46,201 nucleotides of DNA, taken from positions 1 through 46,201 of the forward strand of contig CBEVHI010000001.1 of assembly GCA_965549635.1 (NCBI GenBank), in the 5' to 3' direction. This DNA is from an uncultured bacterium (GTDB lineage Bacteria; Actinomycetota; Acidimicrobiia; Spongiisociales; UBA4744). Below, piece by piece: positions 1 to 46,201 of this stretch (positions are counted from its first letter, which is position 1; the number at the start of each line of letters is the position of its first letter). A program made the position numbers and the translations under genes. The notes under the pieces are model-generated. The model saw only the letters and a program-made list of their open reading frames with translations, had not been told where the DNA came from and made no database searches.

Positions 1-379
1 CAAACGTTGCGCCGGTGGAGAAGACCACCGGCTCTCCGCCGAACTCATAGCCGCCCGACACGGCGGTGATCTCGGACCCGAAATCAGCCGTGAAGAGGGT
101 GCAGCCGACGCCCTGGGGAGGATCGCCAGACGTGACAGGCACCGTGCAGTTGCTGCTGTTGGCTCCAACCGTCAACCCCATGTTCGCCCACTCCAGTGAA
201 CGGGCCCGCTCCATCAGTTCAGAGGCGAGGGCGGCAGCGCCGGACTGGCGTTTCGTCTCGTAGAGCACCCGCGCTCCGGTGTCGATGCTGCGTAGCATCA
301 CGAGCACAGCGCCGAAGATGATCACGAGGGCCACGATCGCCTCGACGATCGTGAACCCGTCTTCGTTGCGGGACATCAT
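1..379 (-). CDS. prepilin-type N-terminal cleavage/methylation domain protein (type IV pilin / pseudopilin-like); 3' end cut by window edge
   Basis: Absent from the ORF track because it runs off the left edge. The reverse complement from ATG at 379 reads MMSRNEDGFTIVEAIVALVIIFGAVLVMLRSI. That is a short leader, a G/FT(I)xE prepilin-peptidase motif and a hydrophobic helix. The frame stays open to base 1. Confidence 0.6.
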   Translation of the reverse strand, partial: MMSRNEDGFTIVEAIVALVIIFGAVLVMLRSIDTGARVLYETKRQSGAAALASELMERARSLEWANMGLTVGANSSNCTVPVTSGDPPQGVGCTLFTADFGSEITAVSGGYEFGGEPVVFSTGATF

Positions 380-587
380 GGATGTTCTATCGGCGCGACC
401 CGCCGGTTTGCTTAGCCAAACGTGGGACGATTCCCCCGGTTGATGAAGTGACTAGTCCTGAGTCGTAAGTTCGTGCTGATGTCCCCGAGCCACTCGGCAT
501 CATCTGGCCAGGACGCAGGATCAGGCACCCCCTCCGTCCCTTCGGGGCACCTCCCCCAACGTCGGGCTCCGCCCTCCTGGGGGAGGA

Positions 588-607
588 GACGCACCTGGAG
601 GTGCGTC
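588..607 (-). terminator. GC-rich hairpin about 65 nt downstream of the relA stop; possible U-tract-less intrinsic terminator
   Basis: GACGCACC-TGGA-GGTGCGTC is a perfect 8-bp stem with a 4-nt loop. A second hairpin, CCTCC-TGGG-GGAGG, lies directly beside it at 573-586. No U-run follows. Confidence 0.35.
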
Positions 608-670
608 AAGGACGAGGACGCCGCCAGGGGCGTCGATGGCCGGTGAGTACATGACTTGTGACTCGGGACG

Positions 671-2842
671 CTAGTCCCCCGACTGTGGGACAAGCCGGTA
701 GGCGTCGTAGACGCCGTCGATTCCCCGCAATCCGTCGATGAGACGATCCACCTGTCCGGGGTCGGACAGCTCGACCTCGTAGCGCAACACGGCCGTGCGA
801 TCCCGGCTCGTTGTCGAGGAAGAGGCCCGGATGTCACCGCCGACGTCGGAGATCAACTCGGTGACGTCGCGCAGCATCCTGGGGCGGTCCAGCGACTCGA
901 TCTGGATCCAGACCGAGAACCTCCCCACCCGGTCCGGTGACCAGGCGACGTCGATCATGCGCTCTTCACCGAGCGAGGCGATATTCGTACAGTCCGAGCG
1001 ATGTACCGACACCCCCCTCCCGACCGTGACGAATCCAACAATGTCGTCCCCCGGCACCGGCGCGCAGCAGCGAGCGATCCGCACCCACACGTCATCGAGT
1101 CCCTCCACGATGACGCCCACCCCTGCGTCGGGGCGGGGACGGACCGGCGGCATCTCCGATACGGCCACCTCCTCGGCGGACTCCTCTGCCTCGGGTTGGA
1201 CCAGGCGAACGAGCCGGGTAACCACCGTCGAGGCAGCAACGGTCCCCTCGCCCACCGCAACGAACAGTGACTCCAGGTCACGCTGCCCGAGTCCGTCGGC
1301 GACCTCGCCCAGCAGCTCGCCACGACGTTTGGCCTGCAAGCCGAGGCCTTCTCGCCTCAGGAGCGACAGCACCTCTTCTCTCCCCCCGGCCAGCGCCGCG
1401 CCTCTTCGTTCCTTGCCGAACCACTGGCGGATCTTCGCTCGGGCCCGTGAGGTGCGCACAAACGCCAGCCAGTCCCTACTCGGACCGGCATCCTGCGCCT
1501 TCGACGTCACCACCTCGACGATGTCACCGGACTCCAGTCTCGTGTCGAGCGGTACGAGACGACCATTGACTTTCGCACCCTGGCAGCGGTGGCCGACCTC
1601 GGTGTGGACGCTGTAGGCGAAGTCGACGGGTGTTGCACCCTTGGGAAGGGTCTTGACGTCTCCTCTTGGCGTCAGCACGAAGACTTCGTCCTGGTACAGG
1701 TCGAGTTTGAGACCGGCGAGGAACTCGTTCGGATCTTCATACTCGTCCTGGAGGAATCGCAGATCGGCCATCCACGGCAGCGTGTCCGCCGACCCTCCCT
1801 CCTTGTACCGCCAGTGGGCTGCGATGCCGTACTCGGCGCGTTCGTGCATCTCCTGCGTCCTGATCTGCACCTCGAGGGGTCCCCCACCAGGGCCGATCAC
1901 TGTCGTGTGCAGACTCTGGTAGAGGTTGAACTTGGGCATGGCGATGTAGTCCTTGAAGCGGCCATGCACCGGTGGCCACGTCGCATGGACCAGGCCGAGC
2001 ACTCCGTAGCAGTCCCTGACGTCCTCCACGATGACCCTGATGCCGATCAGATCGTGGATGCTCTCGAAGGGAAGCCCGGTGTTGACCATCTTGCGATAGA
2101 TGGAGTACTCGTGTTTCGGACGGCCGGTCACCTGCCCTTTGATCCCTGCCTCCCCCATCAGGCCTTCAACCTGACCGATCACCACCTGCAGGTAGGCGTC
2201 TCGCTGTGGTGCCCGCTGTCGCAACAGTGCATTGATCTCGGCGTTACGGCGCGGATAGAGGATGGCAAAGCAGCGGTCCTCCATTTCGTGTTTGATGTCC
2301 TGCACGCCAAGCCGATGGGCGAGCGGTGCGTACACGTCGAGGCTCTCTCTGGCGATCCGCTGCTGTTTCTCGTCGGGAAACGGCCAGATCGTCCGCAGGT
2401 TGTGGAGCCGGTCGGCGAGCTTGATCAGCAGGACCCGCACATCACGCGCCAGTGCGATGACCATCTTGCGGATCGTCGCAGCCTGGGCCTCCTCGCGCGA
2501 CCCGAACTTGATACGGTCGAGCTTGGTCACACCATCGATGAGTTGAGCGACGACATCGCCGAACTCACCACCTACCTCTTCGAGGGTGAGGTCGGTGTCC
2601 TCTACCGTGTCGTGCAGCAACGCTGCACACAGGGTCTGCGAGTCGAGCCCGTAGTTTGCGAGGATCTCCGTGACCGCGACCGGATGAGTGATGTAGGGCT
2701 CACCCGTCTGCCGCATCTGCCCTTCGTGCTGGCGCCGAGCAAGTTGGTAGGCCTTGCGGATGACGGCGGCGTCCGCATCCGGATGATGCGCTCTGTAGGC
2801 GACGAGGATTCGTTCCATCGCCTCATCGGACGGATCAGTCAT
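671..2842 (-). CDS. relA: bifunctional (p)ppGpp synthetase/hydrolase RelA/SpoT (Rel)
   Basis: 723 aa. The N-terminus carries the HD hydrolase motif (GEPYITHPVAVTEIL..LHDTVEDT), followed by the RelA/SpoT synthetase region and TGS and ACT-like C-terminal parts. ATG at 2842. It sits immediately downstream of apt, as in actinobacteria and firmicutes. Confidence 0.95.
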   Translation of the reverse strand: MTDPSDEAMERILVAYRAHHPDADAAVIRKAYQLARRQHEGQMRQTGEPYITHPVAVTEILANYGLDSQTLCAALLHDTVEDTDLTLEEVGGEFGDVVAQLIDGVTKLDRIKFGSREEAQAATIRKMVIALARDVRVLLIKLADRLHNLRTIWPFPDEKQQRIARESLDVYAPLAHRLGVQDIKHEMEDRCFAILYPRRNAEINALLRQRAPQRDAYLQVVIGQVEGLMGEAGIKGQVTGRPKHEYSIYRKMVNTGLPFESIHDLIGIRVIVEDVRDCYGVLGLVHATWPPVHGRFKDYIAMPKFNLYQSLHTTVIGPGGGPLEVQIRTQEMHERAEYGIAAHWRYKEGGSADTLPWMADLRFLQDEYEDPNEFLAGLKLDLYQDEVFVLTPRGDVKTLPKGATPVDFAYSVHTEVGHRCQGAKVNGRLVPLDTRLESGDIVEVVTSKAQDAGPSRDWLAFVRTSRARAKIRQWFGKERRGAALAGGREEVLSLLRREGLGLQAKRRGELLGEVADGLGQRDLESLFVAVGEGTVAASTVVTRLVRLVQPEAEESAEEVAVSEMPPVRPRPDAGVGVIVEGLDDVWVRIARCCAPVPGDDIVGFVTVGRGVSVHRSDCTNIASLGEERMIDVAWSPDRVGRFSVWIQIESLDRPRMLRDVTELISDVGGDIRASSSTTSRDRTAVLRYEVELSDPGQVDRLIDGLRGIDGVYDAYRLVPQSGD

Positions 2843-3359
2843 AGGTCACGAGGGCGTGGAGGTCGACGTCATCGAGTGATGCACGTCCTCCGAGAAACCC
2901 CAGTTCGATGAAGACGGCCACTCCCACGACGTGGGCGTCGAGTTGTCGCACGAGATCGATAGCAGCTCCCGCGGTGCCGCCGGTCGCCAGGACGTCGTCG
3001 ACGATGAGCACTCGGTCCCCAGCCTCGACTGCGTCACGATGCATCTCGAGGGCGTCGGTGCCATATTCGAGTTCGTAAGCCTGCCGGATCACCTCTGCCG
3101 GAAGCTTGCCGGGCTTTCTGATCGGAACGAATCCCGCCTTGAGTTGTTCCGCAACGGGAGTTGCCAGGATGAAGCCGCGAGCCTCGATCCCCGCAACCTT
3201 GTCGATGGAGCCCACTGGATACGGCGCGCACAGGTCGTCTACGAGCTCGGAGAAAGCTCCCGGATCTGCGAGCACGGGGGTGATGTCTTTGAAAAGCACA
3301 CCCGGCTGCGGGAAGTCGGGTATGTCGCGGATGAGTTCGACGAAGGATGGAGTGTTCAC
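2835..3359 (-). CDS. apt: adenine phosphoribosyltransferase
   Basis: Motifs IRDIPDFPQPGVLFKDITP and the PRPP loop VLIVDDVLATGGT. The ORF-track start (TTG at 3458) adds about 33 non-homologous residues. GTG at 3359 (VNTPSFVELIRDIP) gives a typical ~174-aa Apt. The exact start is uncertain. Confidence 0.88.
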   Translation of the reverse strand: MNTPSFVELIRDIPDFPQPGVLFKDITPVLADPGAFSELVDDLCAPYPVGSIDKVAGIEARGFILATPVAEQLKAGFVPIRKPGKLPAEVIRQAYELEYGTDALEMHRDAVEAGDRVLIVDDVLATGGTAGAAIDLVRQLDAHVVGVAVFIELGFLGGRASLDDVDLHALVTYD

Positions 3360-3392
3360 CGACAGAGTGTACCGCGAGGGCTCGCTTCGCGA

Positions 3393-3420
3393 ACCGTACC
3401 TGATACTCCCTACTTCGTAT
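3393..3420 (-). repeat. four tandem heptads, GUA-N4 on the mRNA strand, in the secF-apt intergenic leader; candidate cis-regulatory element
   Basis: Plus strand reads ACCGTAC CTGATAC TCCCTAC TTCGTAT. Minus strand reads ATACGAA GTAGGGA GTATCAG GTACGGT. The array lies 34 nt upstream of the proposed apt GTG. The same heptad type occurs at 35005-35046 and 38304-38392. Confidence 0.55.
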
Positions 3421-3467
3421 TTCGACCCGAAACGCGGCTCGATGCCCTGAAGCACCAATCCATGGCG

Positions 3468-4538
3468 CTAGCGCTTGCGACCCTTCTTGGGTGGTCTCGG
3501 AGCGGCGCCGCTCCGTTTGGCCTGCGGGGCCCTCTTCGCCGCCGGGGTCGGAGCGGATGCTGGAGCTTCTTGAGCGTCCTTCGCTTCGCCTTTGCCGCGC
3601 TCTCTGCGTCTGCGCACCCTTGCCCACTCGTCCTCGTGCTCCTTCCATGTCGCCAGGATCGGAGAAGCGACACCGATCGACGAGTAGGTGCCGGCGGCGA
3701 TGCCGACGAAGAGCGCCAGCGCGAAGTCTCTCAACGTATGGGCTCCGAGGAGATAGGACCCGACGAACAGGAGGCTTCCCACCGGGAGGAGGCTGGTGAG
3801 CGACGTGTTGATCGACCGCATGAGCACCTGGTTCATCGAGCGGTTGACCAGCTCGGTGAAGGTCATGCGCTCGGTGTTGAGCTCCTCGACGTTCTCCTTC
3901 ACTTTGTCGAACACCACCACGGTGTCATACAGCGAATAGCCCAGAATCGTCAGGATTCCGATGACGGTGGCCGGCGTGACCTCGAAGCGAGTAAGGGCAT
4001 AGACGCCGAACGTGATCAACAAGTCGTGGAAGAGCGCGGCGATGCCCGAGACAGCCATCTTCCACTCGAGACGCCAGGACATGAAGAGGACCACTGCGCC
4101 GAGGAACACGAGCAGCGCGGTGATTGCCCGCTTGGTGATCTGCGCCCCGAAGGTTGGGCCCACTTCCTCGACGGACACTTCACTGAGGGGAGATCCCGAC
4201 GCGTCGGCTACGGCCTGCTGGAACGCTTGCGACTCTTCGGCGGTCAGTGTTCCGACCTGGACGCGGATGTCGTCGCCGCCTGCGAGAAGTTGGACCTTGG
4301 CGTCGGCGAGGCCCAGGGGGGCCAGCGCGTCGCGAACGGTGGCGACATCGGCACCTGCGGTGTTGGCGACGTCGACGGCGACTCCACCTTTGAAGTCGAG
4401 GCTCAGGTTCAGTCCAAAGACCACCAATCCGAGCAAGGAGATGAGCAGCAGGGTCGATGAGATCGCCAGCCAGAGACGCCTGGCTCCTACGAAGTCGAAG
4501 GAGGTTTCCCCCCGATAGAGGCGGGTGACGAGATTCAT
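3468..4538 (-). CDS. secF: protein translocase subunit SecF
   Basis: 356 aa. N-terminus RGETSFDFVGARRLW is typical of SecF, followed by a six-TM SecD/SecF core. AGGAGG lies upstream of the ATG, and the ATGA overlaps the secD stop. It has a basic, disordered C-terminal tail. Confidence 0.93.
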   Translation of the reverse strand: MNLVTRLYRGETSFDFVGARRLWLAISSTLLLISLLGLVVFGLNLSLDFKGGVAVDVANTAGADVATVRDALAPLGLADAKVQLLAGGDDIRVQVGTLTAEESQAFQQAVADASGSPLSEVSVEEVGPTFGAQITKRAITALLVFLGAVVLFMSWRLEWKMAVSGIAALFHDLLITFGVYALTRFEVTPATVIGILTILGYSLYDTVVVFDKVKENVEELNTERMTFTELVNRSMNQVLMRSINTSLTSLLPVGSLLFVGSYLLGAHTLRDFALALFVGIAAGTYSSIGVASPILATWKEHEDEWARVRRRRERGKGEAKDAQEAPASAPTPAAKRAPQAKRSGAAPRPPKKGRKR

Positions 4539-6079
4539 GTTGCCTCCTGTGCTCCACCTGCGGCGGCGCGGATGCTGAAGATGCCTCCTTCTCCAAGCCG
4601 CCCGTGTGAGACCAGGCTCACGGCGTTCCTCGTGAAGAAGTACGCGACAAGGATGTCGATCAGAGTGGCAATACCGAGGGTGAGTGCGAACCCCTTCACG
4701 GGACCGACGGCCAGCAGCCAGAGCAGCACGGCGGCCAGTATCGAGACGGTGTCTGCCGTAAGGATCGTGCGGAACGCCCTCGAGAAGCCCTCGTCGACCG
4801 CGGCTCGCATCGTGCGGCCACGATGGAGCTCCTCCTTGATGCGTTCATAGAACACGATGTAGGAGTCGGCGGTGATCCCGACCGACACCACGATTCCGGT
4901 CACTCCAGCCAGCGTGAGGGTCACTCCCGATGTACTGCTCAGCAGTCCAAGCACGATCAGCATCAGTGAACCGAACACACTCAAGCCGAGAATCGTCACG
5001 GCGCCGAGCGAGCGGTAGTAGAGCATCATGTAGATCGCCACCAGGATGAGCCCGGCAAGCCCGGCGATGAGGCCCGAACGCAACGAGTCGGATCCCAGAG
5101 TCGCCGAGACGCTCTGCACCTGATCCCGTTCGAACGCAATCGGGAGAGAGCCGTATCGAAGGACGACGGCAAGGTCCTGAGCTTCTGCCTGTTGATTCTC
5201 GCCCGCACCGAGAGTGATCACTGCCGTGCCGCCGGCGATGCCGAGGTTGGGATCCACGCTGTCGGCAACCTGCGGTGAGGAGATCACCTTGCCGTCGAGC
5301 ACGATGGCGATCTGCCGCCTCGGGTCGCCTACCGGAAACTGTGCGGCAGCCTTCGTGATCTCCTGGAACTTGCGGGCACCGTCGTCGTTGAGACGCAGGT
5401 TGACCTGCCACTGCCCCGTCTGACTGAAGTTGGCCAGCGCTTCGGTGAGGTCTTTTCCGGTCAAGGGATCCGGCTGGCCGGTCTCGGGATCGAGGAGGGT
5501 CCCGACGTGGTACCCGGCGACCTCCTGGCCACTCTGGTCCACCTCGGGAAGCCATGCGTCGAGAAGTGTCGGGTCGTCTTCGATCGTGTACCCGGTCGTC
5601 GGATCGACACCCGAGGGCAACGTCGTCGTCGTCGTGGTCGGTTCCGTCGTCGTTGTGGTGGTCCCATCGCCGGTCGTCGTCACCGGAGCGGTCGTCGTGG
5701 TGGTGACGAGCGGTTGCAGCAGTGGGCTGTGCAAGGACGTCTCTCTGACAGGCCGGAACGAGAGAATGCCGGTCTGGCCGATGGCTTCAAGCGCCCGCTC
5801 TCGTTCCGTAACTCCGGGGAGTTGGACAAGGACGCCGTTCTGCCCGCTAATGGAGATCTCCGGTTCCTGCACACCGAACGCTTCGATACGGCCCCGCATG
5901 ATCTCGACCGCCTTTTCCAGCACATCAGGGTCGGTCCCGTCGGGCGCCCGGAGGATGACCGACGTTCCCCCTTTGAGGTCGAGGCCCAGTTCGGGAGTCG
6001 AGCCCGTGGCGAGGATGGCTGCCACACCCCCATAGGCGAGCACCAGCACAATGATGAGCGTGACGATACGTCTGCCCAT
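4535..6079 (-). CDS. secD: protein translocase subunit SecD
   Basis: 514 aa. Motif LGLDLKGGTSV near the N-terminus, a large periplasmic domain and a C-terminal six-TM bundle. Located upstream of secF. Confidence 0.93.
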   Translation of the reverse strand: MGRRIVTLIIVLVLAYGGVAAILATGSTPELGLDLKGGTSVILRAPDGTDPDVLEKAVEIMRGRIEAFGVQEPEISISGQNGVLVQLPGVTERERALEAIGQTGILSFRPVRETSLHSPLLQPLVTTTTTAPVTTTGDGTTTTTTEPTTTTTTLPSGVDPTTGYTIEDDPTLLDAWLPEVDQSGQEVAGYHVGTLLDPETGQPDPLTGKDLTEALANFSQTGQWQVNLRLNDDGARKFQEITKAAAQFPVGDPRRQIAIVLDGKVISSPQVADSVDPNLGIAGGTAVITLGAGENQQAEAQDLAVVLRYGSLPIAFERDQVQSVSATLGSDSLRSGLIAGLAGLILVAIYMMLYYRSLGAVTILGLSVFGSLMLIVLGLLSSTSGVTLTLAGVTGIVVSVGITADSYIVFYERIKEELHRGRTMRAAVDEGFSRAFRTILTADTVSILAAVLLWLLAVGPVKGFALTLGIATLIDILVAYFFTRNAVSLVSHGRLGEGGIFSIRAAAGGAQEAT

Positions 6080-6081
6080 GA

Positions 6082-6372
6082 TCAGTTCTCACGCTTCCCG
6101 GCGATCGCACGCCGGGAGATACGCATCCGCCCTTCTTCGAGACCGAGCACGATCGAGTCCTCGTCGAGTGCCACAACCACGCCGAAGACACCTCCATAGG
6201 TCTGCACCTTGTCGCCGACTTCGAGAGCGGCGGCGACTTCCCGCTGCTTCTTCGCTCTCACTCGCTGCGGCCGGATGAGCAATACGTAGAACATTCCGAT
6301 CAGCAGCGCCAGAAAGATCAGCGAAGTCCAGGCGCTTCCGCCCGTGTCTGCCGTCTGAGCCAATACCAGCAC
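6082..6372 (-). CDS. yajC: preprotein translocase subunit YajC
   Basis: 96 aa with a single TM and the motif LLIRPQR..K.....L..GD.V.T.GG..G.V. GTG start. Located directly upstream of secD. Confidence 0.85.
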   Translation of the reverse strand: MLVLAQTADTGGSAWTSLIFLALLIGMFYVLLIRPQRVRAKKQREVAAALEVGDKVQTYGGVFGVVVALDEDSIVLGLEEGRMRISRRAIAGKREN

Positions 6373-6417
6373 GTCAACCTTCTTTATGAGTGGGGGCCCG
6401 CTCCACGCGGGCGGCGG

Positions 6418-7536
6418 TCATGCTAGCGACACATCGGACTGCGCAGAAACTCTCGCCGCGAGGCGATCGGATCGGAATGAAGCGAAGGTACCGGATCGGA
6501 TCGCTTCGCGAATGCCTCCCATGAGCGAAGCCGTGTAGTTGAGATTGTGGACCGTCAGGAGCCGGAGACCGGTCGGTTCCCCGGTCGAGAAGAGATGTCG
6601 CAGGTATCCCTGGCTGTGCTCCCGGCAGATGCGACAGCCACACTCCGGATCGAGCGGCTCCGAAGCACGTTTGAACTCGGCCCTGCGAATCGAGTAGTCA
6701 CCTGTGGAGGCCAGCACCTTGCCGTGTCGAGCGAGCCGGGTCGGCCAAACGCAGTCGAACAGGTCGACCCCTCGTTGGACCCCATCCAGCAGACCCTTCG
6801 TGTCCCCCAGCCCCATCGTGTATCGGGGGCGCTCCGGCGGGAGTTCGGCTACGACGGCCTCGATCGCGGCGTTGCGCTCTTCCTCGGGTTCTCCCACCGA
6901 CAGTCCTCCGATGCCGAAACCGTCGAAAGGCAAAGCCGCGGTTCGGGACGCGCTCTGTTTGCGCAGATCGAGATCTGTACCCCCTTGCACGATTCCGAAC
7001 ACCGCCTGATCATCTCGACTGCGCGCCCCGATGGCGCGTTCGGACCACCGCAGCGTTCGCTCCATCGCCTCTCGGACGTCTGCAGTCGGTGCGGGCAGGC
7101 CGATCAGAACGTCGAGCATCATCGCTATGTCTGACCCAAGGTTCTCCTGCACGCCGATGGCACGCTCGGGGTTGAGCATCACCCGCGAACCGTCGTACGA
7201 CGAGCGAAACTCCACTCCTTCCTCTCGGACTCGCGCGTCCAGGGAGAAGATCTGGTAGCCGCCCGAGTCCGTCAGGATCGGGCCCTCCCAGCCCATGAAG
7301 GCATGCAGACCGCCGAGATCCCGAATGACATCGTCGCCGGGTCGCAGCATGAGGTGGTACGTGTTGGCCAGGATCATCTGGGCGCCCGTCTCACGGAGAT
7401 CGCGCGAGTCGACCATCTTGACCGTTGCCCTGGTCCCAACCGGCATGAATGCCGGCGTCGACACGGCACCGTGGGGCGTGGTAAGCGTTGCGGCTCGTGC
7501 CGCTCCGTCGCTGTGGACTACGTCGAAGTTCATCAT
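6418..7536 (-). CDS. tgt: tRNA-guanine(34) transglycosylase
   Basis: 372 aa. Motifs TPHG.V.TPAFMPVGT and LANTYHL, and the zinc site C.C..C..H (CGCRICREHSQGYLRHL). ATGA overlap with the queA stop. Confidence 0.95.
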   Translation of the reverse strand: MMNFDVVHSDGAARAATLTTPHGAVSTPAFMPVGTRATVKMVDSRDLRETGAQMILANTYHLMLRPGDDVIRDLGGLHAFMGWEGPILTDSGGYQIFSLDARVREEGVEFRSSYDGSRVMLNPERAIGVQENLGSDIAMMLDVLIGLPAPTADVREAMERTLRWSERAIGARSRDDQAVFGIVQGGTDLDLRKQSASRTAALPFDGFGIGGLSVGEPEEERNAAIEAVVAELPPERPRYTMGLGDTKGLLDGVQRGVDLFDCVWPTRLARHGKVLASTGDYSIRRAEFKRASEPLDPECGCRICREHSQGYLRHLFSTGEPTGLRLLTVHNLNYTASLMGGIREAIRSGTFASFRSDRLAARVSAQSDVSLA

Positions 7537-8534
7537 CGTTCCGCGTACATCGCGTCACCGAATGACAGGAAACGGTAGCCGCGTTCGAGGGCCGTCGAGT
7601 AGGCGACCTTCCACCGGTCACCGAGGAAGGCTGCGACGAGAACCACCAGGGAAGAGCGGGGCACGTGGAAGTTGGTCACCAGCGCATCGACGACCTGGAA
7701 GCGGTACCCAGGACGGATGAACAGCGCCGTCGAAGCAGCCCCCTGTCGGACGCGCTGACCGTCGTACGCCGCCTCGAGGGATCGCACGACGGTGGTGCCG
7801 ATGGCGACGACACGAGACCCTCGCTTCCGGGTTTCTGTCACCGCTTCGGCGGTGCCGGCCGGAATGGTGAACGTCTCCGAGTGCATCACATGGTCTTCGA
7901 GCACGTCCTCTTCGATCGGCCGGAACGTGTCTACACCCACCTGGAGGTCGACTGAGGCGACCGAGACACCGCGATCGGCCAGTCGTTCGAGCAGCGCCTC
8001 GGTGAAGTGGAGCCCTGCGGTCGGGGCGGCGGCGGATCCAAGCCTGTCGGCGTAGACGGTCTGGTAGCTCCCCGGGTCAACGGGACCTTCGGTGATATAG
8101 GGAGGGAGCGGCACTTCTCCATACGCGGCGATGAGACCTTCGATGTCGTCACCCTGCAACTCGAGGAGCGCTTTGCCCTGAATCGGGTCGCTGACCATGC
8201 GCGCTCCTAGGCGGCCGAAACGCAGCAGGGTTCCCGCGCGCAGTCTTCGGGATGGCCGGACCAGGGCTTCCCACAGGCCGTTCTCCACTTCACCCAGGAG
8301 CAGGGCTTCGACCGCTCCCCCGGTGTTCTCTTTGGTCCCCAGCAGACGGGCAGCCCGTACTCGCGTGGTGTTGATGACGACGAGATCCCCTGGCTCCAGA
8401 ACGTTGGCGAGATCACGAAAGGATCGATCGCTGAGGTCTGTCGTGTCGAGCAGCCGGGCGGTGTCGCGCGGTTCCACGGGACGCTGGGCGATCGCGCTCC
8501 TCGGTAGCTCGTAGTCGAATTCCGTTGCTTGCAC
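7533..8534 (-). CDS. queA: S-adenosylmethionine:tRNA ribosyltransferase-isomerase
   Basis: 333 aa. N-terminus FDYELP...IAQ.P...RD and C-terminus YRF.SFGDAM are typical QueA signatures. GTG start. Confidence 0.95.
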   Translation of the reverse strand: MQATEFDYELPRSAIAQRPVEPRDTARLLDTTDLSDRSFRDLANVLEPGDLVVINTTRVRAARLLGTKENTGGAVEALLLGEVENGLWEALVRPSRRLRAGTLLRFGRLGARMVSDPIQGKALLELQGDDIEGLIAAYGEVPLPPYITEGPVDPGSYQTVYADRLGSAAAPTAGLHFTEALLERLADRGVSVASVDLQVGVDTFRPIEEDVLEDHVMHSETFTIPAGTAEAVTETRKRGSRVVAIGTTVVRSLEAAYDGQRVRQGAASTALFIRPGYRFQVVDALVTNFHVPRSSLVVLVAAFLGDRWKVAYSTALERGYRFLSFGDAMYAER

Positions 8535-8540
8535 GAGAGC

Positions 8541-9566
8541 TCAGGAGTCCAGCAGGCTGGGTTGGGGATCTTGCGGCGGGTCGATGCCCAGGTGCCGAAA
8601 GGCCGCAGCCGTCGCCATCCGGCCCCTCGGGGTCCTCTGCAGGAGTCCACTCTTGAGAAGGAACGGCTCGTAGGCATCCTCGACGGTTTCGGCCTCCTCG
8701 CCGACGACGATCGCAAGCGTCGACAGTCCGACTGGACCGCCCCCGAACGTCTCGACGATGGCCCGGAGGATGTCGCGATCCACCCGGTCCAGTCCAAGTT
8801 GGTCAACCTCGAACACGAGCAACGCCTGCGTCGCCGTTTCATCGTCGACCACTCCCCCGCTGCGGGCAATCGCGAAGTCCCTCACCCTGGCGAGAAGGCG
8901 ATTGGCAATCCGCGGTGTTCCTCTGCTCCGTCCCGCGATGACCCTCGCCCCGGCCTCGGTAGCCTTGATGTTCATGATCCCCGCGGATCGGGTCACGATC
9001 TGTTCGAGCTCGGCGTCCGAGTAGTACTCCAGCTTGTCCACGATCCCGAATCTGTCCCGCAGCGGTGCGGTCACCTTGCCTTTGCGCGTGGTCGCGCCCA
9101 CGAGCGTGAAGCGCGGCAGTTCGAGTCGGATCGACTGCGCGGAAGGGCCCTTCCCGAGAACGATGTCGAGACGGAAGTCCTCCATGGCCGGGTAGAGCAC
9201 CTCTTCCACGGCGCGGGGAAGACGGTGGATCTCGTCGATGAACAGGACCTCGCCTTCCTCGAGATTGGTGACGATCGAGGCGACATCACCCGGCCGTTCG
9301 AGCGCCGGTCCGGACGTCACGCGCATCCGCGCCCCGAGCTCGTGGGCGATGATCCCCGCCAGCGTTGTCTTGCCCAATCCTGGCGGTCCTGACAGCAGGA
9401 CATGATCGAGGGCGTGCCCAAGCTGCTTTGCCGCGTCAAGGCTGATCTGCAGTCGCTCCTTGACCTTGATCTGCCCAACGAACTCGCCAAGACGCTCCGG
9501 GCGCAACGTCTCGTCGACAAGCTCATCGTCGGGGAGTCGTGTCGAACTCAGGACGTCCTCTCTCAT
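8541..9566 (-). CDS. ruvB: Holliday junction branch migration helicase RuvB
   Basis: 341 aa. Contains LRP..L.EF.GQ, Walker [12 protein letters not shown] and Walker [10 protein letters not shown]. Confidence 0.97.
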
Positions 9567-10132
9567 TGCTGCCCCAGGATCCTGAGCGCCATACGAAGGG
9601 CCTCCTCGACGGTTGCGTCCGTCGGAAGCGTACCGGCGACCTCCTGGATCTCGCCAGGTGAGTAGCCGAGACCTTCCAGCGCCTCCCGCACGCGCGCCAG
9701 CGTCCCGCCTCCCATCACATCGGCTTCCGATCCCACCAGCTTCGGGCGAAGCTCGAGGATCAGCTTTTGCGCACTGCGTTTTCCGATTCCCGGCGCCACT
9801 GTCAATGCCGCGGCGTCCTCCGCCGATATGGCGCGTCGGATCTCGTCTGCTCGCAGCGCTCCCATGAGCGCCATCCCCACGCGCGGCCCGACCCCGGAGG
9901 CGGTGATCAACATCCGGAAGAGATCCCGATCCCCCATCGAGCCGAACCCGTACAGTTCGAGGGCGTCATCCCGCACGTGCAGGTGGGTGTGCAGGGTTAC
10001 CTCCGATCCGAGACGACCGACCTCAGCCATGTCGAGCGGCGTCATCCTCACCTCGAATCCGACGCCTCCGACCTCCACTACCAGCCGGTCTCCCGTCGAC
10101 GCAGCGACCGTGCCGCGGAGCCCGCCGATCAT
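9563..10132 (-). CDS. ruvA: Holliday junction DNA-binding protein RuvA
   Basis: Typical N-terminus MIGGLRGTV...V.V.GVGFEV and HhH motifs ([14 protein letters not shown]). The start is moved to ATG 10132, which forms an ATGA overlap with the ruvC stop. Confidence 0.92.
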
Positions 10133-10605
10133 GTCGCGCTCCGCCGGAGGCCATCGCTCTGGAGATGGCAAAGGGCGATCGCCAGGGCATCTGCCGCGTC
10201 AGCCGGCTTCGGAGCCTCCGCCAGGCCCATCCGCAAGGTGACCATCCGCTGTACCTGTTGCTTGGTCGCGTTTCCATAGCCGGCAACCGCTGCCTTCACC
10301 TGGGATGGCGTGTACTCGACGACGGGTATCCCGGATGCGGCCGCGGCCAGCATCGCCGTGCCGGATGCTCGAACGACCGACATGGCCGTCTGCAGGTTGC
10401 GGTTGACAAACACCTGCTCGATGGCCATGACCGATGGCGCGTACTCCACAATCAGGGCACTCACATCTCGATAGATCTCGAGGAGACGCTCGGGTACCGG
10501 GTGATCCACACTCGTGCGAATCACCCCCGCCGCAGCCACCTCACCCGCGGCGACGATCGCATAGCCGGTTGTAGTGAGCCCGGGGTCGATTCCCAACACG
10601 AACAT
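10129..10605 (-). CDS. ruvC: crossover junction endodeoxyribonuclease RuvC
   Basis: N-terminus VLGIDPGLTTTGYA with the catalytic Asp, and the family layout continues to the C-terminal DAADALAIALCH. Start chosen at ATG 10605 (MFVLGIDPG). The ORF-track start at 10635 remains possible. Confidence 0.92.
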   Translation of the reverse strand: MFVLGIDPGLTTTGYAIVAAGEVAAAGVIRTSVDHPVPERLLEIYRDVSALIVEYAPSVMAIEQVFVNRNLQTAMSVVRASGTAMLAAAASGIPVVEYTPSQVKAAVAGYGNATKQQVQRMVTLRMGLAEAPKPADAADALAIALCHLQSDGLRRSAT

Positions 10606-10664
10606 ATGTACGATCCTAGTTGAGGGCTCCGACACTTCGATGCATTCGGGCTCACCCGTCCGCC

Positions 10665-11405
10665 CTAGGTCATGAGTTCGGCCATCACCTCATCGGAGAT
10701 GTCGAAGTTCGAGAACACCTCCTGGACGTCGTCGAGATCCTCGAGCGCGTCCACCAATCGCAGCACCTTCGGAGCCGTCGCGCGATCGACCGGTACGGTC
10801 GTCTTCGGTAGTTGTGTGACCTCAGCGGTCTCGATATCCGTGGCGACTTTGCTCAGAGCCACGCGGACAGCGCCGAGCAGACCAGGCTCCGTGATCACCT
10901 CGAATGACCCATCGCTGGGACGCACGTCCTCTGCGCCAGCCTCGAGCGCCGCCAGCATGATCTCGTCCTCGTCTCCTTCGACGACCAGGTACCCCTTCTG
11001 TTCGAACACGTAGGAGACGGACCCAGGTTCACCGAGGCTTCCGCCATTCCGAGAGAACGTCGAGCGCACGTCGGATGCCGCTCTGTTCCGATTATCGGTG
11101 AGGATCTGCACGAAGAGCGCTACTCCGCCCGGCCCGTACCCCTCATACCAGAACTCCTCGTAGGTGACTCCCTCGACGTCGCCCGTCCCTCGCTTGATCG
11201 CACGTTCGATGTTGTCGTTGGGGACAGAGGCCGACTTGGCCTTGTCGATGGCGTTGCCCAGCGTTGCGTTGGCGGCAGGATCGCCACCACCCTCTCGCGC
11301 CGCCACCTCGATTGCCTTGACGAGCTTCGCGAACAGCTTGCCCCGCTGCGCGTCCTTGGCCCCCTTCTTGTGCTTGATCGTCGACCACTTCGAATGTCCA
11401 GACAT
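10665..11405 (-). CDS. yebC: YebC/PmpR family DNA-binding transcriptional regulator
   Basis: N-terminus [25 protein letters not shown] is diagnostic for the family. ATG at 11405 overlaps the pdxT stop by 1 nt. Confidence 0.93.
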
Positions 11406-11977
11406 CAATCTGCTCCCAGAGCGTTCAGTGCCATCTTATGGATTCTGGCATCGCCGGTCAGCTCCGGATGGAACGCGCCGGCCACCACGTTGCCACTGCG
11501 GACCAGCACAGGATGCCCATCAATCGCGGCAAGGACCTCGACATCGGGCCCCACTTCCTCCGCCCATGGGGCACGGATGAACACCGCATGGAACGGCTTG
11601 TCCAGCCCCTGCACCTCCAGGTCGGATTCGAAGGACTCGTTCTGCCGTCCAAAGGCGTTGCGACGCACGACCATGTCGATGACACCAAGCTGGCGCTGCT
11701 CTCGGCCGACCACTCCGGTCGCGAGAAGGATCATCCCCGCGCAAGTGCCAAACGCCGGCAGGCCGCTTTCGATTGCCGTTCTGAGTGGATCCAGCAGCCC
11801 ATACCGTTCGGCCAGCCTGCCGATGGTCGTTGATTCGCCACCGGGAATGACCAGTCCGGAGAGTCCCTCCAGATCCGCCGGGCGTCGCACTTCTCGCGCT
11901 TGGGCGCCAAGGGAGGCAACCATGCGAACGTGCTCTCGCACATCTCCCTGCAGGGCGAGAACACCGACCTGGGACAC
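11405..11977 (-). CDS. pdxT: pyridoxal 5'-phosphate synthase glutaminase subunit PdxT
   Basis: 190 aa. Motifs [11 protein letters not shown] and the catalytic GTCAG, with a C-terminal FHPEL. GTG start. Confidence 0.95.
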
Positions 11978-11979
11978 TC

Positions 11980-12861
11980 CTACCAGCCTCGGGTCTGCAT
12001 GAGGTCAGACTCCGCAAGCTCACTCATGTCGATGCCGTGCATCGGCTCGCCCAGACCCGCGGACACCTTCGCGATCGCCTCCGGATCCTGATAGAACGTC
12101 ACCGCCTCGACGATCGACTTCGCTCTCGGTGCAGGGTCCGCGCTCTTGAAGATCCCCGACCCCACGAACACGCCTTCACAGCCGAGCTGCATCATCAGGG
12201 CGGCGTCGGCCGGTGTGGCGATACCGCCTGCAGCGAAGTTCACCACCGGGAGCTTTCCCGTGGCAGCCACCTCCTTGACCAGCTCCAGCGAAGCTCCGAG
12301 ATCCTTGGCCGCACCAGCCAGCTCCTCCTGGCCCAGTGTCGTCAGCGTGCGCAGTTCCCCGGTCAGCCGCCGGACATGGCGAACGGCCTCGACCACGTTT
12401 CCGGTCCCCGGCTCGCCTTTGGTGCGGATCATCGCGGCGCCCTCGCCGATGCGACGCAACGCCTCGCCCAGGTCCCTTGCTCCACAGACGAACGGTGTGG
12501 TGAATTGCCACTTGTCGATGTGGTGCTCTTCATCGGCAGGTGTCAGCACCTCGCTCTCGTCGATGTAGTCGACCCCGAGCGACTGAAGAACCTGGGCCTC
12601 GACGAAGTGCCCGATGCGCGCCTTGGCCATGACAGGGATGCTCACCGCGGCCATGATCTCTTTGACCTTCTGCGGATCCGCCATTCTGGCGACTCCACCT
12701 TCCTTCCGGATGTCGGCCGGAACCCTCTCCAGAGCCATCACGGCGACCGCACCGGCTTCTTCGGCGATCTGGGCCTGCTCGGCATTGACCACGTCCATGA
12801 TGACGCCGCCCTTGAGCATTTCGGCCAGACCACGCTTTACGACATCGGTTCCGCGTTCCAC
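11980..12861 (-). CDS. pdxS: pyridoxal 5'-phosphate synthase lyase subunit PdxS
   Basis: 293 aa. Motifs [48 protein letters not shown] precedes the GTG start. Confidence 0.97.
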
Positions 12862-12909
12862 GTTTGTTCCTCCTCAGCTCCGATTCTACCGGTAGCGCAG
12901 ACCAGCGAA

Positions 12910-13950
12910 TCAGCGCGCCTCCGCCACACTCCGGTAGAGGGTGAGCCAGCGAGGGATGAGGCGACTCCAATCGAATCTCAGGGCTCTCTCGCGGGCGGCG
13001 GCTGCCATCTGGGACACTCGCCGGCGATCCTGCATGACGTCGATGATCGTGCCGGCGAGTTGGTCTGCATCGCCCGGTCGCGTGTACGTGGCCGCGCTCT
13101 CCGCGACCGACCGGAACGCCGCCAGATCGGAAGCGACCACGGCGCAACCTGCCGCCATTCCTTCGACGAGTGTGATGCCGAAGCTCTCACCTCCCAGATT
13201 GGGGGCGCAGTACAGCGCGGCCGACGACAGCACTGCTTGTTTGCGCTCTTCCGGCACCCGGCCCTCGAACCGTACCCCTGGCATGTCGACGTCGCGACGC
13301 GCTCCGACGACGACCAGCTGGGCGTCGGGTACGGCGTCTCTCACGAAGGGCCACGCTCGAAGGAGCGTGTCCAGGCCCTTTCGTCGATCGTCTCTCCCTA
13401 CGAATGCCACGGTGTGCGGTTCCGGGACCGAGAGGCCATCGAAGGGCGCGACGTCGACGCCGTTGGGGATGATGAGCGGCTCGGGTGCAAAACGCCGAAC
13501 AGCTCTCGAGGCCTCTTTGCTCACCGCCGTGAGAGCGTCGATCCTCCGCAGCAGGCCCGCAAACAACGGCCCCCCGAATCGATAGATCCCTTGCACGATC
13601 GCTGCCGGGGCGGCGTGAAACGTACCGACTGACGGCACCGATCGAGGCAGCCAGGCGGCTGGGCCGACGACCGGCACGAGTGGTTCGTGCACGTGGACGA
13701 CATCAGCCCATGCGGCGACCTCTCTCACTTCGGACACTGCTCCCGGATCGAGACACACGGGAGCGACGGCACCATTGAGTTCCACGTTGGTGACCCTGCC
13801 GACAGATCTCCAGGAACCGTCGGAGACTCCCGGTCCGACGAGGAGTACGTCATGACCCGCTTCTCGGAGATGTCGTTCGAGTCCTCGAGCCTGCTGCTGC
13901 ACACCTCCCGGCCGGTCGAGGCCGTACGGACTGACCATGGCGATCTTCAT
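12910..13950 (-). CDS. pimA: GT4 glycosyltransferase, PimA-like phosphatidylinositol mannosyltransferase
   Basis: N-terminus MKIAMVSPYG...PGGVQ and a C-terminal GT4 E(x7)E region (ESFGITLVEGMAAG). Located downstream of the PI synthase and acyltransferase genes, as in mycobacterial pgsA1-acyltransferase-pimA. Start ATG 13950 forms an ATGA overlap with the upstream stop. Confidence 0.8.
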   Translation of the reverse strand: MKIAMVSPYGLDRPGGVQQQARGLERHLREAGHDVLLVGPGVSDGSWRSVGRVTNVELNGAVAPVCLDPGAVSEVREVAAWADVVHVHEPLVPVVGPAAWLPRSVPSVGTFHAAPAAIVQGIYRFGGPLFAGLLRRIDALTAVSKEASRAVRRFAPEPLIIPNGVDVAPFDGLSVPEPHTVAFVGRDDRRKGLDTLLRAWPFVRDAVPDAQLVVVGARRDVDMPGVRFEGRVPEERKQAVLSSAALYCAPNLGGESFGITLVEGMAAGCAVVASDLAAFRSVAESAATYTRPGDADQLAGTIIDVMQDRRRVSQMAAAARERALRFDWSRLIPRWLTLYRSVAEAR

Positions 13951-14816
13951 CGTCGGTCCGATGGCCAGTTCGGTTGCACGATGTGCCACTGGGTGGGGGC
14001 CCGTTCGATGAGGGCCTCCAGGGCGCGAACGACACGCTGCGTGCCTTCGACGATCCGCTCCTCGATCGTGCCTTCGCGCGGCATCTCAACGGGAGCTTCG
14101 ACGACGAGGTGGTGCCCCCGACCTTCGCGAAAGTAGGCGGCCACCGGGAACACCGGTACGCCTGTCCTGAGACCGAGCGCGGCCGCACCGGCCGGCATCG
14201 ATGTGGTCTCGCCAAAGAACTCGACGTCGACCCCTCCGGAGCGAACGTTGCGGTCCATCACCAGAGCGACCGCAGCGCCCCGTTCGACCGCGGCGGACAG
14301 CACCGCCATGATGTCGGACCGGTCGGCCAGCACCACGTCGATCCCCAGCGCCTTGCGGAGGTCGACGAACCACTTGACGATCTTGGAGTCTGGAAGGGAC
14401 TCTGCGACTGCGAGCAGTTCGAGTCCCAGATCGTGTGCAACCGTCCCGGCCACCTCCCAATTGCCGATGTGAGGCAGTGCATAGACCATCCCCAGCCCGG
14501 CATCTCTCGCTGCCTCGACTCGCTCGACCCCTTCTCTGCTGATGTTGCGCAGAATGGAAGGGACGCGACGGGGCCTCACCCAGAAGGACTCGGCCCAGTA
14601 TCGGCCGTATGCCGAGAACGCCGCTCTGGCTGCCGACTCGACCTCCGATTCGGAGCCGAGGACCCGGCTGACATGCCGGATGAGCATCCGGCGCCGCCGG
14701 CCGGCGCGAGCGAATGCCTGGCTGCCCAACCACTCCCCGAGCCGTCGTACGGTGCTCTCCGGCAGCAGGCCGGCCAGGATGATGCCGGCGCGATACGCCA
14801 GATACGACAGGCTCAC
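13947..14816 (-). CDS. lysophospholipid/lauroyl (HtrB/LpxL-family) acyltransferase, likely PIM acyltransferase
   Basis: Family layout with PHIGNWE (an HX4D/E-like motif) and a position between the PI synthase and pimA-like genes. Start set to GTG 14816, which forms a GTGA overlap with the upstream stop. The ORF-track start at 14906 would overlap the upstream gene by about 90 nt. Confidence 0.75.
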   Translation of the reverse strand: MSLSYLAYRAGIILAGLLPESTVRRLGEWLGSQAFARAGRRRRMLIRHVSRVLGSESEVESAARAAFSAYGRYWAESFWVRPRRVPSILRNISREGVERVEAARDAGLGMVYALPHIGNWEVAGTVAHDLGLELLAVAESLPDSKIVKWFVDLRKALGIDVVLADRSDIMAVLSAAVERGAAVALVMDRNVRSGGVDVEFFGETTSMPAGAAALGLRTGVPVFPVAAYFREGRGHHLVVEAPVEMPREGTIEERIVEGTQRVVRALEALIERAPTQWHIVQPNWPSDRR

Positions 14817-15385
14817 GCGCCGATTCGCTTCCAACCCAGCCAGAAACGCTGCACAACGGTCAACCAGCACAGCGCCACCATCGCCCCGAGCATCGGTCCG
14901 ACCCACCCGGTCAACAAGCCCGCTCCATAGAGGATGACCCGCTCCGCCCGGCCCATGACTCCCCCTCTTCCATCGGCTCCCTCAGCCTCCGCCTTGGCCC
15001 GCAAGTAGGAGATGATCAGCGACGCTCCCAGACTGAGCACACTCAGCGCCACCCACGCCGGTTTGGAAGCAACCGCCACGGCAAGGCCGGTCCACATCGC
15101 GGTCTCACCAATACGATCGGTTGCCGCGTCCAGAAAGGCCCCACGTTCGGACACGGTGCCCCGCGCTCGCGCGACGGAACCGTCGACCGCATCGATTCCG
15201 GAACCCAGCATGACCAACCCGGCTCCGAGCACGAACCGGTCGGTCGCGACCAACACCGAACCGGCAATGGTGACGACGAGGCCGAACACGGTGACATGCC
15301 ACGCCTGAACACCGACTCGGGCCAGCCCCTTTCCGAGCGGAGCCAGCAACAGGGTGGCTCTCTTGCGTGCTTTCATGTCGATCAT
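14813..15385 (-). CDS. pgsA: CDP-alcohol phosphatidyltransferase (phosphatidylinositol phosphate synthase-like)
   Basis: Multi-TM protein carrying the CDP-alcohol motif DG..AR.....S..GA.LD...DR. Synteny with the acyltransferase and pimA-like genes supports the call. Start chosen at ATG 15385 (MIDMKARK). The longer track ORF is unlikely. Confidence 0.8.
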   Translation of the reverse strand: MIDMKARKRATLLLAPLGKGLARVGVQAWHVTVFGLVVTIAGSVLVATDRFVLGAGLVMLGSGIDAVDGSVARARGTVSERGAFLDAATDRIGETAMWTGLAVAVASKPAWVALSVLSLGASLIISYLRAKAEAEGADGRGGVMGRAERVILYGAGLLTGWVGPMLGAMVALCWLTVVQRFWLGWKRIGA

Positions 15386-15501
15386 GCGTCGCGACAACGT
15401 ACCACGCTTGGCCGGCCGCGTTCCACCGTCCGCGGGCGACCCTGCGACGGCGGAACTGTCGGGACCGCCCACTAGAATCGGCACAAATACCAGGAGGTCA
15501 T

Positions 15502-17553
15502 GTGGTCCCGGAGAGAATCAGGAACGTCGCATTGGTTGGGCATGGCGGGAGCGGCAAGACCTCTCTCGCTGAAGCGCTCCTCTTCACCGCCGGAGAAACC
15601 ACTCGACTTGGCCGAACAGAAGATGGGAACACGGTCACGGACTTCGAACCCGAGGAGATCGAGCGCACTCTCTCCCTCGGGCTGTCTGTCGCCTCGCTGT
15701 CCTGGAAGGGCCACAAGATCACGCTCATCGACACGCCCGGCTACGCCGACTTCATTGGGGACGCTCGATCGGCCCTGCGAGCTGCCGACCTTGCCGTGTT
15801 CGTTGTCTCGGCGGTCGACGGAGTCGAGGTGCAGACCGAGGTGATGTGGAAGCTGGCAGGCGAAGAGGGTCTGCCACGCATCATCTTTGTCAACAAGCTC
15901 GATAGGGAGCGGTCTTCGTTCCCCCGTACCTTGGAAGCACTCCGCTCATCCTTCGGAAAGGGTGTCGCTCCCGTGCAGGTACCGATCGGTGCCGAGGGTG
16001 ACCTCAACGGGCTCGTCCGGGTCGTCTCCAACACGGCGCTCACCTACGCGCAAGGGAACCCCAAAGGCGTCGTGGCAGAAGCACCCGAGACGATGGCAGG
16101 GACGATGTCGCAGATGCACACCGCACTGGTCGAGTCGGTGGTGGAAACCGACGACGACCTCCTCGAGGCCTACTTCGCTGGTGTGGAACCTGACCGCTCC
16201 AAGATCGTCGACGTCACACGAACAGGCATCATCTCCGGAGATATCCAGCCGGTCCTGTGCGGATCGGCGACCGGGCTGATCGGGATCGACACGCTCGCCG
16301 AGTTCATCACCGAGTTCGGTCCCAGTCCGCTGGAGCGAGCGGCCGTCCCTCTCGCCGATGGCGGCACGCTCACGATCGACCCGGACGGCGATCCTGTCGC
16401 GTACGTGTTCAAGAGCACGTCGGACCCGTACGTCGGCCGCATCTCACTGCTCAGAGTCTTCTCCGGCAAGGTGAAGGCCGACGATCATCTCGAGGTCTCT
16501 TCCGGCGAACGCGTCCGCGTGCACAACCTGTTCTTCATGCAAGGCAAAGAGCACAAAGACGCCTCCGAGCTCGTCACCGGCGACATTGCCGCGGTCGCCA
16601 AGCTCGAGGATCTTCGAGCCGGCGACACCCTTCGATCCGCCGACTCCGCTGTCACGATCGAGCGTGTCGCCATGCCCAAGCCGGTGATGAGCGTCGTCGT
16701 GTCGCCGCAGTCGGCTCAGGACGAGGAGAAACTCTCTACGGCGCTCGCACGGATCGTCGAAGAAGACGAGACGTTGCACGTCGAGCGACGGGCTGAGACC
16801 AAGGAAACCGTGCTGTCCGGCCTGGGTGACACCCACCTCGACGTGTCCATAGCCCGCTTGTCGCGCAAGTTCGGAGTCGAAGTCGAAACATCGCCCCCCA
16901 CGGTCCCCTATCGGGAAACGATCGGAGCCACTGCGCAAGCAGAAGGCAAGCACAAGAAACAAAGCGGTGGACGCGGACAGTTCGGCGTTGCGTTCGTCCG
17001 GTTCGAACCGCTGCCCAGGGGATCAGGCTACGAGTTCGTCGACGCCATCAAGGGCGGCTCAATCCCCCGCCAGTACATCCCGGCCGTCGACAAGGGTGTC
17101 CAGGAGGGACTGGCCAGAGGCATCCTCGCCGGCTTTCCGGTCACCGATGTCAGGGCGACCGTGTATGACGGCAAGTACCACTCCGTTGACTCCGATGAGC
17201 TCTCCTTCAGAATGGCGGGAATCCTGGCGGTCAGGGCGGCCGCTGCGAACCTCCGGCCCACGCTGCTCGAACCGATCGTTCGCGCGGAGATCCGCATCCC
17301 TGAGGACTACATGGGTGACATCATCGGGGATCTCAATGCCAAGCGGGGCAAAGTCCTCGGCATGGATTCGGATGGCCGGTTCCGGATCGTCACCGCAGAG
17401 GTTCCTCTGGCCGAGATGCAGCGCTACGCGATAGATCTGCGCTCGATGACCGGTGGAAGGGGTAGTTTTGAAGTGACGTTCGACCACTACGAGGAGGTCC
17501 CGAGGCAAGAGGCCCAGAAGATCATCGCCGCTTCCCAACAGGAAGAGGCGTAG
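15502..17553 (+). CDS. elongation factor G paralog (EF-G2-like translational GTPase)
   Basis: G-domain motifs VGHGGSGKTSL, DTPGY and NKLD, followed by EF-G domains II-V. Start re-set to GTG 15502, just downstream of AGGAGG. The track start at 15367 would overlap the divergent pgsA-like gene. Confidence 0.9.
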   Translation: MVPERIRNVALVGHGGSGKTSLAEALLFTAGETTRLGRTEDGNTVTDFEPEEIERTLSLGLSVASLSWKGHKITLIDTPGYADFIGDARSALRAADLAVFVVSAVDGVEVQTEVMWKLAGEEGLPRIIFVNKLDRERSSFPRTLEALRSSFGKGVAPVQVPIGAEGDLNGLVRVVSNTALTYAQGNPKGVVAEAPETMAGTMSQMHTALVESVVETDDDLLEAYFAGVEPDRSKIVDVTRTGIISGDIQPVLCGSATGLIGIDTLAEFITEFGPSPLERAAVPLADGGTLTIDPDGDPVAYVFKSTSDPYVGRISLLRVFSGKVKADDHLEVSSGERVRVHNLFFMQGKEHKDASELVTGDIAAVAKLEDLRAGDTLRSADSAVTIERVAMPKPVMSVVVSPQSAQDEEKLSTALARIVEEDETLHVERRAETKETVLSGLGDTHLDVSIARLSRKFGVEVETSPPTVPYRETIGATAQAEGKHKKQSGGRGQFGVAFVRFEPLPRGSGYEFVDAIKGGSIPRQYIPAVDKGVQEGLARGILAGFPVTDVRATVYDGKYHSVDSDELSFRMAGILAVRAAAANLRPTLLEPIVRAEIRIPEDYMGDIIGDLNAKRGKVLGMDSDGRFRIVTAEVPLAEMQRYAIDLRSMTGGRGSFEVTFDHYEEVPRQEAQKIIAASQQEEA

Positions 17554-17653
17554 GGAGGGTGACACAAACGACGACGCCCGAAAGGAGCACCCGGACCGAC
17601 CGACTCTGGGTCGGAGGAGTGTTTTCGCCGGGAGAACCGCCCAAGGAGGCACC

Positions 17654-18955
17654 ATGGCACTGAAGGAAGCGTTAGGACGCAAGATCGACGAGTGGAGGCC
17701 CCGCACGACGCGCTTGCTCAAAGAACACGGTGGCGTGAAGGTATCCGACGTCACGATCGCCCAGGCCATTGGAGGCGCCCGAGGCGTACGGTGTCTCGTC
17801 ACCGACATCTCCTATCTCGATCCCAACGAAGGAATTCGATTCCGCGGTCACACCATCCCGGAGACCCTGGCGATGCTGCCCAAGGTTCCGGGCCGGGAAA
17901 TGCCCTACGTCGAGGGTCACATCTATCTGCTCCTCACCGGAGAGGTTCCCACCGAAGAGGACGTCGCCGAACTGGTGCAGGAGTTGAAGGACCGCTCCGG
18001 CGTACCCCAGTACGTGTTCGATGTACTGAGGGCGATGCCAGAAGACACCCACCCGATGACGATGTTCTCCGCCGGCATCCTGGCCATGCAGCGGGAGTCC
18101 GAGTATGTCAAGGCCTACAACAAGGGCCTCGGCAAGATGGACCACTGGCAGCCGACCCTCGAGGACACACTGAATCTGTGGGCCAAACTCCCCGAGCTGG
18201 GAGCATTCATCTACCGGCTGAAGTACAAGGGTGACACTCCGATTGCTCCGGATCCGAACCTGGACCTAGGAGGCAACTTCGCCCACATGATGGGCATCGA
18301 CGAGCCCTACGACGACGTAGCTCGCCTGTACTTCATCCTCCACTCCGACCATGAGAGTGGAAACGTGAGTGCCCACACCGGCCATCTCGTCGCCAGCGCG
18401 CTCTCGGATGTCTACTACGCCGCCTCGGCGATGATCGACGGTCTTGCCGGACCGCTCCACGGTCTCGCCAACCAGGAGGTCCTGCGTTGGATCCAGGGCG
18501 TGATGGAGAAGATGGGCGGCGAAGTGCCGACCGAGGAGAAGATGAAGGAGTTTGTGTGGGAGACCCTCAACTCCGGCCAGGTCATTCCCGGCTTCGGACA
18601 TGCCGTCTTGCGCAAAACCGATCCACGGTATGCGGAGCAGCGGAACTTCTGTCTGAAGCATCTCCCCGACGACCCGATCTTCAAGTACGTCGACATGCTC
18701 TACAAGGTCGTTCCTCCGATCCTGGAGGAGCAGGGCAAGGCCAAGAACCCGTGGCCAAACGTGGACGCCCAATCCGGGGTCATTCAGTGGTACTACGGCC
18801 TCACCGAGTACGACTTCTACACCGTGCTGTTCGGGATCGGTCGTTCGCTGGGTGTGCTGTCCAACATCGTCTGGGACAGGGCGCTCGGCTACCCGATCGA
18901 ACGTCCGAAGTCACTGACGACGGCAATGCTCGAGGAGATGGTCGGGATCTCCTGA
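17654..18955 (+). CDS. gltA: citrate synthase, eukaryotic/mitochondrial-like type
   Basis: 433 aa. It shares long identical strings with mitochondrial citrate synthase as I recall it: HSDHE.GNVSAHT, GLAGPLHGLANQEVL, GHAVLRKTDPRY, QGKAKNPWPNVDA and ERPKS. AAGGAGG RBS precedes the ATG. Confidence 0.95.
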   Translation: MALKEALGRKIDEWRPRTTRLLKEHGGVKVSDVTIAQAIGGARGVRCLVTDISYLDPNEGIRFRGHTIPETLAMLPKVPGREMPYVEGHIYLLLTGEVPTEEDVAELVQELKDRSGVPQYVFDVLRAMPEDTHPMTMFSAGILAMQRESEYVKAYNKGLGKMDHWQPTLEDTLNLWAKLPELGAFIYRLKYKGDTPIAPDPNLDLGGNFAHMMGIDEPYDDVARLYFILHSDHESGNVSAHTGHLVASALSDVYYAASAMIDGLAGPLHGLANQEVLRWIQGVMEKMGGEVPTEEKMKEFVWETLNSGQVIPGFGHAVLRKTDPRYAEQRNFCLKHLPDDPIFKYVDMLYKVVPPILEEQGKAKNPWPNVDAQSGVIQWYYGLTEYDFYTVLFGIGRSLGVLSNIVWDRALGYPIERPKSLTTAMLEEMVGIS

Positions 18956-18975
18956 GAAGCCTTGAGGTAGCGAGT

Positions 18976-19002
18976 GAGAGGGGCCCCGCAGGGGCCCCTC
19001 TC
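18976..19002. terminator. bidirectional intrinsic terminator hairpin between convergent gltA and the MMPL gene
   Basis: GAGAGGGGCCCC-GCA-GGGGCCCCTCTC is a perfect 12-bp GC-rich stem with a 3-nt loop. It lies in the 60-nt gap between two convergent stop codons. Confidence 0.65.
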
Positions 19003-19015
19003 TCGCGTGTGGTAC

Positions 19016-21568
19016 TTACTCGATGTAGCCGTGCGCCCGGAGACGCTCGCGATCGAATGTGGTGTCGCGGCGTTTGCGATGCCACGTATCCCACAGAGCC
19101 AGCATCGACGGCAGCACGAGAAGGGAGGCGATGAGGGCTGCACCGAGGGCGAACACCGTCACCTGGCCCATCTGCACCATGGGCTTGAGTGATGAAGTCA
19201 TGAGGATGCCGAAGCCGGCCATCGTCGTGAGTGCCGAACCTACGAGTGCCGCACCGGTGTGGCGGGCTGTGGAGCGGATGGCTTCTTCCTGGTCGTCGTA
19301 CCGTATGCGGTCTTCCTCGAAGCGATGCGTGACGTGGATGGTGAACGGCACACCGATCCCGATCGCCATGGCTGATAGCGTCGCCGTGACCGGGTTGAAG
19401 GAGATGCCGAACACCGCCATCATCCCGAATGTCCAGAGCACGACGAGCGCGACCGGGGCAATGGTGATCACCCCAAGGAACGGTCGCCGCGTCTCGAACC
19501 AGAAGTTGACGATCAACAGCAGCATCGCCACGAGGATCGCCACAAACAGGGAACGTACCTGCGAGCTGGAGAGCTTGTTGACGATGACCGCGGAGATGAT
19601 CTGTGTCGACGTCGGGATGGCCGACAGGCCGGCGTCATCGACGGGCGAGAAGTCTGCGTCGAGATTCTCAGCAAGCGTCGCAGCCCGCTCCTCACCTGCG
19701 CCGGTCTGGACGACGAACTGCGCGGCGGTGTAGCCCCCCGCCTCATCCTTGTGCAGGACCCTTCCCATCGCTTCGGGCGAAGCCGCCAGCGCTGCGTCAT
19801 AGATGGCCGCCACATCGGCGTTCGAAGCCACGCTCAGGTCCTCGCCGAGCCCGGCCTGGGTCGCCGGCTGCAGGAACGACGTGTTCCCTGAGCGAGCCAG
19901 GTCGGCGATCACTCCGAGGGGCGATTCGGCGGCGGCGAACCCACCGAACGTGGAAACATCGGGTGTGTCGGCAAGCTGGTTCCACGCCGTCTGCATTGCC
20001 TGGTAGGCCTCGGGAGTCGCAACGTCTCCCTTGATCAGCACGTTCGTCGACTCCCCGAAGCCTCCACCGAACTGTTCCTCGACCGTCTTGAACGCCTTCA
20101 CCGGCGCAGAGTCCTGGGGAAGGAAGTCGATGAAGCTGAACGTGGTCTTGAGTTGTGTCAGGCCGTAGGCGCCAAGGCCACCGAGGGCGAGGGCGATAAC
20201 CAGCGTCAACACCGGTACGCGTTCTGCGAGGACTGCAGTGCGGGCGGCGATCCGGGGCAGGGCACGTTCCTCCGTCCCTGCGACGAACGACTCTGGATAC
20301 AGCCGGTCGTGTTTCTCCGCCCGCCTGTCGAGCAAGAGTCGGATCGCCGGGAGCAGCGTCAGCATCAACACGAACGCTGCCACGATGCCCACCGAGGTGA
20401 GGATGCCGAAGTCTTTCAGACCGGGGATCGGAGAGATGAGGTTGGTGAGAAACCCGACAGCCGTGGTGAGGGTGGCCAGAACCAACGCGACCCCGACGGT
20501 ACTGATCGCCCGCGTGGAGGCGTCGGCAACCGACTTCCCCGAAGCGATCTCTTCGCGATAGCGTCCGGTGAGATGGATGGCGTAGTCGACGCCCAGTCCG
20601 ATCAACAAGATGGGGATGATCTGGGTGATCTCATTGAGGTCCCCGACCCATCCCAGGTACTTCGGACCGAGGAGCACCGCTGAGCCCTGCATCCAGACGA
20701 TCGCCGTCATGATCACCAGCAGGGTGAGCGCGACGTCTGCGGCGGTGCGCCGAAGGCCACCTCCGGCCTTCCGGCCGCCGCGTGGTCGTACGAAGTAGAC
20801 GTACCCGAGAATGAGCAGAATGATGACGAACGCACCGAGGAACAGGCGCCCGACCTCTTTGGTGAAGTCGAAGTCGTTCCCGAAGAGCAGCAGCATGCTG
20901 AATGCCTGGACACCGGTCTGGTCGGAGGCCTGGGCCTCGGCAATCTTGGCGATGTCCTGCTCCGTCTGCACGACACCGGTGAAATCGTCTCCAGAGCTCG
21001 ACAGCGTCGAGAGGTCCAGGAATACGACGACCAGCCCTGCCGGTGCCGTTGCCTGCTCGAGGTTCCCTTGGGAGGAGGCGAGAGCCCGCAGATAGTCGGC
21101 CTGCCCGGGAGCCGCCTGCTGCAGGCTCACTTCGTACAGTTGGTCAACCTGGGCGTCGGTCAGTGTGTCCACCTGCATGCCTTGCATGGCCGCTGCCTGC
21201 AGCACTCCACCGAGGTAGGAAACGACTCCGGATCGGTCCGACCTGTCGGAGATGTAGGCGGCAGCATCGCTCGACCGGATCGCCGACTCGACTGCCGCAA
21301 CGACACGAGCACCGTCCGCCCCGATGACATCGTCGCCGGTCAAGATGATCTGCATCACCTGCTCGTTGCTCCCGGTCGAGAAGAGCTGCTGGATCTCCTC
21401 CGAGGCAGCGATCTCTGGAGTGTCCGGAGCGAAGCCTTCCTGACCGACCGTGACCTCCGCCTGACCTGCGAAGCTGCCGAGCACAGCGGTGACCGCAAGA
21501 ACGATCACGAACGTCCACCAGGGCCGGCGTCGCACGGCCGCCGAGATGAGTGCCACAAGACTTTTCAT
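19016..21568 (-). CDS. MMPL/RND-superfamily membrane transporter
   Basis: 850 aa. Architecture is an N-terminal TM, a large soluble loop, a TM bundle, a second loop and a second TM bundle. Each bundle contains the pattern G.DY..H, typical of MMPL proteins. Confidence 0.85.
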   Translation of the reverse strand: MKSLVALISAAVRRRPWWTFVIVLAVTAVLGSFAGQAEVTVGQEGFAPDTPEIAASEEIQQLFSTGSNEQVMQIILTGDDVIGADGARVVAAVESAIRSSDAAAYISDRSDRSGVVSYLGGVLQAAAMQGMQVDTLTDAQVDQLYEVSLQQAAPGQADYLRALASSQGNLEQATAPAGLVVVFLDLSTLSSSGDDFTGVVQTEQDIAKIAEAQASDQTGVQAFSMLLLFGNDFDFTKEVGRLFLGAFVIILLILGYVYFVRPRGGRKAGGGLRRTAADVALTLLVIMTAIVWMQGSAVLLGPKYLGWVGDLNEITQIIPILLIGLGVDYAIHLTGRYREEIASGKSVADASTRAISTVGVALVLATLTTAVGFLTNLISPIPGLKDFGILTSVGIVAAFVLMLTLLPAIRLLLDRRAEKHDRLYPESFVAGTEERALPRIAARTAVLAERVPVLTLVIALALGGLGAYGLTQLKTTFSFIDFLPQDSAPVKAFKTVEEQFGGGFGESTNVLIKGDVATPEAYQAMQTAWNQLADTPDVSTFGGFAAAESPLGVIADLARSGNTSFLQPATQAGLGEDLSVASNADVAAIYDAALAASPEAMGRVLHKDEAGGYTAAQFVVQTGAGEERAATLAENLDADFSPVDDAGLSAIPTSTQIISAVIVNKLSSSQVRSLFVAILVAMLLLIVNFWFETRRPFLGVITIAPVALVVLWTFGMMAVFGISFNPVTATLSAMAIGIGVPFTIHVTHRFEEDRIRYDDQEEAIRSTARHTGAALVGSALTTMAGFGILMTSSLKPMVQMGQVTVFALGAALIASLLVLPSMLALWDTWHRKRRDTTFDRERLRAHGYIE

Positions 21569-21652
21569 TGAAGTTCCTTCGGGGTTGTCGACGAGGTGAC
21601 GGAAAGCCTATGCGCAGCTCACGTGTAGGTGAAATTGAGCTTCCGCTTCTCC

Positions 21653-23578
21653 TCAGCGGGGAGGTGTGACGAGCGAGACCAGCCGTTCACGGGCTTGTTC
21701 CAGCGGCACGCCTCGCTCCTCACGTTCGGCGGAGTAGAGGCGCAGCCCCACCGTCCGGGAGTCGACGTCGCGATCTCCCACAACGAGCACGGCCGGATCC
21801 TTCATCGACAGCGCTCGCCGGATCTTCTCTCCCACCGTCTCTTGACTGTCGTCGACTACCGCCCTGACCCCCTCACTGCGCAGGTCCCTCGCAACTTCGT
21901 TCGCATAGTCGAGGTGTCGGTCGGCGACAGGCACGATCGCGGCCTGCACCGGCGCCAGCCAAGCCGGAAAGGCACCGGCATAGTGTTCGACGAGGATCCC
22001 GAAGAACCGTTCGACCGAACCAAAGAGCGCCCGGTGGATCATGACGGGACGATCGTGCGTGTTCGCGGCACTGGCGAACTCGACGTCGAACCGTTCCGGA
22101 AGCGAGAAGTCCACCTGGATGGTGGAGAGCTGCCACCGGCGTCCGATTGCGTCCTTGATATGGACGTCGATCTTGGGACCGTAGAACGCACCGTCACCCT
22201 CGGCCACCGTGTACTCGAGGTCGGCCGCCTGCAAGGCTTTCGCGAGCGAGTCGGTGGCCAGATCCCACAACTCCGGTTCGCCGACGTACTTGTCGGGGCG
22301 CGTCGAAAGCTCGGCTTCGAACTCGGTGAACCCGAAGTCGCGCAGGACCATGAGCACGAAGTCGAGCAGACCCTGAAGCTCGGCACCGATTTGGTCCCTC
22401 GAACAGAAGATGTGACTGTCATCCTGGGTGAAGCCTCGCGCCCTCAGAAGGCCATGCACCACACCGGAACGTTCGTACCGGTACACGGTTCCGAGTTCGA
22501 ACAGACGCAGTGGAAGCTCCCGGTAGGACCGGCTGCGGCTCTTGAAGATGAGCACATGGAATGGGCAGTTCATCGGCTTGACGTAGTACGGATCGCCATG
22601 ATCGAGTTCCATCGCCGGATACATACTCTCGGCATAGAAGCCCAGATGCCCCGACGTCTCCCAGAGGTTCGCCTTCGCGACATGCGGAGTAACGACGAGC
22701 TCATAGCCGCCCGACATGTGGACTCTCCGGCTGTAGTCCTCGATCACCTTCCTCATGATCCCGCCTTTGGGATGCCATACGGCGAGTCCGGACCCGAGTT
22801 CTGGTGGGAAGGAGAACAGGTCGAGTTCGGCTCCGAGCTTGCGATGATCTCGACGTTCGGCTTCCTCCAGCCGATCGAGGTAAGCCTGGAGTGCCTTCTT
22901 GCTCTCCCAGGCCGTGCCGTAGATGCGCTGCAATTGCGGGCGGTGTTCGTCTCCCCTCCAGTACGCACCAGCGGATCGCAGCAGCTTGTACGCGGCGACT
23001 CCACCTGTTGAAGGAAGGTGCGGACCCCGGCAGAGATCGACGAAGCCGTCATTGCGATAGATCGTGATCACCGCTCCGAGCTCCGATTCGTCAACGCTTT
23101 CGATGATTTCCCGTTTGAAAGGTTGGTCGGCGAATAGCTCCAGTGCCTCGGACTCCGAAACCTCCTCACGCACAAAGGCCTGGTCTTCGGCGACGATCTC
23201 GGCCATCCGAGCCTCGATCCGCTCCAGGTCCTCGCCGGTGAAAGGCCGGCCGATATCGAAGTCGTAGTAGAAGCCATCCTCGATGGACGGCCCGATCGCG
23301 AACCGGGCACCCTCGAACAGTGACAGCACCGCCTGCGCCATCACATGGGCGGCAGAGTGGCGCAACACTCCCCTACCCGTCTCCGTGTCCCCCTTGACGA
23401 TCTCCAACTTCCCTCCGTGAGGGAGTGGCCGGCTCAGATCCAGGAGAACACCGTCGAGCTTGACCGCAACCGCCGCGGCAGCCAGCCGGCGACCGATGCT
23501 CGTCGCCACATCCATCCCCGTCGAACCGTCGGGAAAGGAGCGGGTGGATGCGTCGGGGAACTCGATTTCTATGGACAC
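21653..23578 (-). CDS. thrS: threonine--tRNA ligase
   Basis: 641 aa. It has an N-terminal TGS domain, an editing domain (HSAAHVMA), class II core motifs (FRDE-like, GFTQDD.HIF) and an anticodon-binding C-terminus. GTG start. Confidence 0.97.
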   Translation of the reverse strand: MSIEIEFPDASTRSFPDGSTGMDVATSIGRRLAAAAVAVKLDGVLLDLSRPLPHGGKLEIVKGDTETGRGVLRHSAAHVMAQAVLSLFEGARFAIGPSIEDGFYYDFDIGRPFTGEDLERIEARMAEIVAEDQAFVREEVSESEALELFADQPFKREIIESVDESELGAVITIYRNDGFVDLCRGPHLPSTGGVAAYKLLRSAGAYWRGDEHRPQLQRIYGTAWESKKALQAYLDRLEEAERRDHRKLGAELDLFSFPPELGSGLAVWHPKGGIMRKVIEDYSRRVHMSGGYELVVTPHVAKANLWETSGHLGFYAESMYPAMELDHGDPYYVKPMNCPFHVLIFKSRSRSYRELPLRLFELGTVYRYERSGVVHGLLRARGFTQDDSHIFCSRDQIGAELQGLLDFVLMVLRDFGFTEFEAELSTRPDKYVGEPELWDLATDSLAKALQAADLEYTVAEGDGAFYGPKIDVHIKDAIGRRWQLSTIQVDFSLPERFDVEFASAANTHDRPVMIHRALFGSVERFFGILVEHYAGAFPAWLAPVQAAIVPVADRHLDYANEVARDLRSEGVRAVVDDSQETVGEKIRRALSMKDPAVLVVGDRDVDSRTVGLRLYSAEREERGVPLEQARERLVSLVTPPR

Positions 23579-23704
23579 GCTGACCTTCTTCTCGTTGTGA
23601 CCGCTCTCACCAGGCCTGGGCAGGTCGGCAAGATGCGATCCTTGTGCGCCTGTTTGGTGTAGCGTAAACGACGCCGGCGCAGTTGCCGACGGATTAGGGG
23701 ACGT

Positions 23705-24529
23705 GTGAAGCCCAGAGACATAGCACTCCGACTCGCCGACGGCGGAAGTGTGAACCAGCTGTCGTCCGGTGCCAACAACGTGTTCCGAGTACGGACCTCA
23801 GATGGACAGACATCGGTCCTCAAGGTGTACGGCTCGTCCTCCTATGAACGCAGGGAGCGCCGAGCCCTCGATGCTCTGGCAGGGATCGACGGGTTGCCAA
23901 CGATCCTCGAGCGTGGCTCGACGGACGAAACCTACTGGGTACGGTTCACCGATGCCGGCAAGTGGACGCTGGCGGCGATCCCTGGAGATGCGAAAGCAGC
24001 CGGGAAGGCCGGTGCACTGCTGCGGGCACTCCATGAGGCTGACCACTCGCAGCTTTCGAACCTCGAAGCCGGAATCGACTCCGAGTGGATGCGCACCGCG
24101 ATCAGGGGGAACTTCGCCAGGCTCGAGCGTTACCGGCGCCGCCTCAAGATTCCGTCTTCGGTATTCGAGCACGCCGCCGATCTCGGATTCCCATCGACCG
24201 GCCCTCCGCGCGCCTGCCACACAAGGCCGGGACCGGAGGCGTTCGTCATCGACGATGACGGGCGTGTCACGTTGACCGGCTGGACCTGGGCAACGTTGGC
24301 CCCGCCAGAGTGGGACTACACGTTCGTGTTCTGGCAGCTCTCACGCAGGGCGAGTGCAGCGGTGGATTCATTCTCGGAGGGATACGGGGCGACGGTCGCG
24401 GGGGAAGTCCTGAGGGCGTGGTTTGCGTTCCACATCTCGGCAACTCTGCTTCGCCAGGCCGAGATGAGAGACGGCCGTCTCGACGACCTCGGTCCCTTCG
24501 TGGACCAGCTCGTCGAGGCTATCGGCTGA
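23705..24529 (+). CDS. aminoglycoside phosphotransferase (APH)/choline-kinase-fold protein, probably catalytically inactive
   Basis: 274 aa. The N-lobe is kinase-like (VFRV...SVLKVYG with the beta3 Lys, then RE..AL). Where the family has H.D....N and DWE/DFG, this protein has HTRPGPEAF and TGWTWA. Confidence 0.65.
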   Translation: MKPRDIALRLADGGSVNQLSSGANNVFRVRTSDGQTSVLKVYGSSSYERRERRALDALAGIDGLPTILERGSTDETYWVRFTDAGKWTLAAIPGDAKAAGKAGALLRALHEADHSQLSNLEAGIDSEWMRTAIRGNFARLERYRRRLKIPSSVFEHAADLGFPSTGPPRACHTRPGPEAFVIDDDGRVTLTGWTWATLAPPEWDYTFVFWQLSRRASAAVDSFSEGYGATVAGEVLRAWFAFHISATLLRQAEMRDGRLDDLGPFVDQLVEAIG

Positions 24530-24661
24530 CCGCGCGCAACGGAGATCGGGCCGGCGCAGCACGACCCGACCGTTGGTCCTCGGTGTCAGCGGTCCAGAGG
24601 TCGCGAAATCCTTCCTTCCAGGGCGTTTGCTTCATACACTTCCGGAGAGAGAGGAGATCCT

Positions 24662-24886
24662 ATGGTGCAACTGCTGGTAGCCGCCTCGCTCATCACGGCG
24701 CTCGTCGTACTGGCCGGCCGGCAGTTCCGTGACAACGGAGATGGGTTCGCCTTCGAAGCAGGCGCATGGGCTGAGGCATATCGATCAGCGACCGAGCTTC
24801 CGTGTCCTTGGTGCGGGGCCGATACCAACGAATCCGATCGCGCCTGTCCGAGTTGCCACCGGCCGTTCGGAGCGACCGTCGGGTAA
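24662..24886 (+). CDS. small membrane-anchored zinc-ribbon protein (hypothetical)
   Basis: 74 aa. Strong RBS (GAGAGGAG) precedes the ATG. It has an N-terminal TM helix (LLVAASLITALVVLA) and a C-terminal CPWC...CPSC four-Cys ribbon. Confidence 0.5.
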   Translation: MVQLLVAASLITALVVLAGRQFRDNGDGFAFEAGAWAEAYRSATELPCPWCGADTNESDRACPSCHRPFGATVG

Positions 24887-24918
24887 CACGCGATCACCGA
24901 GCGACGATCCTGCCGGTA

Positions 24919-25875
24919 GTGTTGCAGGCTGTGAGCAGAGTCGGACTTGTCCTCGGCGGTGGCGGTGTCACCGGAGCCTCCTATCACATGGCAGCGCTCC
25001 TGGCGCTGCAGATGGCCACTGGATGGGCGCCAGATGCAGCCGATGTCGTGGTCGGGACCTCTGCCGGTGCGTTCGCGGCATCGATCGTTCGGTCACAGGC
25101 CCTGTCGCTCGACTCGATCGTCAAGCCCGGGGAGCGACAAGAGGATGTGGCGGACCGGATCCGTTCCTGGGTCTATCGCAAGAGCCGCTTCCGTGGAGTC
25201 GGCCGTTGGATGCGCCGGGGAATCGTCCCCAGCATCCGGCATCCAGGACTGACTGCCGTCCTTGGCGCTCCAGGACGGTACGACGCAGCAGGCATTGGAG
25301 ACTGGGTGGCAGCGCAGGCGCCCGAGGTCGCCCCCACATGGCCCGAACGACCTACCGTCATCGTCGCCTATGACCTCGAAGAACGAAGAAGGGTTGCCTT
25401 CGGCACCCTGAATGCCCCCGACGTGGCTCTGCGCGACGCGGTGGCTGCATCCTCGGCGGTGCCGATCGTGTTCTCTCCCTACGAAATCAAGGGGAAAAGC
25501 TACGTCGACGGCGGCGTCGTCTCCGGAACGAACGCCGATCTCGTGCTCGGCAATCCGCAACCTCTCGACTTGCTGCTCGTCCTTGCCCCGATGGCCGCGG
25601 AAGAGCAGCGCAGCCGCGCCCGCTTCTACGAACAGATCTTCGATCGCGTCGGTCGCTCCGCGCTGCATGACGAGCTGGTAGCAATCGCCTCTGCATGGCC
25701 GGCGACCGACACACTCGTGCTGCGTCCCACACCCGCCGTGCTGGCGGTGATGCGCCCAAACCCGATGGATCCCAACCAGGCGGTTCCCACCTTTGTGAGA
25801 ACCCTTGCCTCCCTACGGACGAAGCTCGCCGCCCCTGAGGTCTGGCAGGTTCTCGAACGTCATCTCGTCGCCTGA
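24919..25875 (+). CDS. patatin-like phospholipase
   Basis: Contains the oxyanion loop [11 protein letters not shown], the nucleophile elbow GTSAG and the catalytic Asp motif YVDGG. The track start at 24802 overlaps the previous gene. A GTG/TTG start at 24919-24931 is more likely. Confidence 0.85.
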
Positions 25876-26861
25876 ACCGAGTCCAATTCCCCAAAGAGCC
25901 GGTCCTTCTCCCCCGCAGAGACGAACGCCGCTTCGATCGAGTTCCGAGCAAGCGCGATGAGGTCCTCCCTCGTCAGCTGGAGAGAAGACTCCGCCGCCAG
26001 ATAGTTGTCGAGCAGGTAGCCACCGAAGTAGGCGGGATCATCCGAGTTGATCGTCACCAAGGCGCCGGCGTCCAGAAGCCTCTTCAGATTGTGCTCCTGC
26101 ATGCTGTCGAACACGTGGAGACGTACGTTCGACAGTGGGCACATCGTGAGGGGGATGCGTTCGGAGATGACACGCTGCAGCAGAGCCGGGTCCTCCTCGA
26201 TCCGGACCCCATGATCGATCCGTTCAACGCCGAGAACGTCGAGCGCCTGTCGTATGTACTCCGGCGGTCCTTCCTCTCCGGCGTGGGCAACCAGGCGCAG
26301 TTCTTCACGACGGGCCCGGTCGAAGACGCCACGGAACAAGACGGGGGGGCGGCCCCGCTCGGATGAGTCGAGACCGACACCCACGATCCAAGACCGATAC
26401 CGGAGCCCGTCCTCGAGCGTCTCCATCGCCTCCTCGGGACTGAGGTGCCTCAGGAACGACAGAATGAGTCCTGCGGAAACCCCGAGTTCTCGAGCATCCT
26501 CGATCGCGCGATGCAGACCGGTGATCACCGTCGAGAAGGGGATCCCCCTCGCGGTGTGCGTCTGGGGATCGAAGAAGATCTCTGCGCGACGCACCCCGTC
26601 GGCAGCTGCACGCTGGAGGTAGGCCAAGGCGAGGTCGTAGAAGTCCTGCTCGGTGCGAACGGCGGCGGCAGTCTGGTAGTAGACGTCGAGAAAGGACTGC
26701 AGATCGCTGAATTCGTAGGCGGCGCGGAGCTCTTGAACCGAAGCAAAGGGGAGATCCACGTCGTTCTTCTCGGCCATCGCCAGGGCCATCTCAGGCTCGA
26801 GGGAGCCTTCTATATGGATGTGCATCTCGGTCTTGGGGAGGGCTCTCACAAAGTCGTCCAT
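25860..26861 (-). CDS. adenosine-deaminase-superfamily enzyme, adenine-deaminase (ADE) type
   Basis: 333 aa. N-terminus [17 protein letters not shown] resembles the fungal/bacterial adenine deaminase branch. The fold carries a later HAGE and a C-terminal SDDP metal/catalytic motif ([10 protein letters not shown]). Confidence 0.88.
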
Positions 26862-26962
26862 CGCTCTCCTATTCCCGGTTCCGGCCAGACTACGCCGGTA
26901 CGATACGAATGTGGAAAACCACGCTGTCGGTCAAGCCCCAACACGATAGGAACGACCACGCC

Positions 26963-28321
26963 ATGTCTGGGACTCTCCTCGTCAAACACGCATCCGTTCT
27001 CGTCACCATGGATGAGCATCGACGGGAGATCTCTGACGGCGCGCTGTTCGCCCGGGACGGATGGATCGAACAGGTGGGAGCAACCGCCGAGCTTCCGTCT
27101 ACCGCCGATGAAGTCATTGACGCCTCAGGGCACATCGTCATCCCCGGTCTGATCAACACTCACCATCACCTCTACCAGACCTTGACGCGAGCACTCCCTG
27201 GCACACAGGACGCCGAGCTTTTTCCATGGCTCCAGACCCTCTACCCGGTATGGGAGAGGATCAGACCCGACGACGTGAGGGTCTCTGCCGAAGTCGGTCT
27301 CACCGAACTGGCTATGAGTGGCTGCACGACCACTTCGGATCATCTCTACCTGTTCCCCAACGGCAGCCGACTCGACGACGAGATCGAAGCCGCCAGAAGG
27401 GTGGGGCTGCGTTTCCATGCCGCACGCGGATCGATGAGTCTCGGTGAGAGCGATGGCGGGCTTCCCCCCGACTCGGTTGTCGAAGATGAGGACACGATCC
27501 TTGACGACACCAGGAGGGTGATCGAGACGTACCACGATGGCGAACCCGGCTCCCTGCTCCGGATCGTGGTGGCGCCGTGTTCACCATTCTCGGTGACGAC
27601 GGCAGCCATGCGCGAGTCCGCAGAGCTTGCTCGCTCCTACGGAGTGTCACTCCACACGCACCTCGCTGAAACGTTCGACGAGGAGGCGTTCTGCAGGGCG
27701 CAGTTCGGGCTCGATCCCGTTGCCTATGCCGAGAGTGTGGGATGGGTCGGCGAGGACGTTTGGTTCGCCCATGGCGTCCACATCGATGACGCCGGCATCG
27801 CCCTCATGGCCCGAACCGGAACCGGGGTGGCCCACTGTCCGGCCTCCAACATGCGTCTCGGGTCGGGCATCGCTCCTGTTGCCGAGTATCTGGACACCGG
27901 TGTTCGGGTCGGACTCGGTGTCGATGGCTCGGCGTCCAATGACGGCAACGACCTGCTCGGAGAGGCACGGCTCGCGATGCTCCTGGCCAGGGTTCTCCAT
28001 GGTGAGCGGCCCCTCCTCGGTGTGCGCACAGCCCTCGAAATCGCCACTCTCGGCGGCGCTGCCGTCCTTGGCCGCGAAGACATCGGCTCCCTGGCGACCG
28101 GCAAGACCGCCGACTTCGCGGCCTTCGACCTCAACCGTATCGAGTATGCAGGCGCCGGCGAGGATCCGGTTGCCGGCCTGCTCCTGTGCGCTCCCACCCG
28201 GGCCGTCTACACGTATGTCCATGGGCGAGCCGTCGTTCACGAGGGCAGACCGGTCGGCGTCGAAATCGAACCCCTCATCGAGGAGCACTCCAAGGCAGCT
28301 CACCGTCTCGTTGCTGGATAG
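26963..28321 (+). CDS. amidohydrolase of the 8-oxoguanine deaminase / guanine deaminase / SsnA group
   Basis: N-terminus LLVKHASVLVTMDEHRREI.DG.L...DG.I..VG, the metal motif GLINTHHHLYQTLTRA, and later HLAET and HGVH. Start set to ATG 26963. Confidence 0.85.
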   Translation: MSGTLLVKHASVLVTMDEHRREISDGALFARDGWIEQVGATAELPSTADEVIDASGHIVIPGLINTHHHLYQTLTRALPGTQDAELFPWLQTLYPVWERIRPDDVRVSAEVGLTELAMSGCTTTSDHLYLFPNGSRLDDEIEAARRVGLRFHAARGSMSLGESDGGLPPDSVVEDEDTILDDTRRVIETYHDGEPGSLLRIVVAPCSPFSVTTAAMRESAELARSYGVSLHTHLAETFDEEAFCRAQFGLDPVAYAESVGWVGEDVWFAHGVHIDDAGIALMARTGTGVAHCPASNMRLGSGIAPVAEYLDTGVRVGLGVDGSASNDGNDLLGEARLAMLLARVLHGERPLLGVRTALEIATLGGAAVLGREDIGSLATGKTADFAAFDLNRIEYAGAGEDPVAGLLLCAPTRAVYTYVHGRAVVHEGRPVGVEIEPLIEEHSKAAHRLVAG

Positions 28322-28328
28322 CGCTCCG

Positions 28329-30539
28329 TCAGGAAGACAATGTTGCGATGTCCTCGGGTCGGAGCGGCAGCCGGGTGAGGTCGCGTCCAGTGGCAGCGCG
28401 AACGGCTGCAGCGACGGCAGCCGTTGAAGAGATGGAGGGAAGCTCCGCGAAGCCTTTGGCACCGAACGGACCCCAGCTTCCCGGCTGTTCCACGATGACG
28501 GCTTCCACCGGCGGCATGTCTTCGATCGTGGGAAGGAGGTAGTCGGTGAAGGTCGGGTTCTTGATGACACCATTGTCGAGAATGACTTCTTCGAGAAGCG
28601 CCATCCCGAATCCTTGAGCGATCCCCCCCTCGATCTGTCCAACCACCTGAACCGGGTTCAGCATTCTGCCGACGTCCTGGGCCGTGTCGATCCGCACAAC
28701 CCGCACCAGCCCCAGCTCCGGGTCCACGTCGACGACCGCCCTGTGTGCCGCGACACAGAAGTCGACATGAACGTCCCCCTGGCCGTTCTCATCGGGAGGC
28801 TCCGTGTCGGGATGCCGGAACCGCACCTCGGCCACGATCGGAGCGTCGGCGCAGAGCTCGGCCCAAGATGCGACCAGGCGATCTCCCTTTCTCACGCCTT
28901 CGTCGTCCAGTGTGTCGCCTCCGGCTCGCTCCAAGGCTTGGGATCGTGCTTCTCGAGCGGCTTGCTCCACCGCTCCCCCGGCCATTTGGGTCTGCCTCGA
29001 CGCCGAGGAGGAACCGGCGGAGCCGATGTGGGCGGTGTCGTCCCACACGACTTCCACCCGGTCCATGCCCAGAACGCTCCTGGCGATCTGCATCAGGACG
29101 GTCACCATGCCCTGCCCCACCTCTGCTGCGGCGGTGTGCACCTTGGCACCATCGGCGGTGATCTCCACGCGCGCGTCCGCGAAGTCGTCAAATCCTTCCG
29201 AGAATGCCAGGTTCTTGATCCCGACCGCGTAGCCGACACCTCTCACCACTGCGCCCGGTGGTGTCGTCAGCCCGCTGCCACCGGGGAGACGATCTGTTTC
29301 GTCGCCGGGAAGGGGGATCGCCATCACCGACCGGATCACTTCTTCCGTCGGCAGCGGCTCCGTGATCACCTGCCCGCTGGTGGCGAGGCGGTCACCGGGG
29401 TGCAGGGCATTGCGGAGACGCAGCTCGAGCGGATCCACGCCCAGTGCCGCTGCGAGTCGATCCATCTGTGCCTCGTAGGCAAAGCAGACCTGGTTGGCGC
29501 CGAATCCTCGCATCGCGCCGGTCGGCGGATTGTTGGTTCGTACGGCATACCCTTCGACAAACGTGTTCGGGCAGCGGTACGGGCCGACCGTGAAGTACAC
29601 CGCGTTGGCGAGCACCGCGTCCGTCGTGTTCGCGTAGGCACCACCGTCGAGCAGCAACTTGGCTTCGACGCGCACCAGCGTGCCTGCTTCGTCGCACTCA
29701 TGCCGGTACCACATGTGTGCGCTGTGGCGCTTCACGTGACCGGTGAAACTCTCGAACCGGTTGAACACCATCTTGACGGGACGTCCGGTGTGCAAGGCCA
29801 GCATGCACAAGTGGGTGTGCAGACTCAGATCTTCACGCGACCCAAAGGCTCCCCCGAGCCCGGTCGGGTGGACGCGAACTTGTCCCGGATCCAGTGCCAG
29901 GCATCGCGTGAGCTGTTCGTGGTCGACATGGATCCACTGGGAGGGTGGATACAGATCGACGCCACCTGCGCCGTCGGGGATGGCGATACCGGCCTCGGTC
30001 CCCAGGGGCGCCTGATCGATGTTCGGGGTTTCGTAGTAGCCCTCGATCACTACCGAACCGTGCGCGGCCGGATCGCCCCGGCGGATCGTCATGTGGCGAA
30101 ACACCTCTCCCCTGTCGAGCGCCTCCTCGAGATCTGTCAACGGTTCGAGCGGCTCGAGTTCGACAACGATCGCATCGGCCGCCGCCCGGGCGAGGTCCCG
30201 GTTGTCTGCTGCCACGATGGCGACCGCCTCCCCCCAATACCTGATCTCGCCTTCGGCGAGGACCGGTTGATCCTGGACGATCTGCCCCTGGTAGCCGAAG
30301 CCGGGCACATCGTTCTGGGTGAGGACCGCCTGCACACCCGGCATGGCGAGCGCCGGGGTGACATCGATGGCGACAATGCGGGCTCGCGCAACGTACGCCC
30401 TCCTCGTGGCTCCCCACAACATTTCTTCCGCGTGGAGATCGCCGACATACGCGAAGGTTCCCGTGACTTTCGGTACGCCGTCCGGCCGCTGGACGGACTC
30501 GCCAACGCCACCTCTGACACGACGGTCGACGATGGTCAT
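28329..30539 (-). CDS. xanthine dehydrogenase-family molybdopterin-binding large subunit
   Basis: About 736 aa. N-terminus G.SV.R.DG..KVTG.F.Y..D, with GGAFGSRE and AMRGFG motifs. ATG at 30539 forms an ATGA overlap with the 2Fe-2S subunit stop. Confidence 0.9.
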   Translation of the reverse strand: MTIVDRRVRGGVGESVQRPDGVPKVTGTFAYVGDLHAEEMLWGATRRAYVARARIVAIDVTPALAMPGVQAVLTQNDVPGFGYQGQIVQDQPVLAEGEIRYWGEAVAIVAADNRDLARAAADAIVVELEPLEPLTDLEEALDRGEVFRHMTIRRGDPAAHGSVVIEGYYETPNIDQAPLGTEAGIAIPDGAGGVDLYPPSQWIHVDHEQLTRCLALDPGQVRVHPTGLGGAFGSREDLSLHTHLCMLALHTGRPVKMVFNRFESFTGHVKRHSAHMWYRHECDEAGTLVRVEAKLLLDGGAYANTTDAVLANAVYFTVGPYRCPNTFVEGYAVRTNNPPTGAMRGFGANQVCFAYEAQMDRLAAALGVDPLELRLRNALHPGDRLATSGQVITEPLPTEEVIRSVMAIPLPGDETDRLPGGSGLTTPPGAVVRGVGYAVGIKNLAFSEGFDDFADARVEITADGAKVHTAAAEVGQGMVTVLMQIARSVLGMDRVEVVWDDTAHIGSAGSSSASRQTQMAGGAVEQAAREARSQALERAGGDTLDDEGVRKGDRLVASWAELCADAPIVAEVRFRHPDTEPPDENGQGDVHVDFCVAAHRAVVDVDPELGLVRVVRIDTAQDVGRMLNPVQVVGQIEGGIAQGFGMALLEEVILDNGVIKNPTFTDYLLPTIEDMPPVEAVIVEQPGSWGPFGAKGFAELPSISSTAAVAAAVRAATGRDLTRLPLRPEDIATLSS

Positions 30540-30976
30540 TGCGTCCCCATCACGGCCCTGATGATGGACCCATAGCCGGTGCATCGACAGAGGTTGCCCG
30601 CGAGCGCCTCACGGACGTCCGCCTCGCTCGGGTGGGGATTGTGTTCGAGCAGGTTCGCCGCCGACATCACGATCCCCGGAGTGCAGTACCCACACTGTGC
30701 TCCACCGGTCTCCAGCAATGCCTCCTGAACGGGGTGCAACGTGCCTTCGGAGGTGATCCCTTCAATCGTGACGATCTCGGACCCGGCAGCATCGGCGGCC
30801 ATCACGAGACACGAGCACACCGTCACACCGTCCATGAGGACGGTGCACGATCCACACTCACCCTGCTCGCAGGCGTCTTTTGCTCCATACAGCCCGAGTT
30901 CGTCGCGCAGGAGACGCAGCAGACTCTCCGTACCGGCGGCCTCCACCGTGACCGTCTCGCCGTTGATCCGGAGCAT
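30536..30976 (-). CDS. (2Fe-2S)-binding small subunit of the molybdenum hydroxylase
   Basis: MLRINGE...C.QGECGSCTV....V.SC and the second cluster CGYCTPG....C.C.GY. Start re-set to ATG 30976, which forms an ATGA overlap with the FAD subunit stop. The track N-terminus is an Arg-rich artefact. Confidence 0.92.
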   Translation of the reverse strand: MLRINGETVTVEAAGTESLLRLLRDELGLYGAKDACEQGECGSCTVLMDGVTVCSCLVMAADAAGSEIVTIEGITSEGTLHPVQEALLETGGAQCGYCTPGIVMSAANLLEHNPHPSEADVREALAGNLCRCTGYGSIIRAVMGTQ

Positions 30977-31776
30977 CACAGCAGACGCTCCAGGGTTCTG
31001 CGGGCGATGACACCGACAGCGTGCCGCCGGTATTCGGCCGTTGAGCGATGATCGGTGATCGGCTGCGCCGCCTCGGAGACGAGACGCTGGAACTCGTCGA
31101 GCGCGGTAGTTGTCGGATGGGACTCGGCGGAGATCATCTCCTCCGCTGCGTGCGCCCGGATCACCGTCGGAGCCACTGCTCCGAGAGCAACTCGCGTGCG
31201 GCCGTCGTCGTAGCGGACGACGCACGCCGAGACAACGGCAATCACCATGGCGGCGCGTGGGCCGACCTTGGAGAACCCCTGTCTGGGTGGCAGGTCTTCG
31301 GGCAGCTTCACTCCTTCGATGATCTCCCCCGGCTGCAGGCTGGTCTGCTTGACGCCGACGAAGAACTCATTCCATGGCGTCTCTCTGCGTCCAAGGCGTT
31401 TCGAACGGGTGACGATCGAAGCGTCCATCGCTGCGAGGAACGGCAAGGTGTCGCCGGCAGGGCTGCCGGTGGCGATATTGCCGCCGATGGTTCCCGTGTT
31501 GCGGATCTGCGGTGAACCGATGGTTCGTGCTGCCTCTGCCAGTCCGGGCCATGGACTGTTCTCCAATCGCGCGTGGGTGACCCCGGCGCCAATCCAGTGC
31601 TCGGAGAGACCCAGCAGCTCTTCGACTCGACGAAGGGCGACAACCGAGTCTGGGCGTCGGAACCCGAAGTTGATCTCCACCATCAGGTCGGTGCCTCCGG
31701 CCAGACAGATGGCACCCGGGTCCTGCGCAAGCGCGTCGAGTGCTTCGGTGAGCGCCACGGGCGCCACTATCTTCAA
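30976..31776 (-). CDS. FAD-binding (CoxM/XdhB-like) medium subunit of the molybdenum hydroxylase
   Basis: Only the C-terminal ~266 aa of the 679-aa track ORF look like protein: LAGGTDLMVE, IRNTGTIGGNIA and the CO-dehydrogenase flavoprotein C-terminal region. Start proposed at TTG 31776 (LKIVAPV). GTG 31767 is an alternative. Confidence 0.82.
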   Translation of the reverse strand: MKIVAPVALTEALDALAQDPGAICLAGGTDLMVEINFGFRRPDSVVALRRVEELLGLSEHWIGAGVTHARLENSPWPGLAEAARTIGSPQIRNTGTIGGNIATGSPAGDTLPFLAAMDASIVTRSKRLGRRETPWNEFFVGVKQTSLQPGEIIEGVKLPEDLPPRQGFSKVGPRAAMVIAVVSACVVRYDDGRTRVALGAVAPTVIRAHAAEEMISAESHPTTTALDEFQRLVSEAAQPITDHRSTAEYRRHAVGVIARRTLERLL

Positions 31777-31809
31777 CCCAGGTCCCTTTCGATCTACCCT
31801 GCAGGCTAC

Positions 31810-32478
31810 ATGAATATCGACGAGACCCTCGGCAGCTGTGAACTCGAACTGGCGGCAGATCGCGGCCCCAACTTGAGAGCGCTCGGGTTCTGGCGTGCCG
31901 TCGCCGAAGTCAAGCGTCGACCCGAGCTCGCGGCGACCTATGCGGACCGCATTGCGGAGATCGACCGTGCCGCGTTTGCACGCTGGGCGCTCGTCACCGT
32001 CCCGCTCGGCCTCGGCACGACACTGATGATCTTGGGTACCGTGCTCGGTCTTGCGGTCACCTCTGCCGGGTACTTCCTCGACTCCCCTTGGAACGGGCTG
32101 GCGATCCTGATCGGGACGGGCATCCTGCTGGTCCCCACCCACGGGTTGGGCCACCTGATCGTCGGCCGTCTCCTCGGCATCGGCTTCACCGGCTGGTTCA
32201 TCGGCACATGGAAGATGCCCCAACCGGGCGTCAAACTGGACTACCGCTCCTACCTGCGCGCCTCTCCCCGGGCTCGAGCATGGATGCATGCTTCGGGGGC
32301 GATCGTCACCAAACTCATCCCCTTCCTGAACCTGGGTGCGGCCTGGGGTGCCGGCGTTCCAGGGTGGACCATGTGGACGCTCGTGATCCTGGGGGTCGTG
32401 ATGATCTTGACCGACGTTCTGTGGTCGACGAAAGCGTCGGACTGGAAGAAGTTCCGCAGAGAACTCCGCTACGTCTGA
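31810..32478 (+). CDS. hypothetical polytopic membrane protein with an HGLGH motif
   Basis: About 222 aa from ATG 31810. It has several clear hydrophobic helices and natural-looking composition. It is divergent from the hydroxylase operon. The minus-strand 679-aa ORF covering it is Arg/Pro/Gly-rich junk in this stretch. Confidence 0.55.
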   Translation: MNIDETLGSCELELAADRGPNLRALGFWRAVAEVKRRPELAATYADRIAEIDRAAFARWALVTVPLGLGTTLMILGTVLGLAVTSAGYFLDSPWNGLAILIGTGILLVPTHGLGHLIVGRLLGIGFTGWFIGTWKMPQPGVKLDYRSYLRASPRARAWMHASGAIVTKLIPFLNLGAAWGAGVPGWTMWTLVILGVVMILTDVLWSTKASDWKKFRRELRYV

Positions 32479-33464
32479 AGCACCGCGGCGCCGTGCACCC
32501 TGCCGTCTTTGAGATCGACGAGCGCCTGGTTCGCTTCGGCGAGCGGGTACACCTGAATCTGGGTGCGGATCGGTATCTCGGCGGCCAGCCTGAGGAACGC
32601 TCGAGCATCGTCTCTGGTGAAGTTGGCGACGCTGCGAATCTGCCGCTCCAACCAGAGATCGTCGTAGCTGAAGGCGGGCATCTGGTCGAGGTGAATGGCG
32701 TTGATCGCCACGACCCCGCCGCGGTCCAGTGACTTCAAAGCCTCGACGACGACCTGCCCGACCGGGGCAAACGTAACCGCAGCATCCAGAGGTACCGGAG
32801 GTCTCTCCTCGTAGGGACCGGCCCAGACGGCACCAAGTTCCATTGCCCGCCGGCGCTCGATCTGCGATCGAGTCGCAACATAGACGTCGCATCCCCAGTA
32901 CAGGGCGACTTGCAACGCCAACAGGGCCGATGCCCCGAACCCATAGAGTCCAAGTCGGCCCCCCGGCTGAATGCCACTCACCTTCAAGGCGCGGTAGCCG
33001 ATCACACCGCCACACAAGAGCGGCGCGACTTCGAGATCGTCCATGCTGTCGGGCAACGCGAAGGCAAGATCACCGTCGACCACCACACGTTCTGCGTACC
33101 CACCATCCCGGTCCCATCCGGTGAAGATCGCCTCCTCGCACAGGTTCTCCCTTCCGGTGGTACAGAAGCGACAACTGCCGCAGAACCCTCCAAGCCATCC
33201 GACCCCGACACGCTCGCCGGGTGCCCACCCACGGACACCCTCCCCAACTCGGAGCACTCTTCCGACAATCTGATGTCCGGGGATCATCGGAAGCTTGTCC
33301 ATCCCGAGGTCTCCCTCGACCTCCTGCAGATCGGTTCGGCAGACGCCGCAGGCGGCAACCTCCAAGAGCAGCTCTCCCTCGCCAGGAGAGGGGTCGGCGA
33401 CCTCTTGCAACGTCAGCGGCCCCGTGTCGACCGCCGCAGGATCGTGCAGCATCTGTGCGCGCAT
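32469..33464 (-). CDS. zinc-dependent alcohol dehydrogenase family oxidoreductase
   Basis: Contains GVCRTDLQ, GHQIVG and the structural-zinc motif C..C..C......C (GSCRFCTTGRENLC), plus a Rossmann G.GA.A loop. Start chosen at ATG 33464 (MRAQMLHDP). Confidence 0.85.
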   Translation of the reverse strand: MRAQMLHDPAAVDTGPLTLQEVADPSPGEGELLLEVAACGVCRTDLQEVEGDLGMDKLPMIPGHQIVGRVLRVGEGVRGWAPGERVGVGWLGGFCGSCRFCTTGRENLCEEAIFTGWDRDGGYAERVVVDGDLAFALPDSMDDLEVAPLLCGGVIGYRALKVSGIQPGGRLGLYGFGASALLALQVALYWGCDVYVATRSQIERRRAMELGAVWAGPYEERPPVPLDAAVTFAPVGQVVVEALKSLDRGGVVAINAIHLDQMPAFSYDDLWLERQIRSVANFTRDDARAFLRLAAEIPIRTQIQVYPLAEANQALVDLKDGRVHGAAVLQT

Positions 33465-33515
33465 ATCGTCACGAAGGCTACCTGCCAAGGCTGCTTCCGA
33501 ACGGCGTCGACCGAC

Positions 33516-34988
33516 TCAGCCCAGCTTGGCCAGAAGCCCCGTCTTCTCGTTGAACGCCTCGATGCGGCGATCCATCTCCCCGACCTCACTCTGGATCGAC
33601 GTCCAGTAGTCGTCCTCATACCACTGCGCCTGGATCTCCTCGTAGGTCTTCCCCTGCTGTTCGACCCAGGTGTAGTACTTGAGGTTGTGGATCCGCTTGC
33701 GTCCCCAATAGTCGAGCTCGACCATCGCGTCCGTGGTCGTCCCCATCAGGTAACGCTCGTAGGCGGTCACGGCGTCATCACGCGTGAACTCACCTCGCTC
33801 CTCGTTGAGCTCGGTCAACCTCGACTGGTACATCTCGACGGAGTCGGTGGCGACGGTCATGACGACGTCATGGCCGTCCATTTCGTTCCACTTGGCGAAC
33901 TTGATCGATGACAGCATGTTGGCGATGCTCGAGATCCCCAACAGTGGCAGCTGCTCGACGAATGCCTCCGGCACGCCTCGCTCGACCAGGTAGTCCTGGC
34001 CGACCGGCTCGTTGAAGAGGCGCAGGAGCTGCATCGTCGCCTCGTCGTCGATGGCGGTGACGAAGTCGGTGTTCTTGGCGTTGTGAATCCACGGCACGTG
34101 CTTGTCGCCGATTCCTTCGATGCGATGTGCACCGAATCCGTTGTCGAGCAACGTGGGACATTGCAGCGCTTCACTGGCAACGATCTTGGACGTCGGATAG
34201 TGCTGCTTCATGTAGTCGCCCGATCCGATGGTTCCCGCGGATCCGGTGGTCAGCGCCACGCCTCGATACCGATCACCGGCGTCCATCACCTGCTCGAGAA
34301 CCTCGACCATGGCCGGGCCGGTGATGGTGTAGTGCCAGAGGTAGTTTCCGAACTCGTCGAACTGGTTGAAGATCACGACGTCTTCTCCGGAAGCCTTCAA
34401 CTCCCAGGTCTTGTCGAAGATCTCCTTGACGTTGCTCTCGGTTCCCGGCGTCGCGATCACTTCCCCGGCGACCGTCGCCAGCCACTCGAAGCGTTCCTTG
34501 CTCATCCCCTCCGGCAGGATCGCCACCGAGTCGCACGCAAGCAGATGCGAGTCGTAGGCCCCGCCTCTGCAGTAGTTCCCCGTGGATGGCCAGACGGCTT
34601 TCTGGCTTGTCGGGTCGAACTGGCCGGTCACGAGCCGTGGCACCAGGCAGCCAAACGCAGCTCCGACCTTGTGCGCACCGGTCGGAAACCACTTGCCGAC
34701 CAGCGAGACGACACGCGCTTGGGTTCCGGTGAGCTCCTTCGGATACTCGATGAAGTTGACCCCTCCGAAACCGCCACCGGTGGAGACCGGTTCGTTCTTC
34801 CATGTGATCCTGAACAGGTTGATCGGGTCGAGATCCCAGAGGCCCACACCCTGCAACCTCTGCTTCACCGCGGCCGGAATCAGACGCGGGTCGCGCTGCT
34901 GTGCGAACGTCGGGATGAGGATGCTGCGCTCGATGGCGCGCTGTACGGCCCGCTCCAGCGGACCTTCGTGGACGGTGAGGTCGATCAT
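33516..34988 (-). CDS. fold-type II (CysK/CBS/TrpB-like) PLP-dependent enzyme with N- and C-terminal extensions; specificity unknown
   Basis: About 490 aa. A candidate PLP lysine sits in PTGAHKVGAA, a phosphate loop in TTGSAGTIGSG, and HRIEGIGDKHVP matches the CysK/CBS (I/V)EGIG motif. ATG 34988 is preceded by GGAGAAGGAA. Confidence 0.7.
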   Translation of the reverse strand: MIDLTVHEGPLERAVQRAIERSILIPTFAQQRDPRLIPAAVKQRLQGVGLWDLDPINLFRITWKNEPVSTGGGFGGVNFIEYPKELTGTQARVVSLVGKWFPTGAHKVGAAFGCLVPRLVTGQFDPTSQKAVWPSTGNYCRGGAYDSHLLACDSVAILPEGMSKERFEWLATVAGEVIATPGTESNVKEIFDKTWELKASGEDVVIFNQFDEFGNYLWHYTITGPAMVEVLEQVMDAGDRYRGVALTTGSAGTIGSGDYMKQHYPTSKIVASEALQCPTLLDNGFGAHRIEGIGDKHVPWIHNAKNTDFVTAIDDEATMQLLRLFNEPVGQDYLVERGVPEAFVEQLPLLGISSIANMLSSIKFAKWNEMDGHDVVMTVATDSVEMYQSRLTELNEERGEFTRDDAVTAYERYLMGTTTDAMVELDYWGRKRIHNLKYYTWVEQQGKTYEEIQAQWYEDDYWTSIQSEVGEMDRRIEAFNEKTGLLAKLG

Positions 34989-35004
34989 TTCCTTCTCCAA
35001 TCAA

Positions 35005-35046
35005 TGCGTGCTTCGTACTTCGTACTTTGTACCTCGTACTTCGTAT
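35005..35046 (-). repeat. five perfect-phase plus one degenerate tandem heptad (GTACGAA type) in the ThrC-like/CysK-like intercistronic region; candidate cis-regulatory element
   Basis: Plus strand reads TGCGTGC TTCGTAC TTCGTAC TTTGTAC CTCGTAC TTCGTAT. The mRNA strand reads AUACGAA GUACGAG GUACAAA GUACGAA GUACGAA GCACGCA. The array ends about 17 nt before the RBS/ATG at 34988. Confidence 0.7.
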
Positions 35047-35066
35047 GGCGATAGCGCCAAGCCGGC

Positions 35067-36299
35067 TCACGGGGCTTCCATCACCGCCTGTACGGCTTCC
35101 AAGGTGGGGGGGATCTCGTACGGAGCGCTGCCTGCGCTGCCCGCTGCTCTCACCGCGGACGCAATGTCCTTCAGACCGCTTCCGGTATTGAGCACGACGA
35201 CCCTGTCATCGGCGGTGAGGAGGCCGAGGTTTTGCGCCTTGATCATGCCTGCGTACGCCGCGGCGCCCGCAGGTTCACCGAACACTCCGGCGGCCCTCGC
35301 CATCGCCGGAATCGCGGCCAGAATCTCTTCGTCTTCGACGGTCACGTAGGCACCGTCCGTCTCGATGACCGCGGCCATGGCCTTGATCCGGTCTCTCGGC
35401 AGGCCGGCGGATATGGAGTCGGCCACGGTCTGCGCCTCGATCGCAGGCTTGGTCAGCACATCCTCACCGGACTCCCAGGCCTGGGCCATGTAGCTGCTGC
35501 CCGTAGCCTGGACGCCGATCAGCCTCGGCATGCGGTCGATCCACCCCAATGCGAGCAGATCCTTGAAGCCTTTGTGGAGTCCGCCGATGATGCAACCGTC
35601 TCCGACGCTCACCAGCACGACACTCGGAACTTCCCAGCCGAGCTGTTCGGCGATCTCGTAGGCCGCCGTCTTCTTGCCTTCGCTCATATAGGGGTTGTAG
35701 GCCGTGTTGCGGTTGTACCAGCCGTACTCGTCTGCGACCTGCAAACACAGCTCGAACGCATCGTCATACGAGCCCTGCACAGTAAACACGGTGGAGCCGA
35801 AGACCAGGAGTTGGGCGATCTTGGCTTCAGGAGCAGAGCGCGGAACGAAGATCACATTCTGGAGACCTACCGAAGCCGACAGCCCACTCAGCGCCGCAGC
35901 GGCATTCCCTGTGGACGCGGTGGTGACAACCTCTGCCCCCTTCTCGCGGGCCTTGACGATGGCAATCGCGCTCGCCCGGTCCTTGAACGACGCCGTCGGT
36001 TCCCTTCCGCCGTCCTTGACCCACAGCCGGGCCAGCCCCGTTGCCTGGATCTCGTACATTGGCGTCCAGCCCACTTTCAGCGGAGGAACGGCCGCGTCGG
36101 CTTCAATCGGCAGAAGCGGCCGGTACCTCCACATGGACCAGTCCGCGCCGAGGTCACCCCTGCCGACACGGATCGCGTCGTAGTCGTAGAGCACATCCAG
36201 GATGCCTTCGTTGCCATGGTCGGGACAGACGTACTCGACCTCGTCGGGCGCGTAGACCTTTCCGCAGATCATGCAGCGCAGACCCGTGACGTGGCTCAT
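35067..36299 (-). CDS. threonine synthase-like PLP-dependent enzyme with an N-terminal zinc ribbon
   Basis: About 410 aa from ATG 36299, which forms an ATGA overlap with the carbamate kinase stop. It has a CMICG...CPDHG ribbon, the PLP lysine motif PTASFKDR and a GNAAAA loop. The layout matches short ThrC enzymes. Confidence 0.85.
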   Translation of the reverse strand: MSHVTGLRCMICGKVYAPDEVEYVCPDHGNEGILDVLYDYDAIRVGRGDLGADWSMWRYRPLLPIEADAAVPPLKVGWTPMYEIQATGLARLWVKDGGREPTASFKDRASAIAIVKAREKGAEVVTTASTGNAAAALSGLSASVGLQNVIFVPRSAPEAKIAQLLVFGSTVFTVQGSYDDAFELCLQVADEYGWYNRNTAYNPYMSEGKKTAAYEIAEQLGWEVPSVVLVSVGDGCIIGGLHKGFKDLLALGWIDRMPRLIGVQATGSSYMAQAWESGEDVLTKPAIEAQTVADSISAGLPRDRIKAMAAVIETDGAYVTVEDEEILAAIPAMARAAGVFGEPAGAAAYAGMIKAQNLGLLTADDRVVVLNTGSGLKDIASAVRAAGSAGSAPYEIPPTLEAVQAVMEAP

Positions 36300-37282
36300 C
36301 GCACGATCCGGGTCCCGGTCTCTCCGGCCACACCGCGTTCGATGTTCTCGGGGTTGGTGATCAGCACTTCCTTGCCACCGGCTTCGAGGTAGGTGATCGC
36401 AGCTTCGATCTTCGGAGCCATGCTGCCCTTGGCAAAGTGGGTACCTTCGGCCAGGTAGCTCTTTGCCTCCTCGAGCGTCAGCCGATCCACCCAGCGTTGC
36501 TCCGGCGTTCCCCAACCGAGCGCCACCTTCTCGACGGCGGTGCTGATCAGGAGCAGGTCGGCATCGAGTTCACCGGCGAGCAAGGCGGAGGCACGATCCT
36601 TGTCGATCACTGCGGGGACACCTCGGAGAGCACCGCTCTCGTCGGCAACCACGGGGATGCCTCCCCCGCCTACGCAGATCACGGCCATACCTTTTGCGAG
36701 CAGATCGCGAATCGCCTCGATTTCCACGATACGTTTGGGCATCGGGGATGCAACGACCCTTCGCCATCCGCGACCGGCGTCTTCCACCACGTTCCAACCG
36801 TCGACCGCGCGCCGCTGTGCGGCTTCTTCGGGCTCCATGAACGATCCGATCGGCTTCGTCGGATGCTCGAAGGCCGGATCGTCGACGGCGACCTCGACCT
36901 GGGTCACGACCGTCGTCACCGTCTTGTCGATGCCGAGACTCAGAAAGTCGTTGTACAGGTTCTGCTGGAGTGCGTACCCGATCGCTCCCTGCGTGTCGGC
37001 ACCACAAGCGTCGAGGGGGACCTCGTGCAGTTCGTGCCTTGCCAGCTCAGAGCGCCGGAGAATGAACCCGACCTGCGGCCCGTTCCCATGGGTGATCGCG
37101 ACATCCCATCCGGCGAGAATGAGTTCGGCGATGTGCTGATCGGTCTCGCCCGCCGCTGCATACTGATCTTGCACCGAGCGGTGCTCGGCATCCTTGATCA
37201 GTGAGTTTCCCCCGATGGCCACGACGGCCAATGGACGTTTGGTGCTGCTCAACGAATCTCGCTTTCTCGGTGCCTGGGGCAC
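36296..37282 (-). CDS. arcC: carbamate kinase
   Basis: 328 aa. Motifs VVAIGGNSL and ITHGNGPQVG and the amino-acid-kinase fold continue to the C-terminal GT.I. GTG start. A slightly shorter N-terminus is possible. Confidence 0.92.
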   Translation of the reverse strand: MPQAPRKRDSLSSTKRPLAVVAIGGNSLIKDAEHRSVQDQYAAAGETDQHIAELILAGWDVAITHGNGPQVGFILRRSELARHELHEVPLDACGADTQGAIGYALQQNLYNDFLSLGIDKTVTTVVTQVEVAVDDPAFEHPTKPIGSFMEPEEAAQRRAVDGWNVVEDAGRGWRRVVASPMPKRIVEIEAIRDLLAKGMAVICVGGGGIPVVADESGALRGVPAVIDKDRASALLAGELDADLLLISTAVEKVALGWGTPEQRWVDRLTLEEAKSYLAEGTHFAKGSMAPKIEAAITYLEAGGKEVLITNPENIERGVAGETGTRIVR

Positions 37283-37288
37283 CGGTTC

Positions 37289-38263
37289 CTACATGGTCAG
37301 GGCCATCACGGCTTTCTGTGCGTGGAGTCGGTTCTCGGCCTGGTCGAAGACGACACTGTGCGGACCATCCACGACGGCGTCGGTGACTTCGACGTTGCGG
37401 TCGGCTGGGAGGGGATGCATGTAGATGGCGTCTTCTGCTGCCAGAGCCATGCGCCGTTCGTCGGTAATCCAATCGGTGTACTTGGAACCGATCTCAGCCG
37501 ACTCCGCTTCGTCGGTCGTCGTCAGCATCGCTCCCCAGCTCTTGGCATACACCACATCGGCGTCGCGGAAGCCGTCATCGAAGTTCTCGAGGATCTCGAA
37601 CGAGCCGTTCGATCTGCGGGCGTTTTCCTCCGCCTGCGCGACGATGTCCGGCATCAGTTTGAACTCGGGGGGGCGGGTGAGGCGAACGTTCATGCCGAAT
37701 CGTGTTGCCAGCAGAATCAAGCTCTGTGGCACGCTCAATGGCTTCTGGTAGCTCGACGCATACGCATAGCTCACGTTGAGCGTGCGACCGCGAGGATCGC
37801 CCTTCTTCTCGATGATCGTCATCATGTCGGCGAGGATCTGATGGGGGTGGTACATCTCGCATTGCATATTCAGCACGGGCACCCTGCTCGCCTCGGCGAC
37901 CGCTCGCTGGTAGGCGTTGCCGACACCCCAGTCGACCTGTCGGATCGCTATGCCGGCGCTGTAGCGGCCGAGGATCTCGCCGATCTCCGTTGCCGTGTCG
38001 CCGTGGCTGATCTGCGTCGTGCGGGACTCCATGAACATCGCATGTCCGCCCAGCTGGGCCATGCCGGCCTCGAAGCTCGCCCTCGTTCGAGTGCTGGAGA
38101 AGAAGAACAGCATCGCCAGCACTTTGTCCCTCAGGTAGGCGTGCGGTTCGCCCAGAGCCTGCTTGCGCTTGAGGTCGAGAGCGACACTCAACACGGTATC
38201 GATCTCTTCCTTGGTCCATTCCTGGGTCGTGATCATGTCCCGACCCTTCAATCCGGTCTGCAT
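37289..38263 (-). CDS. ornithine-carbamoyltransferase-fold enzyme of the acetylornithine-CTase/YgeW-like (non-canonical) type
   Basis: 324 aa. It carries the carbamoyl-phosphate motifs SSTRTR, HPHQ and HPLPA. The ornithine-binding D..(x)SMG motif is replaced by DVVYAKSWGAM. Confidence 0.85.
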   Translation of the reverse strand: MQTGLKGRDMITTQEWTKEEIDTVLSVALDLKRKQALGEPHAYLRDKVLAMLFFFSSTRTRASFEAGMAQLGGHAMFMESRTTQISHGDTATEIGEILGRYSAGIAIRQVDWGVGNAYQRAVAEASRVPVLNMQCEMYHPHQILADMMTIIEKKGDPRGRTLNVSYAYASSYQKPLSVPQSLILLATRFGMNVRLTRPPEFKLMPDIVAQAEENARRSNGSFEILENFDDGFRDADVVYAKSWGAMLTTTDEAESAEIGSKYTDWITDERRMALAAEDAIYMHPLPADRNVEVTDAVVDGPHSVVFDQAENRLHAQKAVMALTM

Positions 38264-38312
38264 GCTTGTGCTCCAGTCCTCTCGAGCTGAGTTTCTCTCA
38301 GTCTTTGATCCT

Positions 38313-38392
38313 CGTACCTGGTACCTCGTACGCGACCATCGTCGCCATCGACCGCGGGGCGGGCCGCACCGAGATACCAGGCACCAGGTACG
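38313..38392 (-). promoter_or_regulatory. structured 5' leader: two GUAC-heptad triplets forming a 19-bp imperfect inverted repeat around a 42-nt GC-rich insert
   Basis: The arms at 38313-38331 (CGTACCTGGTACCTCGTAC) and 38374-38392 (ATACCAGGCACCAGGTACG) pair over 19 positions on the minus-strand RNA: 16 Watson-Crick pairs, two G-U pairs and one mismatch. The insert holds the hairpin GCGAC-CATC-GTCGC (38332-38345). A further hairpin, CTGAG-TTTCT-CTCAG, lies at 38287-38301. Confidence 0.6.
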
Positions 38393-38400
38393 TCTTCTTC

Positions 38401-39354
38401 CTACTCCATCGCGCCCAGTACGAGCGAGAGCAGAGCCATGCGCATGACGACCCCGTTGTACGCCTCCTGCCAGTAGCGGGCGTGCTTCGTCGCATCCACA
38501 TCGGGCGGGAGCTCATCCATGCGTGGCAACGAGTGCAGAATGATGGCATCCGACTTCGCCTTGTCCGCAAGCAGCGCTCTGGTGACTTTGTAGTTGTCCG
38601 GCGTCTGACCGGTCTCGCCTGCTCGCTCGTCGCGGCCCTTGGTGTAGTCGGCCTGAACCACCGGCTCCATGTAGATCACGTCGGCTTCACCGATGACATC
38701 GCTGATGTGCTCGGCGGTCCTCACGAAGAGGTTCTGTTCGGCGAGTTCGGCCTTGAAGTCGTCGGTGAGTGACATCTCCGGCGGGGCGACGGAGATCATC
38801 TGGGCGTCGAACTGCGTCAGCGCGTAGCCGAGCGAGTGCATGGTGCGCATGCGCATGTCGCCGATCGCCACGAAGGTCAGGCCGTCGATCGTCCCCACTT
38901 CGGTCAGCACCGTGTAGAGGTCGGTGAGGATCTGCGTCGGGTGCTCGCCCCATCCGTCACCCGCGTTGATGACCGGCACACTGGACCACTTCGCGGCCTC
39001 GTGCGGTGCGCCCTGCTGGAAGTGACGCATGACGATCGCATCGCCGTAGTACTCCAGCATGTGCACGGTGTCCTTGATCGACTCCTGGTAGAAGTCGCCG
39101 GCGCGCGTCATCTTGGCATCCGAGAAGCCCAGCACGTGACCACCGAGACGATGCATCGCAGCCTCGTGGGCCATCCGGGTGCGTGTCGACGGCTGGTAGA
39201 AGGCGGTCAGCAGCGTCTTGTCGGCCAGCAGGTCCGTATTGCGCCGTTCCCGAGCGATCGGTTCCAGTTCGGAAGCCGTCTCGAACACATGCTCGAACTC
39301 GGCCCTCTCAAACCCTTTGAGGGACAGAATGTCCCGCCCGGCGAAACTTCTCAT
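38401..39354 (-). CDS. aspartate-carbamoyltransferase-fold paralog (catalytic-chain-like); second substrate uncertain
   Basis: About 317 aa from ATG 39354, with AAGGAG 6 nt upstream. It carries PSTRTR, MRH, HPTQ and HSLPR and is collinear with class B PyrB. No pyrimidine-pathway neighbours are present. Confidence 0.82.
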   Translation of the reverse strand: MRSFAGRDILSLKGFERAEFEHVFETASELEPIARERRNTDLLADKTLLTAFYQPSTRTRMAHEAAMHRLGGHVLGFSDAKMTRAGDFYQESIKDTVHMLEYYGDAIVMRHFQQGAPHEAAKWSSVPVINAGDGWGEHPTQILTDLYTVLTEVGTIDGLTFVAIGDMRMRTMHSLGYALTQFDAQMISVAPPEMSLTDDFKAELAEQNLFVRTAEHISDVIGEADVIYMEPVVQADYTKGRDERAGETGQTPDNYKVTRALLADKAKSDAIILHSLPRMDELPPDVDATKHARYWQEAYNGVVMRMALLSLVLGAME

Positions 39355-39512
39355 GCGCTTCTCCTTCTCCTCGAAGCCGCGCCTCGACCCGAGACGCAGG
39401 TGTGCAGATCGACCCAAGCCTATCTTCTTTTGACCTCCACTGAACCGCGACCGACGACTGGTGTGGCCATCGACCACAAGACCCGCCTCAGGCCGGGTAG
39501 GCTGACCCGAGC

Positions 39513-40682
39513 GTGGCGAGCGAAAGCACATCAACAGGAGCGGCCAGAGGCTTTCGCGCAGTCGCCGGGTCTCTCTTTCCGATCCTCGCCGTTGTCGCCG
39601 CCCTGCTCCTCGGAGCAGTGATGCTCCTGATCCTCGGTGCCAACCCGGTGACCGGCTTCGGCGCGATGATCGATGGAGCGTTCGGAAGTCTGCGCGCCCT
39701 CTCCGACACGGCAGCGAAGGCCGTTCCGCTGCTCCTCGTCGGCGTCGGAATCACGATCGCCTTCCGAGCGAACGTGATCAACATCGGCGGTGAGGGACAG
39801 ATCATCCTCGGCGCACTGTTCGGAACAGCACTCGCCTTGTTGATGCCCAACCTCCCGGCGTGGCTGCTTCTGCCCGGCGTGCTCTTCGCCGGTTTCGTCG
39901 GAGGCGCCCTGTGGGGGGCGATTCCCGGAGCCTTGAAGGCGTACTTCAACGTCAACGAGATTCTGAGCACGATCATGCTCAACATCGTCGCCGTTCAAGG
40001 CATGAACTTCCTTCTCCGCGGGCCGATGATGGACCCTGCAGAGATCGAGGCCGGCAGCCGCATCCCTCAGACCACCAGACTCGCGGAGGCAGCCGACCTG
40101 CCGGTCCTCATCAAGGGCACGCGACTGAACGGCGGAGTGATCATCGCGGTCGTCGCTGCCGTCGTCGTCTACTTCTTCCTCTGGCGGATGACCTCGGGTT
40201 TCCGGATTCGCGCCGTTGGGTTCAATCCCCACGCCTCCCGCTACGCGGGCATTCACGTGCAACGATCGGTCGTCCTCGCCCTCACCCTCAGCGGGGCGCT
40301 GTGCGGCCTCGCCGGCGTGGTTCTGGTCTTCGGCAGCGAGTCTCACCGGTTCGTCACCGATGGGTCCTCGACAGGGTTCACCGGCAGTGCCGGGTTCAAC
40401 GGCATCGTCGCCGCGCTCTTCGGCGGCCTCCATCCCCTCGGAACGATCCCTGCGTCGTTCCTCTTCGGGGCGCTGCTGGTCGGGGCGAACAAACTGCAGC
40501 GCGCCGTGCAAGTCCCTGCAGCCCTCATCATTGCGTTGAACGGGCTTGTCGTCGTGTTCGTCGTCAGTAGCGCCATCTGGAAGCGGCGCCTCGATCAACG
40601 GTTCCTCTTGAGGGCCGCGACCGCCGACCAGGTCGAAGCCGATGAGGAGGCCACGCAGTCAGGAGCCCCTCCCGATGGGTGA
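39513..40682 (+). CDS. ABC transporter permease (BMP/nucleoside-type, YufP/NupB-like)
   Basis: 389 aa and polytopic. The N-terminal pattern ..ILAVVAALLLGAVMLLILGANP and a central INIGGEGQ motif are typical of the branched sugar/nucleoside permease family. GTG start. Confidence 0.85.
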   Translation: MASESTSTGAARGFRAVAGSLFPILAVVAALLLGAVMLLILGANPVTGFGAMIDGAFGSLRALSDTAAKAVPLLLVGVGITIAFRANVINIGGEGQIILGALFGTALALLMPNLPAWLLLPGVLFAGFVGGALWGAIPGALKAYFNVNEILSTIMLNIVAVQGMNFLLRGPMMDPAEIEAGSRIPQTTRLAEAADLPVLIKGTRLNGGVIIAVVAAVVVYFFLWRMTSGFRIRAVGFNPHASRYAGIHVQRSVVLALTLSGALCGLAGVVLVFGSESHRFVTDGSSTGFTGSAGFNGIVAALFGGLHPLGTIPASFLFGALLVGANKLQRAVQVPAALIIALNGLVVVFVVSSAIWKRRLDQRFLLRAATADQVEADEEATQSGAPPDG

Positions 40683-41607
40683 GTTCTTCACCGCGGCGGT
40701 GCTGGTCTCGACGATCAGTTCCGGAATCCGGCTTGCCACGTCCTACCTCTACGCGGCGATTGGCGAGACGTTCGGGCAACGCAGCGGCGTGCTCAACCTG
40801 GGCGTCGACGGCATCATGCTCCTGGGCGCGTTTGGCGCCTACTACACGGTCCTCAAGACGGGCAATCTGTGGCTCGCTTTGGTGGTTGCGGCCGGTATCG
40901 GACTCATCATGGGACTTGCCATGGCGTTCGCCAGCGTCACTCTGCAGGCCGAGCAGGGGATCAGCGGGATCGGCTTCTACTTGTTTGGCCTCGGCATGAG
41001 CGATCTCCTCTTCCAGAAGCTCGTCGGGACGCCGCTTCCCATTCAAGGCTTCCCTGCCATCCACCTTCCGGTGCTGAGTGACATTCCCGTCGTCGGGGAT
41101 CTGCTCTTCTCCCACAGCCTGATGGTGTATGGAGCGTTCCTGCTCGTTCCGGCAGCTGCCTTCGTTCTCAACAAGACCACCATTGGCCTGAAGATACGAT
41201 CCGTCGGAGAGAATCCCGAGGCGGTCGACACCCTCGGCGTCTCGGTGGCAAAGGTCCGCTACGCGACGGTCATGTTCGGCAGCATGCTGGCCGGAATCGG
41301 AGGGGCAGCACTGGCCACAGAACTCGGGATCTTCCAGCAGAACCTGACGGCCGGACAGGGTTTCATCGCCGTCGCCCTCGTCTACTTCGGCGCATGGCGC
41401 CCCCTCGGCGTGATGCTCGGCGCACTGTTGTACGGATTCGTCGCAGCCATCGTCCTGCAGCTCAAGACGCTTGACGTCATCCCCCGCAGCGCATCGGACC
41501 TTGCGGCAATGCTCCCCGCCCTCATCACGATTCTTGCCCTCGTCGTTGCCGTCCAGAGAGATCGGCAACCGGCAGCACTGACCAAGCCCTATCAAAGAGG
41601 GGAATGA
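40675..41607 (+). CDS. ABC transporter permease (second subunit, YufQ/NupC-like)
   Basis: About 310 aa. N-terminus LATSYLYAAIGETFGQRSGVLNLGVDG is typical. Start set to ATG 40675, overlapping the upstream stop by 8 nt. Confidence 0.85.
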   Translation: MGEFFTAAVLVSTISSGIRLATSYLYAAIGETFGQRSGVLNLGVDGIMLLGAFGAYYTVLKTGNLWLALVVAAGIGLIMGLAMAFASVTLQAEQGISGIGFYLFGLGMSDLLFQKLVGTPLPIQGFPAIHLPVLSDIPVVGDLLFSHSLMVYGAFLLVPAAAFVLNKTTIGLKIRSVGENPEAVDTLGVSVAKVRYATVMFGSMLAGIGGAALATELGIFQQNLTAGQGFIAVALVYFGAWRPLGVMLGALLYGFVAAIVLQLKTLDVIPRSASDLAAMLPALITILALVVAVQRDRQPAALTKPYQRGE

Positions 41608-41630
41608 CCAGACAGAAAGGAAGACACCCA

Positions 41631-42665
41631 ATGCGGAAACTATTGATTATCGGCGTGCTCGTGCTTGCACTCATCGCCACGGCTTGTTCGAGCGGAACGA
41701 CAGAGACCACTGCCGCCCCGGCAACAACTGCGGCGGCCGCCACGACCGCCGCGCCTGCGGAGCCATTCAAGGTTGCGCTGATCGCACCGAGCGCCATCAA
41801 CGATCTGGCGTTCACGCAGAGCATGAACGACGCACTCACCAAGATCCAGAGCGACATGGGCGGCGAATCGGCAATGGAGATTGCGGTCACCGATGGAACG
41901 TTCGTCGTCGAGGACGCCGCCGCGGCGATCCGTGACTACGCCAACGATGGCTACGACCTCGTGATCGCCCACGGTTCGCAGTACGGAGGCTCTCTGAAGG
42001 AGATCGCGCCGGACTTTCCCGACACGTCCTTCGCGTGGGGGACGGCAGGAGACACGTTCGGCCTGCCGAACGTCTTCGCCTATGAGGCCGCATCCGAAGA
42101 AGGCGGCTACGTCATGGGTGTGATGGCAGCTGCCCTGTCCGAATCGGGCGTGCTCGGTGTCGTTGGGCCGATCGAGGTCGGCGATGCCAAACGCTATGTG
42201 GATGGATTCGCGGCGGGAGCGGTCGCCCAGGATGCCGCGGCCGACGTGAAGATCAACTACACGGGGTCCTTCAGCGACGTGGCACTCGCAGCCGAGGCGG
42301 CACGAGCAGAGATCGGCGCAGGTGCCGATGTCCTCACCGGGACCGCGCAGATGGTCGTCGGAGCGGTTGGCGTCGCCAAAGATGACGGTGTGCTGTGGTT
42401 CGGAACCCAGGCAGACCAGACGCAGCTCGCTCCGGACATCGTCGTCGCTTCGCAGGTGTACCACTGGGAGGTCGTCATCCAGGAGATCATCGACCTGATG
42501 GACCAGGGGACGATGGGCGGCAAGTCGTTCTCCGTGGATCTCGCCAACGGTGGTGAGGTCGTCGCCTTCAACCCCGGATTTGACCTGCCTGCTGACGTGA
42601 AGCAACTCGCCGAGGACACGATCGCGGGTATCTCGGACGGATCGATCAACCCGCCACGACCGTAG
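41631..42665 (+). CDS. BMP-family (PnrA/Med-like) ABC substrate-binding lipoprotein
   Basis: Signal peptide with lipobox (LIATAC), an Ala/Thr-rich linker, then FKVALI.PS.INDL.F of basic-membrane-protein-type purine/nucleoside binders. AAAGGAAG RBS precedes ATG 41631. Confidence 0.88.
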   Translation: MRKLLIIGVLVLALIATACSSGTTETTAAPATTAAAATTAAPAEPFKVALIAPSAINDLAFTQSMNDALTKIQSDMGGESAMEIAVTDGTFVVEDAAAAIRDYANDGYDLVIAHGSQYGGSLKEIAPDFPDTSFAWGTAGDTFGLPNVFAYEAASEEGGYVMGVMAAALSESGVLGVVGPIEVGDAKRYVDGFAAGAVAQDAAADVKINYTGSFSDVALAAEAARAEIGAGADVLTGTAQMVVGAVGVAKDDGVLWFGTQADQTQLAPDIVVASQVYHWEVVIQEIIDLMDQGTMGGKSFSVDLANGGEVVAFNPGFDLPADVKQLAEDTIAGISDGSINPPRP

Positions 42666-42678
42666 GGAGAGAACAGGC

Positions 42679-44268
42679 ATGGCACCTCGGGGAACTGATC
42701 CCGGATCACCAACCGCTGCAACAGGGCAGACCGGTATCGATCTGGAGATGCGCGGCATCGTCAAGCAGTTCCCCGGGGTGCTCGCCAGTGATCACGTCGA
42801 CTTCGACGTTCGCAGAGGCGAGATCCACACCCTGCTCGGAGAGAACGGCGCCGGGAAGTCGACGCTGATGAAGATTCTCTACGGGCTCCATCAACCAGAT
42901 GAGGGTCAGATCGTGATCGATGGAGAACCGGTCACGATCCACTCCCCCGCCGACGCCATAGCTCACGGCATCGGGATGATCCACCAGCACTTCATGCTGG
43001 TCGAGACGATCACCGTCGCAGAGAATGTGGCGCTCGGTCTCCCATCGTCGCGGGGGATGCTGATGGATCTCGAGGTGGTGTCGGAGCGCATCCATGAGCT
43101 TTCGGAGACCTACGGCATCAAGGTCGACCCGAGTGCGTATGTCTGGCAGCTGTCCGTCGGCGAACAGCAGCGGGTCGAGATCATCAAGGCCCTCTATCGC
43201 AACGCGGCCCTGCTTGCACTCGACGAACCGACCGCGGTGCTGACCCCCCAGGAAGTCGACGACCTCTTCGTCACCCTTCGAGCCATGGCCGCCGACGGCC
43301 ACCCGCTCATCTTCATCTCCCACAAACTGCACGAGGTGCTCGACATCAGCGATCGCATCACCGTGCTGCGGAATGGACGAAAGATGGGGACCGTACCTGC
43401 GCAAGGAGCCACCAGGGCCAGCCTCGCTCGGATGATGGTGGGGCGCGAGGTGGTCCTCGAACGCGACCGCAAACCCGCCACCATCGGCGCTCCTCGCCTC
43501 GAGGTCAGGGAACTCAAGGCGCTGAACGACCGGGGGCTCGAAGCACTCCGGGGGATCGATCTGGAGGTCCGCTCGGGAGAGATCCTGGCGATCGCCGGAG
43601 TCTCAGGAAACGGTCAGCGGGAACTGGCACAGGTGATCGCCGGTCTCAGGCCCCCCACAGAGGGAAGTGTCCTGTTGGACGGTACCGACGTCAGTCGCTG
43701 GGAACCGCGAAAGCGCCGCGACGCCGGCCTCGCCTACATACCGGAGAAGCGGATGCGTGACGCAGCCATCCAGCAGTTCACCGTCGCAGAGAATCTCATG
43801 CTGCACGACTACGACAGACCCCCTTTCGCGCGAGCAGGGTTTCTCGACTTCGGGCAGATCGAACGACACTGCGAGCAACTGATCGAAGATTTCCGTGTGA
43901 AGACGCCAACTCAGGCGACCCCCCTGCGAGCGCTGTCCGGCGGCAACATCCAGAAGATGGTCCTGGCCAGAGAACTGTCGGGAAACCCGAAGGTGCTGAT
44001 TGCGGCCCAACCGACACGGGGGGTGGACATCGGCGCCACCGAATACATCCACCAACGCCTTCTCGACCAGCGTTTCATTCACGAGAAGCTCCTGAGCCAG
44101 CGAAAAGCAGGAACGGCGACACTGCTCATCTCTGAGGATCTCGACGAAATCCTGGCCCTCGCCGATCGGATCGCCGTGATCTACGAGGGGACGATCATGG
44201 GCATCCTCGATCGCGACGACGCCACGGTGGAGCAGCTCGGTTTGATGATGGCCGGCGTCACCGAATAG
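42679..44268 (+). CDS. ABC transporter ATP-binding protein with duplicated ATPase domains
   Basis: 529 aa. Domain 1 has Walker A GENGAGKST, signature LSVGEQQR and Walker B LLALDEPT. A second, degenerate domain has GVSGNGQ, LSGGNIQK and LLISEDLDE. Confidence 0.92.
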   Translation: MAPRGTDPGSPTAATGQTGIDLEMRGIVKQFPGVLASDHVDFDVRRGEIHTLLGENGAGKSTLMKILYGLHQPDEGQIVIDGEPVTIHSPADAIAHGIGMIHQHFMLVETITVAENVALGLPSSRGMLMDLEVVSERIHELSETYGIKVDPSAYVWQLSVGEQQRVEIIKALYRNAALLALDEPTAVLTPQEVDDLFVTLRAMAADGHPLIFISHKLHEVLDISDRITVLRNGRKMGTVPAQGATRASLARMMVGREVVLERDRKPATIGAPRLEVRELKALNDRGLEALRGIDLEVRSGEILAIAGVSGNGQRELAQVIAGLRPPTEGSVLLDGTDVSRWEPRKRRDAGLAYIPEKRMRDAAIQQFTVAENLMLHDYDRPPFARAGFLDFGQIERHCEQLIEDFRVKTPTQATPLRALSGGNIQKMVLARELSGNPKVLIAAQPTRGVDIGATEYIHQRLLDQRFIHEKLLSQRKAGTATLLISEDLDEILALADRIAVIYEGTIMGILDRDDATVEQLGLMMAGVTE

Positions 44269-44278
44269 GACCGTTCTT

Positions 44279-44315
44279 GTGACGCTCGACGCGGATAGTC
44301 CGAGCGAAGCGTCAC
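44279..44315. terminator. hairpin between the convergent ABC ATPase and YgfK-like genes
   Basis: GTGACGCT...AGCGTCAC forms an 8-bp outer stem, with partial inner pairing. It spans the 43-nt convergent gap and overlaps the YgfK-like stop codon. There is no clear U-tract. Confidence 0.35.
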
Positions 44316-46201
44316 GAGAAGGTTGGTGCTTCGATCCGACCGCCGGCCTCCGAGCGTGCCGACGGCAGATGCTGCATCGATGTCTCCAGACCTTCCAGAA
44401 TCGTGAACATCGTGGCCGCCTCGAAGAGCGTGAGCACCGTGCCGGCCGACCCTGAGGCATCGAGCACCGAGAACGTCTCCGGATCGAGCGTCGCCGACCC
44501 TTCAGGTCCGCGATAGGAGACGGAACCGTTGAGATCGATCCGGTGCGTGGCGCCGTCGAATCTTCCCTCCATCGAACGAACCCCGTCGGCCTCGAACAAC
44601 ATGAAGGCGTTGTTCGCCTGTGCGAGGAAGTCATCTCTGTTGAGGTACAACCGCGGCTTGTCCCGATAAGGCTCACCCGCGGTGGGACAGAAGGTGACGC
44701 AGTTGCCGCACTCGTTACAGAAGTCGGTCAGTACGGCGATCTGGTATTCCTGATCGACCGACAACGTCGACCCGGGGCTGACATGCGTGGCGCCATCCTC
44801 GAACGACACCTTCGACAGTTCGAACGACCTCGGCTTCGTCGCATAGGTCATCAGCGCCATGTTCGGACACACTCCGACGCAGATGCTGCAGTACAGGTCG
44901 CAGTCCAGACAGCGCGAAGCCTCCGCTTTCGCCTCCTCGACCGTGTACGGGTAGGTCGATACGGCGAAGTTCTTCCTCTCTGCGACGGGCACGTGGGTGA
45001 TGGGAACCCGAAACTCTCGGTGGGCTTTGCGCACCTGGAGGTCCGCCACGTCGAACTCGGGCAAGGCACGCGGCTTGGGAGCGACCGCACCTCCCTGTCT
45101 GGCGATGATGGCCGCGGCCGCCGCTTTCCCGTCCGCGGCTGCCTTGACGATCGATGCGGGTCCCGAAGCTGCGACGTCCCCCGTCGCGAAGACTCCGGCT
45201 ACCGACGTCTCCATCGAGAACGGATCCACCGCCAGGTAGCCGCGGTCTGTCAACTGAGGCTGCTCATCGCCAAAGAAGTCGATGAGCGTGTGTTGACTGA
45301 TCGCAAGGATGAGCATGTCGAACGGAAGCTCGAACTCGGAGCCTTCGATCGTGTGGGGGATCTTGCGCCCTGAGGCGTCCCTGTCGCCCCGGTACTCGTT
45401 GCGAACACAGATGAGTCCGACAAGGGAACCATCCTCGATGTGCAGAGCGGCCGGACTCGCCAGTTCCTCGATGGCGATGCCTTCTTCTCGGAGGGCATGA
45501 ATCTCCTCGCGGTCGGCGGGCATCTGATCGATGGTCCGCCGGTACACAACCGTCACCTGATCGGCGCCGAGACGCCACGCCGTCCGGGCGCAGTCCATGG
45601 CGGTGTCTCCTGCACCGATGACGGCGACTCGCTTGCCGACCGGCACCGGGTGACCTTCTCTTGCCGCTCTCAAGAAGTGCAGGGCGTCCATCACGCCATC
45701 GGCATCCTCACCGGCGAGACCGAGTTTCTTTCCGATCTGCGCACCGGTGCCCACGATGATGTACCGGTAGCCCTGTCGGCGCAGGTCGGCAATCGCGAAG
45801 TGCTTGCCTGCAGTTTGCCCGTAGCGGATTTCGACCCCGAGCGATTCGAGGACGCGCAGATCCTTGTCGATCTCCGGCTGCGGCAGCCGGTATTCGGGAA
45901 TCGCTCCTGCGACCATGCCGCCCGGATACTGATGATGCTCGAAGATCGTCACCGAGTACCCGGCCATCGCCAGGAGTTGCGCTGCCGAAATGCCAGCCGG
46001 CCCCGCACCAATGATCGCAACCGGTATCCCGTTCGGTGGGGCTTGGGGCACCAGATCGGGATCTGCCTCGTGCTCCATGATGAACCGCTTCATGTCGCGG
46101 ATCGCCAGCGGTTCGTCGTAGTGGGTTCGAATGCACGTGTGCTCGCAGAGGTGGTCGCACACCTGACCGAGAATCGTCGGGATGGGATTGTCCTGGCGGG
46201 T
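44312..46201 (-). CDS. YgfK-like Fe-S flavoprotein (GltD/NADPH-dependent glutamate-synthase-beta-like domain plus ferredoxin-type C-terminal domain); 5' end beyond window
   Basis: The frame is open to base 46201 (TRQDNPIPTILGQVCDHLCEHTC, a GltD-type Cys cluster). Two dinucleotide folds follow (IIGAGPAGISAA, VIGAGDTAMDCA). The C-terminus has two 4Fe-4S motifs, CLDCDLYCSICVGVCP and CNECGNCVTFCP. Confidence 0.85.
   Translation of the reverse strand, partial: TRQDNPIPTILGQVCDHLCEHTCIRTHYDEPLAIRDMKRFIMEHEADPDLVPQAPPNGIPVAIIGAGPAGISAAQLLAMAGYSVTIFEHHQYPGGMVAGAIPEYRLPQPEIDKDLRVLESLGVEIRYGQTAGKHFAIADLRRQGYRYIIVGTGAQIGKKLGLAGEDADGVMDALHFLRAAREGHPVPVGKRVAVIGAGDTAMDCARTAWRLGADQVTVVYRRTIDQMPADREEIHALREEGIAIEELASPAALHIEDGSLVGLICVRNEYRGDRDASGRKIPHTIEGSEFELPFDMLILAISQHTLIDFFGDEQPQLTDRGYLAVDPFSMETSVAGVFATGDVAASGPASIVKAAADGKAAAAAIIARQGGAVAPKPRALPEFDVADLQVRKAHREFRVPITHVPVAERKNFAVSTYPYTVEEAKAEASRCLDCDLYCSICVGVCPNMALMTYATKPRSFELSKVSFEDGATHVSPGSTLSVDQEYQIAVLTDFCNECGNCVTFCPTAGEPYRDKPRLYLNRDDFLAQANNAFMLFEADGVRSMEGRFDGATHRIDLNGSVSYRGPEGSATLDPETFSVLDASGSAGTVLTLFEAATMFTILEGLETSMQHLPSARSEAGGRIEAPTFS

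Follow-up and report, generated by a model that had tools for sequence, protein, structure and literature searches.

Gene content and genomic setting of the purine block

The window, a stretch of 46,201 bp that makes up one whole contig, carries a block of purine-related genes at 25860-46201, and Pfam and NCBIfam profiles recovered every gene family that the original prediction had named there, each where it had been placed. On the minus strand lie an ADA-family purine deaminase (25860-26861; PF00962 300 bits, NF006850 509 against a cut-off of 419), the Mo-binding (Mo1, 28329-30539; Ald_Xan_dh_C, MoCoBD_1 and MoCoBD_2), 2Fe-2S (30536-30979; Fer2, Fer2_2, pucE and XdhC-type models) and FAD (30976-31776; FAD_binding_5, CO_deh_flav_C and XdhB-type models) subunits of a predicted xanthine dehydrogenase, a member of the Zn-dependent alcohol dehydrogenase family (Zn-ADH, 32469-33464; TIGR02822 382 against 283), two fold-type II PLP enzymes, one CysK/CBS-like (CysKl, 33516-34988; PALP 42 bits) and one ThrC-like (ThrCl, 35067-36299; PALP 229 bits), a carbamate kinase (CK, 36296-37282; NF009007 387 against 266, TIGR00746 360.6 against 358), an OTC/YgeW-like carbamoyltransferase (OTCl, 37289-38263; OTCace_N and OTCace), a putative pseudo-ATCase (ATCl, 38401-39354; TIGR00670), and the C-terminal 630 codons of a YgfK homologue (44312-46201; matching TIGR03315 positions 489-905). 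The plus strand carries a predicted 8-oxoguanine deaminase (26909-28321; NF006055 685 bits against 532), orfX, a small membrane protein of 222 aa kept in relatives (31810-32478), and a BMP/PnrA-type ABC importer (39621-44268; two BPD_transp_2, Bmp and two ABC_tran domains).

Because the window spans the entire contig, the cluster is cut at YgfK. A near-identical contig (L001, 99.66% identity to the window across 13.5 kb) extends it by at least 6 kb and supplies the full-length YgfK, a minimal SsnA of 340 aa and a fused FeS-Mo hydroxylase (Mo2). The block is the in-window portion of a purine catabolic cluster of ∼30-35 kb from an uncultured Acidimicrobiia bacterium. The genes at 671-23578 include relA, apt, secFD, tgt, queA, ruvBA, yebC, pdxS, thrS and genes for PIM-type glycosyl/acyltransferases, which form a typical housekeeping region of actinobacteria. 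MAGs from Acidimicrobiia are the closest genomes, in agreement with the actinobacterial backbone that had been proposed. The word "island" does not hold, as the GC content is even along the window (0.62-0.65), a tRNA search of the window found none, and the flanking genes are kept in relatives. We therefore regard the cluster as resident and reject recent acquisition.

orfX, which lies outside the cluster core, has no match in Pfam or NCBIfam searches, shows about four hydrophobic segments by hydropathy and is 61% identical to the gene at the equivalent position in two related MAG loci (L002 and L003). Zn-ADH, a lineage-specific accessory gene, neighbors the PLP genes in no loci other than those of Acidimicrobiia (L002, L003, L059, L083 and L085). 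The importer, with two permeases, a binding protein and a double ATPase (gene calls taken from L001), is not at the corresponding position in L002/L083 and is present in L086, making it an insertion relative to L002; its family suggests that it probably takes up purines or nucleosides.

Predicted funnel into urate and the upper steps

The protein encoded at 25860-26861 has 3OU8 and 3PAO (both Pa0148; 3OU8 E value 1.5e-115) and 3RYS as its best solved relatives and is most likely a cog1816-type adenine deaminase, converting adenine to hypoxanthine. These solved proteins reportedly deaminate adenine and not adenosine. The product of 26909-28321 is assigned as an 8-oxoguanine deaminase, which would convert 8-oxoguanine to urate, with 3HPA (E value 1e-180) and 7WW2, itself described as "8-oxoguanine deaminase", among its solved relatives. 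Its assignment as SsnA was rejected; it falls short of both SsnA models, with 138 against a cut-off of 444 and 124 against 455, and identity to Escherichia coli SsnA is 24%. Thus only the second half of the original "SsnA/8-oxoguanine-deaminase-type" label stands, and the SsnA homologue lies just outside the window. A start at 30539 gives Mo1 a 4-bp overlap with the upstream stop and 736 aa, a length identical in L002; the protein scores 734 against the TIGR03196 pucD model, slightly under the cut-off of 783, and we assign 28329-31776 as a three-subunit PucD-like xanthine dehydrogenase (Mo, 2Fe-2S and FAD). On these family assignments, the adenine deaminase would feed hypoxanthine to the PucD-like dehydrogenase, which would oxidize hypoxanthine and xanthine to urate, the 8-oxoguanine deaminase would yield urate directly, and the BMP-type ABC system probably brings in substrate.

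The chemistry of the reference cluster, described in the original prediction as not fully resolved, has in fact been established from urate to pyruvate by two 2025 papers on the reductive urate (2,8-dioxopurine) route, an oxygen-independent route of gut bacteria, in E. coli and Clostridia. Urate is converted to 2,8-dioxopurine and then, by YgfK/SsnA, to ureidomethylhydantoin; HyuA forms 2,3-diureidopropionate, from which YgeW with YqeA, and YgeY, give 2,3-diaminopropionate, and YgeX gives pyruvate. The two papers disagree on which ureido group YgeW attacks.

Full-length YgfK on L001 (1184 aa) scores 923 against TIGR03315, above the cut-off of 835, and shares 42% and 34% identity with E. coli YgfK across its two halves. 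The short SsnA, from a large family whose members almost always have 340 aa, is 32% identical to E. coli SsnA (E value 5e-53) and retains the HxH, HxHxxE, His and Asp metal/catalytic motifs together with the SsnA-specific WWRLD and PRSNxNN motifs. Judged by homology and synteny, Mo2 would reduce urate to 2,8-dioxopurine, YgfK would reduce the pyrimidine ring, and the minimal SsnA would then open it. The XdhD loop bearing E606 was looked for in Mo1 and Mo2 and found in neither, so the assignment of the urate reductase is one of synteny only. With hypoxanthine as the starting point, the route would be neutral in redox terms: the dehydrogenase would give off four electrons, and Mo2 and YgfK together would take up four.

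The five-gene module and the late steps

The proposed likeness to the E. coli ygeW-ygfK/xdhD gene logic is borne out by YgfK (34-42% identity over its full length), CK (50% to YqeA) and OTCl (33% to YgeW). It was also correct that hyuA and ygeY are absent, as are uricase and allantoinase; none of these is found in the window or, in relatives, in the 10 kb past SsnA. There is no YgeX in the cluster, and in none of the Acidimicrobiia-type loci does a hydantoinase occur within 10 kb of SsnA. The proposed route thus has a gap at the HyuA step, which must be encoded elsewhere or covered by an enzyme already present. Whereas the E. coli route uses HyuA, YgeY and YgeX, the Acidimicrobiia cluster has instead a module of five genes, ATCl, OTCl, CK, ThrCl and CysKl.

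OTCl falls under every NCBIfam cut-off (OTC 264 against 306, YgeW 175 against 453), but it matches YgeW with an E value of 2e-53 and shares with it a Y[PA]KSW motif in place of the DxxxSMG of OTCase, and it is likely the YgeW equivalent. Both ATCl and OTCl retain all of the carbamoyl-phosphate ligands, and the aspartate and ornithine sites are not kept. ATCl has the fold of aspartate carbamoyltransferase without its aspartate site. STRT, HPxQ and R105 are kept, K84 is replaced by Tyr, R229 and Q231 are absent and the motif has become HSLP, a pattern invariant in 8-9 family members. The ATCase-fold enzyme, which the original prediction listed as a second carbamoyltransferase, fits the pseudo-ATCases, a group reported as early as 2013 (PMC4016543). 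Beside OTCl, ATCl and YgeY are nearly mutually exclusive (counts 1, 12, 7 and 3; Fisher p = 0.006), and we propose that ATCl replaces the hydrolase YgeY. OTCl would remove one ureido group of 2,3-diureidopropionate by phosphorolysis and ATCl would remove the other in the same manner, and two carbamoyl phosphates would result. Carbamate kinase makes ATP from carbamoyl phosphate and ADP. If both ureido groups are phosphorolyzed, CK could make 2 ATP per purine in the Acidimicrobiia variant, compared with 1 in the reference route.

ThrCl has an N-terminal Cys-rich ribbon and scores slightly under the NF006050 cut-off (298.6 against 303). Relative to Thermus thermophilus ThrC its phosphate ligands are altered (T88 to Ala, S155 to Gly/Ala, R160 to Met/Thr and N188 to Asp), a change common to 57-58 of 58 family members that places an invariant Asp at the site; with the phosphate site lost, threonine synthase was rejected as its identity. 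CysKl scores 83 against a cut-off of 351 for the cysK model and has extensions at both its N- and C-terminal ends; its PLP lysine (K111) and "STGNY" Asn loop align with CBS, and an EGIG motif is also present. The family, found in at least 590 loci in species-representative genomes, keeps 67-90% identity between phyla. Of 57 ThrCl-CysKl pairs, 53 have ThrCl directly upstream of CysKl on the same strand, 22 of them adjacent and 31 with an insert of ∼1 kb. A YgeX-like gene is found in none of 80 CysKl-anchored loci and none of 80 independent SsnA-anchored metagenome loci (0/160 in total), the latter containing CysKl in 14 cases and ThrCl in 11. From this distribution, the PLP pair most likely takes over the role of the lyase YgeX, and it would dispose of 2,3-diaminopropionate or its mono-ureido precursor, the product most likely being pyruvate and ammonia.

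Taken together, gene content and residue conservation point to a variant of the reductive urate pathway as the probable role of the cluster, with the lower five-gene module in place of the late enzymes. The earlier notion of a re-assorted version of the E. coli route is sound in its homologous logic and several homologous proteins, but is better put as a lineage variant of the 2,8-dioxopurine pathway. That the intermediates differ from any described route is possible, although it is more economical to suppose that the intermediates are unchanged and that non-orthologous enzymes have taken over three of the steps. We infer that these three late steps are encoded by different, uncharacterized enzymes and that the lower pathway is the new part.

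Distribution of the module and competing readings

The co-conservation foreseen for the block was found, its order recurring in related MAGs (L002/L083, L003 and L086) and its core across phyla, which argues that the clustering is not due to chance. L002/L083 read Mo2-SsnA-YgfK-(ABC)-ATCl-OTCl-CK-ThrCl-CysKl and continue ADH-orfX-XDH-oxoG deaminase-ADA, and L086 keeps the Mo2-to-ADA order for the part that its locus covers. Across 80 loci of species-representative genomes anchored on CysKl, which are not phylogenetically independent, ThrCl occurs in 57, CK in 40, OTCl in 39 and ATCl in 23. The module recurs in Acidimicrobiia, Chloroflexota, Desulfobacterota and others, with the order ATCl-OTCl-CK-ThrCl-CysKl conserved in at least five phyla. 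Its neighbors include a HyuA-type hydantoinase (TIGR02033 487 against 393; 38% identity to HyuA), YgeY (TIGR03526 467 against 321; 40%), full-length SsnA (557 against 444; 38%), YgfK and Mo hydroxylases, as in L050 (SsnA-Mo-YgeY-YgeW-ThrCl-CysKl-FeS-Mo-YgfK).

In about 20 Anaerolineae loci the lower module is accompanied by a hydantoinase and an ABC transporter, and genes for SsnA, YgfK and Mo proteins are all missing within 10 kb, so the module may serve another ureido or hydantoin substrate. We consider it unlikely that this holds here, with the same upper pathway and a module handling allantoate/ureidoglycine or an imported hydantoin or dihydropyrimidine, the adjacency to YgfK/SsnA reflecting general purine/pyrimidine clustering and not one linear pathway. 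Besides those loci, a pseudo-ATCase of another subgroup is a ureidoglycine carbamoyltransferase working with carbamate kinase in the Rubrobacter route (PMC4016543), and CysKl is sometimes solitary (8 of 44 long loci have no pathway gene within 10 kb). However, uricase, HIU hydrolase, OHCU decarboxylase and allantoinase are all missing from the window, L001, L083 and L086, and the associated hydantoinase is of the HyuA/dihydropyrimidinase type, scoring 240 against a cut-off of 358 for the allantoinase model. Furthermore, loci from several phyla (L046, L050, L068, L077, L139, L155, L157, L163 and L165) have the module directly next to SsnA, YgfK or both, and the module is found together with orthologues of YgeY and YgeW, enzymes that belong specifically to the reductive route.

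Within the favored variant of the reductive urate pathway, the PLP pair might salvage the C3-N unit, for instance by a β-replacement that turns diaminopropionate or albizziin into serine, cysteine or a different amino acid, or act as a racemase plus lyase, so that pyruvate would not be the end product. The β-replacement scaffold of CysK/CBS is present in CysKl, a simple lyase step needs fewer than two enzymes, ADH adjoins the pair in Acidimicrobiia, and ThrCl is without the DAPAL catalytic aspartates, neither D120 nor D189 of YgeX being found at its aligned positions. We nevertheless hold salvage to be quite improbable, given that the pair shares operons with carbamate kinase, which marks energy-yielding catabolism, that it occurs exactly where YgeX is missing, and that no sulfur or acetyl-donor gene was found nearby. 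Coincidental adjacency of ordinary biosynthetic genes (pyrB, argF, arcC, thrC and cysK) beside a xanthine dehydrogenase could be argued from the ATCl score, which at 260 clears the cut-off of 237 set for the TIGR00670 aspartate carbamoyltransferase model, from the near miss of ThrCl to its threonine synthase model, and from public annotations that label CysKl "cysteine synthase." This explanation is very improbable and is contradicted by the present data, namely the lost aspartate ligands of ATCl and phosphate ligands of ThrCl, the subthreshold cysK and OTCase scores of CysKl and OTCl, and the five-gene order kept across phyla.

Gene content and genomic setting

Open reading frames were picked by third-position GC content and scanned against Pfam and NCBIfam, and their start codons were refined, with the gene calls of L001, a near-identical contig that reaches past the window end, also used. 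The original prediction had placed a purine-utilisation block at 25860-46201, and every gene class listed for it was found. The block begins with an ADA-family deaminase (25860-26861, minus strand) that is nearest to Pa0148 (3OU8) and AAur1117 (3RYS), which Goble and colleagues reportedly found in 2011 to deaminate adenine and not adenosine, so that its proposed label as an adenine-deaminase-type enzyme is reasonable. The amidohydrolase that follows (26909-28321, plus strand) passes the 8-oxoguanine deaminase equivalog model (NF006055, 685 against a cut-off of 532) and has close solved relatives (3HPA, E 1e-180; 7WW2, E 2e-165); of its double label, SsnA/8-oxoguanine deaminase, only the second half therefore stands. 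As judged from their families, these two deaminases would feed purines into the route, and the three-subunit PucD-like xanthine dehydrogenase (28329-31776, minus strand) would produce urate. A Zn-ADH (32469-33464), an extended CysK/CBS-like PLP enzyme (CysKl, 33516-34988), a ThrC-like PLP enzyme (ThrCl, 35067-36299), carbamate kinase (36296-37282), an OTC/YgeW-like carbamoyltransferase (OTCl, 37289-38263) and an ATCase-like carbamoyltransferase (ATCl, 38401-39354) are all encoded on the minus strand, and a BMP-type ABC importer (39621-44268) on the plus strand. The C-terminal 630 codons of a YgfK homologue (44312-46201, minus strand) complete the block. The window appears to be an entire MAG contig of 46,201 bp, so that this gene is truncated by the assembly at the contig end and not by the choice of window.

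The actinobacterial backbone ascribed to the block is evident from the nearest genomes, which are those of uncultured Acidimicrobiia, and from the housekeeping genes at 671-23578. These comprise relA/spoT, apt (phosphoribosyltransferase), secF, secD, tgt, queA, ruvB, ruvA, yebC, pdxS, PIM-type transferases (a GT4 glycosyltransferase and a lipid-A-type acyltransferase), an EF-G paralogue, citrate synthase, an MMPL transporter and thrS, in what we take to be a conserved order typical of Actinobacteria. The block is not a recently acquired island, because the patatin gene and the open reading frame at 23705-24529 that flank it are kept beside the cluster in the related loci L002 and L003, the window contains no tRNA genes that might mark a mobile island, and there is no shift in composition at the purine block, the window being GC-rich throughout (0.62-0.65).

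No riboswitches or other RNAs were found in the window and three extensions of it, promoter and terminator matches were no commoner than in shuffled sequence, and the divergent intergenic region between ATCl and the permease held no inverted-repeat operator; on alignment with the related locus L086, only ∼70 bases of this region are conserved. A small membrane protein of 222 amino acids is predicted at 31810-32478 on the plus strand, divergent from the xanthine dehydrogenase operon with start codons only ∼33 bp apart. It matches no family and contains the stretch THGLGHLIVGR; L002 and L003 have a counterpart at the same position with 61% identity.

The proposed upper pathway and a minimal SsnA homologue

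Descriptions of the reductive urate pathway date from 2025 and are confined to gut bacteria; in that year two papers, Li et al. (PMC12507026) and Liu et al. (bioRxiv 10.1101/2025.04.24.650524), resolved the E. coli and clostridial cluster. According to these papers, XdhD-YgfM or the selenium-dependent DOPDH reduces urate to 2,8-dioxopurine, the ring is reduced by YgfK and opened by SsnA to ureidomethylhydantoin, and HyuA forms 2,3-diureidopropionate. YgeW then uses phosphate to release carbamoyl phosphate, from which YqeA generates ATP, YgeY hydrolyses the other ureido group, and YgeX breaks 2,3-diaminopropionate down to pyruvate and ammonia; the papers conflict on which ureido group YgeW takes off. 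The original prediction of a re-assorted E. coli ygeW-ygfK/xdhD route is right in outline, dated in regarding the chemistry as not fully resolved, and wrong on SsnA. The cluster is best read as a variant of this route in which non-orthologous proteins would replace three of the enzymes and SsnA is of minimal size.

The SsnA homologue lies just outside the window and is seen in L001, which matches the window at 99.66% identity over 13,523 bases without gaps and reaches 4.5 kb beyond its end. There YgfK is full length (1184 amino acids) and is a family member by TIGR03315 (923.5 against a cut-off of 835.3); directly downstream of it follow a 340-amino acid amidohydrolase, a 94-amino acid GDT1-family protein and a Mo hydroxylase truncated at the contig end. 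The 340-amino acid protein aligns with residues 56-438 of E. coli SsnA (32% identity, E 5e-53) and retains the metal and catalytic motifs plus WWRLD and PRSNxNN, both common only to SsnA. It scores under the SsnA cut-offs (263 and 245 against 444 and 455) because the N-terminal β-sandwich is missing, and since nearly all of the best 120 relatives listed, mostly from Acidimicrobiia, are exactly 340 amino acids long, the short form is not an artefact. By these sequence features it is an SsnA homologue.

The Mo hydroxylase beyond it, Mo2, is an 847-849-amino acid fusion of a 2Fe-2S (Fer2_2) and a Mo domain, like XdhD, and is located upstream of SsnA in L083, L086 and L087; its best model is TIGR03311 (selenium-dependent xanthine dehydrogenase, 642 bits on the truncated copy). 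Glu-606 of XdhD, tried as a marker for a urate-reducing Mo enzyme, proved uninformative, as it resides in a loop that is unique to E. coli XdhD and absent from both Mo2 and Mo1, the Mo subunit of the in-window xanthine dehydrogenase. Homology and synteny suggest that Mo2 would reduce urate, that YgfK would act after it, and that the short SsnA would open the reduced ring. The names "selenate reductase" and "selenium metabolism" carried by the models for YgfK, SsnA and YgeY were rejected as statements of function in light of the 2025 biochemistry.

The prediction that hyuA and ygeY are absent, and with them uricase and allantoinase, extends beyond the window, as neither hydantoinase, M20 peptidase, YgeX, uricase nor allantoinase was found within 10 kb in the L083 and L086 extensions; the complete classical uricase/allantoinase pathway that might have been encoded beyond 46201 is thus not seen within that distance. 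HyuA was found neither in the window and L001 nor within 10 kb of SsnA in L083, L086, L040, L068 and L077. A hydantoinase hidden among the unannotated neighbours in L040, L046, L068 and L077 was also considered and rejected, these being DUF3352, amidase, STAND ATPase, alpha/beta hydrolase, DHO_dh and L,D-transpeptidase proteins.

Several other genes lie around the upper-pathway genes in these loci. An alpha/beta hydrolase (Hydrolase_4/Abhydrolase_6) is encoded near SsnA in L046 (9549-10559, immediately upstream) and L040 (14665-15714, ∼2.7 kb off with YgfK between), both loci without a hydantoinase, and is a possible candidate for a hydrolytic reaction to which no enzyme is assigned. L046, from Anaerolineales, also carries a YgfK homologue together with two DHO_dh (PydA/UacX-like) genes (12220-13131 and 16440-17726, one with a 4Fe-4S tail); this cluster may combine the two known kinds of 2,8-dioxopurine reductase. 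A third Mo hydroxylase, of three subunits (FAD, 2Fe-2S and a Mo subunit of 767 amino acids), is found beyond Mo2 on the opposite strand in L083 (3764-7339), where it adjoins nicotinate phosphoribosyltransferase, and in L086 (1-3057); purine and nicotinate are both possible substrates. Between the two Mo hydroxylase operons of L086 are three genes (3212-7075), two with N-terminal prepilin-type methylation motifs, which look like an unrelated pilin/pseudopilin cassette. The 94-amino acid gene between the short SsnA and Mo2 in L001 (16256-16540), a half-size member of the GDT1/UPF0016 cation transporter family, is absent from that spot in L083 and L086.

Carbamoyltransferases and the PLP pair

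Carbamate kinase passes TIGR00746 (360.6 against a cut-off of 358) and is 50% identical to YqeA. OTCl has 33% identity to YgeW, with which it shares the Y[PA]KSW sequence and its KSW motif, and the DxxxSMG ornithine motif is missing from it; its scores with the YgeW models are 175 and 171, the cut-offs being 453 and 500. Both carbamoyltransferases keep all of the carbamoyl-phosphate ligands. ATCl passes the PyrB model (TIGR00670, 260 against 237) and would on that score be an aspartate carbamoyltransferase, but the score is misleading and an annotation trap, because the aspartate residues are lost and the neighbouring genes are catabolic rather than those of pyrimidine biosynthesis. Constantly across the family, Lys-84 is changed to tyrosine, Arg-229 and Gln-231 are replaced, and HPLP reads HSLP, with Arg-167 kept (E. 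coli numbering).

Rather, alignment against Table 1 of Barba et al. 2013 (PMC4016543) places ATCl among the pseudo-ATCases, which have the ATCase fold, with STRT and HPTQ kept, RxQ lost, and HSLP as third motif as in subgroups 2 and 3. Its RxQ position, which reads [V/M]EP or PVV according to the alignment used, fits subgroup 3 (VxP) better than subgroup 2, both being candidates. That study showed the subgroup 1 enzyme of Rubrobacter xylanophilus to be a ureidoglycine carbamoyltransferase, and noted that the subgroup 2 protein of Nocardioides sp. JS614 adjoins a ygeW homologue, xdhABC and hyuA, with no function assigned. ATCl adjoins a YgeW-like gene and xanthine dehydrogenase as in Nocardioides and has a carbamate kinase partner as in Rubrobacter; unlike the contexts of Barba et al., its surroundings are without allantoinase and uricase, and the substrate we propose for it is a ureido-propionate and not allantoate.

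Of the loci in which OTCl is preceded by sufficient sequence, 12 have ATCl only and 7 YgeY only, with both in 1 and neither in 3 (Fisher's exact p=0.006, for loci that are not independent). This mutual exclusivity and the active-site changes suggest that 2,3-diureidopropionate would lose one ureido group to OTCl and the other to ATCl, in each case by phosphorolysis; our guess from family logic would assign the side-chain 3-ureido group to the OTC-like enzyme and the 2-ureido group to the ATCase-like one. The second ureido group would thus probably be cleaved by phosphorolysis, in contrast to the hydrolytic cleavage (by YgeY or UacY) of the clostridial pathway. Carbamate kinase could then turn the carbamoyl phosphate into two ATP, and the route from hypoxanthine would be redox-neutral. 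The same sequence of ureido phosphorolysis to carbamoyl phosphate and ATP operates in the arginine and agmatine deiminase pathways (catabolic OTCase or PTCase with carbamate kinase), which differ in having a deiminase; the proposed route has none, and would use two carbamoyltransferases in series on one substrate derived from the purine ring.

The two PLP enzymes are of fold type II, as are threonine synthase and cysteine synthase/CBS, whose PLP lysine and substrate-carboxylate (Asn) loop they also share, and we weighed whether they might simply be these enzymes. The alignment of ThrCl to bacterial threonine synthases is good (E 1e-49); the protein scores just under NF006050 (298.6 against 303) and retains the PLP lysine Lys-61 and Asn-154. 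The phosphate of O-phosphohomoserine is said, from work by Omi and co-workers in 2003, to be held in Thermus thermophilus ThrC by Thr-88, Asn-154, Ser-155, Arg-160 and Asn-188, and in ThrCl Thr-88 is changed to Ala, Ser-155 to Gly or Ala, Arg-160 to Met or Thr and Asn-188 to Asp in 57-58 of 58 family members; ThrCl is therefore not a threonine synthase. Its invariant Asp is a hint, but no more, that the substrate carries a cationic substituent, and the catalytic aspartates of YgeX are not conserved in the alignment, so that there is no positive sign of lyase chemistry. For CysKl, the PLP lysine, Asn loop and EGIG motif of CBS/CysK are retained, but the protein has ∼490 residues against ∼300, with extra N- and C-terminal regions, and is far under the cut-offs for cysteine synthase and cystathionine β-synthase (TIGR01139, 83 against 351; TIGR01137, 55 against 510), and both assignments were rejected. 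Unlike the enzymes they resemble, ThrCl and CysKl are encoded in a catabolic operon.

CysKl is 67-90% identical across phyla. Its best solved relative matches over the core only (E 2.8e-17), all structures being too distant to be informative, and an AlphaFold2 model (13-sequence alignment, homologues all at least 72% identical) was too poor for a fold search, with a mean pLDDT of 61.5 and a catalytic core below 50. Mutual exclusivity and the altered active sites are consistent with the PLP pair removing diaminopropionate or a mono-ureido precursor of it. In Anaerolineae a family-2 glycosyltransferase-like gene (L051 9039-9971, and ∼25 other loci; Pfam E 1e-32) lies between ThrCl and CysKl, followed by conserved open reading frames without a family (192, ∼535, ∼210 and ∼392 amino acids) and a NuoM/Mrp-like membrane protein, a set that is odd for a catabolic operon.

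Distribution and relation to known clusters

A CysKl-anchored scan of species-representative genomes gave at least 590 loci, 80 of which were kept with 10-kb flanks and searched by tblastn or blastp with the window proteins, E. coli proteins and three representatives. ThrCl is present in 57 of the 80, carbamate kinase in 40, OTCl in 39, ATCl in 23, the BMP-type ABC system in ∼24, Mo hydroxylases in ∼17, YgfK in 11 and SsnA in 9; a HyuA-type hydantoinase is found in 16-17 more distant loci, and YgeY in ∼10, mostly those without ATCl. Representatives of the hydantoinase, YgeY and SsnA score above their equivalog cut-offs, with 38-40% identity to their E. coli counterparts. Within 53 of the 57 pairs ThrCl is directly upstream of CysKl on the same strand, adjacent in 22 and with a ∼1-kb insert in 31, and among the 44 loci that span 18 kb or more, 36 carry one or more other pathway genes. 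L002/L083, the closest relative, has the exact window order minus the ABC importer, L086 keeps that order with the importer included as far as its locus reaches, and a distant locus from Terriglobia (L050) reads SsnA-Mo-YgeY-YgeW-ThrCl-CysKl-FeS-Mo-YgfK, with further distant examples in Anaerolineales (L046), Actinomycetota (L068 and L077) and Halanaerobiales (L070). Given that gene order and co-occurrence are kept in relatives, the predicted grouping is not random adjacency, and the variant is widespread in environmental bacteria.

YgeX was the best match of no open reading frame in the 80 CysKl-anchored loci. As an independent check we scanned metagenomes with full-length SsnA as the anchor, and among 80 such loci 14 had CysKl and 11 had ThrCl, often as direct neighbours of SsnA, and YgeX was again present in none, giving 0 of 160 related loci. 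E. coli has the opposite pattern, and the PLP pair therefore holds the YgeX slot in the environmental versions.

The cluster resembles that of E. coli (ygeW-ygeX-ygeY-hyuA-yqeA and ygfK-ssnA-ygfM-xdhD; PMC12507026) in its YgfK family member, in the SsnA homologue directly adjoining YgfK with a fused FeS-Mo hydroxylase next, and in its carbamate kinase and YgeW-like carbamoyltransferase, with a separate XdhABC-type dehydrogenase and purine deaminases nearby. It differs in being without HyuA, YgeY and YgeX, in the minimal SsnA below family cut-offs and a carbamoyltransferase outside the YgeW equivalog, in the added pseudo-ATCase and PLP pair, in an ABC importer in place of proton symporters, and in its host, an environmental actinobacterium. 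With the clostridial pathway (C. sporogenes and C. difficile; 10.1101/2025.04.24.650524) it shares the best match of Mo2 to TIGR03311 and the generation of ATP via carbamoyltransferase and carbamate kinase, but YgfK takes the place of the PydA-like UacX, and the Acidimicrobiia loci have no SelB, yqeB, yqeC or selD-type selenium-cofactor genes. Elsewhere, the selenocysteine elongation factor SelB is encoded near the module in seven genome loci (L048 18392-20275 and six others), and yqeB and yqeC, whose products mature selenium-dependent Mo hydroxylases, are beside SsnA in 11 and 4 of the metagenome loci (L089-L168), respectively; selenium dependence may differ between cluster versions.

The two 2025 papers say nothing of ThrC-like or CysK-like enzymes, nor of a second carbamoyltransferase, and no description of the PLP pair or the two-carbamoyltransferase variant was found in the searched literature. 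The 2025 surveys marked "YgeW" by PF00185 and "YgeX" by PF00291, with the SsnA InterPro family as anchor, and since the minimal SsnA does not reach the family thresholds that served to mark the pathway, surveys keyed on that family or on Pfam domains probably miss or lump these variants. Our fullest reading is that both ureido groups would yield carbamoyl phosphate, and hence two substrate-level ATP per purine, via the pseudo-ATCase, that the two-component PLP pair would perform an end chemistry novel to both families, that the minimal SsnA may spare the hydantoinase, and that this version was probably missed by the surveys; taken as a whole we offer it tentatively, and would sooner expect some part of it to fail.

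These data point to the reductive urate pathway in environmental Acidimicrobiia, with related versions in Chloroflexota, Desulfobacterota, Terriglobia and Halanaerobiales, and suggest a doubled ATP yield from the ureido groups. The long-orphan pseudo-ATCases gain a concrete candidate substrate, and a first physiological context is provided for a very large and highly conserved PLP family (at least 590 species-level genomes) named "cysteine synthase" in databases and for a ThrC paralogue mislabelled "threonine synthase"; the functions of the pseudo-ATCases and of the "cysteine synthase-like" family become directly testable through the cluster. In public records (P0125, P0241 and P0001) CysKl is called "cysteine synthase" and the short SsnA, in one of them, "8-oxoguanine deaminase"; these names, and that of ATCl as PyrB, are probably wrong and will spread.

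Follow-up and report, generated by a model that had tools for sequence, protein, structure and literature searches.

A five-gene operon with two carbamoyltransferases as a candidate variant of the ureide-cleaving half of the reductive urate pathway

The window, which is the whole 46,201-nt stretch of DNA from an uncultured Acidimicrobiia bacterium that was analysed, contained five co-directional ORFs (G1 to G5) on the minus strand at 33516-39354. Gene calls were made on the window and independently on a near-identical public contig, and the same five ORFs were obtained. Domains were assigned by Pfam and NCBIfam profile searches (Table 1); the coordinates of the xanthine dehydrogenase (XDH) and the BMP importer were taken from the gene calls of the public contig. 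The ORFs sat exactly as described in the earlier note, namely two carbamoyltransferases, a carbamate kinase, a ThrC-like enzyme and a CysK-like enzyme, and the ATGA overlap between the stop codon of G3 and the start codon of G4, also described there, was read directly in the sequence.

Table 1. Coordinates of the operon, its hairpin and the neighbouring genes in the window ("vs", profile score against cut-off).
Feature	Position	Strand	Evidence and remarks
G1 pseudo-aspartate-carbamoyltransferase	39354..38401	-	317 aa; Pfam OTCace_N + OTCace
Long hairpin in G1-G2 spacer	38310..38388	-	MFE -61.6 kcal/mol, z = -5.0, 0/200 shuffles as stable
G2 short carbamoyltransferase, AOTCase/SOTCase/YgeW clade	38263..37289	-	324 aa; Pfam OTCace_N + OTCace
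G3 carbamate kinase	37282..36296	-	328 aa; TIGR00746 360.6 vs 358.25; NF009007 386.9 vs 266
G4 threonine-synthase-fold PLP enzyme, ThrC-like, without phosphate pocket	36299..35067	-	410 aa; PALP
G5 CysK/CBS-superfamily PLP enzyme, N- and C-terminal extensions	34988..33516	-	490 aa; PALP domain only
Zn-dependent alcohol-dehydrogenase (ADH)-family gene	32469..33464	-	51 nt downstream of G5; TIGR02822 382 vs 283.5
PucD-type xanthine dehydrogenase, three subunits	28329..31776	-	TIGR03196 pucD 734 bits
XDH FAD subunit	31776..30976	-	Pfam FAD_binding_5/CO_deh_flav_C
XDH 2Fe-2S subunit	30976..30536	-	Pfam Fer2/Fer2_2
XDH Mo subunit	30539..28329	-	Pfam Ald_Xan_dh_C/MoCoBD_1/2
8-oxoguanine deaminase	about 26963..28321	+	NF006055 685.5 vs 532
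Adenosine deaminase	26861..25860	-	NF006850 509 vs 419
BMP-family ABC importer, divergent from operon	39621..44268	+	Pfam BPD_transp_2 x2, Bmp, ABC_tran x2
YgfK equivalog (2,8-dioxopurine reductase), C-terminal 629 codons of 1184 aa	44312..46201	-	runs off window

The spacers measured 137 nt (G1-G2), 6 nt (G2-G3), -4 nt (G3-G4) and 78 nt (G4-G5). When folding was compared with 200 shuffles, the G1-G2 spacer was the sole significantly structured junction. The earlier claim that the other junctions were short and structured thus held for G1-G2 but not for G4-G5 (z = -0.24), and the spacer between G5 and the ADH-family gene likewise showed no significant structure. A hairpin of unlike sequence occupied the same G1-G2 spacer in one relative (L008, z = -4.3), and no such hairpin was found there in two others (L005 and L004). 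The hairpin matched no Rfam family; it may act in processing, stability or attenuation. The order G1 to G5 was found again in many loci from several phyla, with protein identities of 57-96%. This recurrence indicated that the arrangement is no chance juxtaposition.

The alignment revealed that G1 retained the carbamoyl-phosphate and α-carboxylate ligands; its carbamoyl-phosphate motifs STRT, R105, HPTQ and R167 were intact. It carried the substitutions S80→R, K83→D, K84→Y, R229→P, Q231→V and HPLP→HSLP, and all 15 family members compared shared the 80s-loop and HSLP changes. The aspartate ligands had been thought to be missing; K84, R229 and Q231 were indeed lost, but R167 was kept. In a neighbor-joining (NJ) tree, G1 nested in the 'T-R-A-G-D' pseudo-ATCase clade, separate from the true ATCases, and this placement of G1 favoured the reading of the earlier note. 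G1 passed TIGR00670 (260.7, cut-off 236.95) and failed NF002032, and public records name it aspartate carbamoyltransferase. One characterised pseudo-ATCase, Rxyl_2847, is encoded beside a carbamate kinase and phosphorolyses allantoate, which is a diureido acid; its reaction takes the place of an M20 amidohydrolase. We propose that G1 is a phosphorolytic stand-in for the amidohydrolase YgeY, which would cleave the second, probably 2-(α), ureido group.

G2 scored under every NCBIfam cut-off (OTC 264 vs 306, AOTC 253 vs 288, YgeW 175 vs 453). The OTC ligands were lost through N167→P, D231→K, SMG→AML and HCLP→HPLP, and the alignment agreed with the earlier observation that YAKSWGAM replaces the ornithine SMG motif. 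The specificity-loop signatures were those common to YgeW and AOTCase: 'SYxKPLSVPQ' and 'Y[AP]KSW' were shared with E. coli YgeW, and 'ADVVYAKSWGA' with Xanthomonas AOTCase. At one locus (L063), a true YgeW occupied the G2 slot. We propose G2 as a candidate 2,3-diureidopropionate carbamoyltransferase and functional counterpart of YgeW. Neither carbamoyltransferase thus kept its aspartate or ornithine ligands, in line with the earlier inference that neither known substrate fits. In this loss, and in the position of G1 outside the true-ATCase clade, the pair departed from the ordinary biosynthetic enzymes that the earlier note had named as evidence against its reading.

G3 shared 50% identity over 313 aa with E. 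coli YqeA. Carbamate kinase converts carbamoyl phosphate and ADP to ATP, CO2 and NH3. G4 retained the PLP lysine and the S-T-G-N loop. The residues that we take to be the phosphate ligands of ThrC (as reported by Omi et al. 2003; supported here by conservation in two aligned ThrC structures only) were changed: T88→A (53/53), S155→T, R160→M/T/L (53/53) and N188→D (53/53). An Asp stands without exception where ThrC binds phosphate, which suits a positively charged leaving group, for example the β-NH3+ of diaminopropionate. G4 passed TIGR00260 (186.8, cut-off 167.1), failed NF006050 and, alone among the proteins of the window, showed detectable similarity to YgeX (27% over 151 aa, E 2e-8). We propose that it is a diaminopropionate-processing enzyme and a likelier YgeX analogue than G5.

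G5 fell under every cut-off, including that of the CysK HMM (83 bits, cut-off 351). Its PLP lysine (AHK107VG), STGN loop, GSAGT and GISS motifs were invariant across 12 sequences, and its relatives numbered more than 8000 in metagenomes and at least 590 genome loci. A Foldseek search with a poor G5 model returned OASS/CysK folds only, and databases name G1/G5-type proteins aspartate carbamoyltransferase or cysteine synthase. G5 is proposed as the partner of G4. G1, G2, G4 and G5 have each lost the residues that set the specificity of the family after which they are named.

In the close Acidimicrobiia relatives L005, L008 and L009, the ADH-family gene likewise stood downstream of G5, whereas in other loci it lay elsewhere or was absent; it is a lineage-specific accessory gene. 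The BMP importer consisted of two permeases, a PnrA-like binding protein and a double ATPase, and its role is probably purine or nucleoside uptake. In many Anaerolineae loci, the same transporter was inserted between G3 and G4. The window part of YgfK was 99.8% identical to the public-contig protein, whose full length scored 923.5 against TIGR03315 Se_ygfK (cut-off 835.3). Upstream of it on that contig were a short SsnA (340 aa), GDT1 and a Se-XDH-like Mo subunit; the SsnA homologue was a truncated form (263 bits, cut-off 444). Marker genes of the reductive urate pathway at or beyond the window edge were thus the YgfK equivalog, the short SsnA and a second Mo-hydroxylase. No homologue of the hydantoinase HyuA was found in the window, on the 50.8-kb contig or near any Actinomycetota locus, so ring opening to the diureido acid is without a gene here.

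In the reductive urate (2,8-dioxopurine) pathway, described in 2025, one intermediate is 2,3-diureidopropionate, which bears two ureido groups. YgeW cleaves this compound with Pi to give carbamoyl phosphate, from which YqeA forms ATP. The remaining ureido group is removed hydrolytically by YgeY, and diaminopropionate is turned into pyruvate by YgeX; as to which of the two ureido groups YgeW takes off, the two papers differ (PMC12507026; bioRxiv 10.1101/2025.04.24.650524). The earlier note had regarded the substrate as unknown, and this intermediate now provides a specific literature candidate.

We surveyed 82 loci around G5 homologues. G4 adjoined G5 in 60 of them, forming a conserved core, and YgeX homologues were found in none of the 82. 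Two loci (L063 and L074) carried a canonical gene set with G4-G5 in the YgeX place. These results supported the suggestion that the PLP enzymes play the YgeX role. G1 without YgeY was present in 24 loci, YgeY without G1 in 10 and both in 1, demonstrating that G1 and the hydrolase replace each other across loci. The seven loci with G2 and neither of these genes were either truncated by the upstream end of the retrieved sequence or lay near it. Neighbours of the HyuA, SsnA, YgfK, XDH or YgeY type occurred in 45 of the 82 loci, HyuA often 3' of G5.

We consider it reasonably probable that the operon encodes an environmental version of the lower half of the reductive uric-acid (2,8-dioxopurine) pathway, in which ureides are cleaved and energy is conserved. 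Purines would be funnelled to hypoxanthine and urate by adenosine deaminase, 8-oxoguanine deaminase and the PucD-type XDH. The enzymes encoded at or just past the window edge, namely the short SsnA, YgfK and the second Mo-hydroxylase, would then reduce urate and open its ring to give 2,3-diureidopropionate or a close relative. G2 would phosphorolyse one ureido group, probably the 3-ureido group by analogy, because AOTCase acts on the ω-ureido group of an N-α-acylated diamino acid. The remaining ureido group, probably that at position 2 of 3-amino-2-ureidopropanoate, would be phosphorolysed by G1, and G3 would turn both carbamoyl phosphates into ATP, so that a purine could yield as many as 2 ATP rather than 1. 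In place of YgeX, G4 and G5 would dispose of 2,3-diaminopropionate, G4 being the likelier ammonia-lyase (2,3-diaminopropionate to pyruvate and 2 NH3). In E. coli and Clostridium, the M20 enzyme YgeY removes the second ureido group by hydrolysis, whereas phosphorolysis by G1 is proposed here; if true, the ATP gain per purine could be twice as high with a second carbamoyltransferase in the place of the hydrolase. One lyase, YgeX, is enough in the known pathway, and the presence of two PLP enzymes here speaks against the assignment. On this reading, the five-gene module would be a new, widespread variant of the known pathway. The purine-gene context and the adjoining YgfK and SsnA largely supported the earlier idea of a catabolic, ATP-yielding ureide phosphorolysis, and the markers of the 2,3-diureidopropionate pathway and the alternation of G1 with YgeY supported a purine fragment with two successive ureido groups. 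For the intermediates of the reductive pathway an R (D) configuration has been proposed, but L-amino acids are the usual substrates of the ATCase, CysK and ThrC folds, which speaks against this assignment, as do the lack of HyuA near any Actinomycetota locus and the truncation of SsnA.

A different or additional ureide could be cleaved by the same phosphorolytic logic, with G4 and G5 acting on its amine and not on diaminopropionate; an imported albizziin-like ureido-amino acid, a pyrimidine or hydantoin product and a ring-opened intermediate of the HyuA-less Actinomycetota variant are candidates. Consistent with this are the missing HyuA, the short SsnA, the lineage-specific ADH-family gene, and the homology of YgfK and HyuA to pyrimidine-reductive enzymes. 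In some genomes, among them L004 and L015, the module was also accompanied by a GntR regulator alone, and no purine genes lay within 10 kb of it, an observation against the reductive urate assignment. We nevertheless regard another ureide as unlikely, since purine-pathway genes flank the module in more than half of the loci, YgfK passes its equivalog cut-off, the replacement of YgeY and YgeW indicates the same chemical steps, and pyrimidine ureides carry a single ureido group and give rise to β-amino acids, which are not substrates of fold-type II PLP enzymes. It is similarly doubtful that the carbamoyltransferases act as proposed while G4 and G5 do something other than simply deaminate diaminopropionate to pyruvate, such as salvage by β-replacement or isomerisation (serine, cysteine, D/L interconversion) or conversion of a mono-ureido intermediate with a free α-amine. 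G5 retains the whole aminoacrylate-forming scaffold of CysK, typical of β-replacement enzymes, two enzymes are conserved though one lyase would do, an M55 D-aminopeptidase lies between G4 and G5 in L035, and G5 stood alone in 15 of the 82 loci, which also counts against the reductive urate assignment. However, G4-G5 sit exactly in the YgeX place in otherwise canonical clusters, and G1/YgeY and G2/YgeW already cover both ureido groups.

An oxidative (allantoin) route, in which G1 would be a ureidoglycine carbamoyltransferase acting on allantoate, G2 the oxamate carbamoyltransferase, long sought, acting on oxalurate and G3 the source of ATP from both, appears improbable. Rxyl_2847 offers a precedent, allantoate likewise has two ureido groups, and XDH and 8-oxoguanine deaminase yield urate. 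However, uricase, HIU hydrolase, OHCU decarboxylase and allantoinase were not found in the window, the contig or the recurrent neighbours, and the neighbouring YgfK and SsnA mark the reductive route. The G1 motifs (HSLP; P-V-V) also differ from those of group 1 pseudo-ATCases (HPLA; AIA/AIS/SIA), G1 alternates with YgeY, HyuA recurs 3' of G5, and that route has no step for fold-type II PLP enzymes. Ordinary biosynthetic PyrB, ArgF, ThrC and CysK genes that are neighbours by chance, as in the public annotation, are hardly credible: G1 and G4 do pass one profile each and bear such database names, but the specificity residues are gone in all four non-kinase enzymes, G1 and G4 fail the second profile, G2 and G5 fail all, G1 is outside the true-ATCase clade, the linkage to carbamate kinase and purine-catabolic genes persists from phylum to phylum, and no pyrI, pyrC or arg genes adjoin the operon. 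Two carbamoyltransferases in one catabolic operon had been called unusual, but the arrangement was seen in 25 of the 82 loci, and a pseudo-ATCase adjoining a ygeW homologue was already noted in Nocardioides JS614 in 2013 (PMC4016543).

The comparison of sequences suggested that the five-gene operon is a widespread, uncharacterised variant of the reductive uric-acid (2,8-dioxopurine) pathway, which has been known since 2025. The five same-strand genes proposed by the earlier note were matched by independent gene calls on a near-identical public contig (ENA ERZ26778863 NODE_11, 50.8 kb), and the ATGA overlap between the stop codon of the carbamate kinase gene (G3) and the start codon of the ThrC-like gene (G4) was present in the sequence. 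The description of the other junctions as short and structured held only in part. The spacers measured 137, 6 and 78 nt, and significant structure was found for the 137-nt G1-G2 spacer but not for the others; this spacer formed a hairpin of -61.6 kcal/mol (z = -5.0 vs shuffles).

Locations of the operon genes and of other features (window positions unless a locus is named)
Feature	Location	Strand	Description
G1	39354..38401	minus	317 aa, OTCace_N + OTCace
G2	38263..37289	minus	324 aa, OTCace_N + OTCace
G3	37282..36296	minus	328 aa, carbamate kinase
G4	36299..35067	minus	410 aa, PALP, ThrC-like
G5	34988..33516	minus	490 aa, PALP, distantly CysK-like
11-mer copies, G1-G2 spacer	38314-38331	minus	GTACGAGGTAC, <=1 mismatch
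11-mer copies, G4-G5 spacer	35015-35039	minus	GTACGAGGTAC, <=1 mismatch
YgfK, C-terminal half	44315-46201		629 codons, at window edge
222-aa ORF	31810-32478	plus	between ADH and XDH FAD subunit
Housekeeping region	1-25000		
Short SsnA	L003 15208-16230		beyond window end
G1-G2 spacer of closest genome relative	L008 6726-6823		long hairpin
Peptidase_M55 gene	L035 1656-2465		between G4 and G5

The surroundings of the operon within the window are those of purine catabolism. The window encodes an adenosine deaminase (NF006850, 509 vs 419), an 8-oxoguanine deaminase with urate as product (NF006055, 685 vs 532), a three-subunit PucD-type xanthine dehydrogenase (XDH) and a divergent BMP-family ABC importer. 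The part of the large flavo-Fe-S protein YgfK at the window edge was 99.84% identical over 629 aligned residues to that of the near-identical public contig L003, which is a separate contig from the window. The full YgfK on L003 (1184 aa) passed the equivalog test (TIGR03315, 923.5 vs a cut-off of 835.3), and upstream of it were a 340-aa SsnA-like amidohydrolase, a GDT1 protein and a second Mo-hydroxylase subunit. The 340-aa protein best matched the SsnA models, at 263 bits vs a cut-off of 444 and over profile positions 58-361 only. The second Mo subunit, truncated at the contig end, best matched TIGR03311 (Se-dependent XDH), at 642 bits vs a cut-off of 830. The short SsnA (340-355 aa) was also observed in four other surveyed loci (L008, L045, L077 and L080); it appeared to be without N- and C-terminal parts, and its identity across Actinomycetota loci was 75-86%. 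The Actinomycetota loci with this short form carried no HyuA within 10 kb. No tblastn match to E. coli HyuA was obtained in the window, there was no candidate among the extra genes of L003, and the comparison with the E. coli pathway proteins gave no match to YgeY in the window.

The ATCase-fold protein G1 retained the carbamoyl-phosphate ligands STRT, R105 and HPTQ, together with R167. Compared with ATCase, its 80s loop was remodelled (S80→R, K83→D and K84→Y), and further changes were R229→P, Q231→V and HPLP→HSLP; those in the 80s loop and at HSLP were kept in 15 of 15 family members. The earlier note had supposed that the aspartate ligands were missing. This was true of K84, R229, Q231 and HPLP of PyrB, but R167 remained. 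We assigned Pro and Val to positions 229 and 231 because two alignments, one made with HMMER to 1ML4 and one of 52 sequences, agreed on them; a Lys at position 229 in a MAFFT alignment with E. coli PyrB was rejected as an artefact of an 8-residue insertion. The HMM scores of G1 were mixed, being above the cut-off of TIGR00670 (260.7 vs 236.95) and below that of NF002032 (231 vs 263). In a whole-library search, the G1 family formed a tight group with two full-length 50%-cluster representatives at 515-526 bits, beyond which full-length 50%-cluster representatives scored about 300 bits and were at most 49% identical. A rough NJ tree nested G1 in a large clade without R-x-Q, apart from the true ATCases and outside the R-x-Q-bearing clade; it was a place squarely within the biosynthetic PyrB clade that the earlier note had regarded as contrary to its proposal. 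A 'T-R-A-G-D' 80s loop was common to G1 and many other non-R-x-Q relatives. Previous work has described pseudo-ATCases, in which STRT and HPTQ are kept, the H265-P268 motif is altered and the R230-Q232 motif is lost (Barba et al. 2013, PMC4016543). G1 has STRT, HPTQ, HSLP and P-V-V, and its clade corresponds to the pseudo-ATCases; the motif pair HSLP and P-V-V was an exact fit to none of the three published subgroups.

The second carbamoyltransferase, G2, had lost the ornithine ligands (N167→P, D231→K, SMG→AML and HCLP→HPLP), and these changes were kept in 31 sequences. The alignment thus upheld the claim that YAKSWGAM stands in place of the ornithine SMG motif, with A-M-L at the SMG position. 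The segments 'SYQKPLSVPQS' and 'YAKSWGAM' aligned with the corresponding loops of E. coli YgeW and Xanthomonas AOTCase. A proline-rich loop replaced GDxxNNV, and a Lys within Y-A/P-K-S-W replaced Asp231 of OTC, as is characteristic of the AOTCase/SOTCase/YgeW clade. G2 scored below every curated cut-off (OTC, 264 vs 306; AOTC, 253 vs 288), including those of the YgeW HMMs (171-175 bits vs 453-500), despite the shared YgeW loop signatures. Because it carried YgeW/AOTCase loops and failed every cut-off, G2 is, by its sequence features, an unnamed short member of this 'knotted' clade. A specifically YgeW-like assignment was dropped; the same motifs occur in AOTCase, and we therefore claim clade membership only. 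Compared with YgeW, G2 was about 70 aa shorter and about 33-35% identical. It shared 'ADVVYAKSWGA', the 'KPL..V..S' loop and the C-terminal 'LP..RNV..TD' with Xanthomonas campestris AOTCase (PDB 3KZC and related), an enzyme fold whose target is the omega-ureido group of a diamino acid acylated at N-alpha. The context of AOTCase is arginine biosynthesis, whereas that of G2 was catabolic, with carbamate kinase and purine genes. The 80s-loop insertion that carries Glu92 in AOTCase was missing in G2. The kinase G3 passed the equivalog HMM test (TIGR00746, 360.6 vs 358.25; NF009007, 386.9 vs 266) and was 50% identical to E. coli YqeA, the kinase expected of a reductive urate cluster.

The ThrC-like protein G4 retained the PLP lysine (Lys61) and the S-T-G-N loop (S84-N87). 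The ligands of the O-phosphohomoserine phosphate in ThrC, namely T88, S155, R160 and N188 (T. thermophilus numbering), were all conserved in both aligned ThrC structures, and no text confirming this list was found in the open-access literature. At these positions G4 carried T88→A, S155→T, R160→M/T/L and N188→D, which were invariant or nearly so among 53 family sequences. Its HMM scores were mixed, with TIGR00260 passed and NF006050 narrowly failed (298.6 vs 303). G4 was the sole window protein resembling YgeX, with a weak similarity of 27% over 151 aa. G5 kept the PLP scaffold of CysK (AHK-VG, STGN, GSAGT and GISS), failed the CysK and CBS cut-offs (83 bits vs 351 and 55 vs 510, respectively), and had a best PDB match of 58 bits. 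It carried about 95 extra residues at each terminus relative to the OASS/CBS core of about 300 aa. AlphaFold2 with a 12-sequence alignment gave a poor model of G5 (mean pLDDT 60.6), and a Foldseek search with it returned only generic OASS/CysK/beta-cyanoalanine synthase folds, which were uninformative about the extensions and the substrate. In one Ardenticatenales locus (L035), a Peptidase_M55 (D-aminopeptidase) gene was observed between G4 and G5 (Pfam E 1.7e-96), which may hint at D-amino-acid chemistry.

To describe the distribution of the operon, we surveyed 82 distinct loci, ±10 kb around G5, using the proteins of the window and those of the E. coli pathway as tblastn queries. The neighbour counts were taken from tblastn; an ORF-based count lost genes to antisense ORFs in GC-rich loci. 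G5 had more than 8000 close metagenomic relatives and at least 590 loci among one-genome-per-species contigs, mainly in Chloroflexota and Acidimicrobiia and also in Desulfobacterales, Myxococcota, Terriglobia and Halanaerobiales. Uncultured Acidimicrobiia were its nearest relatives as regards the window (85-87%). Near G5, we found G4 in 60 of the 82 loci, carbamate kinase in 43, a G2-type carbamoyltransferase in 38 (plus one true YgeW, 67% to E. coli) and G1 in 25. A HyuA homologue occurred in 19 loci, directly after G5 and mostly in Anaerolineae, and a YgeY homologue in 11; no YgeX homologue was detected in any of the 82. At least one purine-pathway neighbour (XDH, YgfK, SsnA, HyuA, YgeY or deaminases) was present in 45. 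G1 and YgeY were mutually replacing, with G1 only in 24 loci, YgeY only in 10 and both in one. All seven loci with G2 and neither of the two were either truncated at the upstream end of the retrieved sequence or situated near that end. A Terriglobia locus (L063) carried SsnA, an Se-XDH-like subunit, YgeY, a true YgeW, XDH and YgfK, with G4-G5 at the place of YgeX; a Halanaerobiales locus (L074) carried HyuA, YgeY, a G2-like carbamoyltransferase and XDH, with G5-G4 at that place. Two further loci (L017 and L050) had, beside the kinase and G4-G5, a different pair of divergent OTC-like carbamoyltransferases (37-44% identical to G2) instead of G1/G2, indicating that carbamoyltransferase pairs recur in several forms. 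The neighbours of lone G5 genes (8 loci) were unrelated housekeeping genes and gave no functional clue.

The reductive route was established by Liu et al. 2025 (bioRxiv 10.1101/2025.04.24.650524) and Li et al. 2025 (PMC12507026). In this route, XdhD/XdhAC reduce urate to 2,8-dioxopurine, YgfK and SsnA convert it to ureidomethyl-hydantoin, and HyuA opens the latter to 2,3-diureidopropionate. YgeW then uses Pi to release one ureido group as carbamoyl phosphate, from which YqeA makes ATP; YgeY hydrolyses the second ureido group to give 2,3-diaminopropionate, and YgeX yields pyruvate and NH3 (10.1101/2025.04.24.650524; PMC12507026). The operon resembled the E. coli/C. sporogenes YgeW-YqeA-YgeY-YgeX set in its linkage to YgfK, an SsnA-like protein, Mo-hydroxylases and a probable purine importer, in its YgeW/AOTCase-clade enzyme and YqeA-like kinase, and in placing fold-type II PLP chemistry last; a two-ureido substrate is implied for both. 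It differed in that a pseudo-ATCase stood in place of the absent M20 enzyme YgeY, a ThrC-like and long CysK-like pair stood in place of the absent YgeX, HyuA was not on the contig, SsnA was in a short form, and the hosts were environmental Acidimicrobiia, Chloroflexota and others rather than gut anaerobes. The inference of catabolic ureide phosphorolysis made in the earlier note was in the main supported, and the substrate that it had called unknown now has a specific, literature-based candidate.

We propose that G2 would do the job of YgeW and G1 that of YgeY; the pseudo-ATCase in place of the M20 enzyme would make the second step phosphorolytic. Both ureido groups of 2,3-diureidopropionate would then leave as carbamoyl phosphate, and G3 could make two ATP per purine. 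There is a close precedent for the exchange of YgeY for G1: Rxyl_2847 of Rubrobacter xylanophilus, a group 1 pseudo-ATCase described as a ureidoglycine carbamoyltransferase with an adjacent carbamate kinase (Barba et al. 2013, PMC4016543), phosphorolyses allantoate and replaces the M20 allantoate amidohydrolase. The logic of the folds suggests that the AOTCase-like G2 would attack the N-alpha-carbamoylated substrate at its 3-(omega) ureido group, and that the ATCase-like G1 would take the 2-(alpha) ureido group. The loss in G1 of the cationic ligands of the aspartate beta-carboxylate, with K83→D and R167 kept, fits an -NH3+ or neutral ureido side chain. The two 2025 studies gave opposite regiochemistry for YgeW, with the 3-ureido or the 2-ureido group removed first, and the stereochemical origin of the R intermediates was stated as open (PMC12990295). 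The order tentatively proposed here agrees with that of Liu et al. (bioRxiv 10.1101/2025.04.24.650524). G4 and G5 would replace YgeX, and G4 is the better lyase candidate because of its invariant Asp in the former phosphate pocket and its being the sole YgeX-like protein of the window.

Like G1, Rxyl_2847 has the ATCase fold, keeps the carbamoyl-phosphate motifs and has lost the R-x-Q aspartate motif; it acts on the alpha-ureido group of a purine-derived diureido acid and feeds a carbamate kinase, as G1 would. This likeness could point to an oxidative route through allantoate or oxalurate. Such a route is disfavoured: the pathway of Rxyl_2847 is oxidative, with uricase and allantoinase neighbours, whereas no oxidative-pathway genes were seen in the window, on the contig or among the recurrent neighbours, and the genes alongside were YgfK and a short SsnA. 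The motifs of G1 (HSLP and P-V-V) were also unlike those of the allantoate enzyme (HPLA and AIA/AIS/SIA), and neither a second carbamoyltransferase nor PLP enzymes were reported in that system. The only earlier report of a pseudo-ATCase and YgeW-type pair beside XDH genes in an actinobacterium is that of Nocardioides sp. JS614, where a group 2 pseudo-ATCase adjoins a ygeW homologue, xdhABC and hyuA (Barba et al. 2013, PMC4016543). By the published description, its motif 3, H[ST]LP, is as in G1, whereas its motif 4 is G-x-[SC] rather than P-V-V; that study neither proposed nor tested a function, and it made no mention of PLP enzymes or carbamate kinase (PMC4016543). The arginine and agmatine deiminase pathways, with a catabolic OTCase or PTCase and a kinase, follow the same logic, from ureido compound and Pi to carbamoyl phosphate and ATP, but they use a single carbamoyltransferase and another substrate and have no PLP enzymes and no link to a purine ring. 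The loss of specificity residues, the tree placement and the conserved catabolic synteny exclude the public annotation of these genes as housekeeping PyrB, ArgF, ThrC and CysK. No paper describing the gene set of this operon was found in the literature.

We hold the assignment of the operon to the lower, ureide-cleaving half of the reductive pathway with moderate confidence, because several observations fit it poorly. No HyuA was found near any Actinomycetota locus surveyed (±10 kb), and SsnA is short. In some genomes, the five genes were accompanied by nothing but a GntR regulator, and G5 was sometimes alone. The proposed R (D) intermediates are unusual for these enzyme folds, the known chemistry calls for a single PLP enzyme rather than two, and a lineage-specific Zn-ADH lay downstream of G5 in close relatives. 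Given these misfits, the ureide substrate may be a different or a further one, or the PLP chemistry may not be that of a lyase. A further, tentative reading, which we consider rather doubtful as a whole, is that the operon represents a distinct 'dual-phosphorolytic' branch of anaerobic/reductive purine degradation, widespread in environmental bacteria. In that combined reading, the G1 family would have a new ureido-diaminopropionate specificity, turning the YgeY step into a second substrate-level phosphorylation. G4/G5 would act on diaminopropionate or a mono-ureido derivative by PLP chemistry other than the simple YgeX lyase reaction, possibly as a stereo-specific pair, as a heteromer or in beta-replacement salvage, and the Actinomycetota route would run without the HyuA hydantoinase.

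It was not until 2025 that the reductive uric-acid pathway was elucidated, in gut bacteria, and its distribution outside the gut has been scored at the Pfam level only. Li et al. (PMC12507026) noted SsnA clusters in Chloroflexota and Actinomycetota, with downstream genes scored as Pfam only (PF00185 as 'YgeW' and PF00291 as 'YgeX'). For three of the final four steps, the operon points to different candidate enzymes in a large set of environmental bacteria; the set comprises at least 590 genome loci, together with metagenomic proteins in the thousands, and spans Chloroflexota, Acidimicrobiia, Desulfobacterales and Myxococcota, among others. Should the reductive-pathway reading be right, it would assign roles to three large families whose current annotations, as aspartate carbamoyltransferase, threonine synthase and cysteine synthase, are wrong, and would predict a doubled substrate-level ATP yield per purine. 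It would also provide an independent handle on which ureido group goes first (ATCase-like, alpha; AOTCase-like, omega), as well as alternative parts for engineered urate-degrading probiotics. A G1/G2-type pair could be used for probing the regiochemistry of YgeW and the stereochemistry of the R intermediates.

Several further features of the operon and its relatives were observed. The G1-G2 spacer of the closest genome relative (L008) folded into a long hairpin (-43 kcal/mol, z = -4.3), with a sequence unlike that of the window; no comparable hairpin was obtained on folding the G1-G2 spacers of two other surveyed loci, L005 and L004. The 11-mer occurred in four copies in the 46-kb window, all within the G1-G2 and G4-G5 spacers. 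The chance expectation was 0.32, and four copies were reached in 0 of 100 shuffles. The exact 11-mer was absent from the corresponding spacers of L005 and L008. An Rfam scan of the whole window gave no riboswitch and no other RNA family, and a promoter/terminator consensus scan of the operon gave nothing beyond the shuffled expectation and none on the coding strand. Among the relatives in Anaerolineae (L036, L042, L053, L058, L071 and about 20 other loci), recurrent arrangements included, in 24 loci, a roughly 315-aa ORF separating G4 from G5 and assigned by eye to the family-2 glycosyltransferases, a 190-aa protein without a Pfam match between G5 and HyuA in 22 loci, and a SelB-like elongation factor a few genes downstream; a BMP ABC importer was also seen between G3 and G4. 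The 222-aa ORF of the window was divergent from XDH and convergent with ADH. It had no NCBIfam match and only a sub-threshold TetR_C match in Pfam; it was a gene call on the public contig and was conserved in relatives (224 aa in L005). The first part of the window was ordinary housekeeping, including RelA/SpoT, a phosphoribosyltransferase, SecDF, Tgt, QueA, RuvAB, YebC, PdxS, a glycosyltransferase, an acyltransferase, EF-G, citrate synthase, an MMPL transporter, ThrRS and a patatin-like lipase.

Follow-up and report, generated by a model that had tools for sequence, protein, structure and literature searches.

We report that the six tandem 7-nt units between the ThrC-like and CysK-like genes of a high-GC Acidimicrobiia-like actinobacterium constitute an intergenic heptanucleotide simple-sequence repeat of the LSSR(5-11)/STRR class, and that they do not serve the operon in which they lie as a dedicated operator or RNA-protein site. 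Specifically, the array consists of head-to-tail 7-nt copies well above chance at an intergenic site, heptamers lead at many unrelated loci (a statement that rests on the 46,201-nt stretch of DNA analysed here, referred to below as the window, on 80 related loci and on at least 120 metagenome loci), and relatives vary in steps of whole units. The array most likely originated by slippage, and we consider it probable that it is a slippage-born intercistronic spacer whose only likely effect is to turn stop/start coupling into Shine-Dalgarno (SD)-driven initiation on an open leader.

Gene identities were assigned using Pfam and NCBIfam, and the coordinates are collected in Table 1. The operon runs on the minus strand from the ATCase-like gene through the OTCase-like, carbamate kinase, ThrC-like and CysK-like genes to a Zn-dependent alcohol dehydrogenase (Zn-ADH) gene and genes for xanthine-dehydrogenase (XDH)-type subunits, while a PnrA/BMP-type ABC transporter is transcribed divergently relative to it. 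The ATG of the ThrC-like gene overlaps the stop of the carbamate kinase gene (ATGA). The ThrC-like protein scored 298.6 bits against NF006050, slightly below the cut-off of 303, and the CysK-like protein, a distant CysK relative, falls well short of all NCBIfam cysteine-synthase cut-offs (83 bits against 351). Members of the latter protein's family from Chloroflexota, Acidimicrobiia and Desulfobacterota share 66-75% identity, and more than 200 columns are invariant among 22 sequences. The closest genome record by this protein is an uncultured Acidimicrobiia MAG (L001; 87%). We note that the CysK-like protein is thus a strongly conserved enzyme and that the cluster resembles one for nucleobase catabolism.

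Table 1. Coordinates of the array, its units, neighbouring signals and genes in the window, and of the corresponding features in related loci.
Feature	Position	Strand	Basis or description
Heptad array	35005-35046	-	Direct reading, TRF, pattern statistics, autocorrelation scan
Unit 1, AUACGAA	35046-35040	-	Direct reading (mRNA sense)
Unit 2, GUACGAG	35039-35033	-	Direct reading (mRNA sense)
Unit 3, GUACAAA	35032-35026	-	Direct reading (mRNA sense)
Unit 4, GUACGAA	35025-35019	-	Direct reading (mRNA sense)
Unit 5, GUACGAA	35018-35012	-	Direct reading (mRNA sense)
Unit 6, GCACGCA	35011-35005	-	Direct reading (mRNA sense)
Stop TGA of ThrC-like gene	35069-35067	-	Direct reading
Small hairpin GGCG-CUAU-CGCC	35047-35058	-	Right after ThrC-like stop; MFE and centroid folds
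SD GGAGAAGGA of CysK-like gene	34990-34998	-	Direct reading; unpaired in predicted centroid fold
ATG of CysK-like gene	34988-34986	-	16 nt past last heptad unit
Hairpin, both arms heptad arrays	38310-38388	-	TRF and fold
Degenerate array AUACGAA GUAGGGA GUAUCAG GUACGGU	3395-3424	-	Between secF stop and apt start
ATCase-like gene	38401-39534 (ORF)	-	Pfam/NCBIfam
OTCase-like gene	37289-38263	-	Pfam/NCBIfam
Carbamate kinase gene	36296-37282	-	Pfam/NCBIfam
ThrC-like PALP gene, 410 aa	35067-36299	-	NF006050
CysK-like PALP gene, 490 aa, N-terminus MIDLT	33516-34988	-	Pfam/NCBIfam
Conserved 221-224 aa gene, L081	8698-9372	-
Conserved 221-224 aa gene, window	about 31.6-32.7 kb	+	Equivalent position
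L081-85 junction			84-nt spacer, eight diverged heptads
L220 junction			85-nt spacer, heptads degenerate only
L213 junction			7-nt gap
L086, L088/L001, L215/216, L217 junction			Stop/start overlap GTGA, without spacer
Other-unit arrays in L002, L006, L016, L017, L022, L032	directly 5' of CysK-like gene		Period 7-8
TATAAT-like box and GTTGTCTGACAAC in L044, L051, L057, L059, L061, L063, L065, L067, L070, L071, L072, L079	about 20-60 nt before CysK-like start

Two further features of the gene neighbourhood were observed. All Acidimicrobiia-type relatives have, between the Zn-ADH gene and the gene for the XDH FAD subunit, a conserved, divergently oriented gene of 221-224 aa that gave no Pfam match; the 679-aa ORF called in the window at 30976-33015 is probably an over-extended call that spans it. 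In many Anaerolineales, a TATAAT-like box followed by the palindrome GTTGTCTGACAAC is present directly 5' of the CysK-like gene, and these sequences suggest a probable promoter with the operator of a putative repressor, such that the CysK-like gene would head its own transcription unit in those Anaerolineales.

Direct reading of the junction agrees with the description given in the initial annotation, i.e. six heptads between the two genes, GUAC unchanged in four consecutive units (units 2-5), the small hairpin after the ThrC-like stop, and the SD and ATG of the CysK-like gene shortly 3' of the array. The array is non-coding and lies wholly between the ThrC-like TGA and the CysK-like ATG. In the mRNA, the first part of the junction, from the TGA to the array, reads GCCGGCUU-GGCGCUAUCGCC and is followed by the six heptads, and the second part, up to the CysK-like start, reads UUGAUU-GGAGAAGGA-A-AUG. 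TRF reported the array at 35007-35045 as the top-scoring tandem repeat of the window (period 7, 5.6 copies, 84% matches, score 57), and a lag-autocorrelation scan of the 46 kb returned it as the sole strong short-period repeat. The pattern TACN4TACN4TAC, for which shuffles gave 0.00 expected matches, occurs at the array, at 38.31-38.33 kb and once at 3.40 kb, and nowhere else in the window; allowing up to two mismatches, GTACGARGTACGAR was matched seven times against 0.52 expected. The array is therefore real and well beyond chance.

The 100-nt junction folded no better than its shuffles (z +1.03). Apart from weak GUAC:GUAC pairing and the small GGCG/CGCC hairpin, no structure is predicted, and the centroid fold leaves the SD accessible, so that the array region is, as modelled, essentially unstructured. 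The terminator scan found no intrinsic terminator on the gene strand around the array, and the GGCG-CUAU-CGCC hairpin does not qualify as one because it has no U-tract. No promoter was detected on the gene strand in 34700-35400 by a scan limited to sigma-70-like sites, and Rfam gave no match in the whole window at the gathering score and none in 34900-35150 at E <= 5. The array has no inverted partner within 400 nt, in agreement with the initial annotation, and for this reason we rejected a hairpin/attenuator model for this site, unlike for the site at 38.3 kb.

Several other candidates were likewise discarded. A Rho-utilisation (rut) site was rejected because the array mRNA is G-rich and C-poor, and Hfq (ARN)n and CsrA GGA sites were rejected since both motifs are absent from the array. 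A MITE or REP-like mobile element was set aside, there being neither terminal inverted repeats nor target duplications and the unit content varying by site. The frame past the ThrC-like stop stays open for 21 sense codons until the next UGA; a small ORF or read-through peptide over the array was rejected, having neither a supporting SD nor conservation.

The absence of promoter signals also bears on a DNA-level function. The omega repressor operators of pSM19035, with heptads (WATCACW)n, and the MetJ metbox arrays, (AGACGTCT)n, are built from contiguous 7-8 bp repeats, overlap promoters and are accompanied by a ribbon-helix-helix repressor gene. A cooperative repressor of this kind, binding the contiguous heptads and acting on an internal CysK-like promoter, would be consistent with the contiguous units, with the occurrence of both direct and inverted heptad arrays in the lineage, and with the palindromic GTAC core, which fits a symmetric dimer on each unit. 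Yet the array is located in an intercistronic leader of a tightly packed operon, with 16 nt between its last unit and the ATG, no promoter-like hexamers are present in or around it, most relatives lack it, units elsewhere are non-palindromic, and no partner gene was found among the larger ORFs of the window. We regard a DNA operator as very unlikely.

The window carries the GUAC-type unit at three sites, all in sense orientation. Between the ATCase-like and OTCase-like genes, a 79-nt hairpin (dG -62.9 kcal/mol, z -4.35) has heptad arrays in both arms, GUACCUG GUGCCUG GUAUCUC in the 5' arm and GUACGAG GUACCAG GUACGAG in the 3' arm; as it has no U-tract, a role in processing or stability is more likely than one as a terminator. 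The third site is a degenerate array 5' of the start of apt, the adenine phosphoribosyltransferase gene.

To compare the same junction in close relatives, we used seven species-level relatives with the same operon (L081, L086, L088/L001, L213, L215/216, L217 and L220). Their CysK-like proteins are 83-90% identical to that of the window, and the concatenated CysK-like and ThrC-like proteins 78-88%; by concatenate identity the window groups with L081, and L086, L088, L215 and L217 form another group, with L213 alone and L220 most distant. The array is absent in five of the seven, and these keep the ThrC-like/CysK-like pair; the AGACUGGAGA-type SD of the CysK-like gene is kept in all relatives, with or without array. 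The junction units of L081 read GCACCGU GCCUCAG GCACCAA GCACGAA GUACCAG GUACGAG ACACCUC UUACCCC. The gene pair and the operon thus work without the array, which, judging from these genomes, is dispensable for the operon.

At other junctions of the same operon the relatives differ as well. L220 has a clean direct GUACCAG array (five units) just 5' of the OTCase-like SD and a GUACCUG array (3.5 units) in opposite orientation after the CysK-like stop, and it carries a GUAC-type unit at three junctions of the operon. In L088, L215 and L213, the hairpin at the ATCase/OTCase junction is formed from different heptads (GGUUCUC, GACUGAA), and heptads are absent at this junction in L081.

These data bear on the suggestion that the array is a specific RNA-binding site, on which a TRAP- or HutP-like oligomer would recognise UAC triplets spaced 7 nt apart and thereby control the distal genes of a purine/nucleobase regulon (CysK-like, OTCase-like and apt). 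TRAP of Bacillus binds 11 (G/U)AG triplets with 2-3 nt spacers, and HutP binds UAG triplets with 4-nt spacers, its recognition geometry being UAG-N4. In common with these systems, the array repeats a short triplet at a constant, short interval along an mRNA leader, the 7-nt period of UAC-N4 equals that of the HutP half-site, and all three GUAC-type sites of the window are sense-oriented and 5' of nucleobase-related genes. The differences are that the triplet is UAC and not UAG/GAG, that 5-6 units in a single run take the place of 3+3 or 11, and that the array excludes the SD, is without a terminator/antiterminator, and is not conserved together with the regulated genes. Moreover, the array is missing from the junction in most close relatives, L081 has no heptads at its ATCase/OTCase junction, no candidate gene for a cognate HutP/TRAP-type binding protein was found in the 46-kb window, and, as described below, GTAC heptad repeats also adjoin unrelated genes in unrelated taxa and their UAC/GUAC core is not protected. 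A specific RNA-binding array is accordingly very unlikely.

TRF was applied to the surroundings of the CysK-like gene in 80 GTDB species, about 0.96 Mb in all (score >= 40). Period 7 accounted for 20 of the 36 non-coding-like arrays and was the leading non-coding tandem repeat in these 80 loci; arrays with a period that is a multiple of three fall inside ORFs. The heptad units were unrelated between sites, even inside one locus, with TTTTACG, AAACAGT, AAACTTA, ATTACGC, AACGTTA, ACGATTT and GGGGATC as examples, and the usual order in the operons was stop codon, array, SD and ATG. Inverted heptad pairs that form hairpins were also found, e.g. ATACGAG/CTCGTAT in L010 and GCGAACA/GCTGTCA in L001. 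The latter (L001/L088:1005-1083) consists of 6.6 copies of GCGAACA followed by 3.4 copies of GCTGTCA and makes a heptad-built hairpin between convergent genes, which places the class at 3' ends too, beyond leaders. Arrays with a period of 7-8 and other units occur directly 5' of the CysK-like gene in at least six other loci, a number that roughly matches the expectation from the background array density.

A metagenome scan with GTACNARGTACNARGTAC for GTACNAR-type arrays, requiring three units, returned at least 120 loci, a count that does not express enrichment over chance as a rough estimate allows hundreds of chance three-unit matches; the arrays count as evidence because most of them extend to at least five units. 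Among the matches listed, the GC content ranged between 0.33 and 0.71, the median array length was 5 units (90 of 147 arrays with at least 5, the longest with 18), many arrays had inverted partners, and the adjoining genes included those for ThiG, a 23S-IVS protein, a serpin, an acyl-CoA dehydrogenase, a formiminotransferase and DUF4159. The mismatch rate per position to the array consensus, calculated from unascertained flank units among the matches listed, was flat (0.18-0.32), and GUAC is therefore not a protected core. Among the matches listed there was a weak bias towards the sense orientation, both upstream of an SD and ORF (10 sense against 2, small numbers) and after stops (34 against 19); the orientation test is underpowered with only 12 of 146 arrays having a clear downstream SD and ORF, because many sit at contig ends.

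The initial annotation had interpreted the heptads purely as a binding array, with recognition either at the RNA level or through a wrapped oligomer. This interpretation conflicts both with the relatives that lack the array and keep the same gene pair and operon, and with the GTACNAR arrays beside unrelated genes of unrelated organisms; it is further weakened by the flank units, which lack position-specific conservation, and by the quite different units that other genomes have at the same junction. Hence, of the first reading, the description and the remark on a microsatellite stand, and a dedicated binding array for a purine-type operon does not.

A less specific role on the RNA is unlikely rather than very unlikely. 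In such a scheme the array would be a generic single-strand platform on which an abundant OB-fold protein that covers ~7 nt (a cold-shock protein or ribosomal protein S1) assembles and holds the leader open, or would serve as a ribosome standby site, raising CysK-like translation with little regard to unit sequence. This would be consistent with the predicted fold, in which the unstructured array abuts a free SD, with the many different units that fill the stop-to-SD gap in many genomes, and with the weak sense bias of the metagenome arrays among the matches listed. MacGregor suggested translational control via S1, Csp or CsrA for the TAACTGA arrays found just 5' of start codons in Beggiatoaceae and pointed out that each heptamer is bound by one CspB molecule (PMC4679880). 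On the other hand, arrays also occur in the opposite orientation (after the CysK-like stop of L220), as hairpins and between convergent genes (L001), and relatives manage without the array.

The initial annotation also raised the possibility of a 7-nt microsatellite, i.e. a slippage locus. At the ATCase/OTCase junction, the arrays of L215 (2716-2760) and L216 differ by exactly one 7-nt unit (GACTGAT) in genomes that are 99.88% identical over 13.5 kb, which is direct evidence of unit-step indels in the heptad class. In contrast, the arrays of the L081 strain group are identical in five independent assemblies from different samples that are 0.03-0.2% divergent, and their array is thus not hypermutable at this divergence. 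The suggestion holds in that the array is a 7-nt simple-sequence repeat and that the class shifts by whole units, as in the L215/L216 sister array.

Within populations, frequent gain and loss of 7-nt units could in principle switch or tune CysK-like expression by altering the spacing or the leader. Phase-variable 7-bp repeats are present in the hmw1A/hmw2A promoters of H. influenzae. Together with the TTTTGAT heptamer repeats of the V. cholerae ctxAB promoter (10.1101/2021.05.14.444153), they are precedents for tandem heptamers 5' of a gene whose copy number may vary by strain, and the L215/L216 difference and the 7-nt indels that distinguish Cyanothece strains (PMC4679880) point in the same direction. 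Those promoters, however, drive surface or virulence genes of host-adapted pathogens, whereas the bacterium here is environmental, the operon that contains the array is metabolic, and the array homologue is invariant in five assemblies. Furthermore, slippage is slowed by the imperfection of the units, bet-hedging is unlikely to target a metabolic enzyme, and the array is upstream of the SD, so that unit number leaves the SD-to-ATG spacing and the reading frame unaltered. A contingency or tuning locus is for these reasons quite improbable.

With respect to known repeats, the array shares with the LSSR(5-11)/STRR class the contiguous 7-nt units (imperfect, and usually present in 2 to 8 copies), the intergenic location, often in the stop-to-start gap, the sometimes inverted pairs forming hairpins, and a presence and length that vary among close relatives in 7-nt indel steps. 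According to the accounts of Mrazek 2007 given in PMC4679880 and PMC4692102, in most prokaryotic genomes heptanucleotides outnumber every other category of long SSR, three Actinobacteria are among the genomes richest in long SSRs, and a polymerase that holds about 7 nt of DNA was proposed to favour slippage. Intergenic heptamer arrays before start codons have been described for Beggiatoaceae, Cyanobacteria, Bacteroidetes and Xanthomonas (PMC4679880, PMC4692102, 10.1101/2022.06.06.494920). For the intergenic Calothrix STRR, Nostoc GGGGAYT and Xanthomonas GGGAATC repeats, array length differs among closely related genomes, and some of the arrays are paired in inverted orientation (PMC4692102). 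In a Nostoc preprint, deletion of heptamer repeats had modest effects on a reporter, and no mechanism was given. What sets the present arrays apart is the unit, GTACGAA/GTACSAG with its palindromic GTAC, and the hosts, which are a high-GC Acidimicrobiia-like actinobacterium and Chloroflexota; our literature search found no description of heptamer repeats of this class in Chloroflexota or Acidimicrobiia. Also, the SD is kept downstream of the array, and most BOGUAY repeat regions are without SD.

A further comparison concerns actinobacterial promoters. SARP heptamers are spacer-separated (11-bp period) and adjoin the -35 region, and the units here are instead contiguous (7-bp period) and away from a promoter. 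SARP-type heptameric direct repeats in Streptomyces promoters (PMC5930380) and the array nevertheless have in common that they are actinobacterial and composed of heptamer units in direct orientation.

One feature is incompletely explained by a simple-sequence repeat, namely the GUAC unit shared by the three window sites and the three junctions of L220. This sharing exceeds that at the Chloroflexota loci and could be due to a lineage-specific binding factor or to copying between sites, and on account of it we keep a small probability for such a factor. In its widest form, to which we give little credence, GUAC heptad arrays would be a lineage-wide post-transcriptional code in Acidimicrobiia-like actinobacteria, perhaps wider, along which an RNA-binding protein polymerises. 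A conserved single-strand RNA-binding protein may then occupy sense arrays in intercistronic leaders in a 7-nt register and may thereby control the relative translation of distal operon genes (CysK-like, OTCase-like and apt), with inverted arrays acting as competitor hairpins.

In the spacer interpretation that we prefer, replication slippage in 7-nt steps would have created the array and would continue to remodel it within the transcribed spacer of a polycistronic operon. The array would open an 80-nt, essentially unstructured gap from the ThrC-like stop to the CysK-like SD, and CysK-like translation would then have to begin de novo, driven by the SD of an accessible leader; in the array-less relatives with the GTGA stop/start overlap, translation would be coupled. 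Any effect is expected to be modest and independent of unit sequence.

Taken together, the array matters little for this operon, which can do without it, and an annotation as a regulator site is not warranted. The natural series of overlapping genes, direct array, inverted-array hairpin and one-unit variants could be used to test translational coupling against spacer effects. Finally, heptamers predominate among the non-coding tandem repeats at the operon junctions of uncultured Chloroflexota and Acidimicrobiia, a pattern that parallels that of Cyanobacteria, Beggiatoaceae and Xanthomonas, and the array described here adds a GTACGAA-type example to an already known repeat class.

What the first reader, a model, noticed from the sequence alone, without database searches (positions are those of the whole stretch)
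38304..38392. Operon leader with two GUAC-heptad triplets that are also mutually complementary (19-bp helix): possible protein- or ligand-controlled RNA switch
Seen directly, in the 137-nt gap upstream of the OTCase-fold gene. The mRNA strand reads GUACCUG GUGCCUG GUAUCUC (distal set) and GUACGAG GUACCAG GUACGAG, followed by a degenerate GAUCAAA (proximal set). Each triplet has exact 7-nt phasing. The two sets can pair with each other over 19 positions: 16 Watson-Crick pairs, two G-U pairs and one G-G mismatch. They enclose a 42-nt GC-rich insert that has its own hairpin. Established knowledge: regularly spaced short triplets bound by ring-shaped RNA-binding proteins control alternative helices in known attenuation systems. 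Examples are HutP, which binds UAG repeats with 4-nt spacers, and TRAP, which binds GAG/UAG repeats. Inference: a factor binding one heptad set would prevent the long helix, or the reverse. That would couple expression of the carbamoyltransferase/carbamate-kinase genes to a signal. No obvious cognate binding protein is encoded in the window.
Basis: partly seen in the sequence, partly recalled or inferred. Interest (0 to 1): 0.7.

Follow-up and report, generated by a model that had tools for sequence, protein, structure and literature searches.

The report
Seven-base repeat hairpin between operon genes
The "GUAC heptads" are real, but they are a local example of the fast-evolving seven-base tandem repeats found between genes in many bacteria, here arranged as two opposed arrays that fold into a hairpin between two genes of one operon, and not a conserved ligand- or protein-sensing switch.

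Summary
Observation confirmed. On the minus (mRNA) strand, 38371-38391 reads GUACCUG GUGCCUG GUAUCUC and 38311-38331 reads GUACGAG GUACCAG GUACGAG. The arms pair over 19 positions: 16 Watson-Crick, 2 G-U, 1 G-G. The fold z-score is -5.

Interpretation only partly holds. The site is an intercistronic spacer between an ATCase-like and an OTCase-like gene, not the operon leader. The conserved promoter-like element lies upstream of the ATCase-like gene.

A second array of the same unit (six copies, 35005-35046, unstructured) precedes the ribosome-binding site of another cistron.

- In relatives (91-96% identical OTCase), the same gap always holds heptad arrays, but unit sequence, copy number (2-7) and layout differ (GUACGAR, GACUGAA, UGACUGG).
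- In more distant orthologues the gap is only about 10 nt, or carries unrelated heptads or plain hairpins.
- Period 7 dominates the tandem repeats in 880 kb of related loci.
- GTAC heptad arrays occur in unrelated gene contexts in metagenomes.

This is therefore a heptanucleotide simple-sequence repeat of the cyanobacterial STRR type, a known class of unknown function.

New here: within the clade the two arms co-vary. Five of seven heptad positions show compensatory changes, and G-C and U-A are invariant at positions 1-2. Arm mismatches are G-U on the sense strand (25 versus 1 A-C). This favours a cis-acting mRNA hairpin whose length is tuned by repeat number. No binding protein, terminator or riboswitch signature was found.

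The parts
38371..38391 (-). Distal (5') heptad array, three units starting with GU: GUACCUG GUGCCUG GUAUCUC. It begins 9 nt after the stop codon of the ATCase-like gene.
   Evidence: The GU dinucleotide is invariant at 7-nt phasing in alignment A1.
38332..38370 (-). 39-nt GC-rich central insert (the loop of the long hairpin) with its own small stems. It is partly homologous to the inserts of L218, L085 and L211, and is absent in L081-L084.
38311..38331 (-). Proximal (3') heptad array, three units with AC at positions 3-4: GUACGAG GUACCAG GUACGAG.
38297..38310 (-). Two degenerate in-phase units, GAUCAAA and GACUGAG. The second resembles the GACUGAA unit of sister lineages.
38310..38388 (-). Long imperfect hairpin in the polycistronic mRNA: an 18-bp outer helix with one G-G mismatch, continued by 7 further pairs into the insert.
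   Evidence: sense -50.7 versus antisense -37.9 kcal/mol
38264..38400 (-). 137-nt intercistronic spacer between the ATCase-like and OTCase-like genes.
38271..38279 (-). Shine-Dalgarno region GGACUGGAG of the OTCase-like gene (ATG 38263-38261). It is not sequestered by the hairpin.
35005..35046 (-). Second array of the same unit, six copies in sense orientation: AUACGAA GUACGAG GUACAAA GUACGAA GUACGAA GCACGCA. It has no complementary partner, is predicted unstructured, and ends 6 nt before the SD GGAGAAGG (34998-34991) of the second PLP-enzyme gene (ATG 34988).
   Evidence: (z +0.6)
38401..39354 (-). ATCase-like carbamoyltransferase gene, first gene of the operon.
37289..38263 (-). OTCase-like carbamoyltransferase gene, downstream of the hairpin.
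33516..37282 (-). Rest of the operon: carbamate kinase (36296-37282), ThrC-like PLP enzyme (35067-36299), CysK-like PLP enzyme (33516-34988).
39379..39424 (-). Actual operon leader: conserved -10-like box GATAGGCTTGG (39424-39414) and a 5'-UTR stem-loop GCGUCUCGGGUCGAGGCGC (39397-39379).
   Evidence: alignment A2 of 9 lineages

Best explanation
The element is a heptanucleotide simple-sequence repeat, of the kind known as cyanobacterial STRRs, Xanthomonas GGGAATC, Beggiatoaceae TAACTGA and H. influenzae ATCTTTC repeats. It sits in an intercistronic spacer of a catabolic operon in an uncultured Acidimicrobiia bacterium.

Shown:
- Two opposed arrays, 5' units of type GU-N5 and 3' units of type N5-AC, form a long periodic hairpin.
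- The hairpin starts a few nucleotides after the upstream stop codon.
- A third array of the same unit, in sense orientation, lies single-stranded just ahead of another cistron's ribosome-binding site.
- The arrays gain and lose units, and unit sequences turn over, as expected for slippage-prone repeats.
- The two arms change together, so the helix persists.

Inferred:
- The hairpin works in cis at the RNA level. It would set the relative expression of the cistrons on either side.
- Possible routes are a barrier or processing site (for example for RNase III or 3' exonucleases), and/or an effect on how ribosomes leaving the upstream stop codon reach the downstream start.
- Repeat-number changes would give a heritable way to tune stem length.
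- It does not sense a ligand, and no dedicated binding protein is needed to explain the data.
For: Class membership:
- Period 7 accounts for 43 of 74 tandem repeats with at least 3.5 copies in 880 kb of orthologous loci plus the window. Many come as forward plus inverted-complement pairs.
- A metagenome scan stopped at its 120-hit limit for GTAC-N3 arrays. The 80 loci examined span GC 33-71% and carry many spacer types.
- Published work describes heptamers as the most abundant long SSR class and notes inverted pairs (PMC4679880, PMC4692102).

Site persistence with turnover:
- All lineages with 91-96% identical OTCase carry heptads in this gap, but the units differ. GUACGAR occurs in the window, L081-84, L218 and L220. 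GACUGAA/GGUUCUC occurs in L001, L085, L211 and L215. UGACUGG/CCAGUGU occurs in L208, which also carries one UGUACGA unit as an intermediate.
- Copy number in the second gap is 2, 5 or 6.

Helix maintenance:
- In six lineages the heptad positions 1 and 2 are invariant G-C and U-A. Positions 3-7 show compensatory double changes.
- 97.4% of cells are paired. The covariation score is 0.779 against 0.276 in shuffles (0 of 500 reach it).

RNA level:
- The sense RNA is more stable than the antisense in 5 of 6 lineages (for example -51.8 versus -25.6 and -50.7 versus -37.9 kcal/mol).
- There are 25 G-U pairs against 1 A-C mismatch.

Operon context:
- The gap is only about 10 nt in L008, L009 and L012.
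- The conserved promoter-like box lies upstream of the ATCase-like gene.
- No promoter or terminator consensus is found in the gap.

Precedent: the H. influenzae hmw1A 5'-UTR heptamer repeats form a long hairpin cut by RNase III, and expression scales with repeat number (PMC12721329).
Against: - No expression data exist, so function is inferred from sequence alone.
- The hairpin is not universal even in the clade. L220 has one array with no complementary partner, and L081 has only an 11-bp stem.
- Across 38 orthologous leaders, mostly Chloroflexota, there is no general sense-strand stability bias (p = 0.79). The G-U asymmetry is partly tied to G+U-rich composition.
- The rows used for the covariation count were taken from predicted pairings, which biases the percentage paired.
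- Arm co-evolution could come from template switching between the arms (palindrome homogenisation) without selection.
- Whether the unit is used genome-wide could not be checked, because only 46 kb of this genome is available.
Confidence: 0.55

Rival explanations
1. The arrays are a neutral by-product of replication slippage and have no function. Heptamer arrays expand wherever non-coding spacers tolerate them. The inverted arrangement and arm complementarity are created and refreshed by intrastrand template switching, not by selection.
For: - Unit number and sequence turn over quickly.
- The element is absent from many orthologous operons, where the gap is about 10 nt.
- Such arrays occur in all sorts of contexts and taxa.
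- The polymerase-slippage explanation for the heptamer excess is quoted in PMC4679880 and PMC4692102.
- Contigs often break at such arrays (L001, L019, L217).
Against: - An array has persisted at one gap through every sampled lineage of the clade despite complete unit turnover.
- G-C and U-A are invariant at two of seven positions, while the other five co-vary.
- G-U pairs outnumber A-C mismatches 25 to 1 on the sense strand.
- The same unit is re-used at two separate gaps of one operon, and nowhere else in about 35 other intergenic regions of the window.
Confidence: 0.2
2. First reader's model. An oligomeric RNA-binding protein (HutP- or TRAP-like) reads one triplet or dinucleotide per heptad on the proximal array. 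It competes with helix formation and so couples expression of the downstream genes to a signal.
For: - AC is invariant every 7 nt on the sense strand in the proximal arrays of all lineages and in the second array. This gives NAC-N4 spacing like HutP's NAG-N4 (established knowledge of HutP).
- The same unit precedes two cistrons of the operon.
- In the window, arrays are confined to this operon.
- Units tend to be re-used at different sites of the same locus: 22% of within-locus pairs versus 4.2% between loci.
Against: - No such protein gene is in the window, which is fully annotated.
- There is no terminator or anti-terminator to control.
- The unit count varies from 2 to 7.
- Unit sequences outside AC turn over between close relatives.
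- GUACGAR arrays also lie next to glgC and DUF4159 genes.
- In the window the SD is about 30 nt from the stem and is not sequestered.
Confidence: 0.12
3. The element acts at the DNA level. The palindromes GTACCWGGTAC (38314-38324 perfect; 38381-38391 with one mismatch) are operators for a dimeric transcription factor acting on an internal promoter, or they form a cruciform or another protein-binding array.
For: - GTACCWGGTAC with up to 2 mismatches gives 13 hits against 3.55 expected, clustered in the two gaps.
- GTACCTGGTAC or GTACCAGGTAC is also present in L081, L083 and L220.
- Three heptads equal two turns of B-DNA (arithmetic).
Against: - No promoter consensus is found in the gap. The L081 gap of 71 nt leaves no room for one.
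- No regulator gene is nearby. The GntR/UTRA regulator seen in other Acidimicrobiia loci is absent.
- Sister lineages have no GTAC at all.
- Arm mismatches are G-U on the sense strand, which is irrelevant for duplex DNA.
Confidence: 0.05
4. The element is a REP- or MITE-like mobile palindromic element that inserted after the stop codon, and the heptad structure is incidental.
For: - It is hairpin-forming, intergenic and starts just after a stop codon.
- Unit families look genome-specific.
- A similar GUACGAR/GUACYUC hairpin sits directly after a stop codon in an unrelated contig, L089.
Against: - There is no second copy of the whole element in the window.
- Arm length varies in whole 7-nt units.
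- Single arrays without a partner exist (35005-35046; L220).
- No target duplications or transposase genes were seen.
Confidence: 0.08

Closest known systems
Heptanucleotide long simple-sequence repeats in bacterial intergenic regions. These include cyanobacterial STRR repeats, Xanthomonas GGGAATC and Nostoc GGGGAYT (PMC4692102), and the Mrazek 2007 survey as quoted in PMC4679880.
   Same: - Tandem 7-nt units in non-coding spacers.
- Period 7 is over-represented relative to other periods.
- Arrays lie between the same genes in related genomes but vary in length and sequence.
- Inverted pairs can form stem-loops.
- Function is unknown.
   Different: - The host is an uncultured Acidimicrobiia, and related arrays occur in Chloroflexota; I found no description for these groups.
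- The unit is GUACGAR, which is not G4-forming.
- Here the two arms can be shown to co-vary across lineages with two invariant positions.
- In the 46-kb window the arrays are confined to one operon.
TAACTGA direct repeats upstream of start codons in marine Beggiatoaceae, Cyanobacteria and Bacteroidetes (MacGregor 2015, PMC4679880).
   Same: - Short sets (2-6 copies) of one heptamer lie immediately upstream of start codons on the sense strand.
- One unit family is used per genome.
- A post-transcriptional role is proposed.
- Sister lineages here use very similar units (GAACUGA, UAACCGA, UGACUGA, AGACUGA).
   Different: - In Beggiatoaceae almost all sets are direct repeats (one inverted set out of 170). 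Here the main element is an inverted pair forming a hairpin.
- The window's unit is GUACGAR.
- Canonical SD sequences are present here.
H. influenzae hmw1A 5'-UTR (ATCTTTC)n repeat hairpin processed by RNase III (PMC12721329).
   Same: - A heptameric SSR is transcribed into the mRNA.
- The repeats form one arm of a long hairpin.
- This offers a mechanism by which repeat number tunes expression post-transcriptionally.
   Different: - That hairpin lies in the 5' UTR of a phase-variable adhesin gene, and its right arm is a non-repeat G-rich region. Here it lies between cistrons of a metabolic operon and both arms are repeat arrays.
- RNase III cleavage and dependence of expression on repeat number are untested here.
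HutP (UAG-N4 x3, two sets) and TRAP (GAG/UAG repeats) attenuation systems.
   Same: - Two sets of three regularly spaced short motifs.
- The 7-nt period is identical to HutP sites.
- One set lies in an arm of a helix.
   Different: - No cognate protein gene and no terminator are present.
- The motif is NAC or GU, not NAG.
- The two sets are complementary to each other rather than both being binding sites.
- Copy number and sequence vary between close relatives.
REP/BIME-type intercistronic palindromes that stabilise upstream mRNA (for example E. coli malE-malF; established knowledge).
   Same: - An imperfect palindrome lies just downstream of a stop codon inside an operon.
- The plausible role is differential mRNA stability.
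   Different: - REPs are not built from tandem heptads.
- REPs are dispersed in hundreds of near-identical copies.
- REPs are linked to RAYT transposases. None of this could be checked or seen here.

Membership tests
Heptanucleotide simple-sequence repeats (LSSR/STRR type) | Head-to-tail tandem units of exactly 7 nt, at least 3 copies | tested here: met
   TRF finds 38310-38331 (3.1 copies) and 35007-35045 (5.6 copies), both period 7. The pattern test gives 9 hits against 0.24 expected.
Heptanucleotide simple-sequence repeats (LSSR/STRR type) | Located in non-coding spacers | tested here: met
   Both arrays lie between called genes.
Heptanucleotide simple-sequence repeats (LSSR/STRR type) | Copy number and unit sequence vary between close relatives at the same locus | tested here: met
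   Gap 2 has 2, 5 or 6 units. Gap 1 has GUACGAR, GACUGAA or UGACUGG units in lineages with 91-96% identical OTCase.
Heptanucleotide simple-sequence repeats (LSSR/STRR type) | Period 7 over-represented among tandem repeats of these genomes | tested here: met
   43 of 74 arrays with at least 3.5 copies have period 7. Periods 6 and 8 have 8 each.
Heptanucleotide simple-sequence repeats (LSSR/STRR type) | Many arrays of one unit family dispersed over the genome | not testable with these tools
   Only 46 kb of this genome is available, with two sites in one operon. Unit sharing within a locus is 22% against 4.2% between loci.
HutP/TRAP-type protein-mediated attenuation | Regularly spaced triplets (NAG-N4 x3 in two sets for HutP) | tested here: inconclusive
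   The 7-nt spacing and two sets of three are present, but the conserved letters are AC (3' set) and GU (5' set), not NAG, and the sets are mutually complementary.
HutP/TRAP-type protein-mediated attenuation | Cognate RNA-binding protein gene (hutP, mtrB) in or near the operon | tested here: not met
   Pfam/NCBIfam scans of essentially all window genes found none. The rest of the genome could not be tested.
HutP/TRAP-type protein-mediated attenuation | Intrinsic terminator whose formation the protein controls | tested here: not met
   No terminator-like site lies in or after the helix and there is no U tract.
HutP/TRAP-type protein-mediated attenuation | Number and sequence of repeats conserved among orthologous leaders | tested here: not met
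   There are 2 to 7 units, different unit sequences, and no array in many orthologues.
Riboswitch / ligand-sensing leader | Conserved sequence-structure core across orthologous 5' UTRs; match to a curated RNA family | tested here: not met
   No Rfam match at gathering or E-value thresholds. Mean column identity is 48% even among close relatives. The site is intercistronic, not a 5' UTR.
hmw-type SSR hairpin processed by RNase III | Heptamer repeats form an arm of a long (at least about 20 bp) RNA hairpin within the transcript | tested here: met
   The predicted helix has 18 + 7 pairs. Transcription through the gap is inferred from the operon structure.
hmw-type SSR hairpin processed by RNase III | RNase III cleavage in the hairpin, and expression dependent on repeat number | not testable with these tools
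   This needs RNA end-mapping and reporters.
REP/BIME elements | Dispersed high-copy palindromes with a conserved head, associated with a RAYT transposase | not testable with these tools
   No second copy occurs in the window. The genome is not available.

The most novel reading that the evidence does not exclude
The heptad arrays could be binding platforms for an unidentified oligomeric RNA-binding protein. The protein would read one conserved dinucleotide (AC on the sense arrays) every seven nucleotides and compete with the self-complementary helix. This would be a HutP-like control logic acting on intercistronic spacers of catabolic operons. If general, it would explain why period 7, and one unit family per genome, dominate bacterial intergenic tandem repeats (STRR, TAACTGA, GGGAATC), an unexplained observation since 1990.
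Probability: 0.1. Interest if true: 0.8.

Novelty: new member of a known kind. Interest (0 to 1): 0.38.

Why it matters
Heptameric tandem repeats are the most abundant class of long simple-sequence repeats in bacteria, yet their function is unknown outside one pathogen adhesin gene.

This locus offers a compact comparative series. The site is the same in every lineage. Unit turnover is complete. Two positions are invariant and the arms co-vary. The mismatches are strand-specific G-U pairs. Together these argue that at least some of these repeats are maintained as RNA hairpins inside operons.

The locus also gives clear constructs to test: arm mutants, compensatory mutants and unit-number variants.

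For annotation, it warns against reading such periodic repeats as riboswitches or protein-binding attenuators on the basis of one genome. It also explains why contigs of these MAGs often break at such sites.

Tried and rejected
- **Rfam.** Gathering threshold on the whole window and E-value threshold on 34900-39700 found nothing relevant.
- **tRNA/tmRNA.** None found.
- **Promoter and terminator scan of 34800-39700.** No promoter was found and the only terminator-like site lies inside a gene. The scan uses E. coli-type consensus sequences, so this is weak evidence for an actinobacterium.
- **Conservation of GUAC heptads in 80 orthologous loci.** They are not conserved.
- **General sense-versus-antisense stability test on 38 orthologous leaders.** There is no overall bias (p = 0.79), so the RNA-strand argument holds only for the Acidimicrobiia clade.
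- **Search for a regulator.**
  - The conserved 224-aa ORF (31810-32472) is a membrane protein with no Pfam hit.
  - The GntR/UTRA regulator that precedes the OTCase gene in other Acidimicrobiia is absent from the window and from close relatives.
  - The rest of the window encodes housekeeping genes.
- **Purine-specific regulon idea.** GTACGAR arrays elsewhere flank glgC and VWA/DUF4159 genes.
- **A 28-codon GUG-initiated ORF through the insert.** It has no SD and is not conserved in relatives lacking the insert, so it was dismissed.
- **Not run.**
  - A search for HutP homologues: absence from the window is known, and presence elsewhere in the collection would not place the gene in this genome.
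  - Structure prediction, which is irrelevant here.
Full report
**1. What is there**

The window (63.7% GC) comes from an uncultured Acidimicrobiia-type bacterium. The downstream protein is 100% identical to one on a 50.8-kb metagenome contig. It is 91-96% identical to proteins of Acidimicrobiia and "Actinobacteria bacterium" MAGs.

On the minus strand lies an operon:
- ATCase-like carbamoyltransferase, 39354-38401
- a 137-nt gap
- OTCase-like carbamoyltransferase, 38263-37289
- carbamate kinase, 37282-36296
- ThrC-like PLP enzyme, 36299-35067
- a 78-nt gap
- CysK-like PLP enzyme, 34988-33516

The operon sits within a cluster of xanthine-dehydrogenase-family subunits, adenosine deaminase, amidohydrolases, a PreT-like flavoprotein and a BMP-type ABC transporter. 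The remaining roughly 20 kb encodes housekeeping genes such as RelA, SecDF, Tgt, QueA, RuvABC, PdxST, EF-G, citrate synthase and ThrRS.

**2.

The mRNA strand of the 137-nt gap reads as follows:
- GUACCUG GUGCCUG GUAUCUC at 38391-38371
- a 39-nt GC-rich insert at 38370-38332
- GUACGAG GUACCAG GUACGAG at 38331-38311
- degenerate GAUCAAA and GACUGAG

The 137-nt RNA folds at -61.6 kcal/mol with z = -5.0.

The pattern GTACN3GTACN3GTAC is about 40-fold above chance. Seven of its nine hits with up to 2 mismatches fall in two places. One is this gap. That array is AUACGAA GUACGAG GUACAAA GUACGAA GUACGAA GCACGCA at 35046-35005. It ends 6 nt before the SD of the CysK-like gene, has no complementary partner, and is predicted to be unstructured (z = +0.6).

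**3. It is not the operon leader**

- A box GATAGGCTTGG (39424-39414) is conserved in nine lineages upstream of the ATCase-like gene. I infer it to be a -10-like element of TAnnnT type. A 5'-UTR follows it (alignment A2).
- In other genomes the two carbamoyltransferase genes are separated by only 8-12 nt (L008, L009, L012 and others).
- In L081 the whole gap is 71 nt and is almost entirely filled by the heptads and the SD.
- No promoter or terminator consensus occurs in the gap.

The helix is therefore internal to a polycistronic mRNA.

**4. Comparative evidence**

Eighty orthologous loci from GTDB genomes were fetched, along with about 20 loci from close relatives.

The GUAC units are not conserved in orthologous leaders in general. 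Many leaders instead carry different heptad arrays, often with an inverted complement, directly before the SD:
- GACTGAA (L001)
- GGGGATT/CCCCAnn (L005)
- GAGATTA/AATCTCC (L007, L042)
- AAATCCA (L019)
- GAAACTT (L024)
- TTACGCA (L056)
- GGCTAAG (L068, L073)

A TRF census over 880 kb shows period 7 in 43 of 74 arrays with at least 3.5 copies. Periods 6 and 8 have 8 each.

It returned arrays from genomes of 33-71% GC with many spacer types. These included GUACGAR arrays next to a glgC gene and between VWA-like and DUF4159 genes.

This matches the published picture. Heptamers are the most abundant long simple-sequence repeats in bacteria. They lie in intergenic regions, vary between close relatives, sometimes occur as inverted pairs, and have unknown function (PMC4679880, PMC4692102).

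**5. Fine structure within the clade**

All lineages with 91-96% identical OTCase have heptad arrays in this gap:

| Lineage | Units in gap 1 |
|---|---|
| Window, and independent assembly L214 (identical) | GUACYUN x3 ... GUACSAG x3 |
| L218/L219 | Same layout as the window, degenerate units |
| L081-L084 | Compact GUACCUG GUACUUC GUACUUG GUACGAA GUACGAA; 11-bp stem, 3-nt loop |
| L220 | Single array GUACCAG GUACGAG GUACCAG GUACAAG GUGCAAA; no partner |
| L208 | UUGCCAG/UGUCCAG x5 ... UGACUGG x2, plus one UGUACGA unit |
| L210/L212 | Degenerate |
| L085-L087 | GGUUCUC-type ... GAACUGA UAACCGA UGACUGA |
| L211 and L215 | Like L085, with 6 and 5 proximal units respectively |

The second gap has 2 units (L081), 5 units (L083) or 6 units (window). 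In L085 and L211 it is missing because the genes overlap.

Alignment A1 shows GU invariant at 7-nt intervals in the 5' arrays. A unit-by-unit pair table and a formal count on 11 unit pairs (A3) give these results:
- Heptad positions 1 and 2 are invariant G-C and U-A.
- Positions 3-7 all show double-sided compensatory changes.
- 97.4% of cells are paired.
- The covariation score is 0.779 against 0.276 in shuffles (0 of 500 reach it).
- Slid registers give at most 55% paired.

Caveat: the rows were extracted from predicted pairings, and the lineages are related.

Sense RNA is more stable than antisense in 5 of 6 lineages (window -50.7 versus -37.9; L211 -51.8 versus -25.6). The stems hold 25 G-U pairs against one A-C mismatch. 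This asymmetry is not seen across all 38 orthologous leaders, which are mostly Chloroflexota.

Units are re-used at distant sites of the same locus more often than between loci, 22% against 4.2% of pairs.

**6. Explanation**

The best-supported reading is a heptanucleotide simple-sequence repeat element whose two opposed arrays form a cis-acting hairpin in the operon mRNA.

Shown:
- the repeat nature of the element
- its intercistronic position starting 3-9 nt after the stop codon in most lineages (0-17 overall)
- turnover by unit gain, loss and replacement
- co-variation of the arms
- the sense-strand G-U bias

Inferred:
- The hairpin modulates segmental mRNA stability or processing. An 18+7-bp helix is long enough for RNase III, and 3' hairpins protect upstream segments, as REP elements do (established knowledge).
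- It may also affect access of ribosomes to the downstream start.
- Unit indels provide tunable stem length.

The closest characterised precedent is the H. influenzae hmw1A 5'-UTR. There, (ATCTTTC)n forms one arm of a long hairpin cut by RNase III, and repeat number sets expression (PMC12721329).

**7. Rivals**

- **Neutral slippage by-product with template-switch homogenisation of the arms (0.2).** This fits the turnover and the patchy presence. It fits less well with site persistence, the two invariant positions and the G-U bias.
It gains some support from the invariant AC every 7 nt on all sense arrays and from the use of one unit before two cistrons. Against it are the absence of a binding-protein gene, the absence of a terminator, the variable unit number, and similar arrays in unrelated contexts.
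- **A DNA operator, GTACCWGGTAC palindromes (0.05).** There is no promoter, no regulator, and no conservation of the palindrome.
- **A REP/MITE-like insertion (0.08).** There are no dispersed copies in the available sequence.

**8. Verdict**

The specific interpretation as a ligand- or protein-controlled leader switch is not supported.

What remains is a new, well-resolved example of a known but functionally unexplained repeat class. It comes with comparative evidence that the hairpin is maintained at the RNA level. Novelty: new member of a known kind. Interest is moderate.

Noticed in passing
window 39379-39424 (minus strand): This is the true operon leader. The box GATAGGCTTGG, conserved in nine lineages, looks like an actinobacterial -10 element. 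It is followed, in the window, L081, L083, L210 and L208, by a conserved 5'-UTR stem-loop GCGUCUCGG(G)UCGAGRCGC. The stem-loop is absent in L085, L211 and L218.
   Followed up: partly
window 33516-39354 and 26909-33488; L081-L087: The gene cluster has conserved synteny in Acidimicrobiia. It comprises two carbamoyltransferase paralogues, carbamate kinase, two PLP enzymes, a Zn-ADH, a 224-aa membrane protein without a Pfam hit, XDH-family subunits, amidohydrolases and a PreT-like flavoprotein. It may be an uncharacterised purine- or pyrimidine-type catabolic pathway. The OTCase-like protein is about 80% identical between Acidimicrobiia, Chloroflexota and a few other phyla, which suggests horizontal transfer.
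   Followed up: partly
L007 5917-5985 and 10433-10504; L042 5966-5985 and 9443-9464; L048 8518; L062 12828; L068 2285; L077 3595 and 8495: The same heptad family, GGAGATT/AATCTCC, recurs at several intergenic sites and in several different Chloroflexota genomes. It contains an SD-like GGAG on one strand and an anti-SD-like CUCC on the other.
   Followed up: no
L056 5364-5945 and 8239-8437: A Chloroflexota contig has very long heptad arrays: CGGTAAA x15 facing GTTCACC x11. It also has a higher-order repeat of about 63 nt made of TTACGCA/TGCGTAA units, directly upstream of the OTCase gene.
   Followed up: no
L134 5030-5054 (metagenome contig JAEEGL010725982.1): Four GTACTTC units lie just after an ATG. 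Read in frame they encode the start of a signal-peptide-like sequence (MKTHSSFVLRTSYFVLPLALALALVSAPAG). This is a heptad array inside a coding region, where three units equal seven codons.
   Followed up: no
L001 1-32; L019 1-40; L217 1-43; L113 2-26: Several contigs begin or end exactly within a heptad array next to the OTCase gene. These repeats therefore appear to break metagenome assemblies.
   Followed up: no
L085 8185-8260, 15666-15684, 19951-19968: In a sister lineage, related heptads occur at 3' ends of genes, including between convergent genes: an AACAGCG/GCTGTCA pair, TCGGTTC and CAGTTGT. The AACAGCG array overlaps the last codons of the PreT-like gene as called.
   Followed up: partly
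window 38271-38279; L081 9296-9306 and homologues: The SD context (A/G)GACUGGAG is shared by the OTCase-like gene (window) and the second PLP-enzyme gene (relatives). It resembles the UGACUGG/GACUGAA heptad units. This suggests that the arrays arose by duplication of SD-proximal sequence.
   Followed up: no
window 39513-44268 (plus strand): The BMP-family ABC transporter is divergent from the operon and has an unusual gene order: permease, permease, binding protein, ATPase. It is present in the window, L210-L213 and L215-L220. In L081-L087 the amidohydrolase and PreT-like genes take its place.
   Followed up: no
L002 and L003, upstream of the OTCase gene (about 5900-6000): In Acidimicrobiia with 85% identical OTCase, the upstream gene is a GntR/UTRA regulator. 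The leader carries one or two copies of the palindrome CGGCGCAAGCYTGCTTGCGCCG instead of heptads. This may be an operator or an RNA hairpin.
   Followed up: no
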